This document shows, in pieces, positions 1 through 64,000 of a stretch of 64,000 nucleotides of DNA. The DNA comes from Candidatus Latescibacterota bacterium. Lineage in GTDB: Bacteria > Latescibacterota > UBA2968. Position 1 is the first letter of the stretch, and each line of letters begins with the position of its first letter. Location: the NCBI GenBank assembly GCA_965204375.1, contig OZ241986.1, positions 3,456,001 through 3,520,000 of the forward strand, written 5' to 3'. The position numbers were made by a program, and so were the translations under genes. Under the pieces are notes generated by a model. That model made no database searches. It saw only the letters and a list, made by a program, of their open reading frames with translations, and was not told the DNA's origin.

Positions 1-1
1 G

Positions 2-157
2 TATCTAAAACAGATCCTGCACGCTCTGGACTTTGAAGACAGCGATGAAATCACAATGGAATTTCGAGAACAGAACAAAGCTATTATCTTACGCACACCC
101 CTGAATGCAGAATGGCTGGCATTGTTAATGCCAATCAGGCTGAAGTCAAAGGATTAA
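2..157 (+). CDS. 3' end of a DNA polymerase III beta-clamp (DnaN)-like protein or domain, partial
   Basis: Frame 2 reads YLKQILHALDFEDSDEITMEFREQNKAIILRTPLNAEWLALLMPIRLKSKD*. The LLMPIRL terminus is typical of beta clamps. Not in the ORF track because the start lies outside the window. Confidence 0.7.
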   Translation, partial: YLKQILHALDFEDSDEITMEFREQNKAIILRTPLNAEWLALLMPIRLKSKD

Positions 158-607
158 ATCACACCTGCATTCTCCAATGCCGCCTGAACCTGCCCCTCCT
201 GCTCGGCAGACGGAGGTGGCATTGGCGGGCGCGGCACACCCCCATCACGCCCCTGCAACTTCATCGCATACTTGGTATTAGCAGGCAAATTATCATCAAA
301 AATCGCATTCCAAATCGGCCACAGCCTTCCCCCGCTCAATTGCCGACTTCGTACTATCCGTAATAATCCCCGTAATCACTGGCACTCGCCCATCGGCTTC
401 CTCCACTGCCCATTGCGTCAACTGCCTCACCTCATCATCCCCGAGCGTATGCCCCTCCCCCGTACTCCCCGTCACCGCCACCCCATGCACCTTTGCCGTC
501 TCAATCATATACTGAATTTCCGCGCGAAACGCCCCCTCATCAAGTGAGTCATCCTCCCGAAACGGCGTTACCACAGGCGGCACAATCCCAAAAATAGAAT
601 CCATCAT
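154..607 (-). pseudogene. DapA/dihydrodipicolinate synthase-family gene with internal deletion and frameshift
   Basis: N-terminal ~100 aa (GIVPPVVTPF...GSTGE; 296..607) joins out of frame to a C-terminal ~50 aa (KYAMKLQG...PRPPM; 154..339). The central part with the catalytic Lys is absent. Confidence 0.8.
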
Positions 608-614
608 CTCCTCC

Positions 615-674
615 CAATACCTTCTGTCAAAGCAACCACATCTAAAAGTTTGATGTCTTTATCCATATCACTTC
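615..674 (-). repeat. 60-bp duplicate of the 5' end of the DUF4926 gene (other copy 1783..1842)
   Basis: caataccttctgtcaaagcaaccacatctaaaagtttgatgtctttatccatatcacttc vs caatatcttctgtcaatgcaaccacatataaaagtttgttgtctttatccatatcacttc, 4 mismatches. Confidence 0.85.
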
Positions 675-734
675 ACTTTTTTTCTTGGAAAATATTCCCA
701 TATGAGTATATTTTATGTCAAGAGGATATTATCG

Positions 735-992
735 ATGAAGACAACACCATATTTTCGCAACCGAACACTCAAAGATCGGCCTGAATTACAAAAATATCTG
801 AAAGAAATTGCAGATGCAATAGACCATTATCATGAGATTGAACAACAAGCAGATGGTCGCACACGGCGATGGATTTACATCTCTGACATTGACAAATACA
901 TTCGCGTCATCGTCGAAGCCGATGGAGAGACAATCCACAATGCATTTCAGGATCGCACGTACACGCGACAGCAAAAAAGAAAGGATCCCTGA
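735..992 (+). CDS. small putative RNase toxin (DUF4258/BrnT-like), partner of DUF2283
   Basis: 85 aa, GAGGA RBS, DGRxRxW...RV...DGETIHNAF.DR pattern, tightly coupled to a DUF2283 gene. Confidence 0.6.
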   Translation: MKTTPYFRNRTLKDRPELQKYLKEIADAIDHYHEIEQQADGRTRRWIYISDIDKYIRVIVEADGETIHNAFQDRTYTRQQKRKDP

Positions 993-993
993 C

Positions 994-1440
994 ATGAAAT
1001 CCCTGGAATATTTTCCCGAAACGGATACGCTTCATATTACACTGAGTTTGACACCTGCATCTGGTGGCGCAGAAAATGCCGGAACAGAGGGCGAACATCA
1101 GGATATTATTTTATCCTATAATGATAACGATAAATTGGTATCTATTACAATTGAAAATGCCAGTAAAGGTGTGGATCTGAACGATATTCTTTCGGGACAC
1201 GCAAAAATTTTACATGGAAAAACAGAAGCCATTTATTCCATTTCAGAATTGGCAGCAAAATTGGACATTACACCACGCACATTGCGCAATACCATCCATT
1301 CGATGCGGGCTTCGGGAATAGACATAGGCAAACAATACGGCCCCACATATCCCATTATTCTATCTGAACCTGACGCGCAAAAAATTGTGCAATGGCGCAA
1401 TGAACACCCAAGAGGTAGGCCTAAATTGGCATCCGTTTAG
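994..1440 (+). CDS. DUF2283-domain putative antitoxin fused to a C-terminal HTH
   Basis: N-terminal YFPETDTLHI...DIILSYNDNDKLVSITIENAS (DUF2283 pattern); C-terminal ISELAAKLDITPRTLR HTH; ends HPRGRPK. Confidence 0.65.
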   Translation: MKSLEYFPETDTLHITLSLTPASGGAENAGTEGEHQDIILSYNDNDKLVSITIENASKGVDLNDILSGHAKILHGKTEAIYSISELAAKLDITPRTLRNTIHSMRASGIDIGKQYGPTYPIILSEPDAQKIVQWRNEHPRGRPKLASV

Positions 1441-1600
1441 ACAGAACGCTCAGGCATTTTAAAAGCCTCCGAAATTTACAACATCACTTCTGTGATATAA
1501 ACGACACTGCAAATCTTCGGTTATAGCATTTAGGGAGGAACGCATGAAATCTCATTCTGTTTGGCAATATTTGGCACCAGTTGACCGCGAAACTTTCATT

Positions 1601-1834
1601 TCAGGTACTATTTGTTGGCTTTGTGATCGGCGCGTAGTGTAATACAATAAACTGGTTGGGACGTAAACCAACTGATTCATAGGTGCGACCTTCCCGATCA
1701 CAAAACTCAACTTCAAACGCTTGACCATCCGAAAGCACCTCAACAATTGTGCCAACCTGCCCCTGACAGAGGCCATACTCAGCAATATCTTCTGTCAATG
1801 CAACCACATATAAAAGTTTGTTGTCTTTATCCAT
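1601..1834 (-). CDS. DUF4926 domain protein
   Basis: VVALTEDI..GL..GQVGTIVEVL...AFEVEF.D..GRTY pattern. Confidence 0.8.
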   Translation of the reverse strand: MDKDNKLLYVVALTEDIAEYGLCQGQVGTIVEVLSDGQAFEVEFCDREGRTYESVGLRPNQFIVLHYAPITKPTNST

Positions 1835-1894
1835 ATCACTTCGTGGTCAATAGTCAGTTGTAGATTACACCCTTGAGTTCGCCCACTCTTGAAG

Positions 1895-2920
1895 TCACAC
1901 CTGACGTCCTTCATTTATCTCATACCCGGCTTCCAATTCCCGTATCAGAAGATCCATCTGCTCAGGCTTTTTTTCGTACGTATTGAATGATTTTACAGCT
2001 TCTGTTGCAATCTCAACCGACCTCTTTTCCTTGTCAATACCGATATATCTCCTACCCTCACTTAATGCTGCCAAAGCAGTCGTCCCGCTTCCTATAAAGC
2101 AATCGAGCACAATTTCATCAGGTTCGGTAAATAGCTTAATAGCTCTGCGCGGCAATTCAACTGGAAACTTAGAATCATGATCTGAATTGCTGCGTACAGA
2201 AGGAATTTCCCATACGCCTCTGGAACCCCAATTTACCCATTCTTGTTTTGTAAGCCTTGATCGATCAACCTTCGTTATACCCGGCTTCCAAAAAATATAA
2301 ATATATTCTGACTCATCTACAGAACGGTATGATATGGTATGCCATCTCGAATTCTCCCAGGCGGCGTCTTTTACCCATATACGCCGGTCATATAAATAAA
2401 AACCTGCATCTGTAGCAGCTTTTTCTATTAGTCTCCCAACGAGATAAACTCTTGTTTGGGATTGATATTTTCCACCTCTAATATTGTTACCATTCAGCCG
2501 CCGATCTATTGTTTGCTCGCTGCACCCAAAGTGTTCTGCAAGTTTGTACCTATTCCAATCGGGATGCTGTTGTACAACCTTAAGTATGTCTTCTTTTGTA
2601 AGATTAATTTTTCGACGAGAAATATTTTCCGCCATAATTTTGGGCATTGTCTCATCCTTAAAACACAATATATCGGCAATATTGATCACCAAAAATCCAC
2701 CGGGTTTCACAATGGGAAAATGTAGCTTAATCACCTCTCGTAGAAGATTCTCCCAATCTTCAAATGATAAATCCTTCTCGTAATCTTTCCCGACATAATA
2801 CGGAGGCGACCAGATACTGAGCGCAATAGATTCCCGCTCAATTCTCCCCAAAAGCTCCTGCGAATCGCCGTGATATATCGCGTTTGGTGTAAGTGACTTA
2901 AACAAGTTTACGATTGCCAT
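1895..2920 (-). CDS. site-specific DNA methyltransferase, N4-cytosine/N6-adenine, beta class (M.BglI-like)
   Basis: Catalytic WSPPY precedes SAM-binding DCFIGSGTT; internal HTH-like segment YKLAEHFGCSEQTIDRRL. An alternative GTG start exists at 2932. Confidence 0.9.
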   Translation of the reverse strand: MAIVNLFKSLTPNAIYHGDSQELLGRIERESIALSIWSPPYYVGKDYEKDLSFEDWENLLREVIKLHFPIVKPGGFLVINIADILCFKDETMPKIMAENISRRKINLTKEDILKVVQQHPDWNRYKLAEHFGCSEQTIDRRLNGNNIRGGKYQSQTRVYLVGRLIEKAATDAGFYLYDRRIWVKDAAWENSRWHTISYRSVDESEYIYIFWKPGITKVDRSRLTKQEWVNWGSRGVWEIPSVRSNSDHDSKFPVELPRRAIKLFTEPDEIVLDCFIGSGTTALAALSEGRRYIGIDKEKRSVEIATEAVKSFNTYEKKPEQMDLLIRELEAGYEINEGRQV

Positions 2921-3113
2921 GACCCTATACACTCCTGTTTTTTCAACATAGACAGAAATTTATAAGCTGTCAACCATCCACAGGCGTTATATCCCACCGC
3001 AAACCACAACCCTATTTTGAACCGTCTGGCGTTCGTGTTGCAGATTTTAAAAAAGGAATTATTTTACACAGGCTCAATTCTCAGCACTCAGAAACCTTTT
3101 TGGGAGGACTACC

Positions 3114-4475
3114 ATGAATATCATTGTCGTAATGTCCGACACCTTGCGCTACGACCACCTGGGCTGTCACGGAAACACATGGATCCGCACCCCACATATA
3201 GACGCATTTTCCAAACGGTGCATGTTATTTGACCGCGCGTATCAGGCATCATTCCCAACAATACCTACGCGCACAGACATGATGACCGGCAGACTCACCT
3301 TTCCCTTTCGCGGCTGGACGCCGCTCCCCGAAGATGAAGTCATCTTATCCAAACTCCTCACAGACGCGGGGTATGTCACCATGCTCTTATGCGACACACC
3401 GCACCTGGTAAGAGACGGACATCAGTTTGACCGCGGATTTTTGGGCTGGGAGTGGATTCGAGGGCAAGAAGGCGACCGATCAATCACAGACGATATACCC
3501 GTCCCCCTCGAATCAGTCCCTGAAAAAATTCGCACGCCTGAGCGCATGCAACAATATCACTATCGCTGGCGTGCAGCACACTGGGAAACAGAACGCGACA
3601 CCTTTGTCGCACGCACCATGCAACGCGCCGCAGACTGGCTGGAGGCAAACCACACCCACGAAAAATTCTTCCTGTACATCGACACCTTTGACCCCCACGA
3701 ACCGTGGGATCCACCCGCGCACTACGTCAATATGTACAACCCCGGATACACAGGTGAAGTTATCGACCATCCCATTTACGACTACTGCGATTACCTGAGC
3801 GCAGAAGAAATCAAACACACGCGAGCGCTATACGCAGGTGAAGTCACACTCATGGACACCTGGGTAGGCCACCTGTTGGAAAAAGTAGAAAATCTAAGTC
3901 TCTGGGAAGACACAGCCGTGATCTTCATGTCTGACCACGGACATTACATCGGAGACCACGGGCGCATTGGCAAAAGCGGTCAGGGACCAGACGGCGACTG
4001 GCCCTATTACGAAGAAGTATCCCACACGGCCTTCATGGGATATGTACCCGGCAGCAACGCAGCGGGAAAACGCACAAAATTCCTGACACAACCCGTCGAT
4101 TTCATGCCCACAATACTCGATCTGGCAGGCATAAAAAAACCCGATGGACTGCACGGGGTATCAGTCGCCCCCATCTTAAAAGGCGAAAAAACAGAAGAAC
4201 AACGGAAAGTCGCCGTCACATCGGCAACCCTGCCCGTGCGCGAAGACCGCAGCGTGTGCTCCAGCATCACAGACGGCAACTGGACCTTGCACTATCGCGG
4301 CCCCAACTGGCCAGCGGAACTATACAACCTCCAAACAGACCTCGCGCAAAAGAACAACATATATAACCAACAAAACATGGCCGAAGCACAGCGACTGCAC
4401 AAAGCGTATCTGGAAGTATTAAAAGGCGCGGGAACGCCCGAAGAAAAATTTGTGTTGCGGACGGAGTTGCCTTGA
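3114..4475 (+). CDS. sulfatase-like hydrolase (alkaline phosphatase superfamily)
   Basis: NIIVVMSDTLRYD, DPHEPW, SDHG motifs; GGGAGG RBS. The nucleophile motif is TIPTR instead of C/SxPxR. Confidence 0.9.
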   Translation: MNIIVVMSDTLRYDHLGCHGNTWIRTPHIDAFSKRCMLFDRAYQASFPTIPTRTDMMTGRLTFPFRGWTPLPEDEVILSKLLTDAGYVTMLLCDTPHLVRDGHQFDRGFLGWEWIRGQEGDRSITDDIPVPLESVPEKIRTPERMQQYHYRWRAAHWETERDTFVARTMQRAADWLEANHTHEKFFLYIDTFDPHEPWDPPAHYVNMYNPGYTGEVIDHPIYDYCDYLSAEEIKHTRALYAGEVTLMDTWVGHLLEKVENLSLWEDTAVIFMSDHGHYIGDHGRIGKSGQGPDGDWPYYEEVSHTAFMGYVPGSNAAGKRTKFLTQPVDFMPTILDLAGIKKPDGLHGVSVAPILKGEKTEEQRKVAVTSATLPVREDRSVCSSITDGNWTLHYRGPNWPAELYNLQTDLAQKNNIYNQQNMAEAQRLHKAYLEVLKGAGTPEEKFVLRTELP

Positions 4476-4552
4476 AAAAGGATTATGCAGGATAGTGCCG
4501 GAAATCGGTGCATTGACAAGGCTGGCGGAATTGTATAACGTGGGGAATAGGC

Positions 4553-4582
4553 AAAAAAAGGGACGTGTTCATAGCACGTCCC
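4553..4582 (-). terminator. intrinsic terminator for the Panacea gene pair
   Basis: gggacgtg...cacgtccc stem with an A7 tract on + (U-tract on -). Confidence 0.7.
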
Positions 4583-4609
4583 AATCACAATAAATGACCT
4601 TGGCCATTG

Positions 4610-4927
4610 TCATTGATCTCTACTTTCCACCCAGTATCCGCACGAACCGCCGATAATACTTCCAATGACAATCCCTAATGTTCCAAAAGAACTACCAGCC
4701 ATCAATCCGCCTATAAGTCCGGCGACCGCGAGTGAATGCGAAGCCATAGAAGAGGTCTTAGATTGTTGCATCTGGTTATCGCGGTTGACAGATGCACTTT
4801 CTTGATTGAGCTCTTGAGATTCTTTCTGTAATTCCTTAATAGTGGCAAAGACCGCATCTTCAGTACGAGTTTGAACCGTTTCACTTGATTGTTCTGGTCG
4901 AATATCTAATTTTGAGAGTTCTCCCAT
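4610..4927 (-). CDS. small membrane protein with C-terminal glycine zipper, candidate PanT toxin
   Basis: 105 aa; starts immediately after the Panacea stop codon; GLIGGLMAGSSFGTLGIVIGSIIGG hydrophobic GxxxG repeats. Confidence 0.6.
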   Translation of the reverse strand: MGELSKLDIRPEQSSETVQTRTEDAVFATIKELQKESQELNQESASVNRDNQMQQSKTSSMASHSLAVAGLIGGLMAGSSFGTLGIVIGSIIGGSCGYWVESRDQ

Positions 4928-5467
4928 CTATTGGCCTCCTATTCTATTCAGGTAGTACTCTCTTATGGCCTTATTCGGTATATGTGCATTTCTAAATCCT
5001 TTCCTTCTTTTCCATGTTTTGTCCCAGGGTGTTCCTTCTCTATGTGTTATATCAGAAAGCTGTAACCCTGTATATTCTCCGTAAACCTCCCAAATTTTAT
5101 TTAATAAAGCACAGGAGAACTCATCGTCCTGGTCTATCTTCGGAGTTGTAACTTTTGTGTCGAGTTTTCCACTACCATCATCGTATAAAAACTCAATGTC
5201 TTCTGCAAACACTGTTATTGGATCCCTGCCAAAGTGCTTGAAATGATGGTAAAGTGATGGAAATACCGGACCATATTGCCAAGCCTCCGCGAATTCATCA
5301 TTAACTAATGGTCTGCCATTAGGTGGGTTATCTCTCGCAGTAAAAGCGAGATAATAGCCGTGAGCAATATACACCAGTTTTTGTATCATCAATGGTGTTA
5401 TTTCAACACCATCCTTTTTGGCAAGGTCTAAAAAGTAATTCGCTACAGCAAATGCAGAGTAACCCAT
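4928..5467 (-). CDS. Panacea (DUF4065/SocA/GepA-like) antitoxin-domain protein
   Basis: VANYFL, IQKLVYIAHG, EAWQYGPV, LSDITHREGTPW motifs; AT-rich. Confidence 0.9.
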   Translation of the reverse strand: MGYSAFAVANYFLDLAKKDGVEITPLMIQKLVYIAHGYYLAFTARDNPPNGRPLVNDEFAEAWQYGPVFPSLYHHFKHFGRDPITVFAEDIEFLYDDGSGKLDTKVTTPKIDQDDEFSCALLNKIWEVYGEYTGLQLSDITHREGTPWDKTWKRRKGFRNAHIPNKAIREYYLNRIGGQ

Positions 5468-5610
5468 AAATGTCTCCTTGATTACTCTTTCGCAAGGGAG
5501 AGGGAAACTATTAGATTATGTTATTATTTATGAATAATTTGTACATAAATGTAGAAAGTGATTTGCCAAAGAGCAAGTATTTTCTTTTTTTGCCCACAGA
5601 ATGCGATCAT

Positions 5611-6834
5611 TCAAATAGCACCATCGCTTCGAAGTTTCTCAATCTCTGGCATCGAATATCCGAGATACTCGCTCAAAATCGGCTCGTTGTGTTCCCCCAG
5701 TGATGGCCCGCGTTGGGGTTCAACCGATTCGCCGCCGACCTCTAAGGGACTCGCCACCACCCGGACGGCTCCGAACTCCGGATGCGGCAACGCCAGTATC
5801 ATCTCATTCTCGGCCACATGCGGATCGTCAAAAGCCTGCTCAAGCGTATTCACGGGCGCGCAGGGCACCTCGCCCTTGAGCAGCGCCAGCCAATCGGCAG
5901 TTGTCTTCTTCCGGAAAAGATCCTTCAGAATCGGAACCAGAATGTCCCGATTCTCCAGGCGATCCGCAAAAGAGCAGAACCGGGAATCTTCCGCCAGTTC
6001 CGGCGCTCCCAGAATGCGTACCAAATTTTGAAAAAACTTCTCCTTTGCGCACATGATCACGAGCCATCCGTCCTTAGTCGGCACCACCTGCGACGGGATC
6101 TGTGACGGATGAGAAGAATCGGGCGTCCGATGCGCCTGATACCCTTTGGTCAGGAACCACGCCGCCACATATCCCAGATTCGCCAGCGCCGTATCGAACA
6201 GATTCACATCTACATCGCACCCCAGGCCCGTCTGTCTGGCGCGAAAAATCGCGCTGACCATGCCCAGGGACGCCATTGTGCCCGCACCGAGATCCACGAG
6301 AGAAAGTCCTGTTTTCGTCGGCGGACCGTCAGGCTCGCCCGTAAGACTCATCCATCCGGCATATCCCTGCATCAGATAATCGTATCCCGGTTCGCCCGCT
6401 CGAGACCCATGCCGTCCGAACGCGGAAAGCGAGCAGCATACAATGGAAGCCTTGACCGCACTCAGCGCCGGATAGTCCAGACCCAGCCGGGCCGGAAGGT
6501 CTCCGCGTAGATTGTTGAACACCCCATCCGAAATCCCCACCAGCCGATGCAACACCTCCCGCCCGCCTGGATGCTGCAAATTCAGCGTCATACTCTTCTT
6601 GTTTCGGTTGAAACTCTGAAAATACACACTGTCCTGTTCAGCGGTATAGGGAGGCACGTAACGCGCGACATCGCCACCTGTCTCGGGATTCTCGACCTTG
6701 ATGATCTCCGCCCCAAGGTCCGCCAGCATCATCGTTGCCCACGGACCCGCTCCGAACTGCTCCACCGAGACAATCCTTATTCCATGCAGGGGGGGATGTT
6801 GGTTTTGATCGTGCAAGTTAACCCTCTTCCTCAA
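5611..6834 (-). CDS. class III CoA-transferase (CaiB/BaiF)
   Basis: AGPWATMMLADLGAEIIKVE, NRNKKS, GYDYLMQG motifs. Confidence 0.92.
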   Translation of the reverse strand: MRKRVNLHDQNQHPPLHGIRIVSVEQFGAGPWATMMLADLGAEIIKVENPETGGDVARYVPPYTAEQDSVYFQSFNRNKKSMTLNLQHPGGREVLHRLVGISDGVFNNLRGDLPARLGLDYPALSAVKASIVCCSLSAFGRHGSRAGEPGYDYLMQGYAGWMSLTGEPDGPPTKTGLSLVDLGAGTMASLGMVSAIFRARQTGLGCDVDVNLFDTALANLGYVAAWFLTKGYQAHRTPDSSHPSQIPSQVVPTKDGWLVIMCAKEKFFQNLVRILGAPELAEDSRFCSFADRLENRDILVPILKDLFRKKTTADWLALLKGEVPCAPVNTLEQAFDDPHVAENEMILALPHPEFGAVRVVASPLEVGGESVEPQRGPSLGEHNEPILSEYLGYSMPEIEKLRSDGAI

Positions 6835-7675
6835 GGCGATCCAGAATCCATCGCGCCCGTTCCAGAATCGGCCTATCTACCATCCGGCCATCTACAGTCG
6901 CCGGGCCTTCGTCCGCCCGCCCTTCAAAAGCCTCAACAATTCGCCGTGCCCACCTCTCCTCGACCTCCGTGGGACTGAAAATTTCATTTACTGCCCCAAC
7001 CTGACCCGGATGGATCACAGCTTTTCCGGCAAACCCCAGATCCCGGGCCCGCCGCGCCTCCGCGGCCAGCCCGTCAAGATCACCGATGTCCGTAAACACC
7101 TTGTCTATAGCCCGGATTTGTCCGCTTGCCGCAGCCACCGCCAGCGCCGACCGAGCGTAATTGACCAATCCCTGTCCCGGATGCGAAAAGAGGCCCATAT
7201 CCAGCGCGAAATCCTCCGCGCCGAACATAAGCCCCACCAGCCTGGGTGTAACGGATGCGATCGCAGGCGCCTGAACCAGACCCCGGGCACTCTCAATGAT
7301 TGCCAGAAGCCCGACGCCTCCGGATGGAATACCCGCTCTGGTCTCGTGCCGGTCCAACCACTGGCACACCTGAAGCGCATCCTCTGGACCCTGCACTTTG
7401 GGCAACACGAGCCCTTGCAGCCCCGCACGCGCGACCGCCTGCAGATCGGCGTCCAATTCGGAGGAACCAGCACCGTGAACCCTGACAAATCGCATTGAAC
7501 CGCCACGCACGCCATCCAGCGCGGCAGCGACACGACTGCGCGCAACATCCTTCTCGGCCTCCGGGACGCCGTCCTCCAGATCGAATATCAGCACATCCGC
7601 CGGCAGACCCAGAGCCTTGTCGATCATACGCTGCTGGTGCCCCGGCACAAAAAGCCAGGACCGCATCGACTTCAC
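6818..7675 (-). CDS. CitE-like acyl-CoA lyase (HpcH/HpaI, citrate lyase beta subunit family)
   Basis: RSWLFVPG, DLEDGV, LPKV, IESARG, FGAEDF, GKAVIHP motifs. Confidence 0.9.
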   Translation of the reverse strand: MKSMRSWLFVPGHQQRMIDKALGLPADVLIFDLEDGVPEAEKDVARSRVAAALDGVRGGSMRFVRVHGAGSSELDADLQAVARAGLQGLVLPKVQGPEDALQVCQWLDRHETRAGIPSGGVGLLAIIESARGLVQAPAIASVTPRLVGLMFGAEDFALDMGLFSHPGQGLVNYARSALAVAAASGQIRAIDKVFTDIGDLDGLAAEARRARDLGFAGKAVIHPGQVGAVNEIFSPTEVEERWARRIVEAFEGRADEGPATVDGRMVDRPILERARWILDRLEEEG

Positions 7676-8202
7676 CCGTCTTTCTCCTCGTGAATTTCGG
7701 GAAAGGCATCCCCCGGCGGCGCGTGCGCCCTCTTATAGACCATCACGCTGCGAGTCAGATCTATGACGACGCGGCCATCCTGATTCACGCCCCGCGTACG
7801 CACCTTCACGATACCCGCTTCCGGGTACGACTTCGACTCTCGCCTGGCGAGCACCTCCGTCTCGCAATAGAGCGTATCTCCCACAAATACCGGATTCGGA
7901 AGCCGGATCTCGCTCCAACCCAGGTTCGCCATCGCCCGCTCGCTCACATCCGGGACACTCATCCCCACGACCAGCGCGAGCGTAAACGTGCTGTTCACCA
8001 GGATCTTTCCCCACCGCGTCCGGCGGGCGTACTCCTCGTCAAAATGAAGCGGATTGGTATTCAGGGTCAGGTGCGTGAACAACTGGTTGTCAGCCGTCGT
8101 CACTGTCCGCCCGAACCGGCTTCGATAGACTTCGCCCACCTCGAAATCCTCATAGCATCTCCCGGTCCACCCCGGTATCACTTTTTTCTCTATTTTCTCC
8201 AT
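7672..8202 (-). CDS. MaoC-family (R)-hydratase/dehydratase
   Basis: YEDFEVGE...GRTVT.ADN..FT.LTLNTNPLHFD...PVFVGDTL. Confidence 0.9.
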   Translation of the reverse strand: MEKIEKKVIPGWTGRCYEDFEVGEVYRSRFGRTVTTADNQLFTHLTLNTNPLHFDEEYARRTRWGKILVNSTFTLALVVGMSVPDVSERAMANLGWSEIRLPNPVFVGDTLYCETEVLARRESKSYPEAGIVKVRTRGVNQDGRVVIDLTRSVMVYKRAHAPPGDAFPEIHEEKDG

Positions 8203-8273
8203 ACCAGACCCCTTTGCGCCAATATAATTCGCTACAATCCGATGTCCACCGCTTTATCGCCTCTCTCTACCCA

Positions 8274-8693
8274 TCACTCGTTCGTCCCTCGGCGCATTTC
8301 AAAAATACGCACGACAATGTACATACCGAGTGACACGATAAAAAAGACGAGCAACATCCACGCGATGGATTGCAGAGATTCGATAATCGTGCGATATATC
8401 TCGAGCACCCAGCGTTCGGTCGTCAGCTCAAAGGGAGGCATATCGCGGGATTTACCTGCGGAATCGAAATGCTCCTGCGGCAAAATATAGCGCTCCAGCG
8501 AACGGACACGCACACCGCCAGAAATACCCACCACAAAAATCGCAAACTTCATATAGCGCACCCACGCGCTTGCTATCGCATCATCAATAAGCCGGTGAAG
8601 AATACTATTGATCGCGCTGCTAAACGCACGCACGGCAATAAAAGACACGAGAGCGGCGACTACGAGGGTGATGAGGAGAAGCGTAAAAAACAT
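8274..8693 (-). CDS. hypothetical membrane protein (about 3 TM helices)
   Basis: GGAGG RBS before MFFTLLLITLV; three hydrophobic segments. Confidence 0.75.
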   Translation of the reverse strand: MFFTLLLITLVVAALVSFIAVRAFSSAINSILHRLIDDAIASAWVRYMKFAIFVVGISGGVRVRSLERYILPQEHFDSAGKSRDMPPFELTTERWVLEIYRTIIESLQSIAWMLLVFFIVSLGMYIVVRIFEMRRGTNE

Positions 8694-8706
8694 GGGGGAA
8701 CCTCCA

Positions 8707-11133
8707 TTATTCATGCCGCAATATTTCCACGGGATTGGTATGCGCCACTCTGAACGCCTGTGTACCAACGGTCAAAAGCGCGATTAAAAGCGCGAGCAAA
8801 CCCGAAAACACAAAAGGCCACAAACTAAAAGATGCGCGATACGCAAAATTTTGCAAATAGGTATTAGTAAAAAAATAGGCAACGGGCCAGGCGATCAGAT
8901 TGGCGACAAGCACCAGCTTCAAAAACGCTATTGACACCAGCAAAACAACACTTGAAACAGACGCACCGAGCACCTTGCGAATACCGATCTCGCGCCTGCG
9001 GCGTTCAACCGTAAAAGCCGCCAGCCCGAACAAACCCAAACACGCCAGCAAACACACCAACCCGGCAAAAGCGGTAACAGCCTGCCCCAAATCCCTCTCT
9101 CTCTGATAAATCGCATCGAGTTCATCATCGAGAAACGTAAACTCAAAAGGCTTATCGGCTGCCATAAATGTATCCCAGGTCTCCTCGAGAAAAGGTCGAA
9201 CCGCTAAGAAATCGCGCACCCGCAACGCCAGATAATCGTAAAACCACTGCCGATAGGCAAAAACCGCCGGCCCAATCGGTTCACGAAGAGAAGCGTAGTG
9301 AAAATCTGCAATCACGCCAATCACAGTTCCCTTAGCATCCTCCTCTGAACGCGCCCGCCCAAAACGCCGGCCCACGGCATCCTCCACAGTCCAGCCAAGC
9401 GCGCGCACAGCCGTCTCATTGAGAATATACGCATGCGTGCGGTCGCGCTCAATCCCGGGCGAAAACGTACGACCGGACAAAATGGGCACACCAAAGGTAG
9501 CAAAAAAATCTTCATCGGCCTCCTGCACGGGCATCCGCCACTCGGTATGCTCTTGACCTTCCGGCTTAACAATCCGCACAAAACCACCGCCATCATGCCC
9601 CGGCAAAAAGCGAAAAGCAGACGCTGAAACAACATTGGGATGTTCCAAAAACGCCTGCTTTACAGTATTATACCGTGCCACAAGCCAGGGATCTTCATTG
9701 GTCTTGAGCCGGCGGTCCAGCTTAAAAATAGGCAACAAAACGAGGTGCTCTTTATCAAAACCGAGATCCTTATGCTGAATATAGTCCAGTTGCCGATAAA
9801 TAACATCCGCAACAATCACAAGCAAAATCGCAATGGCAAATTGCGCCACAACCAGAACCTGCCGAAGCCGCGCACCCGGCAAATACGCGACGCCCTTAAG
9901 CACATCAGCCGGACGAAACCCCGAAAAATAAAACGCGGGATATACCCCCGCCATCAAACCCACGAACACGGCAAGCCCTAAAAGACCCGGCAAAATCCCG
10001 AACAGCATCGGCGCGTCAAGAGCGTAATGCGCGTCCGTCCGCGCGCTGAGTTCTGACAACGCGACGCGAGCAATGGGCACGGCTATAACCACAGCGAAAA
10101 GCGCGAGCAAAACCGTCTCGCACAAAAACTGCTGAATCAACTGACCGCGACGCGCGCCAACCACCTTCCGCATCCCCACCTCACGCGCACGATACATCGA
10201 ACGCGCCGTAGCCAGATTGACAAAATTGATCGCCGCAATCGCCAGAACCAGCACCGCAATCGACGCAAAAAGATAGAGCGTCTGAACATTGCCACCCGAG
10301 GGCAAATTGTAATCCTGAACCCCATACAAATGCAACCGCTCAAGAGGCTGCAAGCGAAACGAAAGAATGCGGCGCACATCTGCGCCCATATACCGTTCAA
10401 TAACACCCGACATCTTTGCTTCGAATTCCCCCGCATCTACCCCATCGCGCAAACGCACAAAAGTCTCAATCCCCGCCTGTTGCACCAACCCCCGCCACTC
10501 CGTCCAATCAAAAATAGCCTCCACTGTCCGCCCATTGGTAAAATGCAACAAATCAAACTGAAGGGACGAAAACCTCGGAGGCGTTTGCAAAACAGCGGCA
10601 ACCGTATAATCGCCGCCGTAATACCGCTCGCGAATAGTAATAACCTTGCCTATGGGATCGGCCTTGCCGAACAACCGCTCAGCCGCTGACTCCGTAATTG
10701 CAATCCGATACGGCTGTTTAAGCACATCGGCATCGCCAATAGCAAAAGGAAAGTGAAACAACTCAAAAAACCGGTCGTCAATCTGCCCCTGCGCCAGCGT
10801 AAGCTCCCGCTCCTCATACCGCACCACAACCGGATAAATGCGATTTTTGGACGCCAACTCAACTTCGGGCATCTCCGCTTCAAGGGTCCGGGCGAGCGCC
10901 CCCGAAGTCAGCCACCGCACCTGCGTCTGCTCATTGCTCACCCGCTCTCGCAAAACCCGATAAATGCGATGCACATCCGGATGAAAGCGGTCGTAGCTCA
11001 TCTCGCAATGAATAATCACCATCGCCATCACACAACACGACAGCCCCACAATAAGACTGAGCAAATTGATCAGCGTATCGCGCTTATGCGACCACAAATT
11101 GCGACATGCGATGGTGAAATAGTTGGAGAACAT
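8707..11133 (-). CDS. duplicated MacB/FtsX-like ABC permease
   Basis: MFSNYFTIACRNL start, INFVNLATARS..RAREVGMRKVVGA, EIGIRKVLGAS, NPVEILRHE end. Confidence 0.92.
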   Translation of the reverse strand: MFSNYFTIACRNLWSHKRDTLINLLSLIVGLSCCVMAMVIIHCEMSYDRFHPDVHRIYRVLRERVSNEQTQVRWLTSGALARTLEAEMPEVELASKNRIYPVVVRYEERELTLAQGQIDDRFFELFHFPFAIGDADVLKQPYRIAITESAAERLFGKADPIGKVITIRERYYGGDYTVAAVLQTPPRFSSLQFDLLHFTNGRTVEAIFDWTEWRGLVQQAGIETFVRLRDGVDAGEFEAKMSGVIERYMGADVRRILSFRLQPLERLHLYGVQDYNLPSGGNVQTLYLFASIAVLVLAIAAINFVNLATARSMYRAREVGMRKVVGARRGQLIQQFLCETVLLALFAVVIAVPIARVALSELSARTDAHYALDAPMLFGILPGLLGLAVFVGLMAGVYPAFYFSGFRPADVLKGVAYLPGARLRQVLVVAQFAIAILLVIVADVIYRQLDYIQHKDLGFDKEHLVLLPIFKLDRRLKTNEDPWLVARYNTVKQAFLEHPNVVSASAFRFLPGHDGGGFVRIVKPEGQEHTEWRMPVQEADEDFFATFGVPILSGRTFSPGIERDRTHAYILNETAVRALGWTVEDAVGRRFGRARSEEDAKGTVIGVIADFHYASLREPIGPAVFAYRQWFYDYLALRVRDFLAVRPFLEETWDTFMAADKPFEFTFLDDELDAIYQRERDLGQAVTAFAGLVCLLACLGLFGLAAFTVERRRREIGIRKVLGASVSSVVLLVSIAFLKLVLVANLIAWPVAYFFTNTYLQNFAYRASFSLWPFVFSGLLALLIALLTVGTQAFRVAHTNPVEILRHE

Positions 11134-11222
11134 GAAAGGCAGAATCAGGATTTTCAGGATGAAAGGATGATCAGGATACCCCACACCACCACCGCCTATA
11201 AACTGCTTTTGTCCATTATGTT

Positions 11223-11273
11223 ATCTGCATCCATCTGCGTACATCTGCGTACATCTGCGTACATCTGCGGATA
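11223..11273. repeat. tandem decamer CATCTGCGTA (about 4.5 copies)
   Basis: Seen directly. Related ATCTGCG/ATCCGTG repeats occur at 14634-14662, 31922-31952 (inverted) and 32050-32070. Confidence 0.9.
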
Positions 11274-11283
11274 CTTTTGCAGT

Positions 11284-13218
11284 TCAAACAAACACATAAT
11301 CCTCGGGATCGGGCGCCCGCGTTTCCTTCCAGAACTCGTGCATAGAAAACGGCCAATTCTGCGTCACCCGCCCCGCCTCATTCTTATACCAACTCCGAAC
11401 ATTTGGCGCGCCCCAGGCCATCTCCAGATTACCCGCATCAATGCGCTCATTATACCGATCGTGTACATCCCGTTTGCAATCCATCGCAGCGCATTCCGTC
11501 TCAATCAGCAGCTTGATACACCCCAGGATATACCTCATCTCGCACTCAGAAAAAAAGATAATACTCCCATTCACAACAATATTGGTATTGGGACCATACA
11601 TACAAAAAAAATTGGGAAATCCCGGAATAGAAACGCCTTTGTACGCGCGCGGATCGCCATCCCAATGCGCCTGTAAATCCCTGCGCCCAACCCCCTCAAA
11701 CGTCATCGGCCACAACATCCGACTCGGCTGAAATCCCGTACCGTAAATCAGCACATCAAAATCATAGCCCTCACCCGACCGCGTCGCCAGACCAGATTCC
11801 GTAATACGCGCAATCGGATCCGTAATCAGATGCACATTCTCCCGCTTCAGCGTGTGCAACCACAGGCCATTATCCCACAACATGCGCTTGCCGGCCGGCG
11901 GAAAATCCGGAATACACTTCTGCATCAACTCGGGATCATCGCCCAGCACCGACTCGATATATTCTATAATCCGCTGGCGCACCTTGTCATTCGCCTTGCT
12001 AACCGCGCGTTCCTGATGCGGCCATGCCGGATCCTTTTTTGCCGCGCCGAGCATCCCCTCTGCCGAACGCCAGAACATAAACAGCCGAAACCACTTGGCG
12101 TAAAACGGCACATGATTTAAAAGATAGTGTTGCCCCTCGGGCACATCCGCGTGATAATGCGGATTGGGCTGAATCCAGGGCGGCGTGCGCTGAAACACAA
12201 AAACATCGCGCGCCTGTTTTGCAATCTCTGGCACAAACTGAAAGGCACTCGCGCCCGTACCAATCACCCCAACGCGTTTATCCGTCAAATCGCACTCCCG
12301 CGGCCATCGCGCAGAATGAAAAGCAACCCCCCGATAGCACTCGCGCCCCGCAATATCCGGCAACTTTGGGCGATTGAGTTGCCCCACAGCACTGATAATG
12401 GCATTCGCCTCAATCGTCTGCCGCCCCCCATCTTTATCCTGCACCTCAACTTCCCAGACCTTGCGCTCCTCATCAAAACGACCACACACAACCTCTGTCT
12501 GAAATCGGACATGCTCGCGCAGGCGAAAATCCGCGGCAAACTGCCTGAAATAATCGAGAAGCACCTGCTGTGTGGAAAAATACTGCGGCCAATTTTTGGG
12601 CAAAAAAGAATAAGAATACGAGTGATTCGGACTATCAACGCGGCATCCGGGATACGTATTCTCCAGCCATGTCCCACCCACATCGGCATTCTTCTCCACC
12701 ACCGTAAACGAAATCCCCACCTCTTGAAGCCGATGCGCCGCCAGCAACCCGGACATCCCCGCCCCAATAATCAAAACGCGAAAATCACGCCTCTTATCCC
12801 CGGGCAAATCATCCATCCCCGAAGGCACAAACGGATCTTCGCCATTCAAAGACAACTCCCCTTCCAAAAACGCCCCGTAATCTTCGGGAATCTCCTCCCC
12901 AATCATAAAATTCATCATCTCCCAAACCCGCGCCCGGTCCGGTGCAGGAGGCAAAGTACAACCGCGATCCCGATACGCCTTCAACACCTCAAAAGCGATC
13001 TCCCGAACAACCGCCTGCTGCTCCTCTTTCACACCCGCCTGTGGATCCGCCAGATTCCTCGCCCGTGGACGAATCTCCCCTCGAACAATGTCCATATCCC
13101 CGGTCAAATGCACCAGAGAAACCATCAGCGCGGGAACATTTGCATCCTCCAACGCCACCCTGATCGTCTCGTCATCTTCGACAATCGGTTCCCATGTATC
13201 AAACGCCTTACCAGCCAT
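11284..13218 (-). CDS. Baeyer-Villiger monooxygenase, 4-hydroxyacetophenone monooxygenase-like
   Basis: GAGMSG, GGTWLENTYPG, FHSARWP BVMO fingerprint, GTGASA, plus a ~140-aa N-terminal extension as in HAPMO. Confidence 0.88.
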   Translation of the reverse strand: MAGKAFDTWEPIVEDDETIRVALEDANVPALMVSLVHLTGDMDIVRGEIRPRARNLADPQAGVKEEQQAVVREIAFEVLKAYRDRGCTLPPAPDRARVWEMMNFMIGEEIPEDYGAFLEGELSLNGEDPFVPSGMDDLPGDKRRDFRVLIIGAGMSGLLAAHRLQEVGISFTVVEKNADVGGTWLENTYPGCRVDSPNHSYSYSFLPKNWPQYFSTQQVLLDYFRQFAADFRLREHVRFQTEVVCGRFDEERKVWEVEVQDKDGGRQTIEANAIISAVGQLNRPKLPDIAGRECYRGVAFHSARWPRECDLTDKRVGVIGTGASAFQFVPEIAKQARDVFVFQRTPPWIQPNPHYHADVPEGQHYLLNHVPFYAKWFRLFMFWRSAEGMLGAAKKDPAWPHQERAVSKANDKVRQRIIEYIESVLGDDPELMQKCIPDFPPAGKRMLWDNGLWLHTLKRENVHLITDPIARITESGLATRSGEGYDFDVLIYGTGFQPSRMLWPMTFEGVGRRDLQAHWDGDPRAYKGVSIPGFPNFFCMYGPNTNIVVNGSIIFFSECEMRYILGCIKLLIETECAAMDCKRDVHDRYNERIDAGNLEMAWGAPNVRSWYKNEAGRVTQNWPFSMHEFWKETRAPDPEDYVFV

Positions 13219-13331
13219 CGGACATCTCCATCTGCGAATCTACGAATCTACGGAACGGGGTACAACTGGCCGCCTCTCAGGCCAGTTTATCTACGAACCC
13301 CCCCCATCCCCCAAAACCAGTATGTATATCC

Positions 13332-13371
13332 ATTCGTCTATTCGTCTATTCGTCTATTCGTCTATTCGTCT
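13332..13371. repeat. tandem octamer ATTCGTCT x5
   Basis: Seen directly, between the BVMO and MFS genes. Confidence 0.9.
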
Positions 13372-13374
13372 GAT

Positions 13375-14565
13375 TTACGACACAGGTTGTGCAGCCACGC
13401 CATCCGGCATCTCCTCCCGCTCCCGCTGAAGCTGACCCTCGGGATCGACCCATTGACTCACAATAAGCGAAATCAGAGCCAGAACAGCACCGCTAAAGAA
13501 AATCACCTGATAGCCAAAATAGTGCCATGCAAAACCGCCCAAAAGCGGTGCCGCGACAGAAGCGACGTGATTCATCGTCACACCCATCGCAAGCGACGGC
13601 TTGAGATCCGACTCGGGCGCAATCTTGTGCAAATACGTCGTCAGTGCAATCCCGCCAAAAAAGATAATATTATCAACACAATACAAAACGTACAGCGTTG
13701 GCCGATGCGTCACCACCGCGTATCCGACAAACACAAAAGTCAACCCGATATAACTGAGCGACAGCATCTTCCGCTCGCCGTACTGATCCACCAACTTGCC
13801 CATCGTCGGCGCAGTCAGCGTAATCAACGTCTGATTCATCAGCACCAGAATCATCGTCGTATGCACGGGCATCCCGTGAATCTTTACCAGTGCAAAAATC
13901 GCAAACGTAATGAACATCTGCTTCCGCATACCCTGGAGAAAATTCAGCGCATAATACAGACCATACCGCCGCTTAAACACAAAACTCCGCTCGTGGGCTG
14001 GCCGCTTGCGAGACGCAAACAAAATGGCAAAACCACCCCCCACAGTAGCGGCACCAGCCATAATAAACAAACCGTTGTACCCGACAAAATCATAAGCCAA
14101 CTTACAAATCAGAATAGACAACAACCACGCCACACTATTCACACTGCGCAACTGCCCCAACCACTTTCCCTTCTTACCTTCTGGCGAAAAAAGCAACGCC
14201 ATCGACTGCTCCATGGGGATCCAGCAGTGAAACCCCACACCCCACACAAACGAATACACCGCCAGCAAAAAAACCGAATCAACCTGGGCATAAGCCATAA
14301 TGCCTGCGCCCATAACCATCAGCGAAATCGCAGCCACAATCGGGGGGGCGAACCGCACCATCAGCGCGACAAAAAACGCATTCATAAAACCCGACACCTC
14401 GCGCAGGGCTTCCACATACCCCAATTCGTGCGCGTCGATATTCAGGCGATCAACAACAAAATTGTTGTAAAGCGTCAACTGCACGCCAAAAAAAATCCCC
14501 TGCGAAGCAACCGCAAGCGCCAGCAACCGAAAGTCCCGATTCCACTCAGAAATTGGATTATTCAA
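13375..14565 (-). CDS. MFS transporter
   Basis: 396 aa, about 12 TM segments, GKLVDQYGERK MFS motif A. Confidence 0.88.
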   Translation of the reverse strand: MNNPISEWNRDFRLLALAVASQGIFFGVQLTLYNNFVVDRLNIDAHELGYVEALREVSGFMNAFFVALMVRFAPPIVAAISLMVMGAGIMAYAQVDSVFLLAVYSFVWGVGFHCWIPMEQSMALLFSPEGKKGKWLGQLRSVNSVAWLLSILICKLAYDFVGYNGLFIMAGAATVGGGFAILFASRKRPAHERSFVFKRRYGLYYALNFLQGMRKQMFITFAIFALVKIHGMPVHTTMILVLMNQTLITLTAPTMGKLVDQYGERKMLSLSYIGLTFVFVGYAVVTHRPTLYVLYCVDNIIFFGGIALTTYLHKIAPESDLKPSLAMGVTMNHVASVAAPLLGGFAWHYFGYQVIFFSGAVLALISLIVSQWVDPEGQLQREREEMPDGVAAQPVS

Positions 14566-14661
14566 AAACCCTCCCTAAAATCGGTGAGACGTAAAACGCA
14601 AGACGTGAGACGACCACCCAGCCCCTGCTTTTCATCTGTGCTCATCTGCGCCATCTGCGGA

Positions 14662-15609
14662 TCAATTCCCCAACGGCTCCCACACATCGCCAAAAATAGA
14701 TCGCAACCGCGCCATATCTTCATCTGGCAAAGGCGGACCGAGAATCGCCTTCACATTCTCCTCCAGATGATCGATATTAGCGGTTCCCGACAGCACCACA
14801 CCCATAGCGGGATGCGCGTTCACATACTTGTAACCCGCCGCGGGCAATGACGTAACATCGCCCTTGACCAGCCATCCCAGCGGATCCTCATCTTCCAGCG
14901 CATCTCGCGCAATCAACCCCTTATCCTTCGCATACGCAATGCGCTCCTTGAGCACATCGGGCCGAGCCAGTGCCCGCCGAACAGCAACCATGCAAATCAC
15001 GCCCACATCCCGCTCCTGACACATAGGCAAAACCTCGTGCTCGGGCGTTGGACTCAACAAATTGTACCCCACCATAGCCGTATCGAACAAATCATCCGAC
15101 AAAGCCATAGAAAACATCTCGTGCTTGTGGTCTTCGGCATACGTCTCACTCACCCCCATAAACCCGAACTTCCCCTGATCTTTCAACCGCTCCACCGTGG
15201 GCCACAACTGCTCAATAGCCTCAGAATAATGGTATGGACGAACACCATGCCACTGCATCACATCGACATAATCCACCTGCAAACGCTTCAAACTGCGCTC
15301 AATAGAATCGACGACATCCTCTGAACTCACAAGCTCACCGCTATTGTGAAGATGGGCGTGAAATTTCGTCGCCAGAATATAATCATCGCGCGGCACGCCC
15401 TTAAGCGCGTTTCCGAGAATCGTCTCACTCTCGCCATACGCGGCAGCCGTATCAAAAAAATTTATACCGAGATCCAGCGCGCGCTGCACCAAACGATTCA
15501 CGCCCGCTTGATCGACACCCGTCTTTTGACCCATTTGCGTAGGCCCACCGCCGCCAATACCCATAATCGAAACCTTCAAACCCGTGCGTCCCAGTGTGCG
15601 ATATTTCAT
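14662..15609 (-). CDS. aldo/keto reductase
   Basis: AAGGAGG RBS before MKYRTLGRTGLKVS; FFDTAAAYG; SLKRLQVDYVD. Confidence 0.92.
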   Translation of the reverse strand: MKYRTLGRTGLKVSIMGIGGGGPTQMGQKTGVDQAGVNRLVQRALDLGINFFDTAAAYGESETILGNALKGVPRDDYILATKFHAHLHNSGELVSSEDVVDSIERSLKRLQVDYVDVMQWHGVRPYHYSEAIEQLWPTVERLKDQGKFGFMGVSETYAEDHKHEMFSMALSDDLFDTAMVGYNLLSPTPEHEVLPMCQERDVGVICMVAVRRALARPDVLKERIAYAKDKGLIARDALEDEDPLGWLVKGDVTSLPAAGYKYVNAHPAMGVVLSGTANIDHLEENVKAILGPPLPDEDMARLRSIFGDVWEPLGN

Positions 15610-15682
15610 AGCACCTCCTTTAGATATGTATCCAATATAGGATATCGCAACATCCCTCGCCATTATTTTAACCAATGTCGCC

Positions 15683-15711
15683 TTGACAAATCCCACATGC
15701 AAAAGTATATT
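15683..15711 (+). promoter_or_regulatory. sigma70-type promoter of ssb
   Basis: TTGACA-17 bp-TATATT upstream of ssb. Confidence 0.65.
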
Positions 15712-15780
15712 CGTACTATAAGTTATACAGGGTCGTGCCATGATCCCTGAAACGTACACCCAATCCTGAGGAGGCCACGT

Positions 15781-16263
15781 ATGGCACGAGGAGTCAACAA
15801 AGTCATCTTGATCGGCAATGCAGGCGCCGATCCCGAGCTTCGATACACGCCAGGCGGCACAGCCGTATCGAACTTTAGCATCGCCACCAACGAAAGCTGG
15901 ACCGACAGCAGTGGCGAAAGACAAGAACGCACCGAATGGCATCGCATTGTGGTGTGGGGCCGTTTGGCCGAAATCTGCAACCAGTATTTGCGCAAAGGCA
16001 GCAAAGTCTATATCGAAGGCAAGTTGCAAACGCGGAGTTGGGAAGGGCAAGATGGGTTAAAGCGCTACACCACCGAAGTGGTTGCCCGCGACATGCAAAT
16101 GCTCGATGCCCGCGGCGAAATGGACGGTATGGACGGTAGCTATGGCGGTGGTTCGTCCCAGGGCGGAGGGCAGTCAAGATCACAGCCATCAGATTCTACA
16201 TCGGACGACACGGCCGCTCCAGATCCACCGCCCTATGCCGCAGACGACGACCTGCCATTTTAG
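15781..16263 (+). CDS. ssb: single-stranded DNA-binding protein
   Basis: [36 protein letters not shown], acidic DDDLPF tail. Confidence 0.97.
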
Positions 16264-16279
16264 GCGCAAGACAAACGAC

Positions 16280-16311
16280 AAAGCCCGCACAGAATTGTGC
16301 GGGCTTTTTTT
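16280..16311 (+). terminator. intrinsic terminator after ssb
   Basis: aaagcccgcaca-gaat-tgtgcgggcttt followed by a T tract. Confidence 0.85.
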
Positions 16312-16328
16312 ATCTCATAACTCATTTT

Positions 16329-17072
16329 TTAACGCCTTCCATCCCGATAAATCTCCCGTATAGCCTCAACCAGAAAATCTTCGGCAACTTGAAAAATTTG
16401 CTCGCCCATCTCTGCCGTCGCAGGACGCGGATCGCCCAACCCTCCATGATCGGTATTCTGATCAAACCGCTTGTACAGACGCAAACCCGGAATACTCTCC
16501 CGGCGACGCTGACCATCCTCGTGTAACGCATCTGTTTTCACCAGATCGGGATCTATCGCCATAATCATAGCGGTCTCACACTCGCCAGCATGCCCGGACC
16601 CCTTTGTTCCCAAGGTCAGAACATCACTTATTGTCTTATCCGACGATCCGGCATACGGCGTCGTCGTGTAAAGATTGACATCTTCATGCCCCTCCATAAC
16701 GCGCTGCCGCAAAACCGAAATATTGGCCTCATTTCCCCCGTGGCTATTAATGAGCAGAAACTGCGAAAAACCGTGTTCAATCATACAAACGAGAACATCG
16801 TTCATAATCGCCAGATGCGTCTCGGACGACGCAGAAACCGTACCGGGATACTTCATGTGATGCTGCGAATACCCCAGCCACATAACGGGAAGTATCAACA
16901 CATCCTCAGATAACCGCTTCTCAATGCGATTGACCACCTCCTGAAGAATCATCGTATCGGTAAACACGGGCAAATGCAGGCTGTGTTGTTCAATCGACGC
17001 CACGGGTATAATAACCACCAGATCCCGCGACAAAGCATCGACATCGGGAGAAGTCATATTGGCGAGAAACAT
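16329..17072 (-). CDS. creatininase/creatinine amidohydrolase family protein
   Basis: SIEQHSLHLP..TD, NSHGGN, GHAGECET motifs. Confidence 0.9.
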   Translation of the reverse strand: MFLANMTSPDVDALSRDLVVIIPVASIEQHSLHLPVFTDTMILQEVVNRIEKRLSEDVLILPVMWLGYSQHHMKYPGTVSASSETHLAIMNDVLVCMIEHGFSQFLLINSHGGNEANISVLRQRVMEGHEDVNLYTTTPYAGSSDKTISDVLTLGTKGSGHAGECETAMIMAIDPDLVKTDALHEDGQRRRESIPGLRLYKRFDQNTDHGGLGDPRPATAEMGEQIFQVAEDFLVEAIREIYRDGRR

Positions 17073-17167
17073 AAAAACTCCTTAAAAAAGGGGCTGGGAC
17101 TGGGGATTGTTTATCTAAATTATTTTCTTATATTAAAAAATACAACAAAATATCCTGGAGGCACATA

Positions 17168-18154
17168 ATGGAAATGGAAAAAGCATTAAAACTCACATAT
17201 CAGGGCGAACCCCTGGGCCACTCGTCGGACGACTTTGGCGGCTTACGCAAATCCAATGACGCGATAGATGATCGCGACGAACTCCACCGCCGAATGGCGG
17301 ACGATGGCTACTTATTTCTCAAAAATTACCTGAACAAAGATGAAGTATTGGCCGCTCGCCAGGAAGTCATGGACCGGCTCATGGGCGCGGGTGTATTAGA
17401 CGAACGGTATCCGGCAATCGACGGCATTGCAGCCTCAAAAAAGAAAATTGACGGACGCGCAACCGGATCGTTTATGCCCCTGCTCGCGCGCAACAATCCC
17501 CACCTGGACAAAGTAATCCACGAAGGCCCGATCATGTCGTTTTTCGATTCCTTTTTCGGCGGACCTGCGCGCTACTTTGACTACACCTGGTTTCGAGCCA
17601 AACAACCCGGACTGCACACCGCCACCAATCCACACTGCGACATCGTCTATATGGGCCGCGGAACAAAAAACCTCTACACCGCCTGGATACCCTATGGCGA
17701 TGTACCCTCCTACATGGGCGGATTGATGCTGCTTGAAAACTCACACAAACTGCACGATCTAAAATCGGGATATGGCTCAACAGACGTCGATCTATACTGC
17801 GAAAACAAAGGCGATGCCCAGGAAATTGTAGAACGCGCGCGCGCCGAAGGGCGGAACCTGACCCATCAAGAGCGGGCTTCTGTAAAGTGGAACTCGACCG
17901 GATCTTATTCCTCTAATGCGATAGCCACCCGCAAAGAACTGGGCGGACGCTGGCTGGTATCGGAATACGAAATGGGAGACCTGCTGATATTTTCCATGTA
18001 CACCCTGCACTCAAGCTCCGACAACCACTCCAAACAATACCGCATATCATCCGACACGCGATATCAACTCGCATCGGACCCTGTTGACGAACGCTGGATT
18101 GGCGACGACCCACCTGCCCATGGCATTCGCGCCAAACGCGGAATGGTGTGTTAA
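17168..18154 (+). CDS. phytanoyl-CoA dioxygenase (PhyH) family Fe/2OG oxygenase
   Basis: DGYLFL, PHCD (HxD), distal TLHSS and RISSDTRY. Confidence 0.88.
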   Translation: MEMEKALKLTYQGEPLGHSSDDFGGLRKSNDAIDDRDELHRRMADDGYLFLKNYLNKDEVLAARQEVMDRLMGAGVLDERYPAIDGIAASKKKIDGRATGSFMPLLARNNPHLDKVIHEGPIMSFFDSFFGGPARYFDYTWFRAKQPGLHTATNPHCDIVYMGRGTKNLYTAWIPYGDVPSYMGGLMLLENSHKLHDLKSGYGSTDVDLYCENKGDAQEIVERARAEGRNLTHQERASVKWNSTGSYSSNAIATRKELGGRWLVSEYEMGDLLIFSMYTLHSSSDNHSKQYRISSDTRYQLASDPVDERWIGDDPPAHGIRAKRGMVC

Positions 18155-18254
18155 ATGAAGTGAGAAGTAAGAAGTAAGAAGTGAGAAGACCCCGCCCAAC
18201 ATCACCCCAGAGCGGGTGTTTCTTCACACTTCAACCTTCACACTTCCTACTTCC
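18155..18254 (+). repeat. ~100-bp element with heptamer-repeat arms (inverted copy at 23149..23260)
   Basis: GAAGTAA/GAAGTGA repeats, a 31-bp core, then CTTCACA/CTTCCTA repeats. Confidence 0.75.
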
Positions 18255-19638
18255 TCGCCCGTTCCCTGATCGCCTCAGAACCTGGATACACGGCGTCCAG
18301 CCCTTGCTGCTGAACTTGCTTCTCCCCCAGCCACGCCTTCCAATCGCCGCACGCCTGGCTCACCCCGCGCCACGTATCTCCGCATGTACCCATCGCCTCC
18401 TGCAAAAGCCCATCCATCTCCGCAACCAATTTGGGATCTTCCCCCACCAGATTGCGTTCCTCGTAGGGATCGTTCTCCAGATCGAACAAAAACCAGGGCT
18501 CACTCTCCAGACGCGCGTAATTATATCGCTCGGTTCGCACCCCCCGCCACCCGGGCCACACCGCAAAAGTGTGATGCATCGTCGTATATGCATACGCCTG
18601 CGTACGCGCATTGGACTGTCCCAGAATCGCGCCTGAAAAATCTCCTCCATCCAGACCAGCCGGAACATCAACGCCCGCCAACCCACACAGCGTCGGAAAA
18701 ATATCCGGCGTACCAAACGGCATACTCAAACTGCATCCAGCCTCAACCCTGCCCGGCCACCGAACCAAAAACGGAACCTGCGTAGATTCTCGATAAGGCC
18801 AGCGCTTACCCCGCAAACCCTGGCTACCCAGCATCTCGCCGTGATCGGATGTGTACATCACAATCGTATTATCCGCTTGTCCGCTCTCTTCCAGCGCGCG
18901 CATCAACCGCCCCCACTCAATATCCAGCCCTTCAGTCATCCCGTAATAATGGGCGTACCAATCGCTCACATTGCTGGCCCTATTACCCGTCAGCTTTGAC
19001 GTATTCGGATGCAATTTCAAATCCCTATCCAGATAAGGTGCGACATAGGGATCCGGTGCTATAAGCGGCGGATGCGGCGGACCCCACGACATAAACAAAC
19101 ACCACGGTCCAGCCCCTGCCCGATTTTTAATATACTCAATCGCCCTATCCGTCTCGATCTGAGACCGATAAAATCCACTGCCCGCAACCGGGTCTCTGCT
19201 ATCGGTGACATAAGCCCACTCGTAGTAATTATGCGCATTGTCACCCACATACCATTCATCGTCAAAACCCAGGCGCAACGGATCGCCCGCATCGACCTGA
19301 ATCTCGCCCAAATGCCACTTGCCAATATACCCGCACCGATATCCGGCTGCGCTAAGCGCCGTGCCAATACACGGATACACACTCAAATCGGGATAAAACC
19401 GATTGGTCGTCACCCCCGTGTGATGACCGTATTTACCCGTCATCAACATCGCGCGATAAGGCGTACAAACAGGCGTACTCGAAACCGCTGCATCCAGACG
19501 CATCCCCTCAGCGGCAAATGCATCAAACTGAGGCGTGTTGAGATCCTCATCACCATAATAGCACCCCATCGCAGACGCCCGCTGCTGATCTGAAAAAACA
19601 TACAATATATTCGGCCTCTCCTGCCTACCATCGGACAT
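18247..19638 (-). CDS. arylsulfatase A-like sulfatase
   Basis: RPNILYVFSDQ, CTPYRAMLMTG (CxPxR), GKWHL, PPHPP, SDHG. Confidence 0.92.
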   Translation of the reverse strand: MSDGRQERPNILYVFSDQQRASAMGCYYGDEDLNTPQFDAFAAEGMRLDAAVSSTPVCTPYRAMLMTGKYGHHTGVTTNRFYPDLSVYPCIGTALSAAGYRCGYIGKWHLGEIQVDAGDPLRLGFDDEWYVGDNAHNYYEWAYVTDSRDPVAGSGFYRSQIETDRAIEYIKNRAGAGPWCLFMSWGPPHPPLIAPDPYVAPYLDRDLKLHPNTSKLTGNRASNVSDWYAHYYGMTEGLDIEWGRLMRALEESGQADNTIVMYTSDHGEMLGSQGLRGKRWPYRESTQVPFLVRWPGRVEAGCSLSMPFGTPDIFPTLCGLAGVDVPAGLDGGDFSGAILGQSNARTQAYAYTTMHHTFAVWPGWRGVRTERYNYARLESEPWFLFDLENDPYEERNLVGEDPKLVAEMDGLLQEAMGTCGDTWRGVSQACGDWKAWLGEKQVQQQGLDAVYPGSEAIRERARK

Positions 19639-19758
19639 GGAAAATCTCCTTCCACTGGTAAATTTAAAGATTGAAAAAAAATCCTCGACACAATATAATG
19701 CACACTCAGAGCAAGTCAAAGATTCGCATACCAATGTAAAAACCACATCGGCCTATAA

Positions 19759-20946
19759 ATGAAACTCCAAAACGACGACATCATCATCGACGACAACTTT
19801 CCGTGCAGCAGTGCCGGAGAAATGCGAATAATAGACTCTGACATAAGCGAAATCGGATACAAACCAGAAGAAATCCCGCAATGGTTCCAGGACCTGTTAG
19901 ACGAACTATTCGACGGCGCAGGCGTACCCAAAGAATACATGGCGCATGTGCGCGTGCGTCATCTCGGCAACCACGCAAAGTGGGCAACATTGCGATTTCT
20001 ACTCAGCCCAAAAGGCGCGAACTACATGTATCCCCCCTGGTGGATCTGGCGAGAAAACACGGGATGGGCGTGGGTACCTTATGAAAACACGGACTTTCAC
20101 CCGACAGAACACATCGACATATCCGTTCATCTGCAACCCGGAGAAATCATCCGCATCGCATCTGCCCCTTATGAAGATCCATCCGCCGTATGCGAAAAAG
20201 CGCGGCAACTATCCAAACAATACGACATCTGGACTTACCGGGAAATCGGTCACTCTGCACAGGGACGACCGATCTGCGTATTGGAAACCGAACCGCGCGA
20301 CCTGATCCTACTCGTCGATGCCACAATGCAATCGTGCGAACCCGTACCATGGGGCATCTTGCACGTAGCCCATGGATTAACCATCCCAACCGCACGCACA
20401 CAGCGATTATTAGACCACATACAATTCTGCCTCATGCCCATCACAAATCCCGACGGCGTATGCGAAGGACGCAGCGTAACCAATGCCATGGGCGAAGTCC
20501 CAAAATTTGGAATCAACCACCTCGTAGAAGGCAAAAGCGCACCCAGAGAAACCGCGGCACTGTGGCAGTATTTCCTCGACAAAAAGCCAGATGCATCTAT
20601 TGAAGTCCACGCCCACTTCACGCGACCGGATTTCACGCGAAGCATTGGCATGCACGACAAAGCATCCATGCCGCACCATCTTCGGACAAAAGCGGAAATC
20701 CTCGAACAAGCAATCTTCGAAAACTACCACATTGAACCATTAAAAAATCGAAAAGTATTAATCGATCCGCGACAACCCGAACACAACGTCTATGGCGACA
20801 AACACATCTGTGAACAAGCCAGCACAATCCGCACCTTTTTACAAGCCATCCCCGACAGCATTGACGCGCACAACGCCGACGTAAAAGAAATGGTAGAAAC
20901 CGTCGCCCACGCGCTCATCAAATGGCGGGAAGCTGGTGCGGCATAG
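19759..20946 (+). CDS. M14 zinc carboxypeptidase-like protein (divergent)
   Basis: IGHSAQGRPI, PITNPDG, EVHAH. The expected HxxE is seen as QSCE. Confidence 0.65.
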   Translation: MKLQNDDIIIDDNFPCSSAGEMRIIDSDISEIGYKPEEIPQWFQDLLDELFDGAGVPKEYMAHVRVRHLGNHAKWATLRFLLSPKGANYMYPPWWIWRENTGWAWVPYENTDFHPTEHIDISVHLQPGEIIRIASAPYEDPSAVCEKARQLSKQYDIWTYREIGHSAQGRPICVLETEPRDLILLVDATMQSCEPVPWGILHVAHGLTIPTARTQRLLDHIQFCLMPITNPDGVCEGRSVTNAMGEVPKFGINHLVEGKSAPRETAALWQYFLDKKPDASIEVHAHFTRPDFTRSIGMHDKASMPHHLRTKAEILEQAIFENYHIEPLKNRKVLIDPRQPEHNVYGDKHICEQASTIRTFLQAIPDSIDAHNADVKEMVETVAHALIKWREAGAA

Positions 20947-21047
20947 AGGTATAATCCACGAATCGTCAAAAAATGACACAACCGTAGGGACGGTGCTCCT
21001 GTGCCCGCCCAACTGTTTAATCACATGTTTTCAGAAAGGAAAATCCA

Positions 21048-21617
21048 ATGGCAACACACCTATCCCCAGAAGAACAAGCCGAAGGATTCGAACACTTATT
21101 CAACGGCAAAGACCTGAACGACTGGAAAATTATCGGACCGGAAGAAGGTTGGGAAGTTCAAAACGGCTTAATGGTATGCAATGGCGAAGGCAGAGGATGG
21201 ATTCGCCCCAAAGCCATGTACACAGACTTTGTATTGCGCCTGGACTATCGAAACAGCGCGGGAGGAAACAGCGGAATCTTCCTGCGGACAAGCGAAGAAG
21301 GGCGCCCCGCCTATCAGGGAATGGAAATACAAATTTACGACGTACCGCACGACCCACTCAACAATAAATCAAACGGCGCGATCTACGACGCGGTCGCCCC
21401 CACCGTTGATCCGTCTCATCCGGCGGGGGAATGGAACGCAATTGAAGTATCATGCCAGGGAACAATGGTAAACGTCATCATCAACGGGCGCGAAGTCATA
21501 TCCTGTGACACAAGCAAACACCCGGACCTCAAAGACCGCTTAAAAACCGGATACATTGGCCTTCAAAACCACCGCAGCCCCATTGACTTTCGCAATGTAC
21601 GGATTAAAACAGGCTAA
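21048..21617 (+). CDS. DUF1080 (3-keto-disaccharide hydrolase-like) protein
   Basis: LFNGKDL..W, GNSGIF, EIQI, GEWN, GYIGLQNH, FRNVRIK. Confidence 0.9.
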   Translation: MATHLSPEEQAEGFEHLFNGKDLNDWKIIGPEEGWEVQNGLMVCNGEGRGWIRPKAMYTDFVLRLDYRNSAGGNSGIFLRTSEEGRPAYQGMEIQIYDVPHDPLNNKSNGAIYDAVAPTVDPSHPAGEWNAIEVSCQGTMVNVIINGREVISCDTSKHPDLKDRLKTGYIGLQNHRSPIDFRNVRIKTG

Positions 21618-21624
21618 AGACCTT

Positions 21625-21687
21625 CTGGATCGCGGCTTTAACCATGCCGCGATGACACACGGGACGGCACGGGGGCCGTCCCCTACA
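21625..21687. repeat. REP-like palindromes: a GGATCGCGG..CCGCGATGAC unit plus a GTAG-type unit
   Basis: ctggatcgcggctttaaccatgccgcgatgac then gggacggcacgggggccgtccctac. Relatives at 20983-21010 and 31974-32050. Confidence 0.7.
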
Positions 21688-21708
21688 ACACCTTAATCAC
21701 TTGAATAT

Positions 21709-23061
21709 TCATGCCTTAAACGCTGCCAACACCCGATCAAACGCCTGAGCCGTCTGATCGATATCCGCATCGCTGTGAACAGCAGAAATAACGCCACCGG
21801 GCCAGGGCATCACATCGACCCCCTCTGCAATCAGACCGCAGCGAAGATAGTGAATCTGCTTCATCGAAATCCCGCCTTTGAGAACAGAATGGGGCACTGT
21901 ACCATCGTAAATATCCGAACATGTGTACGTCTGATCCTCGGACAACGGCAAAAATTGAAACCCCGAAAACTCGCCGTACACAAGCCAATTTAATCCGCGT
22001 CTCTGAATCACATCATTGAGCGCGTTCCTCAACACCTCGCCATTCCGATTAGCGCGCTCAGTAATATCATCTTCCGCAACAATTTTAAGCGTCGTCAACC
22101 CCGCCCGCGCTGAAACTGGATTCGAATTAAACGTACCCTGGTGTGGCACGCGATATCTGTCATTCCACGAAGCATCGTCTCGATACGTCATCACATCGAG
22201 CAAATCCGCGCGCCCCGCAATCGCGCCGCCGGGAAACCCACCCGCAACAATCTTGGCCAAAAGGCACAAATCGGGCGTCACCCCATAATATTCCTGAGCA
22301 CCCCCGGGCGCAACGCGAAAACCCGTAATCACCTCATCAAAAATGAGCAAAACCCCGTACTCACGTGTAACCGCGCGAAGCTGGCGCAAAAACTCGCCCT
22401 GCGTGGGAACACGCCCAAAACTCGCACCCGTAGGCTCCAGAATAACCGCGGCAATATCGTCCCGACTCTCAAGTGCCTGTGTGACCTGATCGATATTATT
22501 CGGCTCGCACAACACGGCATTTTCGATATGATCCTCTGTAATACCGCTCGGAGGCGTACCGTCAAAACTGGTCGAAGCGCCAAAAGCCACCTGATCGTGC
22601 CACCCGTGAAAATTCGTCGTAAAACGCAAAATCTTAGACTTATTCTGAAAAGCCCGCGCAACGCGCAACCCCAACAGACTCGCCTCTGTACCCGACGACG
22701 TAAAACGCACCTTATCGGCACACGGCACCATCCGAATAATCTGCTCTGCCCATTCCAATTCCAACTCGTGCGACGCGCCGTAATGAGTCCCCCTGCTCAA
22801 CTGCTCCCGCACCGCTTCGGTCACCTCCGGATGATTATGCCCCAAAATCAGCGCACCGTGACCCCCAAAATAATCGACATATTCACACCCATCCACATCC
22901 CACTTGCGCCCCCCCTGTGCCCGAGCAATAGAAAGCGGATAAGGCATCAAATAGCGCGTATCGTGCGTCACCCCACTGGGAAAAGTCTCCCGCGCCCGCT
23001 GGTATAACGCACGGGACTTTGGCGTCTTTGCCATATATTTTTCAATCAACAAATCGCTCAT
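21709..23061 (-). CDS. class III PLP aminotransferase, glutamate-1-semialdehyde aminomutase-like
   Basis: DVDGCEYVD, SGTEA, FHGWHD, LIFDEVITGFR, LAKIVAGG, GTFNSNP. Confidence 0.88.
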   Translation of the reverse strand: MSDLLIEKYMAKTPKSRALYQRARETFPSGVTHDTRYLMPYPLSIARAQGGRKWDVDGCEYVDYFGGHGALILGHNHPEVTEAVREQLSRGTHYGASHELELEWAEQIIRMVPCADKVRFTSSGTEASLLGLRVARAFQNKSKILRFTTNFHGWHDQVAFGASTSFDGTPPSGITEDHIENAVLCEPNNIDQVTQALESRDDIAAVILEPTGASFGRVPTQGEFLRQLRAVTREYGVLLIFDEVITGFRVAPGGAQEYYGVTPDLCLLAKIVAGGFPGGAIAGRADLLDVMTYRDDASWNDRYRVPHQGTFNSNPVSARAGLTTLKIVAEDDITERANRNGEVLRNALNDVIQRRGLNWLVYGEFSGFQFLPLSEDQTYTCSDIYDGTVPHSVLKGGISMKQIHYLRCGLIAEGVDVMPWPGGVISAVHSDADIDQTAQAFDRVLAAFKA

Positions 23062-23148
23062 CTTTTGTCCTTTCAGTTTTTCAATATCTACACAATCTCC
23101 CATTGACAGTAAAAGATACGGTTCTGAGCATGTGCATGCAACTGCCTT

Positions 23149-23260
23149 GGAAGTGTGAAGTAGGAAGTGTGAAGTGTGAAATGAAGTACCAGCCTTTGGG
23201 TGGTGTAGGGTGGCCTTCTTACTTCTCACTTCTCTCTTCTTACTTCTTTTCCCTTCATTC
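23149..23260 (-). repeat. inverted copy of the 18155..18254 element
   Basis: Its reverse complement shares both heptamer arms and 22/31 core positions. Confidence 0.75.
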
Positions 23261-23335
23261 ACACTTGCGCGTATTTATAGACCTTGTTACCTTGTATAAC
23301 TATATTTAAATGCGTTTAAATCCGAAGGAGAATTT

Positions 23336-24055
23336 ATGCATCTTGCGCTGGAAAACAAAGTCGCTATAATTGTAGGAAGCAGTTCGGGAATGGGAAAAGC
23401 GACCGCGCGATCTTATGCTCAGGCAGGCGCCAGCGTGGTACTGGCAGCGCGAAGCAAAGACAAATTAGACGACCTTGCATCAGAAATAGGAAACCGCGCA
23501 ATCGCCTGTCCCACAGACGCGCGGGATGTGGAACAGGTAAACCACTTAATTCAGACAACACTGGATAAATTCGAGCAAATCGATATTCTCGTGTACGCCA
23601 CGGGAACAAATATCCCGGACCGCAGCCTCGAAGTATTGACCTATGAAACGTGGGAAATGATGATTGGCACAAATCTGACCGGCGCATTCAACTGCACAAA
23701 AGCGGTATTGCCCACCATGCGAAAACAGCAATCGGGCCTGATCATCTATCTATCTTCCGGATGTGTACAATCGCCCGATGTATCCGGCGTATCTTATCAG
23801 GCATCCAAGCACGGCATGTCTGGCCTGGCGCACGGGACATTCCAAGAAGAACAGGAAAACGGCATTCGCACCACAGTAATCTTCCCCGGATTGTGCGACA
23901 CGCCCATCGTCTTAAAGCGCCCTACACCCACACCCCCAGAAGTCATGGCCAAAGCACTAAAGCCAGAAGACGTAGCCGATGCATGTCTATACGTAGCGAC
24001 CACGCCTTCGCGTGCGCGGATACCCGAACTCATTCTCTTGCCCGCGGGATTGTAA
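23336..24055 (+). CDS. SDR family oxidoreductase
   Basis: VGSSSGMG, YQASK catalytic motif, IFPG; AAGGAG RBS. Confidence 0.92.
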   Translation: MHLALENKVAIIVGSSSGMGKATARSYAQAGASVVLAARSKDKLDDLASEIGNRAIACPTDARDVEQVNHLIQTTLDKFEQIDILVYATGTNIPDRSLEVLTYETWEMMIGTNLTGAFNCTKAVLPTMRKQQSGLIIYLSSGCVQSPDVSGVSYQASKHGMSGLAHGTFQEEQENGIRTTVIFPGLCDTPIVLKRPTPTPPEVMAKALKPEDVADACLYVATTPSRARIPELILLPAGL

Positions 24056-24058
24056 TAC

Positions 24059-24259
24059 TTACTCAGATGATGAGAGTTTTTGTTTTAAGCGAGCAACCAC
24101 ATCTGCGCTGAGACCATCTTCTGGCTCAACGCTCTCTCGCTCATCCAGTACTGCACGAATCTCGTCAAAAGATGCGCGACCCAATTTTTCAAGCAAGGCG
24201 GCATAAGCAGCCTTTTGTGAATCGGTATCGGATACGGGTCGAACAGTGTAGCGGCTCAT
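24059..24259 (-). CDS. small hypothetical protein (66 aa)
   Basis: AAGGAG RBS; fills the gap between the SDR and PhyH genes. Confidence 0.55.
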   Translation of the reverse strand: MSRYTVRPVSDTDSQKAAYAALLEKLGRASFDEIRAVLDERESVEPEDGLSADVVARLKQKLSSSE

Positions 24260-24378
24260 ACTTTACTCCTTTAAGTGCGCAACGAAATTTCCTCATAATT
24301 ATCGCATCTTATCTGGTGTCATGCAAGCCTATATATTCAGAAATTTCTTTACAATTTTCAAAAACTTGGGTTATCTAC

Positions 24379-25188
24379 ATGTCGCAATCTATTCTTGAGC
24401 CAGAAGGCACAGCGCATCTCACACAGGCGCAGGTCGCGCAATTTGTGAATGATGGATTTGTCATCGTCCCGGGTCTCGTCGATCCAGACCGCGTACGCGC
24501 GGGACTGAAAGAACTAAAAAATAAAACCGGCATCGTGCCCGATGAGTCAAAAACATGGCCCAAAGACAAAAATGGCATGCATGTAACTCAGGAAGGCATT
24601 ACAATTGACCGGACCCTGTGTATCTCACCCAGGCTAAAAGCGATCGTGTGTGAACTCGCCGGACCGGCTATCACCAATGAGCCGGGATTAAGCCCCATAT
24701 TGCGATTTCCGCAGCAGGGACCCAAACAATTTGAACCGGGTGGCGCGCATATCGATGGCACGCGCCAGGGCAACGGCCTCACCGTATATCCCACCCACTT
24801 TCTCCTCCTCGTCATGGCCTATCTCACAGACACGGATGCACACGACGGCGCATTCACCGTATGGCCGGGTAGCCCGCGACAGGTATTTTCCTGGGCGTAC
24901 TCCAACAACATCGACCTCGGAGAAAAATGGCGCACAACGGGCAGCACGGGCGCGCCGGACATCCCACTCAACGATCCAATCCCCGTCGTCGCACGGGCGG
25001 GCGACGTGGCGATATGCCATTATCTGATGGTACACGCCTCTTCCGCCAACCGGGGCGACCACGTCCGCGTTGGGCTTCACGGATGGCTGAGGGCAGACCC
25101 CGAATATCAATACGTTCCAAAAACGGGACCACCTCAAACGGACTGGACCCCGTTGGACTGGATATTGAGAACGGACAATTTACACTGA
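24379..25188 (+). CDS. phytanoyl-CoA dioxygenase (PhyH) family protein
   Basis: LTQAQVAQFVNDGF, AHIDG (HxD), VWPGS, AGDVAICHYLMVH. Confidence 0.88.
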   Translation: MSQSILEPEGTAHLTQAQVAQFVNDGFVIVPGLVDPDRVRAGLKELKNKTGIVPDESKTWPKDKNGMHVTQEGITIDRTLCISPRLKAIVCELAGPAITNEPGLSPILRFPQQGPKQFEPGGAHIDGTRQGNGLTVYPTHFLLLVMAYLTDTDAHDGAFTVWPGSPRQVFSWAYSNNIDLGEKWRTTGSTGAPDIPLNDPIPVVARAGDVAICHYLMVHASSANRGDHVRVGLHGWLRADPEYQYVPKTGPPQTDWTPLDWILRTDNLH

Positions 25189-25355
25189 GAAAGGAGGTCC
25201 TTATTAATGCTGAGAGTTAGTAATTTTTGAAGAAGAAAAATCGAGTCGTTGGTAGAGAAAGTCTTGCACGGGATCATCCTTGTCAGAACCATAAACAAAC
25301 ATAGGACGGTTCAAAGGGAATCCGCCACACCTTCACGAAAGAAAACACGGTGCAA

Positions 25356-25562
25356 ATGCCAACTATCGAAACCCGCGTTGCTTCTCTTGAAGCCGTCCAG
25401 TCGCAAATCAATGAGCGTCTGGGCAATATTGAGCAAGAGTTGCGAGCCATCCGCCAGGACGCACGGCAAAACACACGATGGATGTTTGGCTTGCTGGCCA
25501 CGGTGTTGCTTGCCAACATCGGCACGGCAATTTCAATCATCATCGTCCTGGCAAAACCATAA
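25356..25562 (+). CDS. small coiled-coil protein with C-terminal TM helix (XhlA/DUF1640-like architecture)
   Basis: Heptad N-terminus (ETRVASLE..INERLGNIEQEL), then RWMFGLLATVLLANIG..IIIVL. Confidence 0.6.
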   Translation: MPTIETRVASLEAVQSQINERLGNIEQELRAIRQDARQNTRWMFGLLATVLLANIGTAISIIIVLAKP

Positions 25563-25578
25563 ACAAAGGAGTTGACAC

Positions 25579-28500
25579 ATGAATCGAATGTGTTTGCTGT
25601 TTATCATTTCCCTTTGCCTGGTATCTCAAGCCTTTGCGGGTACCACGGGGAAAGTTGCTGGCGTAATAAAAGACGCCAAATCGGGAGAAGTATTGCCCGG
25701 CGCAAACGTCGTCGTGATGGGCACCCGTCTGGGTGCGACGACAGACGCCGATGGCAACTATTTTATCCTCAATGTCCCACCCGGCATGCTGGAAGTACAG
25801 GCATCAATGGTGGGATATACAAAGGTCACGCAGACCGACGTCCGCGTAAAAATCGACCAGACTACAAAGCTCAATTTTGAACTGACCGAAGAAACCCTCG
25901 AAGCAGCCGAGATACTGGTCATGGCCGAACGCCCACCCGTAGAACTCGACCTCACGGGAAGCAAGCAGGCGCTGACGACGATGGACCTGGAATTGAGTTG
26001 GGCAAACTCTGTGGAAGAGGCCGTGGAAACCCAATCTGGGGTAGGGGTTCGGGGAAGTATCCGCGGAGGATACGGCTTCACCGCCGCCTATATTATAGAT
26101 GGTGTGGATGTGCGGGACGGCAATACCCAATCCAGCTTTGTCGTGACCAATACCGCGGCTATCCAGGAAATGGAAATACTCACGGGTGGATATAACGCGG
26201 AATACGGCCGGGCCAACGATGGGATCATCAACATCGTAACGCGATCAGCGCGAGACCGCTGGCACACGACTGCCAAAACGCGCATTCGCCCGCGCGGGAA
26301 GTACCACTGGGGCCGCAATATTTACAGCGAGGAAAATGTCGAAAACCAGGTTATCACCAAAGAGTTCTTCGACAAAAACGACATGGGAGCCTCCTGGAAT
26401 AACTACTGGACAGAACAGGGCCAAAATCCTACACCCGAGTTCAACTGGCAAAAATACCAGGAATTCACAACGCCACCGGAAGACATGGGCAATTACGCCG
26501 ATCTGGACCAGTGGGAGTGGGAAGGCGCTGCTTTCGGTCCCATCTCCTCCAATATGGATCTGTTGTTAAGCGGCAAGTATTTGCGAGGTGTAACCAGGTG
26601 GCCGAGCGTTTTCAAATACAGCCCCGAATGGAGCGCGCTCGCCAAATTGAATTACAACCTGACCCAGAACACCAAAATCACGGCATCGTTCAACCACCAG
26701 GGCACCGACAACAGTGGTCAACCCAGATTGTCTTACATGTCGTCCGACGATATGGGTGGTTCAATGGGGAATCTTCCATCGGGTGGAATCCGAACGCCTT
26801 TTCAGAGAGAGAAATGGAATTCGAATGGCAACAGCGTAATTACCGGCAATAACTCGCGCGTGCCGCCTCCACAGTATATTCGGACGAATGCGGCAATGTT
26901 AAAACTGACGCACGTCTTCAGTCCGCGCACATTTATGGATTTCCGCATTCAGCACTACCGAATGGATTACGACGCGCATTACGAAAACCTGGATACGAAT
27001 CCCGTCTTATTCCAGGACCAACTCGATCGAACCCCGGTGTTTTTGGAACCCACCTGGTTCCCCACCAGTCCGGTCAGCACTGGCGGACGGCGGTGGCAAT
27101 GGCCGAGAGATAACGCCAAACTGTTCGCCAATACCTGGCGAACATCAATCAATTTTGATCTGACCAGCCAGGTCAACGAACACAATCTGGTCAAGGCGGG
27201 CCTGTCATTCGATCCGCAGTATATCGATACCTGGTACGGTGGGCAATTTGGATCGGCTTCACAACCGTTTAACAAGGTGCCAAACAGGGATTATAGCCCC
27301 TGGGATTTCACCGCTTATGTGCAGGATCAAATCGAAGCCGAAGGCATGATCGTAAACCTCGGCTTGCGCCTGGACATGTTCAACGCCAACCGGAACGTGA
27401 ATTACATCCTGTGGGATCCCTACGCGCTGTCGAGTATTACCGATGGCAATATTGCGGGCGGAATTCTGTCCTTTGATCCGGACGGTCCCCATGCCGCCAA
27501 GACACCGCTACAGGTCGCGATTTCACCCCGCGTGGGCATCGCGCATCCCATTACCGCGAGCACTGTATTGCACTTTATGTACGGACATTTTAACCAGAGA
27601 CCTCCCTGGGTAAAAATTGCCGGGAATAAAGCCATCTGGAACCGCGGGGCACCCTCTGATCCGAGCGTTCAACTGCCACCCAACTACGATCCAAATCCCA
27701 ACGAGGATTACAACTATATCCACTGGTGGGGCACAGGTGGCAACCCGGAGATCGGGTTCGAAAAGATGATCCAGTACGAAGTGGGCTTTGATCAGGATAT
27801 TGCCGGTGTGCTCGGTTTAGATGTAACCATGTATTACAAGGACGCCAAGGATCTGACAAGGCGAGGCTTTCGACAGGGACGAGAGGAAGAAACCGGCAAC
27901 AGTTCAACGCTTCAATTCACTTTGTTTATGGATCCCAACAACCCGCAGAAGCAAACGCCTCAGAGTGGGTTTACCAACCGGGGCGCTTTCTCGATGGCGG
28001 GAGCACGCCTCGATGCACGCGGTCTGGAATTGGAATTGAGCACCAAGCGCTGGCAAAATGTGCGCCTCCAGCTCAAATACGACCTGTCCTATTCCAGCAC
28101 GGGCGCTTATGGCCCGACGAGCCTCTATATTCCCATCCAACAACCAGACGGTTCGATCAAGCAACTCGGACGGGATCGCTATCACGGATCCGGCGAGAAC
28201 AACCTCGAGTTGTGGAACCCGCACAACACGTTTAAGCTCAATGCATTGCTCAGCACGCCCAACAACTTCGGTCCGGTGATGGGGAACTGGTTCTTGAACA
28301 TGCACTACACCTACGCTTCGGCGCAGCGATACACCTATCATCCGCCCGGCGATACGAGCACCGAGCCGCTGAACCGGTCGTGGAAACCCTATCACCGCAC
28401 CAATGCGCGCCTCTCCAAGCGTTTCGAATTGGTGGGTGGAATGAAGGGCGAATTCGCAATAGACATACACAATGTCTTCAACAACAAAATCCTGAAACTG

Positions 28501-28677
28501 TTCGGCGGACAAGATTTGTTCAACTACATTGAAAAGGGCGAAATGCCCGTGATAAAAGCCTCCTATCTGACGCCAGATGGCACTTCAGCCGAATGGGTAG
28601 AGCCGAATCAGTGGACGATTTACCGCCCGGACCTGAATCCGAGAGAGTTGTTCTTCTCGCTGTCGATTGATTATTAG
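25579..28677 (+). CDS. TonB-dependent receptor with N-terminal carboxypeptidase-regulatory-like domain (module 1)
   Basis: Signal peptide, GTTGKVAG..GANV..GATTDADGNYFILNVPPG, plug IRGG...GGYNAEYG, SPRVGIAHP, terminal SLSIDY beta-signal. Confidence 0.92.
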   Translation: MNRMCLLFIISLCLVSQAFAGTTGKVAGVIKDAKSGEVLPGANVVVMGTRLGATTDADGNYFILNVPPGMLEVQASMVGYTKVTQTDVRVKIDQTTKLNFELTEETLEAAEILVMAERPPVELDLTGSKQALTTMDLELSWANSVEEAVETQSGVGVRGSIRGGYGFTAAYIIDGVDVRDGNTQSSFVVTNTAAIQEMEILTGGYNAEYGRANDGIINIVTRSARDRWHTTAKTRIRPRGKYHWGRNIYSEENVENQVITKEFFDKNDMGASWNNYWTEQGQNPTPEFNWQKYQEFTTPPEDMGNYADLDQWEWEGAAFGPISSNMDLLLSGKYLRGVTRWPSVFKYSPEWSALAKLNYNLTQNTKITASFNHQGTDNSGQPRLSYMSSDDMGGSMGNLPSGGIRTPFQREKWNSNGNSVITGNNSRVPPPQYIRTNAAMLKLTHVFSPRTFMDFRIQHYRMDYDAHYENLDTNPVLFQDQLDRTPVFLEPTWFPTSPVSTGGRRWQWPRDNAKLFANTWRTSINFDLTSQVNEHNLVKAGLSFDPQYIDTWYGGQFGSASQPFNKVPNRDYSPWDFTAYVQDQIEAEGMIVNLGLRLDMFNANRNVNYILWDPYALSSITDGNIAGGILSFDPDGPHAAKTPLQVAISPRVGIAHPITASTVLHFMYGHFNQRPPWVKIAGNKAIWNRGAPSDPSVQLPPNYDPNPNEDYNYIHWWGTGGNPEIGFEKMIQYEVGFDQDIAGVLGLDVTMYYKDAKDLTRRGFRQGREEETGNSSTLQFTLFMDPNNPQKQTPQSGFTNRGAFSMAGARLDARGLELELSTKRWQNVRLQLKYDLSYSSTGAYGPTSLYIPIQQPDGSIKQLGRDRYHGSGENNLELWNPHNTFKLNALLSTPNNFGPVMGNWFLNMHYTYASAQRYTYHPPGDTSTEPLNRSWKPYHRTNARLSKRFELVGGMKGEFAIDIHNVFNNKILKLFGGQDLFNYIEKGEMPVIKASYLTPDGTSAEWVEPNQWTIYRPDLNPRELFFSLSIDY

Positions 28678-28753
28678 CCAAATAGCCGGGTGTCGAGAGG
28701 AACGAACGATACCCGGCCTGCAATTCCCTTCTCAAACAACAAAGGAGTTTCTG

Positions 28754-30823
28754 ATGAATGCAATACGCAGGCTTCTCCCACTCTGGGTGATGTGCCTCGT
28801 GCTGATGTTGCCGGAGGTTGTAAATGCTCAGGTGCCCGAAAGCCAACTCGTGGGCAACAACCCAATTGAGTTTACCGCCGGAAGATTGTGGTGGGGCACG
28901 AGTACCGCGGCGAATTACGCAGAAACGGCGATTCCCAACGTCCTTTCATATCCTGGCTATTATCAAGCACCGGATCATATGGACATGATTGCGCCCTGGA
29001 TCTGGGTCAACAATCAGGGGCGACGGGTCAAGATCAATTTGACAGAACGAAGCATTGTGTCTTTTGGCGGTGCCGTAACGCCCATGGTAAACAATTACAA
29101 TTACAATTTCGTGGGACCAGGCGGCACCAACGAGGCCGAGCAATGGGGCGAAGGGGTTTTCCAGACGTTCAAAATGAATCCAGCCAGCCCGGCCGATCCG
29201 ATGGGAGCAATGCAGATCACCACCAAAACAATGGTGTGGAGTGTGCCCAAATACGACGATTTTGTCATCCACAAGATCAAGATCAAACATGTGGATGATG
29301 TACCATTTGAAGATTTCTACATGTGTTTTCCCGCTCAGGTTCAGTACAACAACGGTCAACTCGTGAACAACGCCTTCAAGTTCAAGAACGACATGCAATT
29401 CGACTGGGATCCGGAACGGAAAGTTTTCATATTCTACGACGATGTGCAGTGGCCGACCACGGAAAGCGCGCCCATTTCGTTTAACATATTCGAGCCGCCG
29501 GGAGACGTGACCGGCGATGGGGGCGACCCCGGCAATATCACCGAGGCCGGGTCTCTGGATCGCAGACTCTACGAACCAGAAGCCCGGGCATGGGGCATTC
29601 TAAATCTGACTTACAACGGTCAGCCCGAAGAACCCCATTACAATATCCTCGCTGCGGCTGAATCCGCAACACGGACGGGCAACTTCGCGGGCAGGATGAG
29701 CGATGCTCGCGTACCAGCGCGCGAATCCGGACGTCTGTGGGCAGGGCAAAGCTGGGAACAGGATTTGCTGGCATTTTCACACGATCAGGAGCGGGCGAGT
29801 TGGATTGACCTCTGGAACGACCCATCCCGTCCCAAAGACGGATCAGTGGATGGCAATCTCTTCGAGCGATCCCCCATGCTGTATTCCTACATTGGTCCCT
29901 ACAATTTTCAGCCCGGCGATGAAATTGAACTGATCATCCTCTATTGTTTTGGCGAGATGGACCGCAATGTGTCGCAACGCGGCGGATTAGAAGCCGCACA
30001 ACGATACCAGGCAGAAGGTATTGCTGCGTTGAAGCAAAACTGGGATTCGGCTCTGGAATTGATCGCCAACAACTACAAGCTGCCCGCCGATCAGTATCCG
30101 CCCCCTCTTGTGGGAACCCAGCCATTTGTCGAAGACGGATATCCCAAGCTGGAGGCTGAGCCATTTGCCGACGCCAGTACTGGAAAGCAGGGTTTCACCT
30201 TAACCTGGCAAGCCGTTCCAGACAATTACCAGGACCCGGGCACAGGTGAAAATGACTTTGCCGGATATCGGGTTTACCGATCAGAAATTCACATCACGGG
30301 TCCCTGGGAACTGCTTGAGGATATTTCCGCTTCAGAAGCCGCAGCTTATAAGCAGGGCGATAAGATCGCTTTTCAAGTCGAGACCGACCCCGGTATCCCC
30401 TTCCGCTTTGCGGTGACCTCCTACGATAGGCACGGACTGGAAAGCGGCATAACGGCCTATACGTTTTTCGCTACGGAAGCTCCCAAGGCGCCTTCGGATG
30501 ATATGACCCAGATCCGCGTGGTGCCCAATCCCTTCCGGCAGCGAAGCGGGTTGCTGGATGCATCTCAGAACAATCGCCTGGCTTTTGTAAATATCCCGGC
30601 CAAATGCACCATCCGGATTTACACGCTTGCGGGCGATTTAATAAAAATTATTGAACACGATGGTTTTGGAGAAACCACCTGGGGCAGTCAGGCCAATGGC
30701 AATTATCTCCAGACGGACTTTTCCGAAAGCCCAGCAGCCGGGCTTTACATCTATCACGTAACATCTCACGTAGCGGGACAAGAAGGCCAGTCTCACGTTG
30801 GGAAATTCATGATCATTCGATAA
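28754..30823 (+). CDS. large secreted protein with T9SS type-A-like C-terminal sorting domain (module 1)
   Basis: SPI signal ending NA-Q, FN3-like DFAGYRVYRS, C-terminal IRVVPNPF...IRIYTLAGDLI...GLYIYHV...GKFMIIR. Confidence 0.8.
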   Translation: MNAIRRLLPLWVMCLVLMLPEVVNAQVPESQLVGNNPIEFTAGRLWWGTSTAANYAETAIPNVLSYPGYYQAPDHMDMIAPWIWVNNQGRRVKINLTERSIVSFGGAVTPMVNNYNYNFVGPGGTNEAEQWGEGVFQTFKMNPASPADPMGAMQITTKTMVWSVPKYDDFVIHKIKIKHVDDVPFEDFYMCFPAQVQYNNGQLVNNAFKFKNDMQFDWDPERKVFIFYDDVQWPTTESAPISFNIFEPPGDVTGDGGDPGNITEAGSLDRRLYEPEARAWGILNLTYNGQPEEPHYNILAAAESATRTGNFAGRMSDARVPARESGRLWAGQSWEQDLLAFSHDQERASWIDLWNDPSRPKDGSVDGNLFERSPMLYSYIGPYNFQPGDEIELIILYCFGEMDRNVSQRGGLEAAQRYQAEGIAALKQNWDSALELIANNYKLPADQYPPPLVGTQPFVEDGYPKLEAEPFADASTGKQGFTLTWQAVPDNYQDPGTGENDFAGYRVYRSEIHITGPWELLEDISASEAAAYKQGDKIAFQVETDPGIPFRFAVTSYDRHGLESGITAYTFFATEAPKAPSDDMTQIRVVPNPFRQRSGLLDASQNNRLAFVNIPAKCTIRIYTLAGDLIKIIEHDGFGETTWGSQANGNYLQTDFSESPAAGLYIYHVTSHVAGQEGQSHVGKFMIIR

Positions 30824-30835
30824 ACGGAGGCTATA

Positions 30836-31909
30836 ATGAAACGTTGTACATTTAAATGGACAATGGTCCCGATCCTTTTGCTCGTACTGGGATTTGCAAG
30901 TGAGGGGTTCGCGCAGCGGCGGTTCGAGGCAGAGGTAGGCCCAGGCGTCGAGGCTCTACCCTATAGTCGTGTGGGACGGTCGGGCTGGCAATTTGCCAAA
31001 TTGCCCACCTCGGCGCGCATGGCGAGTCTGGGAGGTATTGCAACGGTATTGAGCAAGGCAGACGCCAACGCCGCATTGACCAATCCAGCTACAATCTCAG
31101 ACATAACAAATATCAGCCTTTCGGGCAGCAACATGAACTGGATTGCCGACATCACCTATTATTCCGGTGCCGTGGTCAAAAACTTTGACCAGTGGGGTGT
31201 CTTCGGTCTCAGCATCAGTACCCTCGATTACGGGGATATGGTACGCACGGAAAACCAGGAACTATTTGGTCCCGATGGCGAAACACTGGGCCGCACCCAG
31301 CCCGTTATAGAAGGCTTGGGCACGTTTTCGGGTGGCGACCTCGCCGTGGGCTTCAATTACGGTCGGCGCATCACAGACCGCTTGCAGGTGGGCGGCACGG
31401 CGAAGTACTTTCAGGAAACCTTAGACGATGCCACCACTGGCAACTGGGCGATTGATATCGGCACGTACTATCACACCGGCATCAAAAGCCTGCGGATAGC
31501 CATGCTCGGGCAGAATTTCGGTCCCGATACCGAGTTCACCAAATACGACGAACAGATCCAAATCCCACCATCGCAAGTGCGAATGCCCATGGTATTCAAA
31601 CTCGGTGCGGCTTTTGATCTGGTCGAACAGTCAGAGGATCAGCCTCATCTCCTCACAGTGGCAACCGAGTTTACGCATCCCAATGACGGCGACGAAAAAA
31701 TGCACATAGCCGCCGAATACGGATTGCGAAACCTGGCCTATATCCGCGGCGGGTACCGCTTCAACTACGACGAAGAGGGCCTCACCGCTGGCGGGGGCCT
31801 CAATCTGAAGCGCGATCAATACGGGATCAGCGTGGATTACGCCTATATGGAATTTGGCCGTCTGGGTTCAGTACATGTCGTGACGGTCGGATTTGACTTT
31901 GGGAACTAA
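30836..31909 (+). CDS. PorV/PorQ-family outer-membrane beta-barrel (module 1)
   Basis: FAKLPTSARMASLGG...NPA, DIG, NFG, RGGY, DYAY; 357 aa with signal peptide. Confidence 0.85.
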   Translation: MKRCTFKWTMVPILLLVLGFASEGFAQRRFEAEVGPGVEALPYSRVGRSGWQFAKLPTSARMASLGGIATVLSKADANAALTNPATISDITNISLSGSNMNWIADITYYSGAVVKNFDQWGVFGLSISTLDYGDMVRTENQELFGPDGETLGRTQPVIEGLGTFSGGDLAVGFNYGRRITDRLQVGGTAKYFQETLDDATTGNWAIDIGTYYHTGIKSLRIAMLGQNFGPDTEFTKYDEQIQIPPSQVRMPMVFKLGAAFDLVEQSEDQPHLLTVATEFTHPNDGDEKMHIAAEYGLRNLAYIRGGYRFNYDEEGLTAGGGLNLKRDQYGISVDYAYMEFGRLGSVHVVTVGFDFGN

Positions 31910-32085
31910 CGACGGGAAGGTATCCGCAGATAGACGCAGATAAAGGCGGATGAAAGGCGAAAGGCAAACCTTTCTGGATCGCCTGCCTGTGCATTGCACG
32001 CAGACAGGCGGCTAAAACCAGGCCGCTATGACGCATGCCTCGCCCCTACATCCGTGTTCATCCGTGGCTATTTTTGTTTTCACAC

Positions 32086-32128
32086 AGGCGCCTGACGGAG
32101 TACACTTATCCGTCGGCGCCTATTTTTT
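32086..32128 (+). terminator. intrinsic terminator-like hairpin after porV-1
   Basis: aggcgcc-tgacgga...tccgtc-ggcgcct followed by atttttt; 32/35 identical copy at 34202-34236. Confidence 0.7.
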
Positions 32129-32164
32129 ATCCAAAAATGTAAATGGGAAGATCCCCTTTTATTT

Positions 32165-34147
32165 ATGGCCCAATTACAAAGCGTTGAAACTTTAGAGACA
32201 GAGAGCCGGGTGCGTAAAACCGCTGTATTGGCTATGGTTGGCACGCTGGTATTCACATGTGCGATGTCAACCTATGTGGAACTGAGCACGCGATCCGGTC
32301 TCCTGGCAATGTCCAATCTGCCAATGACCGTATTATTGCCCTTTGTATTCTGGCTCCTGGGCAATTCCGTATTGAAGCGTTTTTGGCCCCGACTGTCCCT
32401 GTCCGCAACAGAGATGCGGATACTATTTTGCCTCTTGTGGGTCGGCGGCTTATTTGCCGGTTTTAACTGGGCAACGCAGTGGGCTGGCATGATGGCCGCA
32501 CCGCGTTATTTTGCATCGCCAGAGAACCGCTGGGAAGAACTGTACTTTGACGACTTGCCCAATTGGATGCTGCCGTTAAACACTCCGGGTGTGGTCGATG
32601 GCTTCTATCAAGGAATATGGTCCGGCGTACCCTGGGGCGCGTGGTTGGGACCGATCTTCTGGGCGGGATCCATCGCCCTTGCAATCACGGCAGTCGGATT
32701 GGGATTAACCGCATTATTCCAAAAACAATGGGCGCAACACGAGCGATTGGTCTATCCCCTCGCCGAAGTCTCCCTGGAACTCACCGAAGGATTTGACCGA
32801 AAACCGGGTTGGCCTGCCTTTATGCAAAACAAAGCATTTTGGGCGGGATTTTTTATCGCAGCACTCCCCCTCTTGTGGAACATCGCAGAATACTTCATCC
32901 CCGATTTTCCCCGCATTGCAATTTTTGACCCCATGTTCGGGCGAACCGGACGCAGAGGGGCACCCCTATCCCGATATTTGCCGCCATTTGCCTTCTCCTA
33001 TCGCATCCTGCCCACGCTGATGGGATTTACTTTTCTGTGCGATCTGAACATCCTGTTCAGCATCTGGTCGGTTTATCTCGTAGGGCTGGGGGCACAATAC
33101 GCCATGAACCGCGTGGGGTTCACAGTGGGAATGAGCGGGCAAGAAGCCGATGCGGGCGTCATAGTAAACCTTTTCTCGAACGGGGCGATGCTGGGACTGG
33201 CTCTCTGGGCAATATGGGCAGCACGCGGGCATCTGAAACGCGTCTGGAGACAGGTTCGCAGTCCAGTTGCAGGAGAAGCCCCCGAAACAATGATCCTGTC
33301 TCCGCGTAGCACTTTGCTGGTGCTTGCAAGTGGATTGCTCTATATGGCATTCTGGCTCTATCAGTCGGGCAACAGCCCATCAACGCTGATATTGTGGATG
33401 GCGGCATTCTGGATCGGCCTTTTTGTATCCATGAAGCTCGTGGCTGCCACTGGCTTCGCCTATTTATTTCCCTTTTGGGCAGGAGGAACAACCATACTGG
33501 GCGATATGTTTGTGGGCACGCGCAATATGTCCACACCCACGCTGGTAAGCACACACATGGTCAATCACCGTTTGCTGGCAGGCTGGCGCGTACCAACGGC
33601 ACTGCCCAATATAGAACGGACCATGGCGAGATCCACTAAGACAAACCGATTGATCTGGATCGGCGTCCTCCTCGGCGTGATCATCGGCGCTTCTTATACA
33701 GTCTGGCTGTGTTATACCTGGGGCGGAGCCAGCTTTCATTCCTGGGCACTGGAAGGTTCTGCACGCGAACGGTACAATATTATTGCCGGAGCGGTTGGCG
33801 ATACAGACCGATCTGTTCCAGACCTGGAAAAAACAGGCGTGTATTTATTGGGCACCCTGGGCGCGCTAATATTTGCCGTACTTCAGGCGAGAATCCCCTG
33901 GTGGCCCCTCCATCCCATGGGATTGATGGTGATGTATAGCTGGTACATGCGCATTTATATTCTGGACATTTTCCTGGTATGGCTGGCCAAATTGCTGGTT
34001 TTGAAATTCGGCGGGATCTTGCTCTACCGGCGGGTGCTCCCGTGTTGTTATGGGTTAATCGTGGGATTTGTATTTGCGATAGGAATCTCATTTCTCGTAG
34101 ATGTGATCTGGTTTCCCGATCAAGGACACGGGGTTCACGGGTGGTAA
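32165..34147 (+). CDS. DUF6785/DUF6784-like polytopic membrane protein, putative transporter (module 1)
   Basis: 660 aa, many TM helices, SPENRW, QWAQHERLVYPLA, WWPLHPMG motifs. Confidence 0.75.
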   Translation: MAQLQSVETLETESRVRKTAVLAMVGTLVFTCAMSTYVELSTRSGLLAMSNLPMTVLLPFVFWLLGNSVLKRFWPRLSLSATEMRILFCLLWVGGLFAGFNWATQWAGMMAAPRYFASPENRWEELYFDDLPNWMLPLNTPGVVDGFYQGIWSGVPWGAWLGPIFWAGSIALAITAVGLGLTALFQKQWAQHERLVYPLAEVSLELTEGFDRKPGWPAFMQNKAFWAGFFIAALPLLWNIAEYFIPDFPRIAIFDPMFGRTGRRGAPLSRYLPPFAFSYRILPTLMGFTFLCDLNILFSIWSVYLVGLGAQYAMNRVGFTVGMSGQEADAGVIVNLFSNGAMLGLALWAIWAARGHLKRVWRQVRSPVAGEAPETMILSPRSTLLVLASGLLYMAFWLYQSGNSPSTLILWMAAFWIGLFVSMKLVAATGFAYLFPFWAGGTTILGDMFVGTRNMSTPTLVSTHMVNHRLLAGWRVPTALPNIERTMARSTKTNRLIWIGVLLGVIIGASYTVWLCYTWGGASFHSWALEGSARERYNIIAGAVGDTDRSVPDLEKTGVYLLGTLGALIFAVLQARIPWWPLHPMGLMVMYSWYMRIYILDIFLVWLAKLLVLKFGGILLYRRVLPCCYGLIVGFVFAIGISFLVDVIWFPDQGHGVHGW

Positions 34148-34157
34148 TTAAATTTTT

Positions 34158-34188
34158 AAGGGGACCGGATGATCGGTTCCCTTTTTTT
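34158..34188 (+). terminator. intrinsic terminator after the module 1 membrane protein
   Basis: aaggggaccg...cggttccctt followed by a T tract. Confidence 0.75.
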
Positions 34189-34230
34189 ATTCAAAAGAAT
34201 CCACAGGCGTCTGGCGGAGTACACTCATCC

Positions 34231-34374
34231 GTCGGCACACAACTCGCCCTGGACGTACGGACGCGCTATAACGTCATTTTCGGTTACCTGAGGCCGCATC
34301 TGGCCTGGGGAATTGCTCAGACCTCGTTCTTTCAAATGCTGGACCTGGGCGTGGGTCTGAAATACTATTTTTAA
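34231..34374 (+). pseudogene. 3' remnant of an outer-membrane beta-barrel gene
   Basis: VGTQLALDVRTRYNVIFG...LDLGVGLKYYF*: alternating beta strands and a C-terminal aromatic beta-signal, with no 5' part. Confidence 0.65.
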
Positions 34375-34386
34375 GAGGAGGTTGCA

Positions 34387-37359
34387 ATGAGAAGACTTTC
34401 CTTATTAAGTCCTTTTCTGCTACTCCTGATCTGTCTATGTGCGGGAAATGCCTGGAGCGGTACAACGGGCAAGCTCACCGGCGTGGTATTAGATCAACGT
34501 GGGGAGCCACTTCCCGGCGCCAACGTCGTGATCAAAGAAATGCGGCGGGGCGCGAGCACAGATTCGGAAGGCAGATATTTTATTTTATCCGTAGATCCGG
34601 GCACATACCGGGTAGAAGCATCTCTGGTGGGCTATCAGTCCATCGCACAAGAAGATGTGAAGATGATTGTGGATTTTACCACAACGGTGGATTTTCGCCT
34701 GGAGGAAATGGTACTTGAAGGGGCAGAAATCGTAGTTGTGGCCGAGCGGCCCCTTGTTGAGCCGGACAAGACATCGACCAAATACGTGGTGACCTCCGAG
34801 GAGATCGAGGCATTGCCAATGGTGCGCAGTGCATCCGATTTTGCCGAGTTGCAAGGCGGTGTATCCGTAGATGGCAACTGGACGATCCGCGGTGGAGACG
34901 CGCCGGATGCCGCGGTGATTATCGACGGCGTCCGCCTGGTGAACAACGACCTCAGGGGATTTAACCGGTTTATGGGCGTGAACACCAACGCCATTGAGGA
35001 GTTGCAAGTCATCACCGGTGGGATGGAGGCGGAATACGGCAACGCACAGGCCGGGATTATCCGGATCGTGACGCGAGACGGCAGCAGCACATTGAGGGGC
35101 CTGGTAGAATACCGCAACACGCCGCCTTCTAAAAAGCACTGGGGGCCAAATATCTATGAGCACCCGACCGTACTCCAACAGGACCTGCCGGACAACGCCA
35201 CAAAGCTGGACTACACCAGCACCTTAGGGCATGAAGTAGATTTGAGCCTGTCGGGACCGCTGGTGGGTGGTCTGCAATTTTTTGCCAGCACCAAGTGGGA
35301 CGGCAGGGCACCGCGGTTTCCCGGGCCAACAACGCGGGTGCCGTGGAATACGCAGAACCACATGAAGTTAATCCAGCAGGTCAACCCCAATTTGAAGGTG
35401 CGCGTGGGGGGTCTGTTTGAGCGACACAAAGGCTACAACGGCGATTCCCGCGGCATTGGAAGCAGCTTCCGCAATTTGTACCTGCCCGACGATTTTGCCA
35501 CAGCCGGTCACCGGTGGAACCAGGAAGACATGATTTATTTATCAGCCACGCACACGATCACTTCTCGTACGTTTTACGAAATGCGTCTTTCGCGTTCTCA
35601 CAGCAGCATAGAAACGCAGAATGGCCCGACAGCTACTACAAAGTGGACCAGAAACGGTTATTTCAATATGGACCGCGCCTTTTTCCGCCCAGAGGACTCG
35701 GAGCGGATCCGGTGGAATCTGAAGGCGGACCTGTCCAGCCAGATAACGCGCTCCAACCTGATTAAAACGGGTCTGGATATTACGTATTACAACGTGTGGT
35801 GGACCTGGATTCAGCACGCCACTGAAGCGAACCGCACCATAAGGTTTATCGGCCGGGATCACAACATCGGCGAAGGGGTAAAACCCCTGGAAATAGCCCT
35901 GTACCTGCAGGACCGGATCGAATTTGAAGGCATTGTGCTCAATGCCGGCATCCGGTTGGACCGCTTCGACTTCCGCAGGAACGAACCGCATCCCTACCTG
36001 TGGGGCACCACGCCGATGTACGTGGGCCTGTTGCGCTTCCGCAATGCGCCGACCGAACCGGCCGAGCCGATGATTCGATGGAGCCCGCGCCTGGGCATCT
36101 CCCACCCGATTACCGCAAAGTCAACGCTTCGGTTTTTCTACGGCAAGTTCACCCAGCCGTTGCGATTTGACCACTGGTATCAGGAAGAGTGGGATTCCGG
36201 CACCACAGATGACCGCAATGGAGACGGCGTGGTGCAGGACTACGAATGGGGCAGTGGATATGTCAAGACACAGGGCCTGCTCCACGGGCACTCGGCATTC
36301 GCGCCTTATGAGCAGACCACGAGCTTTGAAGTCGGATTGGACTGGAACTTCGTGAGCGACTACGTGTTGAATCTGACCACGTATTACAAGAGCGCGATTG
36401 ACCAGTCGCGCGCGGGCAGCCAGACCAATTATCGCGATCCATTGAAGAACGGAAAAAACATCGTGGGACCTTCCCACAGGATGGCCGGGTATTCAGAGGA
36501 TAGTCGCGGGTTTGAGGTGAGCCTGAAAAAGCGGTTCTCCCACCACTTCGCCTTCCAGGTGGCATATAACGTGCAGTGGGCCACCGAAGACCAGTCGGGC
36601 TGGCGCGGTGCTTCCGCCTTCCCGGACTCGCTATTTATGGTCAGCGGTCTGTTCTGGCGACAACATACCTACGATCCGAATACCGGTATGGAGACACCCG
36701 TGCCAATGTCCGAATCCGAGATCGCGAAATTCGGCGCTCAGGCGAACAAAACCCTGCGCTCCTGGCAAGCTGGCGAAATCAGCCTCGCACCTTTCCGAAA
36801 GTCCTTCCCCGACCTGATGTACGAAGCGCCCAACGGGGGCAAGATGTGGCTCTTCATGACGCTTTCGGGTGGTCGTGAATCCAGGCCGCGCATCAACGCG
36901 GACCAGCGCGCTTTCGGCAGCATCCAGGTACTGGTATCCACCCCTGCGGACTTCGGCCCGACGCTCGGGAAGATAAAACCCCTGGGCAACTGGCGCTCCA
37001 ATGTCATCTATCGCCTGGATACGGGTACGCCGTTCCAGTATTCGCCCCCCGACGGGCCTACAGTGTGGGCAAATTCCCCGCTGCGGACCCGCACGGACAT
37101 GAGTCTGGAACGCAGTTTCTACATCAACCGCTATGAGGCGGTCTTTTACACGGAAATCAGCAATTTGTTCAACACCCAGGACTTGCGCAACAACAACCTG
37201 TTCGACAACAACCAGCCGCCGTTCGACTGGATGCAGTGGGGTTTGACCACACCGCGTCCGGGCAATGCGAAATTTGAGCAGTACGGAGACGAACTTGTGT
37301 TGAACCGGTATATGGGCGCCCCACGACATGTGGTGCTGGGTTTGAGGGTAAAATTCTAA
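34387..37359 (+). CDS. TonB-dependent receptor (module 2)
   Basis: GTTGKLTG..PGANV, IRGG, GGMEAEYGN, SPRLGISHP, terminal GLRVKF. Confidence 0.92.
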   Translation: MRRLSLLSPFLLLLICLCAGNAWSGTTGKLTGVVLDQRGEPLPGANVVIKEMRRGASTDSEGRYFILSVDPGTYRVEASLVGYQSIAQEDVKMIVDFTTTVDFRLEEMVLEGAEIVVVAERPLVEPDKTSTKYVVTSEEIEALPMVRSASDFAELQGGVSVDGNWTIRGGDAPDAAVIIDGVRLVNNDLRGFNRFMGVNTNAIEELQVITGGMEAEYGNAQAGIIRIVTRDGSSTLRGLVEYRNTPPSKKHWGPNIYEHPTVLQQDLPDNATKLDYTSTLGHEVDLSLSGPLVGGLQFFASTKWDGRAPRFPGPTTRVPWNTQNHMKLIQQVNPNLKVRVGGLFERHKGYNGDSRGIGSSFRNLYLPDDFATAGHRWNQEDMIYLSATHTITSRTFYEMRLSRSHSSIETQNGPTATTKWTRNGYFNMDRAFFRPEDSERIRWNLKADLSSQITRSNLIKTGLDITYYNVWWTWIQHATEANRTIRFIGRDHNIGEGVKPLEIALYLQDRIEFEGIVLNAGIRLDRFDFRRNEPHPYLWGTTPMYVGLLRFRNAPTEPAEPMIRWSPRLGISHPITAKSTLRFFYGKFTQPLRFDHWYQEEWDSGTTDDRNGDGVVQDYEWGSGYVKTQGLLHGHSAFAPYEQTTSFEVGLDWNFVSDYVLNLTTYYKSAIDQSRAGSQTNYRDPLKNGKNIVGPSHRMAGYSEDSRGFEVSLKKRFSHHFAFQVAYNVQWATEDQSGWRGASAFPDSLFMVSGLFWRQHTYDPNTGMETPVPMSESEIAKFGAQANKTLRSWQAGEISLAPFRKSFPDLMYEAPNGGKMWLFMTLSGGRESRPRINADQRAFGSIQVLVSTPADFGPTLGKIKPLGNWRSNVIYRLDTGTPFQYSPPDGPTVWANSPLRTRTDMSLERSFYINRYEAVFYTEISNLFNTQDLRNNNLFDNNQPPFDWMQWGLTTPRPGNAKFEQYGDELVLNRYMGAPRHVVLGLRVKF

Positions 37360-37398
37360 CGGCGACAATTTGTTGTCTCAATTAAAGGAGGTAGGACA

Positions 37399-39717
37399 AT
37401 GCGATTCAACGCACGTCCAATATTGTGGGGCCTTGCGGTAATGCTCGCGCTAATGCTGTGCGCGCCGAGCATTGTGCAGGCCCAGAGCATGGAATATCTC
37501 AACCGGGGCAAGCTGTGGGATGGCGTGGTTGAGAACGGTGGATCCGGAATGATCTTCAACTACCAGAAGATCTACGAGCGGATCGGCCTGGCCTATCCGG
37601 GCATGCTGCAGTTGAGCGGTTCGTATGGGTCGCGGAGTACCAAATGGTACCAGTCCTCTGGTCAGGGCGTCTGGATTCTCCTGAAAGATGGGGGAACCTA
37701 CGAGGTGTATTCCAGCGGCGGTCCGCGCTACAACAGCGATGGCGTTTTCCAGGTAGATTATCCCGCAGACCAGAAAGAAGAGCAGCATCAGGGCTATGAC
37801 AACCAACCCCTTAGCGACGACGCCTCGCTTTTGGAAACGCACGGCTTGCCGAGTTTTGTACAGCCCAACTACTGGGTAGGCGTGGCGCCGCCGAGTGCGC
37901 GTCCCGTGAATATCCACAACTGGACCTATGGGGAATACGCGACCCCGGATAAGGACAGCTATGGCGAGCAGGTCGTAATCGCCCATTGGCGGGCAGGCGA
38001 TATTCTGGGCACGCGCAAAGGCCGCGTGTGGAGCCATCCGGATTACGACGACTTCATCATATACGAGTTGACATTCGAGAACGTGGGTGACAAACCTTTG
38101 AACGACACGTACTTTGCGATGAACAACATCTTTCGGCCTGCACAGCCCGGACATATCTTCACGGGTGGCTATCCGCTCTGGTATGCCGGAACCAATACGG
38201 CTGCTTATGACGACCACTACAAATACACGGGATCGCCGGGCTATGTGGGGCCTTCAGGCGTATCTGCCGAGGCCATCGCAAAGGCTCGAATGAGCTATAG
38301 CTATGACGGGGATTATCCCCTCAGTCCACACGATGACAGGGGAGAGCCACTGGTCAAATCGCGTGAAGACCCGCGTTATCCACCGCAGATTGACCGCCCC
38401 GAAGGCACCCTGCTGTCGGCCGCGTACATTGGCTTTGCCACCATCGATGCAGATCCCACCGACGGATTTGCCCACGAGCCAGATGCAGCGTCTAAGTACG
38501 TAGCACCCAAAGTGGCAGAACAGCCCGTTTCGGTCAATTGGTACCAGGTGCGCAACCGGTCGGACTACGACGACCCGCACGAAGCGCAGCACTCAGACGA
38601 GCAGATGTACGACATGATCACGTCTCCAACGCCTTCTGACCCCACAGAAGTATCCGCATACGCCCACACCCAGGCCTGGGGACCTTATGACCTGGCACCG
38701 GGCGAGAAAGCCAAGGTGGTGACGGCTTATGTGGCTGCTCAGGCGTCTGGTCACGATAAGTACAAAGGCCAAGTCCAGCCCTACGACTGGTACTGGATGT
38801 TCGAAGGCAAAAAGGACGAAATCGATCTGGGCGAAGAAGTGCTCTTCAAACACCTGGAAAGGGCGCAAAATGCCTACGAACTGGACTACAACGTGCCCAA
38901 TCAGCCGCCAGATGTGTACTTCGAGATCCGCAGCAATGCCGACGGCAACTTTACCGTTAGCTGGTCTGGCGACGTGATGGACGCGCGCGATCCCGACTAC
39001 ACGGGCGCTGAGGCTCAGGACATAGCTGGTTTTCGCGTCTATGTGTCGCGTCAGGCTTTCTTCGGTCCATGGGAACTCGCCGTTGAGGTAAAGACCGATC
39101 CCGTCTCGGGGCCTGTCAACCTGCCCGATGGCGTGACCTATGACAGCGCGACCAACTTCTTCTCCTGGACGGATACCGGGTCCCTGCCCGGCTTTGCCTA
39201 TTGGTACATTGTGCGGGCCTTTGACAAGGGCCACGACCACTGGACAGGCGCCAATGGCAAAACCATGGCCGATCTGCCTCCCGATGTGCAGGACAATGTG
39301 CGCATGGGATTGGAAGGCGGACACAGTTCGCAAAACCAGATCAGCTATCACAACGGCGTCCGCCCCGTGGTGATTTCCAGTTCGGCATTCGACCGCATGG
39401 AAGTGCCAATTCAAGTGGTGCCCAATCCGTTCCATCTGACGGACAAGGCCGGCCACTACAAGGCATCGAAAAATATGCGGTTCACGGGGTTGCCGCGCCA
39501 TGCCCGCATCAGCATCTACTCTATATCGGGCAACTTGATCGTCACCAAAATCCACAACAACGCATCGCAAGGTGAGGCTGTGTGGAACCAGAACACGATG
39601 CATTCGGGCAACGTAACCGAGCGGCTCGGCAGCGGCGTGTATTTCTGGGTGGTGGAGTCCTTAGTTCCGGGCAGTGAAGGCAAAACGCAGACCGGTACAT
39701 TGATGATTATTCGATAA
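37399..39717 (+). CDS. large secreted protein with T9SS type-A-like C-terminal sorting domain (module 2)
   Basis: Signal ending QA-Q, WSHPDYDDFII, DIAGFRVYVS, C-terminal IQVVPNPF...ISIYSISGNLI...GVYFWVV...GTLMIIR. Confidence 0.8.
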   Translation: MRFNARPILWGLAVMLALMLCAPSIVQAQSMEYLNRGKLWDGVVENGGSGMIFNYQKIYERIGLAYPGMLQLSGSYGSRSTKWYQSSGQGVWILLKDGGTYEVYSSGGPRYNSDGVFQVDYPADQKEEQHQGYDNQPLSDDASLLETHGLPSFVQPNYWVGVAPPSARPVNIHNWTYGEYATPDKDSYGEQVVIAHWRAGDILGTRKGRVWSHPDYDDFIIYELTFENVGDKPLNDTYFAMNNIFRPAQPGHIFTGGYPLWYAGTNTAAYDDHYKYTGSPGYVGPSGVSAEAIAKARMSYSYDGDYPLSPHDDRGEPLVKSREDPRYPPQIDRPEGTLLSAAYIGFATIDADPTDGFAHEPDAASKYVAPKVAEQPVSVNWYQVRNRSDYDDPHEAQHSDEQMYDMITSPTPSDPTEVSAYAHTQAWGPYDLAPGEKAKVVTAYVAAQASGHDKYKGQVQPYDWYWMFEGKKDEIDLGEEVLFKHLERAQNAYELDYNVPNQPPDVYFEIRSNADGNFTVSWSGDVMDARDPDYTGAEAQDIAGFRVYVSRQAFFGPWELAVEVKTDPVSGPVNLPDGVTYDSATNFFSWTDTGSLPGFAYWYIVRAFDKGHDHWTGANGKTMADLPPDVQDNVRMGLEGGHSSQNQISYHNGVRPVVISSSAFDRMEVPIQVVPNPFHLTDKAGHYKASKNMRFTGLPRHARISIYSISGNLIVTKIHNNASQGEAVWNQNTMHSGNVTERLGSGVYFWVVESLVPGSEGKTQTGTLMIIR

Positions 39718-39735
39718 TGAGGAGGAGGCCAGGAC

Positions 39736-40725
39736 ATGAAAAGAAATACCCTCTTAATCGGACTGATTGTGGCCCTTATGGCTGGGCTTTCGGCCCCTCC
39801 TGTATTGGCCGAAGAAGTCAAGTCCGGTTTTCGGCGCACGGCATCTACCGGCTTTGGATTCCTGCTGGTGGGGCAAAGCGCGCGAGCCACGGCGATGGGC
39901 GAAGCCTATATACCTATCGCCAACGATATCAACGCGATTTTCTGGAATCCCGCGGGGCTGGTCGCCATCGAGCGCGGGGCTTTTTCCGCTACGTACACGC
40001 GCTGGCTGGTCAACTCGAAGCTGTATTCGGGTGCCGTGTCTTACAATATTCCATTCGGGACATTGGGCGTCAGCGTCATTTCGTTTGCACCTGAGCAATT
40101 TGAAGAGACCACGATCTTTGAGCCACAGGGCACGGGAGAGATGGTCAACGGCAATGGCACGGCGCTGGGGCTCGTATTTGCCAAGCGCCTGACCAATAAA
40201 TTGTCGTTTGGGCTGGAGGTGCGCTACTTGCAGCAGAACCTGCACAGAGAACAGATTACCCACATCGACTTCGGGGTATCCAGCATGTTTGCCACGGGCT
40301 TTGCCAGCAGCCGCATCGGCATGTCGCTGAAAAACTTCGGAGCAGACAAAGCCGTCGTGACCGATGACCCATTTCGGATGCCAATGGTGTTCAATTTTGG
40401 CGCTGCCATGGAAATTATCGGCAATTTGGGCGATCCGGTCTCATTGACATTATCGCTGGTAAATGCCTATAATCTGGAGGTAGAAAAAGAGCAATTCAGA
40501 ATAGGCACAGAATTGTGGTTACAAAATATGCTGGCTCTGCGCGCGGGCTATAAGTTCGACAAAGGTCTCTTTGGGTTCAACAGAGATATCTATAGCTGGT
40601 CTATCGGCGCGGGAGTCAAGCAGAGCTTCGCAGGGCGAAGTCTCGCAGTTGACTTCTCGTATGCGGCCGTGGAGGAAGTCGCGTTTTCCGCGCCGCTGCG
40701 ATTGACCCTTAGTGGAACATTCTGA
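39736..40725 (+). CDS. PorV/PorQ-family outer-membrane beta-barrel (module 2)
   Basis: FLLVGQSARATAMGEA...FWNPAG, LRAGY, terminal SGTF. Confidence 0.88.
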   Translation: MKRNTLLIGLIVALMAGLSAPPVLAEEVKSGFRRTASTGFGFLLVGQSARATAMGEAYIPIANDINAIFWNPAGLVAIERGAFSATYTRWLVNSKLYSGAVSYNIPFGTLGVSVISFAPEQFEETTIFEPQGTGEMVNGNGTALGLVFAKRLTNKLSFGLEVRYLQQNLHREQITHIDFGVSSMFATGFASSRIGMSLKNFGADKAVVTDDPFRMPMVFNFGAAMEIIGNLGDPVSLTLSLVNAYNLEVEKEQFRIGTELWLQNMLALRAGYKFDKGLFGFNRDIYSWSIGAGVKQSFAGRSLAVDFSYAAVEEVAFSAPLRLTLSGTF

Positions 40726-40757
40726 TGCGCTCATTGGCATAAAGCCCACGCATTTCT

Positions 40758-40795
40758 GGCGGCGGTCCAGCGAGGATAGGGCCGCCGCCTTTTTT
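40758..40795 (+). terminator. intrinsic terminator after porV-2
   Basis: ggcggcggtcc...gggccgccgcc followed by T6. Confidence 0.8.
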
Positions 40796-40826
40796 ATTAA
40801 GTCGGCTCGATATTAAAGGATCTGCC

Positions 40827-42791
40827 GTGGCGATTTCCGAACGCACAACTGAGGCACCAGAAACAGTTGTAGAACCCCAGGGAGTGACGCTCAGAGCCTT
40901 TATTCTGGCGATGATCACAATTGCAGGGGTGTGTATTTTCGCGACTTATTACGGGCGAAATTTGATGAAAAGTTTTTTGCCCGTAACCGCATTACTGCCC
41001 CTCGTGGTGTGGATCGGGATAAACACCGCGTTAAAACTAACAGCGCCCCGATTCGCCCTATCGCGCAGCGAAGTAGTGACCATTTTTGGGATCGTGTGGA
41101 TGGTATCTACGGTACCCGCAATCGGATGGGTGGGGTATTTAATCACGGATATTTCGGCACCCGCGGCCTTTTCATCACCCGAAAACCGATTCTGGGAAGT
41201 AGCGGGTCAGTACCTGCCTCGATGGTTATTTATGGATCGGGGAAGCGAAGTGGTAGAGCGGCTATACGTGGGATTGGGGCACAGAGATGAGATTCCCTGG
41301 GCGCACTGGGTCGTCCCGCTGTTCTGGTGGTTTGTGGGGAGTCTATCTCTGGTACTGGCCGGATTTTTTGCCAGCGTACTATTCTACAAACAGTGGCTGA
41401 TGCACGAGCGCCTGTCCTTTCCCCTCGCTGCCGTACCTCTGGCGCTTTTGGAAGAATCCGAGGGAAGCCGGGTTCCCGATGTATTCAAAGACTGGGTTTT
41501 CTGGGCCGGGTTTGCGTGTACAGCCGGCGTGATTTTCTGGAATATCACCGGCTATTTTGTCCTGACATTGCCCCGCATCACGATCTACGACCACTGGCTG
41601 ACCACAGCGGTAGATACGGGACAGTATATTCCCACCATCTATTTGCGCATTCACCCCCTGATGATGGGTCTGGCCTATTTGTGCCCGCTGAATATATTGA
41701 TGAGTTTCTGGTTTTTTTTCCTCGTCAATGCGTTTAAGATGACAGTGATGAACCGCACGGGCTTTACCATCGGGTTGCAGGGCCAGACAGCCGCGCCCGA
41801 AGAGATTTTGATGCTGGAGGCGCACGGCGCACTGGTTTTTCTCGTTCTCTGGTCAGTATGGGTGGCCCGAGATCACTTGAAAGAGACGCTACACAAGGCT
41901 TTCGGAGACCTGCGCTCACAAGACGACGGGGTGCCCGTATCCTATCGCACAGCCTGGCTGGGATTTTTAAGTGCCACAATTTTTTTCACCGGTTTTTTGC
42001 TCTCAATGGGCATCAGCCTACCCTCGGCAATGGTGCAGATGGGCCTGCTATTCGTCATCTACCTCGGCGTAACCAAATTTGCGGCAGCCACGGGCTACGT
42101 GTTCCTCGCGCCCCAGGGAGAAAAAGGGTGGCAGATTATGAAGGCCCTCTACGGGACATTAAATATTTCGAGCCGGGATTTGACGGGTTTGATAGTGGTG
42201 AGCCGAAACGCGCTCGCCGGAGCGCCAGCCCGAATGCTATCTGTGCCAGCAATTCCCCATTTTTTTAAGCTCCTGGGCAATGGGCTGCAGCGTTCCTGGG
42301 CTATCGTGGGTGTGTTGCCCGTTGCCCTCCTGGGGGCATTTGCAGTGGCCTGTGCCGCACAGCTCTATCTGTGTTACATGGAAGGCGGATTGAATCATGC
42401 CTATATGCCCGACTGGCGACACATGGTCAGGCAAGTGTCGCTGATTGAAGGGACACAGCCAGCGTATTTCGACCTGGACAAAACCATAGTGTGGTTTTTG
42501 GGTATTGCCGAGGCGGGATTATTGACGCTCTTGGGCATGCGGTACGCGGCCTGGCCAATTCACCCGTTCGGTCTGGCTTTTCCAGACAACCGATTTCGCT
42601 ATGGATTTGGGATATTCATCGTATGGCTGGCCAAGTCATTGACATTGCGCTTTGGCGGGGTGAGCCTCTACCGGCGATCACTGCCATTTTGGTATGGTAT
42701 TGTGGTGGGATATCTGGTGGGAGTGGGAGCTTCGACAGTAGTAGATGCGATCTGGTTTCCATTGAACCGACATTTTGTACACGGATGGTAA
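40827..42791 (+). CDS. DUF6785/DUF6784-like polytopic membrane protein (module 2)
   Basis: GVTLRA, SPENRFW, QWLMHERLSFPLA, WPIHPFG, ends HGW like its paralog. Confidence 0.75.
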   Translation: MAISERTTEAPETVVEPQGVTLRAFILAMITIAGVCIFATYYGRNLMKSFLPVTALLPLVVWIGINTALKLTAPRFALSRSEVVTIFGIVWMVSTVPAIGWVGYLITDISAPAAFSSPENRFWEVAGQYLPRWLFMDRGSEVVERLYVGLGHRDEIPWAHWVVPLFWWFVGSLSLVLAGFFASVLFYKQWLMHERLSFPLAAVPLALLEESEGSRVPDVFKDWVFWAGFACTAGVIFWNITGYFVLTLPRITIYDHWLTTAVDTGQYIPTIYLRIHPLMMGLAYLCPLNILMSFWFFFLVNAFKMTVMNRTGFTIGLQGQTAAPEEILMLEAHGALVFLVLWSVWVARDHLKETLHKAFGDLRSQDDGVPVSYRTAWLGFLSATIFFTGFLLSMGISLPSAMVQMGLLFVIYLGVTKFAAATGYVFLAPQGEKGWQIMKALYGTLNISSRDLTGLIVVSRNALAGAPARMLSVPAIPHFFKLLGNGLQRSWAIVGVLPVALLGAFAVACAAQLYLCYMEGGLNHAYMPDWRHMVRQVSLIEGTQPAYFDLDKTIVWFLGIAEAGLLTLLGMRYAAWPIHPFGLAFPDNRFRYGFGIFIVWLAKSLTLRFGGVSLYRRSLPFWYGIVVGYLVGVGASTVVDAIWFPLNRHFVHGW

Positions 42792-42803
42792 TGGAGGTGT
42801 GTC

Positions 42804-45293
42804 ATGGTGCGTTTTGTGTTTCTGATGATACTGATATTCTCTTCAGCAACGGCCTTTGCCACGACCGAAACAGATTCTCTAACCGCCCTGGGTGAACAGC
42901 AGATGGCGACTGGCTTATTCGAGGCAGCAGTCGAGACATTTGTCCAATTGGCCAGAGCCAAACCCGAAGATGTCGAGGTGCAAACGCAACTGGGGTATGC
43001 GTATTTGAAGGCGAAAAATTACGAAGCTGCCGAAAAGGCTTTTAAGGCAGCCAAGAAACTGGACAAGACCTTTGTCCCCGCCTATGTCGGGCTGGGGATG
43101 GCCTATGTGGAAGGACCGGCAAAGGGTTTGGAAGCCGTGTATCACTTTCGACGCGCAGTGGGCGAGGCCAAACGGGCGACCAAACTCGATCCGAATTACG
43201 CGCCAGCCTATCGACTTCTGAGCGAACTCTACGAACGGTTTCGAGAGGACCGCGAAAAGGCGATCACATACTATTTGCAATACCTCAAACTGGAGCCAGA
43301 CAACCCGACGGGACTTTATCCTTTCGGGCTGGTCTGCATTCAGGCTGGGCAATACGACAAAATCGAGCGGTATATCATCCCCTATCTGAAGACCCATCCC
43401 GACGCCATCCAACTTTTACCTCTGGCTGCTCAGAGCTACTTTTTTCTCGAACATTACGAAGCAGCACTGGAACATTTTGAGCGTTATTTGCAGCACCAGG
43501 ACGAGGAGGAGCGGGCGCATTATACCGATATTTTTCTCGTGGCCTCTGGAAAAGAGCGACAGGCATATCAGGCTCTGTCCGACGAAGGCGAGCGCCAGGC
43601 TTATCTAAAAGGGTTCTGGAGGCGGCGGGACCCCGATATTTTGACCGGAATCAACGAGCGGATCATTGAACACTATCGCCGTGTGTGGTACGCGCGGACG
43701 TTTTTCTCCAAATACGAGCAACCCTGGGACAAGCGTGGGGAGGTCTATATCCGCTATGGAGAACCCGATCACCGCGCCCGGTCTCTCGAGCGGCAGGTGC
43801 GTGTAAGCCCAGAGGTCGAGGCAGTGCGCACACAGATGGCGGTAGATATGTACGGCCCAGAAGCCGCGTACCTGACGTTTAGCGGTCCGGTTTTTCCGGT
43901 AAAGGTGCAGCGCGATCCCTATAGCATCAGCGTGACATTCAACGCGCCAGACGAATTGCTCGAAGCCACGCTGGCCCGTCCAGGAGGGCAAACGCCCGAA
44001 TCAAATATGGACGAAGAGGACGATGTGCTGGTGACGCAGGCAGAACAGGGGGGTCTGGAGAGTCTCGAAGCCCAGGTATTTCAGGACGTACCCGGCGAAT
44101 CGGAATTTGTGAACCAGCGCAACGACGCATGGCGGGTGAATCCCCGGTTCGGGTTTGAAGATTACGCGCCCGTAACACTCGACTCAGAATTTCAGGCAGT
44201 ACCCTGGGAAGCATGGACCTATACCCAACTCGGACGCGGTGTGGAATTCACCTTTACCGACGAACTGTCCAGCGGCCGATTTGAATTTGCCCCAATGCCA
44301 ACCACACCCACAGGAGAACGGGTCATCAGCAAAGTCGGGCGCCTGACCGAACACGCCCCAGCAGTGATGTTCGAACGGGTCCAGGACGAGACGCCCGATT
44401 ATTACCGCCCGGGAATAGGCAAAGCTCCGCTGCACTTTTTTTACGACCTGGCCTCTTTTCGGGGCCCCGGCGAGCAGACCACGCTGGAAGTCTATTACGG
44501 CGTACCGCCAGGAGAAGTGAAAATCGGACAGGCGGAAGAACAGGACTATATCCGGGTACAGGCGGCATTGGCACTGGCCGACGCGGGCCATACCCATATT
44601 TACAGAGAAGCCGAGGTCTTTTTGTACGAACGCCCCCAAAACGAGGGGTTCAGCCGGGCAAAAGGCGTATTTGTGCCCGATGTATTGACCCTGAATATTC
44701 CGCCGGGAGAATACGAACTTCAGGTACAACTCAAAGATATGAATTCTGGACGGGTGGGGCTTTATAAACAGGCCGTAGATGTACGGGATTATACGTCGCA
44801 GGCACTTCAAATTAGCGATATTGAACTGGCTTATGACATCGGCGAGAAGCCGTCGAATACCCGGTTTTTGAAGGAGGACATCTGGGTCGTGCCAATGCCT
44901 TCTCGAGCGTATGCCGGATCGCAAAAGGTTTACGTCTATTTTGAACTCTACAATTTGAAACAGGACGCATTTGGGCAGACCCGCTATAAAGTGCAATATC
45001 TGGTTCGATACAACCCCAGGGCCATATCTGGCATTCTGGGTTCGGTCGCCACGGGACTGAGCGCGTTTATCAAATACCGCAAACCGCAGGTATCCGTCAG
45101 TTATGAACAGGTGGGCACAGATACGCGCACGCGCGAATACGTCGAACTGGATTTGCAGAAGGTCAAGCGCGGGGTGAATGTGCTGGAGATACAGATTACG
45201 GATCTCGTGAGCGGTGAACAAACCAGCAGAGCGGTGAGTTTTCAATATGGAAAACAGAGCGAGGAGGATAAACAGAAAATTGCACAGGAGTGA
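42804..45293 (+). CDS. TPR-repeat and GWxTD-domain secreted protein
   Basis: Signal peptide, several TPRs, FWRRRDP..NE...HYRR...WDKRGEVYIRYGEPD. Confidence 0.8.
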   Translation: MVRFVFLMILIFSSATAFATTETDSLTALGEQQMATGLFEAAVETFVQLARAKPEDVEVQTQLGYAYLKAKNYEAAEKAFKAAKKLDKTFVPAYVGLGMAYVEGPAKGLEAVYHFRRAVGEAKRATKLDPNYAPAYRLLSELYERFREDREKAITYYLQYLKLEPDNPTGLYPFGLVCIQAGQYDKIERYIIPYLKTHPDAIQLLPLAAQSYFFLEHYEAALEHFERYLQHQDEEERAHYTDIFLVASGKERQAYQALSDEGERQAYLKGFWRRRDPDILTGINERIIEHYRRVWYARTFFSKYEQPWDKRGEVYIRYGEPDHRARSLERQVRVSPEVEAVRTQMAVDMYGPEAAYLTFSGPVFPVKVQRDPYSISVTFNAPDELLEATLARPGGQTPESNMDEEDDVLVTQAEQGGLESLEAQVFQDVPGESEFVNQRNDAWRVNPRFGFEDYAPVTLDSEFQAVPWEAWTYTQLGRGVEFTFTDELSSGRFEFAPMPTTPTGERVISKVGRLTEHAPAVMFERVQDETPDYYRPGIGKAPLHFFYDLASFRGPGEQTTLEVYYGVPPGEVKIGQAEEQDYIRVQAALALADAGHTHIYREAEVFLYERPQNEGFSRAKGVFVPDVLTLNIPPGEYELQVQLKDMNSGRVGLYKQAVDVRDYTSQALQISDIELAYDIGEKPSNTRFLKEDIWVVPMPSRAYAGSQKVYVYFELYNLKQDAFGQTRYKVQYLVRYNPRAISGILGSVATGLSAFIKYRKPQVSVSYEQVGTDTRTREYVELDLQKVKRGVNVLEIQITDLVSGEQTSRAVSFQYGKQSEEDKQKIAQE

Positions 45294-45316
45294 TTGTACT
45301 GAGGTGGTTGGGCACC

Positions 45317-45345
45317 CAAGGGCACGGGATTCACGGGTGGTAATT
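45317..45345 (+). pseudogene. 3'-terminal scar of a third DUF6785-like gene
   Basis: caagggcacgggattcacgggtggtaatt (QGHGIHGW*) is 27/29 identical to 34121-34149. Confidence 0.65.
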
Positions 45346-45351
45346 GCTGTA

Positions 45352-45678
45352 CTACAGCTTGACACAATCTAACCTCAGCCGAAACCCCAAGGCGGAAATA
45401 ATAGCCATCAGATTGTCGAGCTTTGGTTTGCTGCGACTTGAAAGCACGCGATAGAGATGTTCGCGGTTCAATCCGGCGCGTTCTGCCAACGCACCAACCC
45501 CACCTTGTGCCTGGGCGACATCGCGCAAGGCCAATAACAGCCCATCCGTCTCCCCACTTGCTTCACACTCATCCAGTGCCACTTCCAGATAAGCCCGAGC
45601 ATCTTCGGGATCTTTAAGAGCTTCTATCAGCCCTTCTTCATAACTGACCGTGTGTTTCAAAACCTGTTTTTTAGTCAT
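45352..45678 (-). CDS. addiction-module antidote protein (HI1420-like Xre HTH), no toxin adjacent
   Basis: AYLEVAL...LLALRDVAQAQGG..LAERAGLNREHLYRVLS...PKL..L..ALG. Confidence 0.85.
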   Translation of the reverse strand: MTKKQVLKHTVSYEEGLIEALKDPEDARAYLEVALDECEASGETDGLLLALRDVAQAQGGVGALAERAGLNREHLYRVLSSRSKPKLDNLMAIISALGFRLRLDCVKL

Positions 45679-45686
45679 TTTTAGAA

Positions 45687-45704
45687 TGTAGCGTACACGC
45701 TACA
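45687..45704. promoter_or_regulatory. palindromic operator candidate upstream of the antitoxin
   Basis: TGTAGCGT-ac-ACGCTACA, a perfect 8-bp inverted repeat. Confidence 0.55.
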
Positions 45705-45715
45705 AAAAATAAACG

Positions 45716-45754
45716 AAAAAAATGAACGGGACTCAATGGTTCAAGCCCCGTTCA
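45716..45754 (-). terminator. terminator of the ECF sigma gene
   Basis: tgaacggg...cccgttca stem with A7 on +. Confidence 0.6.
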
Positions 45755-45772
45755 CACTGACTGGATCCTATT

Positions 45773-46930
45773 TTAATGCAAGTGACGGAAACGAAGATCC
45801 CTGAAAGCTGTTTTGCATTCCCATACATTCAGCGCAATCGGTCCCGATTGATAGCTGAAATCCGTCACCTGATTGATCAGCTTGCCATCAATATATGAAG
45901 TAAGAGATGCGCCTCGGGCGGCGATTTGCACATCGTATTCCTGTCCATGCTCAATGGGATAGTTGACCACACTGAGCTTGGTTAGCCCCTCAGGCGTAAC
46001 TTTGCTAATGGCGACAGCCTGCCAGCCCAATAAGAAATCCAACAAATACCAGCACCGTTCGTCTTCGGACATCCGGAAGAAAACCTGAGCATTGCCGCCT
46101 GAAATGGGCGTGATGAGAAGAGACAGTTCATAACTTCCCCAGGAAGAGTCACCTATAATAAGCGGAGAACTGTAATCACTTGAGGGGTCTGCTTCACCCA
46201 CGATACCATCATCCGTACGCGTCCAAACGCGATGCAAAGACGCTTCGGTATGTCCCTTTGCGGGTCGCCAATCTGCCAATCCATCGCCCTGGATCAATTT
46301 CTCCCAGTGGATAACCCCTCTCATTCCACCAATGACTCTGCGCCCGTAATCTTCCTGATTTTCCTGATCTACAAGTGTTCCATTTCCCATGACTAAAAGC
46401 CTCCTTTTTAGTTGTTTCCGCGATCTATGTAACCGACTTTTGACAGTACCCACTGGAATACCAAGGATACTGGCAATCTGATCCTGACGTAATCCGACCA
46501 GATAAAACAGCGTAGTAACCATCCGATCCGCTGGGGCGAGCAATGCAAAAGCCCGCTTCAGAGCAGATGCGTACTGCGGCTCCACCGTTTTTTCAGGATG
46601 CACAAACTCGAGCTGTTGATATTCCTGCACCCTTGATAATCCCCGCGCCTCAAGGGTTCGCTTTCTCACCCATTTGAGAGCCACATTGCGCGCAATGGTA
46701 TAAAGCCAGGATGAGAATTTGCCAACATCATCGAGTTGGTTGAGATTCCGATAGGCAAGAATAAATGTCTCTTGCGTGGCATCTTCGGTATCATCAGCAT
46801 CTTGCAGCACAGCCCATATAACTCCAAACACCAGAGATCGGTGCTGGTTAATCAGATCGGCAAATGCCCGCTCATCGCCACCACAGGCTTTATCAACCAG
46901 GGTCTTATCGCCTGATAATGAATCATTCAT
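45773..46930 (-). CDS. ECF sigma-70 factor fused to a C-terminal DUF1080-like beta-sandwich domain
   Basis: GDERAF..L, EDATQETF, FSSWLYTIARN, GTVKSRLHRSR, then W...GIVG...YELSL...GPIAL..W...FRDLRF. Confidence 0.85.
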   Translation of the reverse strand: MNDSLSGDKTLVDKACGGDERAFADLINQHRSLVFGVIWAVLQDADDTEDATQETFILAYRNLNQLDDVGKFSSWLYTIARNVALKWVRKRTLEARGLSRVQEYQQLEFVHPEKTVEPQYASALKRAFALLAPADRMVTTLFYLVGLRQDQIASILGIPVGTVKSRLHRSRKQLKRRLLVMGNGTLVDQENQEDYGRRVIGGMRGVIHWEKLIQGDGLADWRPAKGHTEASLHRVWTRTDDGIVGEADPSSDYSSPLIIGDSSWGSYELSLLITPISGGNAQVFFRMSEDERCWYLLDFLLGWQAVAISKVTPEGLTKLSVVNYPIEHGQEYDVQIAARGASLTSYIDGKLINQVTDFSYQSGPIALNVWECKTAFRDLRFRHLH

Positions 46931-47193
46931 CAGAGTACTCCGATACGCGCGTTCATACAATAGATTCAGTTTTTGACAGAAGGTTCACGAATTTTTCACA
47001 ACTAACGTTTCTCTACGATCAAGTGTTCATTTTCGGACACCACTGTATCAAAATCGGACACTTTATAAGACCCTAATTTCAGGTAATTTTCGTAACCTAT
47101 TGTTATATCAATATTTGACTTTTCTGGCATAATTTTTGCTTCATAATTGTATAACCCATAGTACTTACCTCTCAATAGAGACGGAGGCCCGAT

Positions 47194-49629
47194 ATGCTCT
47201 GGAATTACCTCACCGTTGGATTCAGAAATCTGCGTCGGCACGCCTTCTATTCAACCCTGAATATCCTGGGATTGGCTGTGGGTATTGCGTGCATGTTATT
47301 GGCGGTATTGTATGTGGGTTATCAGTTTCGCTTTGACCAGCACCACGAAAAGAGCGACCGCATTTACAGAGTCATCCGAAAAATCAAGGATGTCAGCGGC
47401 GAGCGCTACGACCTGGGGACAAAGCCCGTCGCCCCTCATCTGCGCGGTAAATTTCCCGAAGTTGAGGCAGTGACCCGAATGCTCGTCAGGGGTATGTGGG
47501 CATCGAACGAAGACCGCGGTTTCAATACGCGCGTGTGCATAACCGATGCGGAAATGTTCGATATCTTTACACTACCGATGGTAGTCGGCGATCCCAAAAC
47601 CGGACTAAACGATCCCCATACCGCGTTTCTCTCTCAGACATTGGCTCACAAGCTATTCGGCGATGAAGCCCCGATAGGCAAAACCGTCAACATTCACTAC
47701 AAATGGTTTAAGGGCGACTTCACAGTTACCGGTATCCTGCAAGATCAACCCAGGACATCAAATGACAAGCTACAGTTCGATTTTCTCACCACCACATATC
47801 CACAACCATCGGAACAATATCCGGAAAACGGATGGCGACGACTCGTATGGGACGAATGGCCTTCAAATTGGTTCATCGGACCGTTGCGGACTTATGTGCT
47901 GTTGCGTCAGGGAGCCGATATTGCTGAACTGGAGAAAAAACTACACGCTTTTGCTGCCGACCACCAGATTGACGGTCCTGAACGCTATGACTTCTACTTG
48001 CAACCGTTCGACCGCATCCACCTGTACTCAATGCAAGATTACGGCACAGCAGAGATCAACGCCGGGGACATCACGCGCTGCTATACGCTGCTATTCATTG
48101 GACTACTCGTACTGTTGATCGCCTGCATCAATTATATCAACCTGATAACGGCGCGGTCAGCCAGTCGGCTGCGCGAAGTTGGCATGCGCAAGGTCGTGGG
48201 TGCAACGCGGTTGCAGTTGATGGGTCAATTTTTGGGCGAGTCCCTGTTCATCGTCTTATTGGCAGGTGTGCTGGCCGTGTTATTTGCCTCCGATGCACTG
48301 CCCTTTTTCAATGAATTCATGGACGTTGATCTGCATTTGATTGACGCGGGTACAGTATTCGTCCTGGCGCTCTCGTTATGCGTATTACTGGGCACAGGCC
48401 TGCTCGCCGGGAGCTATCCGGCATTTGTCTTATCGGCATTCGAGCCTGTTCGCGCGTTAAAAGGCACGCTACAATCTCGACACATGAGGTTGAATCAACT
48501 GATGGTTGTGCTGCAGTTCGGCATATCTGTGGTCTTGATCATCACGACGCTGGTGGTGTATAGTCAGCTTACATTCGTGCGTACCAAAGAACTGGGATTT
48601 GAAAAGGAACACATTGTCATGATGCCGTTCTTTTTGAAAGACCGCGGACTGCGGCCAAAGGCGGGAGCCATCGTCAATGAATTTCGCGCACAACCGGGTG
48701 TGTTGAAAGCATCGGCATTTCACACACCGCCTGGGCGAATCGCTGTGGATAGACGCATTCTGCGCGCCGAAGGGCATGGCGATGCGACATTCAAGCTGTA
48801 CTGGAACGGCATTGATGACAACTATCTCGATCTGTTCGGATTGTCCATTGTATCGGGCAGGAGCCTGATTGGTATGCCTAACTTTCGCAGAATCGACGAA
48901 AACAAATGGGAAGGTTCTGCATTGATCAATGAGACAGCCGCACGGGAACTCGGATGGGACAATCCCGTGGGCAAGTCTTTTTTTTCTTCTGGTGGTCGGA
49001 TTCAGACCCGGGTAATCGGCTTAGTCAAGGATTACCACAACCAGTCGCTGCACCACGGCATTGCACCCCTGATATTGGAAAACTCCCCCAGTTTGCATTG
49101 GGTCGCCGTGCGCCTGGCACCCGGCGATCTGAAGGCGCAACTCACCGCGCTGGAAAGCGTGTGGAAGCAGTTTTTGCCGGGCCGACCTTTTGAGTATCAA
49201 TTCTTCGACGAAGTACTCGACGGGTATTACCGATCAGAGATAACACTGCAAAAAGTGTGCAGCGTTTTTGCCGCGCTGTCCATCTTCATCAGTTGTTTGG
49301 GAATGCTCGGATTGATCGCATTTGCCACACAACAGCGCACCAAAGAGATCGGCATTCGCAAGGTACTCGGTGCTTCGGAGGGCAAAATCATTCTGTTGCT
49401 GACCCGCAATTTTCTGTGGCTAACTGTCATAGCCAACGTAATCGGATGGCCGGTGGCGTATTTTCTCATGTCCTCCTGGCTCAATGATTTCGCCTACCGC
49501 ATCGAACTGGGGCCACTCATGTTCATTGCAACAGGGCTATTGACGCTGGGGATTGTACTTGTAACCGTATGCGGACAAGCCTGGCGTGCGGCCTGTGCCA
49601 ATCCGGTTGACGCGCTGCGGGATGAGTAA
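47194..49629 (+). CDS. duplicated MacB/FtsX-like ABC permease 1
   Basis: MLWNYLTVGFRNL, INYINLITARS..REVGMRKVVGA, NPVDALRDE. Confidence 0.92.
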   Translation: MLWNYLTVGFRNLRRHAFYSTLNILGLAVGIACMLLAVLYVGYQFRFDQHHEKSDRIYRVIRKIKDVSGERYDLGTKPVAPHLRGKFPEVEAVTRMLVRGMWASNEDRGFNTRVCITDAEMFDIFTLPMVVGDPKTGLNDPHTAFLSQTLAHKLFGDEAPIGKTVNIHYKWFKGDFTVTGILQDQPRTSNDKLQFDFLTTTYPQPSEQYPENGWRRLVWDEWPSNWFIGPLRTYVLLRQGADIAELEKKLHAFAADHQIDGPERYDFYLQPFDRIHLYSMQDYGTAEINAGDITRCYTLLFIGLLVLLIACINYINLITARSASRLREVGMRKVVGATRLQLMGQFLGESLFIVLLAGVLAVLFASDALPFFNEFMDVDLHLIDAGTVFVLALSLCVLLGTGLLAGSYPAFVLSAFEPVRALKGTLQSRHMRLNQLMVVLQFGISVVLIITTLVVYSQLTFVRTKELGFEKEHIVMMPFFLKDRGLRPKAGAIVNEFRAQPGVLKASAFHTPPGRIAVDRRILRAEGHGDATFKLYWNGIDDNYLDLFGLSIVSGRSLIGMPNFRRIDENKWEGSALINETAARELGWDNPVGKSFFSSGGRIQTRVIGLVKDYHNQSLHHGIAPLILENSPSLHWVAVRLAPGDLKAQLTALESVWKQFLPGRPFEYQFFDEVLDGYYRSEITLQKVCSVFAALSIFISCLGMLGLIAFATQQRTKEIGIRKVLGASEGKIILLLTRNFLWLTVIANVIGWPVAYFLMSSWLNDFAYRIELGPLMFIATGLLTLGIVLVTVCGQAWRAACANPVDALRDE

Positions 49630-49704
49630 ACGACTCAGGAATTCGCTTAAAAAAAAGAATGAACACCAATGAACAGTACTGAGTCCTCCAAAGGAGACAT
49701 TACG

Positions 49705-52134
49705 ATGTTTCGCAATTATATCCTCATAGCAGTTCGAAACTTGCTCAAGTATAAATTTTATTCCGCTATAAACATCATTGGACTTGGAATAGGTATCGCC
49801 TCTGTAATCTTGATCATGCTATTTATTAAGGATCAATATAGCTATGATGTCCAACATGAGGATCGGGACCGAATTTATCGTGTGATTCGAGCATATAAGT
49901 CTGAAAATGGGGAAAAAGTATATGATTGGAGATTGTCTGGTGCGGCAGGCCCTGCACTGGTTCAAGATCTTCCCGAAGTTGAGGCAGCCGTTCGCATTAT
50001 GATACGTCGTGAATGGATTCAACACGAGGATAAGATTTTTAATCAAGCCTTTTGCCTCGCCGATCCCAATTTCCTGGATATTTTCACGTTTCCTCTTATT
50101 CGCGGAGATAAAACAGCGTTATTACAACCGAACTCGGTTTTGATAACCGAATCAGCCGCAAAAAAGTTTTTTGGCGAAAAAGACCCAATCGGAAAAGTGA
50201 TCAATGTAGGAGAAGGTTACGTCAAGGGGGATTACACGATTGCTGGTATCATGCGCGATGTCTCAAGCACATTGCAATTTGATTTTCTTTCAGCCTCAGT
50301 TCATCCAGAATTTACCACCTGGCATGAATGGCGGCCCAGAGCCAGATGGCGTGCATTTTCCATTTATGTGCTATTGAAAAAGAACATTTCTCCAGCCTCT
50401 CTCGAATCTAAATTTCCCGCATTTATTGAACGCTATATGGGGCGAGAGATTGCCGTAAACATGGCGTATTTTTTACAACCTTTAGAGGAAGTTTATCTTT
50501 ATTCCAAACGGGATTACGATCTCAGGCATACGTATGCATCGGAGGGTAAGATACCCCAGGGTAACATCACACAGGTCAACACGGTATTTTTTGCAGCAAT
50601 TTTTATTTTGCTTATTGCCTGTATCAACTTCACAAATTTGGCAACTGCACGATCTGCAAATAGAGCCAGGGAAGTTGGCCTTCGGAAAGTCGTTGGTGCC
50701 AGTCGAAAAAATTTGATATGTCAGTTCATAGGAGAATCATCCTTATTGGCAGTTATAAGTTTAGTGATCGGCATTAGCATCGTAGAACTCGCACTGCCAA
50801 TATTGAATACCTATGCGGGAACCAATCTCTCCCTGGATTTCAGCAGCGGTTTAATACTGGAATTTCTGGGATTGGCGCTATTGGTCAGCCTTATAGGAGG
50901 ATTCTATCCGGCGTTTTATTTATCACACTTTCGACCTATAGAAACACTGAGGGGAAGGCTTAATACAGGATCTCGAGGTAAGGTGCTACGGCAAGGCCTC
51001 ATCATATTTCAATTTGGGATATCAATCGTCTTGATTGTTGTGACATTTATTGTGCTCGAACAGGTACGCTATATCCAAAATAAGAACCTTGGCTTCGTCA
51101 AAGATCAGGTAATCGCAATGCCGATCTTCTGGGAACATCGCAAATCACCAGATGGAATGAGCGATTCCCTGAATACAAGATATAATGTTGTAAAACAAGC
51201 ATTTTTACAACATCCGAACATTACCAGAGCCACCATATCGCGTTTTAAGCACGGAATAGATGCGCCTCTTAATTCCTTCAATGCTTATCAGGGTGAACAA
51301 AACGAGCGGTGGATGCAAATAAACGAGGTTGATGAAGACTTTATTCCGTTTTTTGACATTGAATTGATTGCTGGCCGAAATTTTTCAAAAAATGCTGTAA
51401 GTAACTTTTTTACAGGGGAACAGGAATATATCCTCAATGAGGCAGCTATTAAGGCACTGGGATGGACAGAGCCGATAGGCAAAAGATTTGGATTTAAAGG
51501 GCAGGAATCAGGCGTCGTTGTAGGCGTTGTAAAAAACTATCACACGCAATCTTTGTATGAATCTATTGAACCTGTGGTATTATGTCCCAGTAATTATGTG
51601 GCTAAAATACTCTACCTTAGAGTCTCACCTGAATACTTCGACGAAACAGTAGCATTTATGAAGCAAACTTGGGAACAATTTCTACCTTCTCGTCCCTTCA
51701 GCTATACTTTCTTGGATGATGATTTAATGCAGCAATATGAAAATGAACGCCAATTGGGCAAAGCTATTGGTGTGTTCTCTATGCTGTCTATCTTTATAGC
51801 TTGCCTGGGGCTTTTGGGCCTTGTTTCATTTATGACCGAACAGAGGAGAAAGGAAGTAGGGATCCGGAAGGTACTGGGTGCGTCAGAAACCAATATCATC
51901 ACGTTAATGCTTACAGAGTCTTTTAAGCTTTTTCTAATTGCCTACCTGTTGGCAGGACCTATCTCTTATATGGCTATCACGAACTGGCTACAGGGATTCG
52001 CATATCGCATTGACATGACAATATTTCCTTTCTTAGTAGGCGGAATATGTGCATTTACCATATCTATATTTTCTGTGATACCCCAGGTATTGAAAGCGGC
52101 TCATATTAATCCTGTGGAGGCATTAAAACATTAA
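49705..52134 (+). CDS. duplicated MacB/FtsX-like ABC permease 2
   Basis: AAGGAG RBS, MFRNYILIAVRNL, same motifs; AT-richer than its neighbours. Confidence 0.92.
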   Translation: MFRNYILIAVRNLLKYKFYSAINIIGLGIGIASVILIMLFIKDQYSYDVQHEDRDRIYRVIRAYKSENGEKVYDWRLSGAAGPALVQDLPEVEAAVRIMIRREWIQHEDKIFNQAFCLADPNFLDIFTFPLIRGDKTALLQPNSVLITESAAKKFFGEKDPIGKVINVGEGYVKGDYTIAGIMRDVSSTLQFDFLSASVHPEFTTWHEWRPRARWRAFSIYVLLKKNISPASLESKFPAFIERYMGREIAVNMAYFLQPLEEVYLYSKRDYDLRHTYASEGKIPQGNITQVNTVFFAAIFILLIACINFTNLATARSANRAREVGLRKVVGASRKNLICQFIGESSLLAVISLVIGISIVELALPILNTYAGTNLSLDFSSGLILEFLGLALLVSLIGGFYPAFYLSHFRPIETLRGRLNTGSRGKVLRQGLIIFQFGISIVLIVVTFIVLEQVRYIQNKNLGFVKDQVIAMPIFWEHRKSPDGMSDSLNTRYNVVKQAFLQHPNITRATISRFKHGIDAPLNSFNAYQGEQNERWMQINEVDEDFIPFFDIELIAGRNFSKNAVSNFFTGEQEYILNEAAIKALGWTEPIGKRFGFKGQESGVVVGVVKNYHTQSLYESIEPVVLCPSNYVAKILYLRVSPEYFDETVAFMKQTWEQFLPSRPFSYTFLDDDLMQQYENERQLGKAIGVFSMLSIFIACLGLLGLVSFMTEQRRKEVGIRKVLGASETNIITLMLTESFKLFLIAYLLAGPISYMAITNWLQGFAYRIDMTIFPFLVGGICAFTISIFSVIPQVLKAAHINPVEALKH

Positions 52135-52163
52135 ATAACCAACGCTTCAAGATGGGGGGCAAA

Positions 52164-54575
52164 ATGGTTTTGAGTTATCTCCGCACATCTTTCCGCAATC
52201 TTTTTCGGCACCGCCTTTACACGCTCGTCAACATCTTTGGCCTTGCCGTGGGAATGGCGGCTTGTATCCTCGTCGGTCTGTTCTTGCAGCACGAGTTCAG
52301 CTATGACGCTTATCATCGGGACATAGACCGCATTCATCGCGTAATGCGACTTGTACACCCATCAGGTGGCGGCCTTCCATACTATCCACTCGGCACTCAG
52401 GACCAGGCTGGTCCCACACTGATCGATGAATTACCCGAAATTGAGGATATGACCCACTTCATCACGCGCCCCATGTGGGCTGGCCTTGAAGACCGCGGCT
52501 TTGATGTGCGCGGTACTGTGGCCGATCCCAATTTCCTGCGCTTTTTCACCTTTCCATTAATTGACGGAAGCCAGCCACCCGAATTAAAACCTGGCTCCGT
52601 CTATATTACCGAAAGTTTTGCACAAAAGCTCTTTGGCACCACAGACGTTATTGGTCAAACGCTCAAAATTTACTACAAGTGGGTGGAAGGCGACTTCTAC
52701 ATCGGCGGTATTCTCCGCGACCAGCCGGCTGCCACATCGGGTGAGTTTGTGTTTGACCTGTTAATCACTTATGAAGGAACCTCTAGCCCCGCAAGTCCAC
52801 CATGGAGAAGGCAGTGGAATCCCGGAACAAGATTGCTCGTTCTGAAAACCTTTGTTCGGCTCGCGCCTGATGCTTCCCTATCATCTATTCGCCCCAAGCT
52901 CCATGATTTTGCACGCCGTCATCTGGGCAATGGCGCAGACCCGCGTGACACCTATGACCTTCTGCCTTTGCGTCGTCAGCATTTGCATGCCCGACGCGAT
53001 TTTCAATTGCAGATGAGTGGATTGGACCGGCAGGCTGGTCTTGTTTTGGGAGACATCAACCGCTGCTATACTTTTGGCCTTGTAGGAGCAATCATTTTGG
53101 CACTGGCATGTGTCAACTTCATAAACCTCTCCACAGCACGGGGAGCGAACCGCGCTCTGGAAGTTGGTGTGCGCAAGGCCGTGGGATCCACACGCGCCCA
53201 GCTTGTCGTCCAGTTTCTCGGAGAGACAATTCTCCTTGCTGGGATATCGGCTATTTTGGCACTCGCCATTGTCGAGCTCACCCTTCCCACAGTCAACAAC
53301 CTGCTAATTTCTTCTTTACAAATAAACACCTGGTCCGTCGTCGGTACTGCATTGCTCGCACTTTTTGTCGGTCTAACTGCGGGTGTCTATCCAGCAATGT
53401 TCTTATCATCTTTTGCTGCAGTGCAAGTTCTAAAAGGATCAGGACAGAAGATCGGCGGGCGATCCCAACTCCGGCGAAGTCTGGTAACTTTCCAATTTGC
53501 CATTTCGGTAGCCCTCGTCATTGGTACGCTCGTTGCCTGGCAGCAAACAAACTATATCCGCACACGCGACCTCGGGTTTGCAAAAGAGGGCTTAATTACA
53601 ATGCCTCTATTTAAAGAAGATCGACGCTTGCGCGAGCACTTTGAAAGTATTCGAGACCGTTTTGAGACAGGTCCCGATGTTCTGGACGCAACTGTTTCCC
53701 TGTTTCCGCCCGGTTCTGAAAATAATACTGATCTCTCGTTGATCAGACGGCTGGACTACGCAGATTCCGTGAATGTTCACTACCTGCCGGTGGATCACAA
53801 ATTTACCGAAGTCTATGACATCTCCATCCTCGAAGGTAGGCCGTTGGCCCTAACTGACAAAGACCAATTAAACTTACTCCTGAACGAAACAGCCGCTCAG
53901 GCACTGGGTGACGCAAAACCGGGTACCATCCTGCGCGTTTGGGGTAGGGATTGCACTGTCGTCGGTATTTTCAAAGACTTTCACAACAGCAGTCTGCACA
54001 ATCCCGTGCGCCCCCTGATGCTTGTATATCGACCCTGGTACGATTATGTCACCGTCAAAGTGCGTATGGACAACCTGCCCAAAACACTGGATTTTCTCGC
54101 ATCAGTCTGGAAGGATTTTGTACCAGCTCACGCCTTCAAATTCCTCTTTGTCGATGATTTCTTAAACAACTTCTACCGCGGCGAGATGCGTACTCAGAAA
54201 GCCTTCACCTATCTTTCGGGCCTGGCCATTTTTGTCGCCTGTCTGGGTCTTTTGGGCCTGATTGCCTATACCACAGAAGTTCGCACCAAAGAAATCGGCG
54301 TTCGCAAAGTCCTTGGAGCATCGTCTGGCAATATTCTAATTCTTCTATTGAAGGAATTTGCAGTACTCATCATCATCGCAAGTTTGCTGGCCTGGCCTGC
54401 CGCATATCTCTTCACCCGTTCCTATCTCGACCGCTTTGCCTACCGAATCGATCTGGATCCGAGCGTATTTCTCGCTGGCAGCCTGCTGGTGCTGTTGATC
54501 GCATTCTGCACCATCAGCTTGCAGGCCATCCGCGCTGCACGCGCCAATCCAGTTGATGCGCTACGCTATGAGTGA
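52164..54575 (+). CDS. duplicated MacB/FtsX-like ABC permease 3
   Basis: MVLSYLRTSFRNL, NFINLSTARG..EVGVRKAVG, NPVDALRYE. Confidence 0.92.
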   Translation: MVLSYLRTSFRNLFRHRLYTLVNIFGLAVGMAACILVGLFLQHEFSYDAYHRDIDRIHRVMRLVHPSGGGLPYYPLGTQDQAGPTLIDELPEIEDMTHFITRPMWAGLEDRGFDVRGTVADPNFLRFFTFPLIDGSQPPELKPGSVYITESFAQKLFGTTDVIGQTLKIYYKWVEGDFYIGGILRDQPAATSGEFVFDLLITYEGTSSPASPPWRRQWNPGTRLLVLKTFVRLAPDASLSSIRPKLHDFARRHLGNGADPRDTYDLLPLRRQHLHARRDFQLQMSGLDRQAGLVLGDINRCYTFGLVGAIILALACVNFINLSTARGANRALEVGVRKAVGSTRAQLVVQFLGETILLAGISAILALAIVELTLPTVNNLLISSLQINTWSVVGTALLALFVGLTAGVYPAMFLSSFAAVQVLKGSGQKIGGRSQLRRSLVTFQFAISVALVIGTLVAWQQTNYIRTRDLGFAKEGLITMPLFKEDRRLREHFESIRDRFETGPDVLDATVSLFPPGSENNTDLSLIRRLDYADSVNVHYLPVDHKFTEVYDISILEGRPLALTDKDQLNLLLNETAAQALGDAKPGTILRVWGRDCTVVGIFKDFHNSSLHNPVRPLMLVYRPWYDYVTVKVRMDNLPKTLDFLASVWKDFVPAHAFKFLFVDDFLNNFYRGEMRTQKAFTYLSGLAIFVACLGLLGLIAYTTEVRTKEIGVRKVLGASSGNILILLLKEFAVLIIIASLLAWPAAYLFTRSYLDRFAYRIDLDPSVFLAGSLLVLLIAFCTISLQAIRAARANPVDALRYE

Positions 54576-54587
54576 AAGGAGGATGTG

Positions 54588-56948
54588 ATGTTCAAGAACT
54601 ATTTCACAACTGCGTTACGTAATTTCTTGCGACAGAAAACATATTCGTTTATCAACGTGGCGGGACTTTCTGTAGGGCTGGCCTGTAGTTTTTTGATCTT
54701 TATGTGGGCAAAGCATGAGATTACGTATGACCGATTTCATGAACAGGGCACGCAGATTTATCGGGTGATGCGCAATTATTCTGCAAATGACAAAATCTAT
54801 ACGTGGTCTGCTATTCCCATGCCACTGGCCAAAGTGTTAGTAGAAGAATACCCAGAGATTACCCACAATATTTTAATAACTCGGCAAAGACATCTCTTAT
54901 CTAAAGGCGATGAATTATTTCGAGAATCTGGTATATATGCCAGTCCTTCTTTTTTTAATGTTTTTACATTTCCACTTTTACAAGGTGATGCTCGAACGAT
55001 ATTGACAGAACCCAATGCCATTGCGATTTCAGAAAAATTGGCTGGTAAATATTTTGGACCAGATTGGGCGCGTCAATCGATTCTCGGACAAAGTTTGACG
55101 GTTGATCATCGCAAAAAATTTACCATTAAAGCGGTGTTTAGAGATGTACCGGGCAATTCCTCTCTGCGTTTTGAATTCGTGCTTCCAATAGAAGATTATA
55201 TCGCCGAAAACAAGTGGCTTGAGCATTGGGGCAATAGCAGTTTGCGACTTTATGTGAAACTGCGAGAGGATGCTGTCCTGGAAGATGTAAACGCAAAGAT
55301 CGAGCGTGTTCTCTTAGATCATTACAAAGGGACAACTGCCACGATTTTTTTGCAGCCCTTGTTGAATATGCACCTGTATTCTGAGTTTAAAAATGGCAAG
55401 TCAGTTGGAGGGCGTATTGAGTATGTGCAGATGTTTACATTTATTGCGCTGTTTATTTTGTGCATTGCCTGTATTAATTTTATGAATTTGGCTACGGCGA
55501 GATCTACTCAGCGCGCACGAGAGATTGGCGTTCGTAAAACCGTAGGAGCCAGTAAGCGAGAACTCATAGGTCAATTTATGGGCGAGTCGATGTTGATAAC
55601 GGTTTTTGCCTCAATTTTGGCTTTGGGTTTGGTTGAAATTTTCTTGCCCACATTTAATAGTCTGACAGACCAAGAACTTGTACTTGATTGGTTGGATATA
55701 CACATTTTGCCAGTTTTTTCAGGTATTACATTAGTAACAGGTCTAATCTCAGGGAGCTATCCGGCGTTTTATTTGTCGGGTTTTAACCCAATCGGCGTAT
55801 TGCGAGGTTCGTCGAAATCGGGATCGGGTGCTGTTTTTCTACGCCGAAGCCTTGTGATTTTTCAGTTTGTATTGGCAACTTTGATGATTATTGGCACACT
55901 GACGATTTATGAGCAAATAAATTATATCCTCAGCAAAAATCTGGGACTGGACCGTAAGAATGTGGTGTCTGTTGGTTTGGAAGGGCCAATAAAGCAACAA
56001 TTGGAAACCGTTAAGCAAGAACTTCTGCGCCAACCCGGCATTCAAAGCGTGGCGGCATCCAGTCAAAATCCACTATCCGTTAGCCATTCAACGAGCGATC
56101 CCAAATGGAATGGGAAAGACCCAGATTCTCAAATTGTATTTCACATTATCAACGCCGATTTTGATTTTGTTGAAACTATGAAAATGAAAGTGGTACACGG
56201 CAGAGCGTTTTCTGAGGCGATTGCAACCGATTCCTCAAATTATGTTGTAAACGAACAAATGGCACATGTGATGGGAATAGACAATCCGATTGGCGAAACG
56301 CTAAAATTTTGGGGAGATGAAGGTGAGATAATTGGCGTGGTTGAAGATTTTCATTTTCGTCCGATACATACGTCAATTGAGCCGCTGATTATTCGTATTG
56401 ATCCAACCTCTTGCAACAAGTTTTATATACGCACCAGGGCAGGGCAAACAGCCGAGGCATTGTCAAATTTGGAAAGGGTTTTCAAAAAATTCAATCCCAA
56501 CTATCCACTTGCATATCGATTTATGGATGAGGACTTTGAGCGAATGTATCGCAGAGAAAAGATGCTGGGACAATTGACCACCACTTTTGCTGCTTTGGCA
56601 ATTTTTATCTCCTGTTTGGGGTTGTTTGGTTTGGCGTCTTTTACCGCGGAACAGCGCACCAAAGAGATTGGAATTAGAAAGATATTGGGTGCTTCCGTTA
56701 CCAACTTGATTTTATTGCTTTCCAGAGAGTTTATCAAGTTGGTGGTGATTGCGTTTGTATTGGCCATACCTTTAGCCTATTACTTTATGACAGTGTGGTT
56801 GAACGCATTTGCCTATCGCATCAATATAGGGTTAGAAGTCTTTGTTTTCGCAGGTGGGGCATCATTTATTATTGCCTGGTTGACTGTGAGTTATCAAGCA
56901 CTCAAAGTGGCCTCTGCCAATCCTGTCGATGCCCTACGCAATGAATGA
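54588..56948 (+). CDS. duplicated MacB/FtsX-like ABC permease 4
   Basis: MFKNYFTTALRN, INFMNLATARS..REIGVRK, NPVDALRNE. Confidence 0.92.
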   Translation: MFKNYFTTALRNFLRQKTYSFINVAGLSVGLACSFLIFMWAKHEITYDRFHEQGTQIYRVMRNYSANDKIYTWSAIPMPLAKVLVEEYPEITHNILITRQRHLLSKGDELFRESGIYASPSFFNVFTFPLLQGDARTILTEPNAIAISEKLAGKYFGPDWARQSILGQSLTVDHRKKFTIKAVFRDVPGNSSLRFEFVLPIEDYIAENKWLEHWGNSSLRLYVKLREDAVLEDVNAKIERVLLDHYKGTTATIFLQPLLNMHLYSEFKNGKSVGGRIEYVQMFTFIALFILCIACINFMNLATARSTQRAREIGVRKTVGASKRELIGQFMGESMLITVFASILALGLVEIFLPTFNSLTDQELVLDWLDIHILPVFSGITLVTGLISGSYPAFYLSGFNPIGVLRGSSKSGSGAVFLRRSLVIFQFVLATLMIIGTLTIYEQINYILSKNLGLDRKNVVSVGLEGPIKQQLETVKQELLRQPGIQSVAASSQNPLSVSHSTSDPKWNGKDPDSQIVFHIINADFDFVETMKMKVVHGRAFSEAIATDSSNYVVNEQMAHVMGIDNPIGETLKFWGDEGEIIGVVEDFHFRPIHTSIEPLIIRIDPTSCNKFYIRTRAGQTAEALSNLERVFKKFNPNYPLAYRFMDEDFERMYRREKMLGQLTTTFAALAIFISCLGLFGLASFTAEQRTKEIGIRKILGASVTNLILLLSREFIKLVVIAFVLAIPLAYYFMTVWLNAFAYRINIGLEVFVFAGGASFIIAWLTVSYQALKVASANPVDALRNE

Positions 56949-56996
56949 AATCTGCCTCTGTTCAACCGCTGTCGCGGATTAAACTGGCCTCTTCTC

Positions 56997-64000: not shown

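Follow-up and report, generated by a model that had tools for sequence, protein, structure and literature searches.

Outer-membrane uptake of the SusC/SusD and RagA/RagB type, known from polysaccharide and peptide utilisation loci of Bacteroidota, rests on a receptor – with an N-terminal extension, a plug and a large barrel – followed by the gene for a non-barrel partner; genes for glycan-degrading enzymes, sulfatases, kinases and regulators surround the pair. [quoted passage not shown] Two further systems bear on the locus described here. In gut Bacteroides the TonB-dependent receptor BtuB has a tightly bound surface capture protein, BtuG, that is not SusD-like and is a lipoprotein (PMC10404256); in the Bacteroidota BAM, BamG, a 14-stranded FadL/PorV-like barrel, has extracellular loops that hold the surface protein BamH, in a role outside secretion (PMC12578637). 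Neither pair is known to combine a receptor, a T9SS-tailed partner and a barrel in one cassette.

The locus lies in a 64,000-nt stretch of a Latescibacterota genome (the window) and comprises two tandem four-gene sets, 25579–34147 and 34387–42791, in identical order: a TonB-dependent receptor (A), a secreted partner (B), a PorV-like barrel (C) and a DUF6785 protein (D), with suffixes 1 and 2 for the first and second set (Table 1). The initial annotation took each set for one module, in which the receptor has a surface partner exported through T9SS and held by its own PorV-like barrel while D completes import. We propose that each A–B–C cassette is an outer-membrane uptake unit with a barrel-anchored surface partner, a reading to which we give an even chance.

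Table 1. Features of the two tandem sets and the adjoining gene, with window coordinates.
Feature	Position	Strand	Basis
A1, TonB-dependent receptor, 1032 aa	25579..28677	+	Pfam
B1, beta-rich secreted partner, 689 aa	28754..30823	+	start and signal peptide, model
C1, PorV/PorQ-family outer-membrane barrel, 357 aa	30836..31909	+	NF033709
Terminator-like hairpin and U-run, 3′ of C1	32086..32130	+	folding energy, sequence
D1, DUF6785/DUF6784 polytopic membrane protein, 660 aa	32165..34147	+	Pfam, model
Terminator-like hairpin and U-run, 3′ of D1	34158..34193	+	hairpin scan, folding energy
A2, TonB-dependent receptor, 990 aa, architecture as A1	34387..37359	+	PF13620/PF13715, Plug
B2, second partner protein, 772 aa	37399..39717	+	signal peptide, identity to B1
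C2, PorV/PorQ-family barrel, 329 aa	39736..40725	+	NF033709, PF19572
Terminator-like hairpin and U-run, 3′ of C2	40758..40797	+	folding energy, sequence
D2, DUF6785/DUF6784 protein, 654 aa	40827..42791	+	Pfam, identity to D1
E, TPR and GWxTD-domain protein, 829 aa	42804..45293	+	family scans

What had been seen at first sight stands. The same gene order occurs twice with strongly diverged paralogues, the four pairs being 26–34% identical (A1/A2 28%, E 4e-81; B1/B2 26%, E 4e-20; C1/C2 27%, E 2e-27; D1/D2 34%, E 3e-99), and the gaps within each cassette are very short (A1–B1 76 nt, B1–C1 12 nt, A2–B2 39 nt, B2–C2 18 nt). A SusD-like gene is indeed missing from the window: none of 42 ORFs gave a SusD match with Pfam, and the eight further ORFs outside that scan (95–116 aa) are too small for SusD. 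The terminator-like hairpin noted after each PorV-like gene is equally real, with −24.3 kcal/mol after C1 (32086–32121; z −7.0, as good in 0 of 200 shuffles) and −25.0 kcal/mol after C2 (40758–40789; z −3.0), each with a U-run; a third follows D1 (34158–34183; −16.4 kcal/mol, z −2.7, an 11-pair stem in the scan). Strong hairpins between C and D split each putative module into A–B–C and D.

That the three-gene unit is the meaningful one emerges from a survey of 69 related loci, 21 from Latescibacterota and 48 from other lineages (Rhodothermales and other Bacteroidota, Ignavibacteriota, Calditrichota and KSB1). C lies directly 3′ of B in all 69, and A directly 5′ of B in all 67 with upstream DNA. 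By phmmer alone A precedes B directly in 65 of the 69; two of the remaining four are without upstream DNA, in L052 the gene upstream of B encodes a receptor with a Plug domain, and L067 carries A as frame-broken pieces. When the 790 ORFs of these loci were clustered only A, B and C were common to all lineages, and tandem A–B–C sets recur in L002, L004, L006, L014 and the overlapping L042/L053. Recurrence of one order in 69 loci of several phyla argues for more than chance. The conserved unit is three genes, A–B–C, and not four: the receptor–partner–barrel order, which the initial annotation proposed to check beyond this genome, is kept in Latescibacterota, Calditrichota, KSB1 and Ignavibacteriota and is found in Rhodothermales too, but the fourth gene falls outside, D being within 10 kb in 16 of the 21 loci from Latescibacterota but in none of the 48 others.

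D is a separate transcription unit, whose distance and strand relative to A–B–C vary between loci. In L002, with a B1 99% identical to ours, D is missing, and the stretch between the two cassettes encodes a sulfatase, a small barrel protein and one protein without an assigned family. The earlier view of D as a transporter is borne out by fold. Both copies match PF20581 and PF20580 above cut-off (D1 253.6 and 68.3 bits, D2 274.7 and 49 bits) and no other Pfam family, and the sole significant PDB match of the D1 model (pLDDT 88.7, pTM 0.89) is the OPT-family transporter YS1 of barley (7wsr_A; E 6e-8, TM 0.62/0.67), the next best having a TM of about 0.1. The likeness to OPT/Yellow Stripe-like transporters spans the whole chain in fold, but at the sequence level a D profile gave no PDB match with an E of 10 or below. 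Each window set has its own D paralogue, and this, with the proximity of D in most Latescibacterota loci and its transporter fold, could mean that the four genes form one functional unit with D as an obligatory inner-membrane partner. We think this improbable: besides the intervening hairpins and the varying position, D is absent from all 48 loci outside Latescibacterota and from five of the 21 within (L002 among them), and its more regular companion is a GWxTD protein: E begins 12 nt past D2, and a GWxTD protein adjoins D in L026, L029, L034 and L040 too. E travels with D, not with A–B–C.

The barrels had been read as PorV paralogues, and they are of the PorV/PorQ family, not FadL-type. C1 and C2 pass the PorV/PorQ family model NF033709 (169.9 and 163.4 bits; cut-off 90) and both fail the FadL model; C2 also passes the Pfam PorV model (PF19572, 35.7 bits; cut-off 27), and the only match of the C profile among PDB sequences is PorV (6h3i_F, 2e-9). 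C1, whose signal peptide ends ..GFAQ, stays below the equivalog models for PorV (33.6 bits; cut-off 250) and PorQ (106.5 bits; cut-off 220). The cassette shares with PorQ–PorZ and PorV–PorU a barrel of the same family, predicted to bind the tail of B, but differs in that C is below those equivalog cut-offs and B is unrelated to PorZ and PorU outside the tail. Moreover, the genes for B and C accompany that of a TonB-dependent receptor, lie within catabolic loci and occur as several diverged copies in one genome.

The longest ORF of B1 starts at 28667; we prefer the ATG at 28754, which is preceded by an AAGGAG-like site and followed by a signal peptide ending ..VVNAQ (..IVQAQ in B2). The B1 model (pLDDT 81, pTM 0.83) comprises a beta-sandwich N-domain (residues ~30–440), a long helix (412–438), an FN3-like domain (~465–560) and a T9SS-type C-terminal domain (~585–689). 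No Pfam or NCBIfam family matches B1. Its N-domain weakly resembles the N-terminal sandwiches of GH116, GH94 and GH149 (TM 0.22–0.27), and the fold search also found B1 weakly like FN3 pairs; with so weak a likeness, a binding role for the N-domain is putative. B1 and B2 align over 366 columns, the C-terminal ~45% of each, and in a 42-residue N-terminal patch: the FN3-like domain and tail are common to both, and the N-domains are largely different.

Curated models recognise the tail of B poorly: the B1 tail passes no curated T9SS-tail model, and B2 matches TIGR04183 (16.7 bits; cut-off 23) and a PorZ tail (residues 691–763) below threshold in both cases. Across 36 members of the B family Pfam found no tail domain, and NCBIfam gave sub-threshold matches to TIGR04183 in 3 and to the PorU tail region in 13, the latter generic because ordinary type A tails also produce them (17 of 23); CHU_C (type B) matched, again sub-threshold, in only 3 of 36 distant relatives. 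Aligned to a profile of 23 neighbouring tails, all of which pass TIGR04183, the B tail scores 96% in hhalign (E 4e-9), with the PNPF, central and C-terminal motifs in register, and in the B1 model it has seven strands, which is how PMC10994853 describes the fold of T9SS tails. The T9SS-type tail that had been proposed for the middle protein is therefore substantiated; by sequence comparison it is a divergent homologue of type A tails. In this B–C differs from the SprB–SprF type, with which it shares the adjacency of genes for cargo and for a private outer-membrane carrier or anchor: the tail aligns with type A, the barrel is PorV/PorQ and not PorP/SprF, and the unit includes a receptor gene. 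The tail is also the most conserved part of B, with a mean column identity of 65% (44 sequences) versus 40% for B as a whole. A lipobox-like motif occurs in one of 36 B proteins; B is not a lipoprotein, and so needs another anchor.

Complex prediction points to C as that anchor. C1 (residues 28–357) with the 120-residue B1 tail scored 0.90 in three of three runs, which share at least 84% of contacts with a partner pLDDT of at least 77, against 0.00 for the best of three controls; among 157 solved complexes the score mark was attained by 116, among 215 mismatched pairs by 2, a calibration that holds only roughly here since the alignments were custom-made. The expected cognate interface is thus predicted, although complexes of C-terminal domains with PorV are already solved (8gl6 and others; PMC10994853), so that the high score may reflect likeness to them and not binding of B1 to C1. 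On the C side, columns with at least 90% conservation are over-represented at the interface (15 of 43 versus 55 of 287 elsewhere; Fisher p 0.027), but the identity between C1 and C2 is lower there (16%) than elsewhere (26%), the pattern expected of cognate pairing. On the B side conserved columns are not enriched (11 of 38 versus 20 of 82; p 0.66) and B1 and B2 are more alike at the interface (42%) than elsewhere (24%), which weakens the case for strictly private pairs. C is predicted to hold the tail of B.

The same evidence bears on whether T9SS is involved at all. PorV lies within the FadL superfamily, BamG holds BamH with no T9SS role (PMC12578637), and C2 matches Toluene_X weakly (25.6 bits; cut-off 29.7); C might then be a FadL-like channel for a hydrophobic or amphipathic compound and B a periplasmic or surface accessory, its tail resembling T9SS tails merely through a common Ig-like fold. 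Motifs in register with type A tails, the outcome of the PorV/PorQ and FadL models, and a predicted interface that uses the tail itself make this highly improbable.

A more serious contender accepts the pathway and dispenses with the receptor complex: B would be an ordinary surface or secreted T9SS product with C as its own carrier – perhaps a protein that binds glycans, an adhesin or an enzyme not recognised as such – acting in the same pathway as A outside any complex with it, comparable to an SGBP and not to SusD. What direct support there is concerns the pairing of tail and barrel, not contact between A and B; private PorP/SprF-like carriers are known for type B cargo (PMC10202324, PMC10994853); Ignavibacteriota cassette loci encode many further proteins with type A tails; and a B-profile search returned 5573 representative proteins, in many of which the likeness is confined to the C-terminal half, with other N-domains in front of it. 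What leads us to consider it unlikely nonetheless is the receptor gene directly upstream of B in 67 of 67 loci, across very short gaps, and the duplication of A, B and C as one block in the window and in the other loci with tandem sets. In addition, six invariant tail residues (H66, G70, W74, S102, V104 and G106, numbered as in alignment A2) fall outside the predicted C interface and hint at a second conserved contact.

The receptor and the neighbouring genes suggest an uptake context. A1 has a carboxypeptidase-regulatory-like N-terminal domain (PF13620/PF13715, residues 26–114), a plug (124–212) and a large divergent barrel, and its nearest Atlas clusters are labelled 'TonB-dependent receptor family', from Fidelibacterota, Ignavibacteriota, Rhodothermota and Calditrichota. 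As with SusC/SusD, the receptor is followed by a non-barrel partner gene and sits among catabolic neighbours: sulfatases in 25 of 69 loci, along with GH2, GH39, GH113, CBM96, esterases, a LacI regulator and FGGY kinases. In L049 and L056 there are also an ECF sigma factor and FecR, and A bears an STN domain, features typical of receptors that sense the imported substrate; this arrangement and the catabolic neighbours fit uptake. The differences are no less clear. B is beta-rich with a T9SS-type tail, not a helical SusD-fold lipoprotein, the third gene is always there, and A is far below the SusC/RagA cut-off (TIGR04056: A1 67 bits, A2 59 bits; cut-off 368), a point that counts against our reading. 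So do the absence of T9SS core genes from the window, the missing link to D outside Latescibacterota and the presence of true SusCD pairs beside some Rhodothermales cassettes; with a canonical pair a few kb upstream in at least five Rhodothermales-type loci, the suggestion that B simply replaces SusD fails.

The receptor could also work outward. In Myxococcus the TonB-dependent transporter Oar reportedly aids export of the protease PopC, and Oar-type receptors also have a carboxypeptidase-regulatory-like N-terminal domain. If A helped to export B or insert it at the surface, with C as the final anchor and T9SS unneeded, the strict adjacency of A and B would be accounted for; the low SusC/RagA scores and the lack of T9SS core genes within the 64-kb window agree with this. 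We judge it very unlikely, given the homology of the B tail to type A tails and of C to PorV, that tail and barrel already provide an export route in lineages whose loci also hold type A cargo, such as Ignavibacteriota, and that the sigma factor, FecR and STN arrangement and the nearby catabolic enzymes and kinases fit import.

Taken as an uptake unit, the cassette might operate as follows. A, a SusC-style TonB-dependent receptor, would import an oligomeric nutrient, with B as its capture partner at the cell surface. B would be exported first by Sec and then, most likely, by the type IX translocon via its C-terminal domain; neither cleaved off nor lipid-anchored, it would stay tethered by its tail to the co-encoded C, as PorZ is to PorQ and PorU to PorV, retention on cognate PorV-like barrels having precedent in PMC10202324. 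The variable beta-sandwich N-domain would bind substrate near the receptor mouth, and from gene adjacency we infer that B may contact A as a lid. In this Latescibacterota lineage the separately transcribed OPT-fold D may carry the product over the inner membrane. The initial interpretation is in this way retained for the PorV family, the T9SS tail, the interface and the synteny, and abandoned for D as part of the unit and for plain replacement of SusD. The substrate is likely to be glycans in Ignavibacteriota and Rhodothermales; in Latescibacterota peptides or amino-sugar compounds are no less likely.

Our literature searches found no description of such a cassette of receptor, T9SS-tailed partner and barrel, and no paper treating T9SS in Latescibacteria. 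BtuBG offers a parallel for a non-SusD surface capture partner on a receptor, but BtuG is a lipoprotein (PMC10404256). The cassette looks like an undescribed design for nutrient capture that does without the usual SusD lipoprotein.

A cassette of three genes is the entity that recurs here: a TonB-dependent receptor (A), a secreted beta-rich partner with a T9SS-type tail (B) and a PorV/PorQ-family barrel (C). In the window it stands in a run of nine successive plus-strand genes (25579-45293) that holds two tandem sets (suffixes 1 and 2), each followed by a gene for a DUF6785/DUF6784 membrane protein (D), with a TPR/GWxTD gene (E) at the end. The initial annotation had described a tandem four-gene module, A-B-C-D, with strongly diverged paralogues, and the repeated order is indeed there: set 1 and set 2 share 28% identity in A, 27% in C and 34% in D, while B1 and B2 share 26% over 366 alignment columns drawn from the C-terminal ~45% of each protein. 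Judged by this divergence the two sets are old duplicates. The terminator-like hairpin noted behind each porV gene was likewise recovered when the sites were read directly and then folded – hairpins with U-runs follow C1 (-24.3 kcal/mol), C2 (-25.0) and also D1 (-16.4) – and each supposed module divides into a pair of transcription units, one for A-B-C and one for D. For B1 we prefer the ATG at 28754, which has an AAGGAG-like site before it and a signal peptide after it; the longest reading frame starts at 28667.

Genes of the two tandem sets and the gene that follows them (window coordinates)
Gene	Position	Strand	Assignment
A1	25579-28677	+	Carboxypeptidase-regulatory-like domain and TonB-receptor plug
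B1	28754-30823	+	Without family match
C1	30836-31909	+	NCBIfam PorV/PorQ family, 169.9 bits (cut-off 90)
D1	32165-34147	+	DUF6785 and DUF6784
A2	34387-37359	+	Carboxypeptidase-regulatory-like domain and TonB-receptor plug
B2	37399-39717	+	T9SS-tail matches, all sub-threshold
C2	39736-40725	+	NCBIfam PorV/PorQ family, 163.4 bits (cut-off 90)
D2	40827-42791	+	DUF6785 and DUF6784
E	42804-45293	+	TPR/GWxTD protein

The extent of the conserved unit is settled by comparison with other genomes. A search with B1 returned 37 relatives, a few of them partial, matched over 68-100% of its length; Pfam recognises no domain in any of them. Representative genomes scanned with a profile built from 36 B proteins gave 190 confirmed relatives, and the best 80 of these were kept as 69 loci (L001-L069): by record titles 21 are from Latescibacterota, 19 from Rhodothermales, 12 from Ignavibacteriota, eight from other Bacteroidota, two each from Calditrichota and KSB1, and five from unclassified or oddly labelled bins. 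The nine proteins of the window then served as queries against all reading frames of these loci. C lies directly 3' of B in 69/69 and A lies upstream of B in 65/69 (best 80 of 190 relatives throughout); of the four loci lacking an A match two have no upstream DNA (L015, L044), one carries an 844-residue Plug-domain receptor upstream of B (L052) and one holds A as frame-broken pieces (L067). The A-B-C order is conserved in Latescibacterota, Ignavibacteriota, Calditrichota and KSB1, which the initial annotation had named for a synteny survey, and also in Rhodothermales. D behaves differently: it occurs in the flanks of 16 of the 21 Latescibacterota loci and of none of the 48 others, its distance from the cassette varies, and in a locus 99% identical to the window in B1 (L002) it is missing between the two cassettes, where there are instead an unknown-family protein, a sulfatase and a small barrel protein. 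Clustering of 790 reading frames from the same loci left A, B and C alone common to all lineages. Given this distribution, and the hairpins that separate C from D, we abandon the four-gene unit in favour of A-B-C: a cassette that is widely distributed and unannotated.

Tandem cassettes are also present in close relatives of the window (L002, L004, L006, L014) and in an Ignavibacteriaceae contig with the overlapping loci L042 and L053, and several complete Latescibacterota chromosomes carry a third, unlinked copy (L026, L029, L034, L040). In these same four loci D is on the opposite strand beside a GWxTD gene. The pairing of the two genes recurs in the window (40827-45293, 12 nt apart, with TPR repeats in this copy) and at L026:3017-6405 on the minus strand, likewise in L029, L034 and L040, and could form a separate unit that does not depend on the receptor cassette. 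Fifteen Latescibacterota loci – those 98-99% identical in B1 included – have a further gene directly 3' of C, encoding a protein of 458-515 aa that matches nothing in Pfam or NCBIfam (L001:13226-14638, L002:13264-14811, L009:13221-14597); its place in the window is taken by a 255-nt spacer with a hairpin (31910-32164), through loss here or insertion there. Two loci from one Ignavibacteriota MAG, L059 and L067, have the receptor gene in several overlapping pieces and a fragmented C gene, as is the B gene of L067, which suggests assembly frame errors or decaying copies. The record labels of L016, L037 and L054 look at odds with their content – a Rhodothermaceae-labelled contig whose Latescibacterota-like cassette is 71% identical to window B1, an 'Actinomycetota' bin and a 'Chitinophaga pinensis' MAG contig – and are probably binning or labelling artefacts.

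The signal peptides of B proteins mostly end in A/S-Q, with a lipobox-like motif in 1 of 36. The B1 model (pLDDT 81, pTM 0.83) is built from a large beta-sandwich region with a single long helix, then an FN3-like domain, and closes with a sandwich of seven strands at the C-terminus (residues 588-687); neither it nor the fold search reveals an evident catalytic domain. Matches in the PDB – to FN3 pairs and to the N-terminal sandwiches of GH116, GH94 and GH149 enzymes – are so weak and partial (TM 0.13-0.27) that no function can be read from them. Conservation is greatest in the last 120 residues (65% mean column identity across 44 sequences, compared with 40% for the whole protein), and it is here that the initial annotation had placed a T9SS-type tail. 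Curated models fall short of it: against the type A models TIGR04183 and PF18962 (cut-offs 23 and 27 bits) B1 gives no match and B2 16.7 bits, and among 36 family members a type A tail is called by Pfam in none and by NCBIfam in three, all sub-threshold. Pfam matches nothing above cut-off in the B-like part of the 36, and a B-tail profile finds nothing among PDB chain sequences at E up to 10. In a profile-profile comparison hhalign matches 44 B tails to 23 tails from neighbouring Ignavibacteriota and Bacteroidota genes, all 23 of which pass TIGR04183, at 96% (E 4e-9, 78 aligned columns), with the PNPF, central and C-terminal motifs in register and three inserted segments in B. This match makes the B tail, at the level of sequence, a diverged subclass within the type A tails of the T9SS. 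A special likeness to the retained tail of PorU, to which 13 of 36 B proteins match, was considered and set aside, since 17 of the 23 ordinary type A tails match the PorU model too.

Ahead of the tail B is variable. Searching the whole library with the B profile gave 5573 representative proteins at E up to 1e-3, 2310 at 1e-10 and 174 at 1e-30, many of which align to the profile only past position ~350 and carry different N-terminal regions ahead of it; B1 and B2 follow the same pattern, with a common C-terminal half and different N-terminal regions. Among 36 distant relatives scanned with Pfam, from 150 listed, 30 have no match at all, and the tail matches (CHU_C in three, Por_Secre_tail and FlgD_ig in one each) are sub-threshold. 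The Atlas name nearest to B, 'putative T9SS C-terminal target domain-containing protein', is automatic, and we take it as a lead and not as evidence. No T9SS core gene was found within the window.

C1 and C2 pass the PorV/PorQ family model (NF033709) and differ from PorV and PorQ proper in falling below both equivalog cut-offs: C1 scores 33.6 and C2 72.2 bits against PorV (NF033710, cut-off 250), and 106.5 and 54.2 bits against PorQ (NF033711, cut-off 220). The sole PDB match to a profile of 34 C proteins is PorV (6h3i_F, E 2e-9). A FadL-type channel, the alternative identity for C, can be rejected on the same grounds, together with failure of the FadL/TodX model PF03349 (cut-off 29.7 bits; C2 25.6 bits, C1 without match); the barrels are PorV-like, as first proposed.

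A cognate interface between tail and barrel, also part of the initial annotation, is predicted. Folded with the 120-residue B1 tail, C1 residues 28-357 (34 aligned rows) scored 0.90 all three times, and none of three controls rose above 0.00; the runs have at least 84% of contacts in common and a partner pLDDT of at least 77. Of 157 solved complexes 116 reach the mark for such scores, as do 2 of 215 mismatched pairs, a calibration that holds only roughly here because our own alignments were the input, and since CTD-PorV complexes have already been solved (8gl6 and others; PMC10994853) the high score may partly reflect likeness to them. The model supports, rather than shows, binding of the B1 tail to C1. 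On the barrel, columns at least 90% conserved are enriched at the predicted interface (15/43, against 55/287 elsewhere; Fisher p 0.027), where C1 and C2 are only 16% identical (26% elsewhere): conserved within the family yet divergent between paralogues, as would fit cognate pairing. The B side has no such enrichment (11/38 against 20/82, p 0.66), and B1 and B2 are more alike there (42%) than elsewhere (24%), so that strict privacy of the pairs is not established.

A tail bound to its barrel is equally what the main rival reading would have: B and C as a cargo-carrier pair in the same pathway, with B never touching A. We think this unlikely. The invariant B-tail residues H66, G70, W74, S102, V104 and G106 (numbered by the tail alignment A2, not to be confused with receptor A2) lie in B-specific inserts outside the predicted C interface, and so would allow the tail another conserved contact, perhaps to A. 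In the mechanism that we propose instead, B would leave the cytoplasm via Sec and its tail would direct passage through the T9SS translocon in the outer membrane; C would then take over B, the tail staying bound and uncleaved. Anchored beside A at the cell surface, B would capture substrate with its variable N-terminal domain for TonB-driven import; passage of the product through the inner membrane would, in this lineage, fall to D. There is precedent: the available text of PMC10202324 describes PorZ on PorQ and PorU on PorV as cases of a tail held uncleaved, and puts forward the idea that a cognate PorV-like barrel shields its tail from being cleaved. Taken whole – a T9SS-exported, C-anchored B that captures substrate for A, with D behind – we judge the scheme evenly balanced between right and wrong; surface exposure, contact between A and B, tail retention, T9SS dependence and the substrate are the parts of it that we infer.

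The receptor itself departs from SusC. Against the SusC/RagA model TIGR04056 (cut-off 368) A1 and A2 score 67.3 and 59.4 bits, the match being limited to their first ~290 and ~235 residues. Scans of A1, A2 and seven further A proteins showed a carboxypeptidase-regulatory-like extension followed by a plug (PF13620/PF13715 and PF07715) in all but the one from L052, which matches Plug alone. The single match of A1 to PDB chain sequences at E up to 0.001 is a carboxypeptidase D domain, which leaves it with no close solved relative. Atlas neighbours of A, from the cassette's phyla, bear the automatic name 'TonB-dependent receptor family', again a lead and not evidence. No SusD_RagB or SusD-like protein occurs among 42 window reading frames scanned, and in place of the adjacent susC-like and susD-like genes that define a strict polysaccharide utilisation locus the gene after A is B, of no Pfam family. 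The description of the system as SusD-free therefore stands for the window. It does not stand as a general rule: in at least five Rhodothermales-type loci a canonical SusC/SusD pair lies a few kb upstream of the cassette, which there adds to SusCD and is not merely a substitute. One example is L020, with the features of interest at 15-3577 and 19660-20895; L021, L027, L035, L046 and L051 are similar. The available text of the Melioribacter genome paper gives a classical SusCDE operon only (PMC3534657).

For D, the proposed role as a transporter gains support from fold. D1 and D2 pass DUF6785 (PF20581, cut-off 25 bits; 253.6 and 274.7) and DUF6784 (PF20580, cut-off 26.4 bits; 68.3 and 49), with no other Pfam family at E up to 0.01 and no PDB sequence matching a D profile at E up to 10. 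The D1 model (pLDDT 88.7) matches barley Yellow Stripe 1, of the OPT family, over its whole length (E 6e-8, TM 0.62/0.67), no other match being close. The link to OPT/YSL is thus one of fold and not of sequence; on this modelled likeness DUF6785/DUF6784 can now be described as OPT-fold transporters.

What the cassette imports may differ between lineages. The flanks of eight loci scanned encode sulfatases, GH2, GH39, GH113 and CBM96 proteins, esterases, a LacI regulator, FGGY kinases and an aldolase, and sulfatases occur in 25 of the 69 loci (best 80 of 190 relatives). In L049 and L056 receptor A carries an STN domain, and genes for ECF sigma and FecR stand immediately upstream. A DUF6786 protein (PF20583, 529 bits in L020) is encoded downstream in 16 loci, together with two sulfatases and a protein with ankyrin repeats. 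The conserved neighbours in Latescibacterota are a class III aminotransferase, an SDR and a PhyH-type dioxygenase, with an M14 peptidase, a creatininase-family amidohydrolase and a sulfatase near the cassettes; from these, and from the OPT fold of D, peptides or amino-sugar compounds are as likely a substrate there as glycans.

The rest of the window has features of its own. Four successive genes for MacB_PCD and FtsX duplicated permeases (787-821 aa) occupy 47194-56948, the first scoring 304.9 bits against the ADOP family model, below its cut-off of 622.3, and a fifth lies upstream on the minus strand (8707-11184). An ECF-type sigma factor fused to a 3-keto-disaccharide hydrolase (DUF1080-like) domain is encoded at 45773-46960 (minus strand), a fusion also present in L003, L005, L007 and L017; a stand-alone hydrolase domain of this kind lies upstream of the cassette (21048-21617). 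A TnpB-type gene (IS605 OrfB / Cas12f1-like TNB) at 58058-59182 has a related copy near a cassette elsewhere (L001:18124-19245). A 907 aa reading frame at 12127-14850 has no Pfam match at E up to 1e-4. Composition is uneven at 1-24000 and 50001-64000: across ~8-22 kb GC skew runs at about -0.2 and AT skew reaches up to +0.27, and GC peaks at 0.60 at 6-8 kb and falls to 0.42-0.46 past 50 kb, against 0.51-0.57 over the cassettes. The low-GC end encodes an HNH endonuclease, NUDIX proteins, a DUF3368 protein and an ankyrin-repeat protein; the 5' end (~2-5.5 kb) encodes a DNA methylase and a SocA/Panacea antitoxin domain.

TonB-dependent receptors with surface partners – SusCD, RagAB, BtuBG – underlie the success of Bacteroidota in scavenging glycans, peptides and vitamins, and to our knowledge all characterised partners are lipoproteins. 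The cassette resembles SusCD/RagAB and BtuBG in joining a receptor to a surface partner, and both PorQ-PorZ and the type B cargos with PorP/SprF carriers in placing a tail on a private barrel, yet is a member of none of these. Our search of the openly accessible literature turned up no account of the cassette, of DUF6785 or of PorV-family genes beside receptor genes. We tentatively suggest, as a possibility somewhat weaker than the mechanism itself, that such cassettes form a large, undescribed, FCB-wide class, in which the receptor's partner is not a lipoprotein but a T9SS-exported protein held non-covalently by a dedicated PorV-family barrel via a specialised uncleaved C-terminal domain, with interchangeable N-terminal domains setting the substrate. 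If true, this would be a third route to a receptor 'lid', beside the SusD-type and BtuG-type lipoproteins. PorV-family barrels would be permanent structural subunits of uptake complexes, and their roles and those of T9SS tails would widen from secretion to the assembly of such complexes. It would also give a name and a testable role to the B superfamily – thousands of sequence clusters with no Pfam model – explain polymer capture by SusD-poor FCB lineages, and benefit PUL-style annotation in uncultured bacteria from marine and sediment settings, for which a susD search comes up empty.
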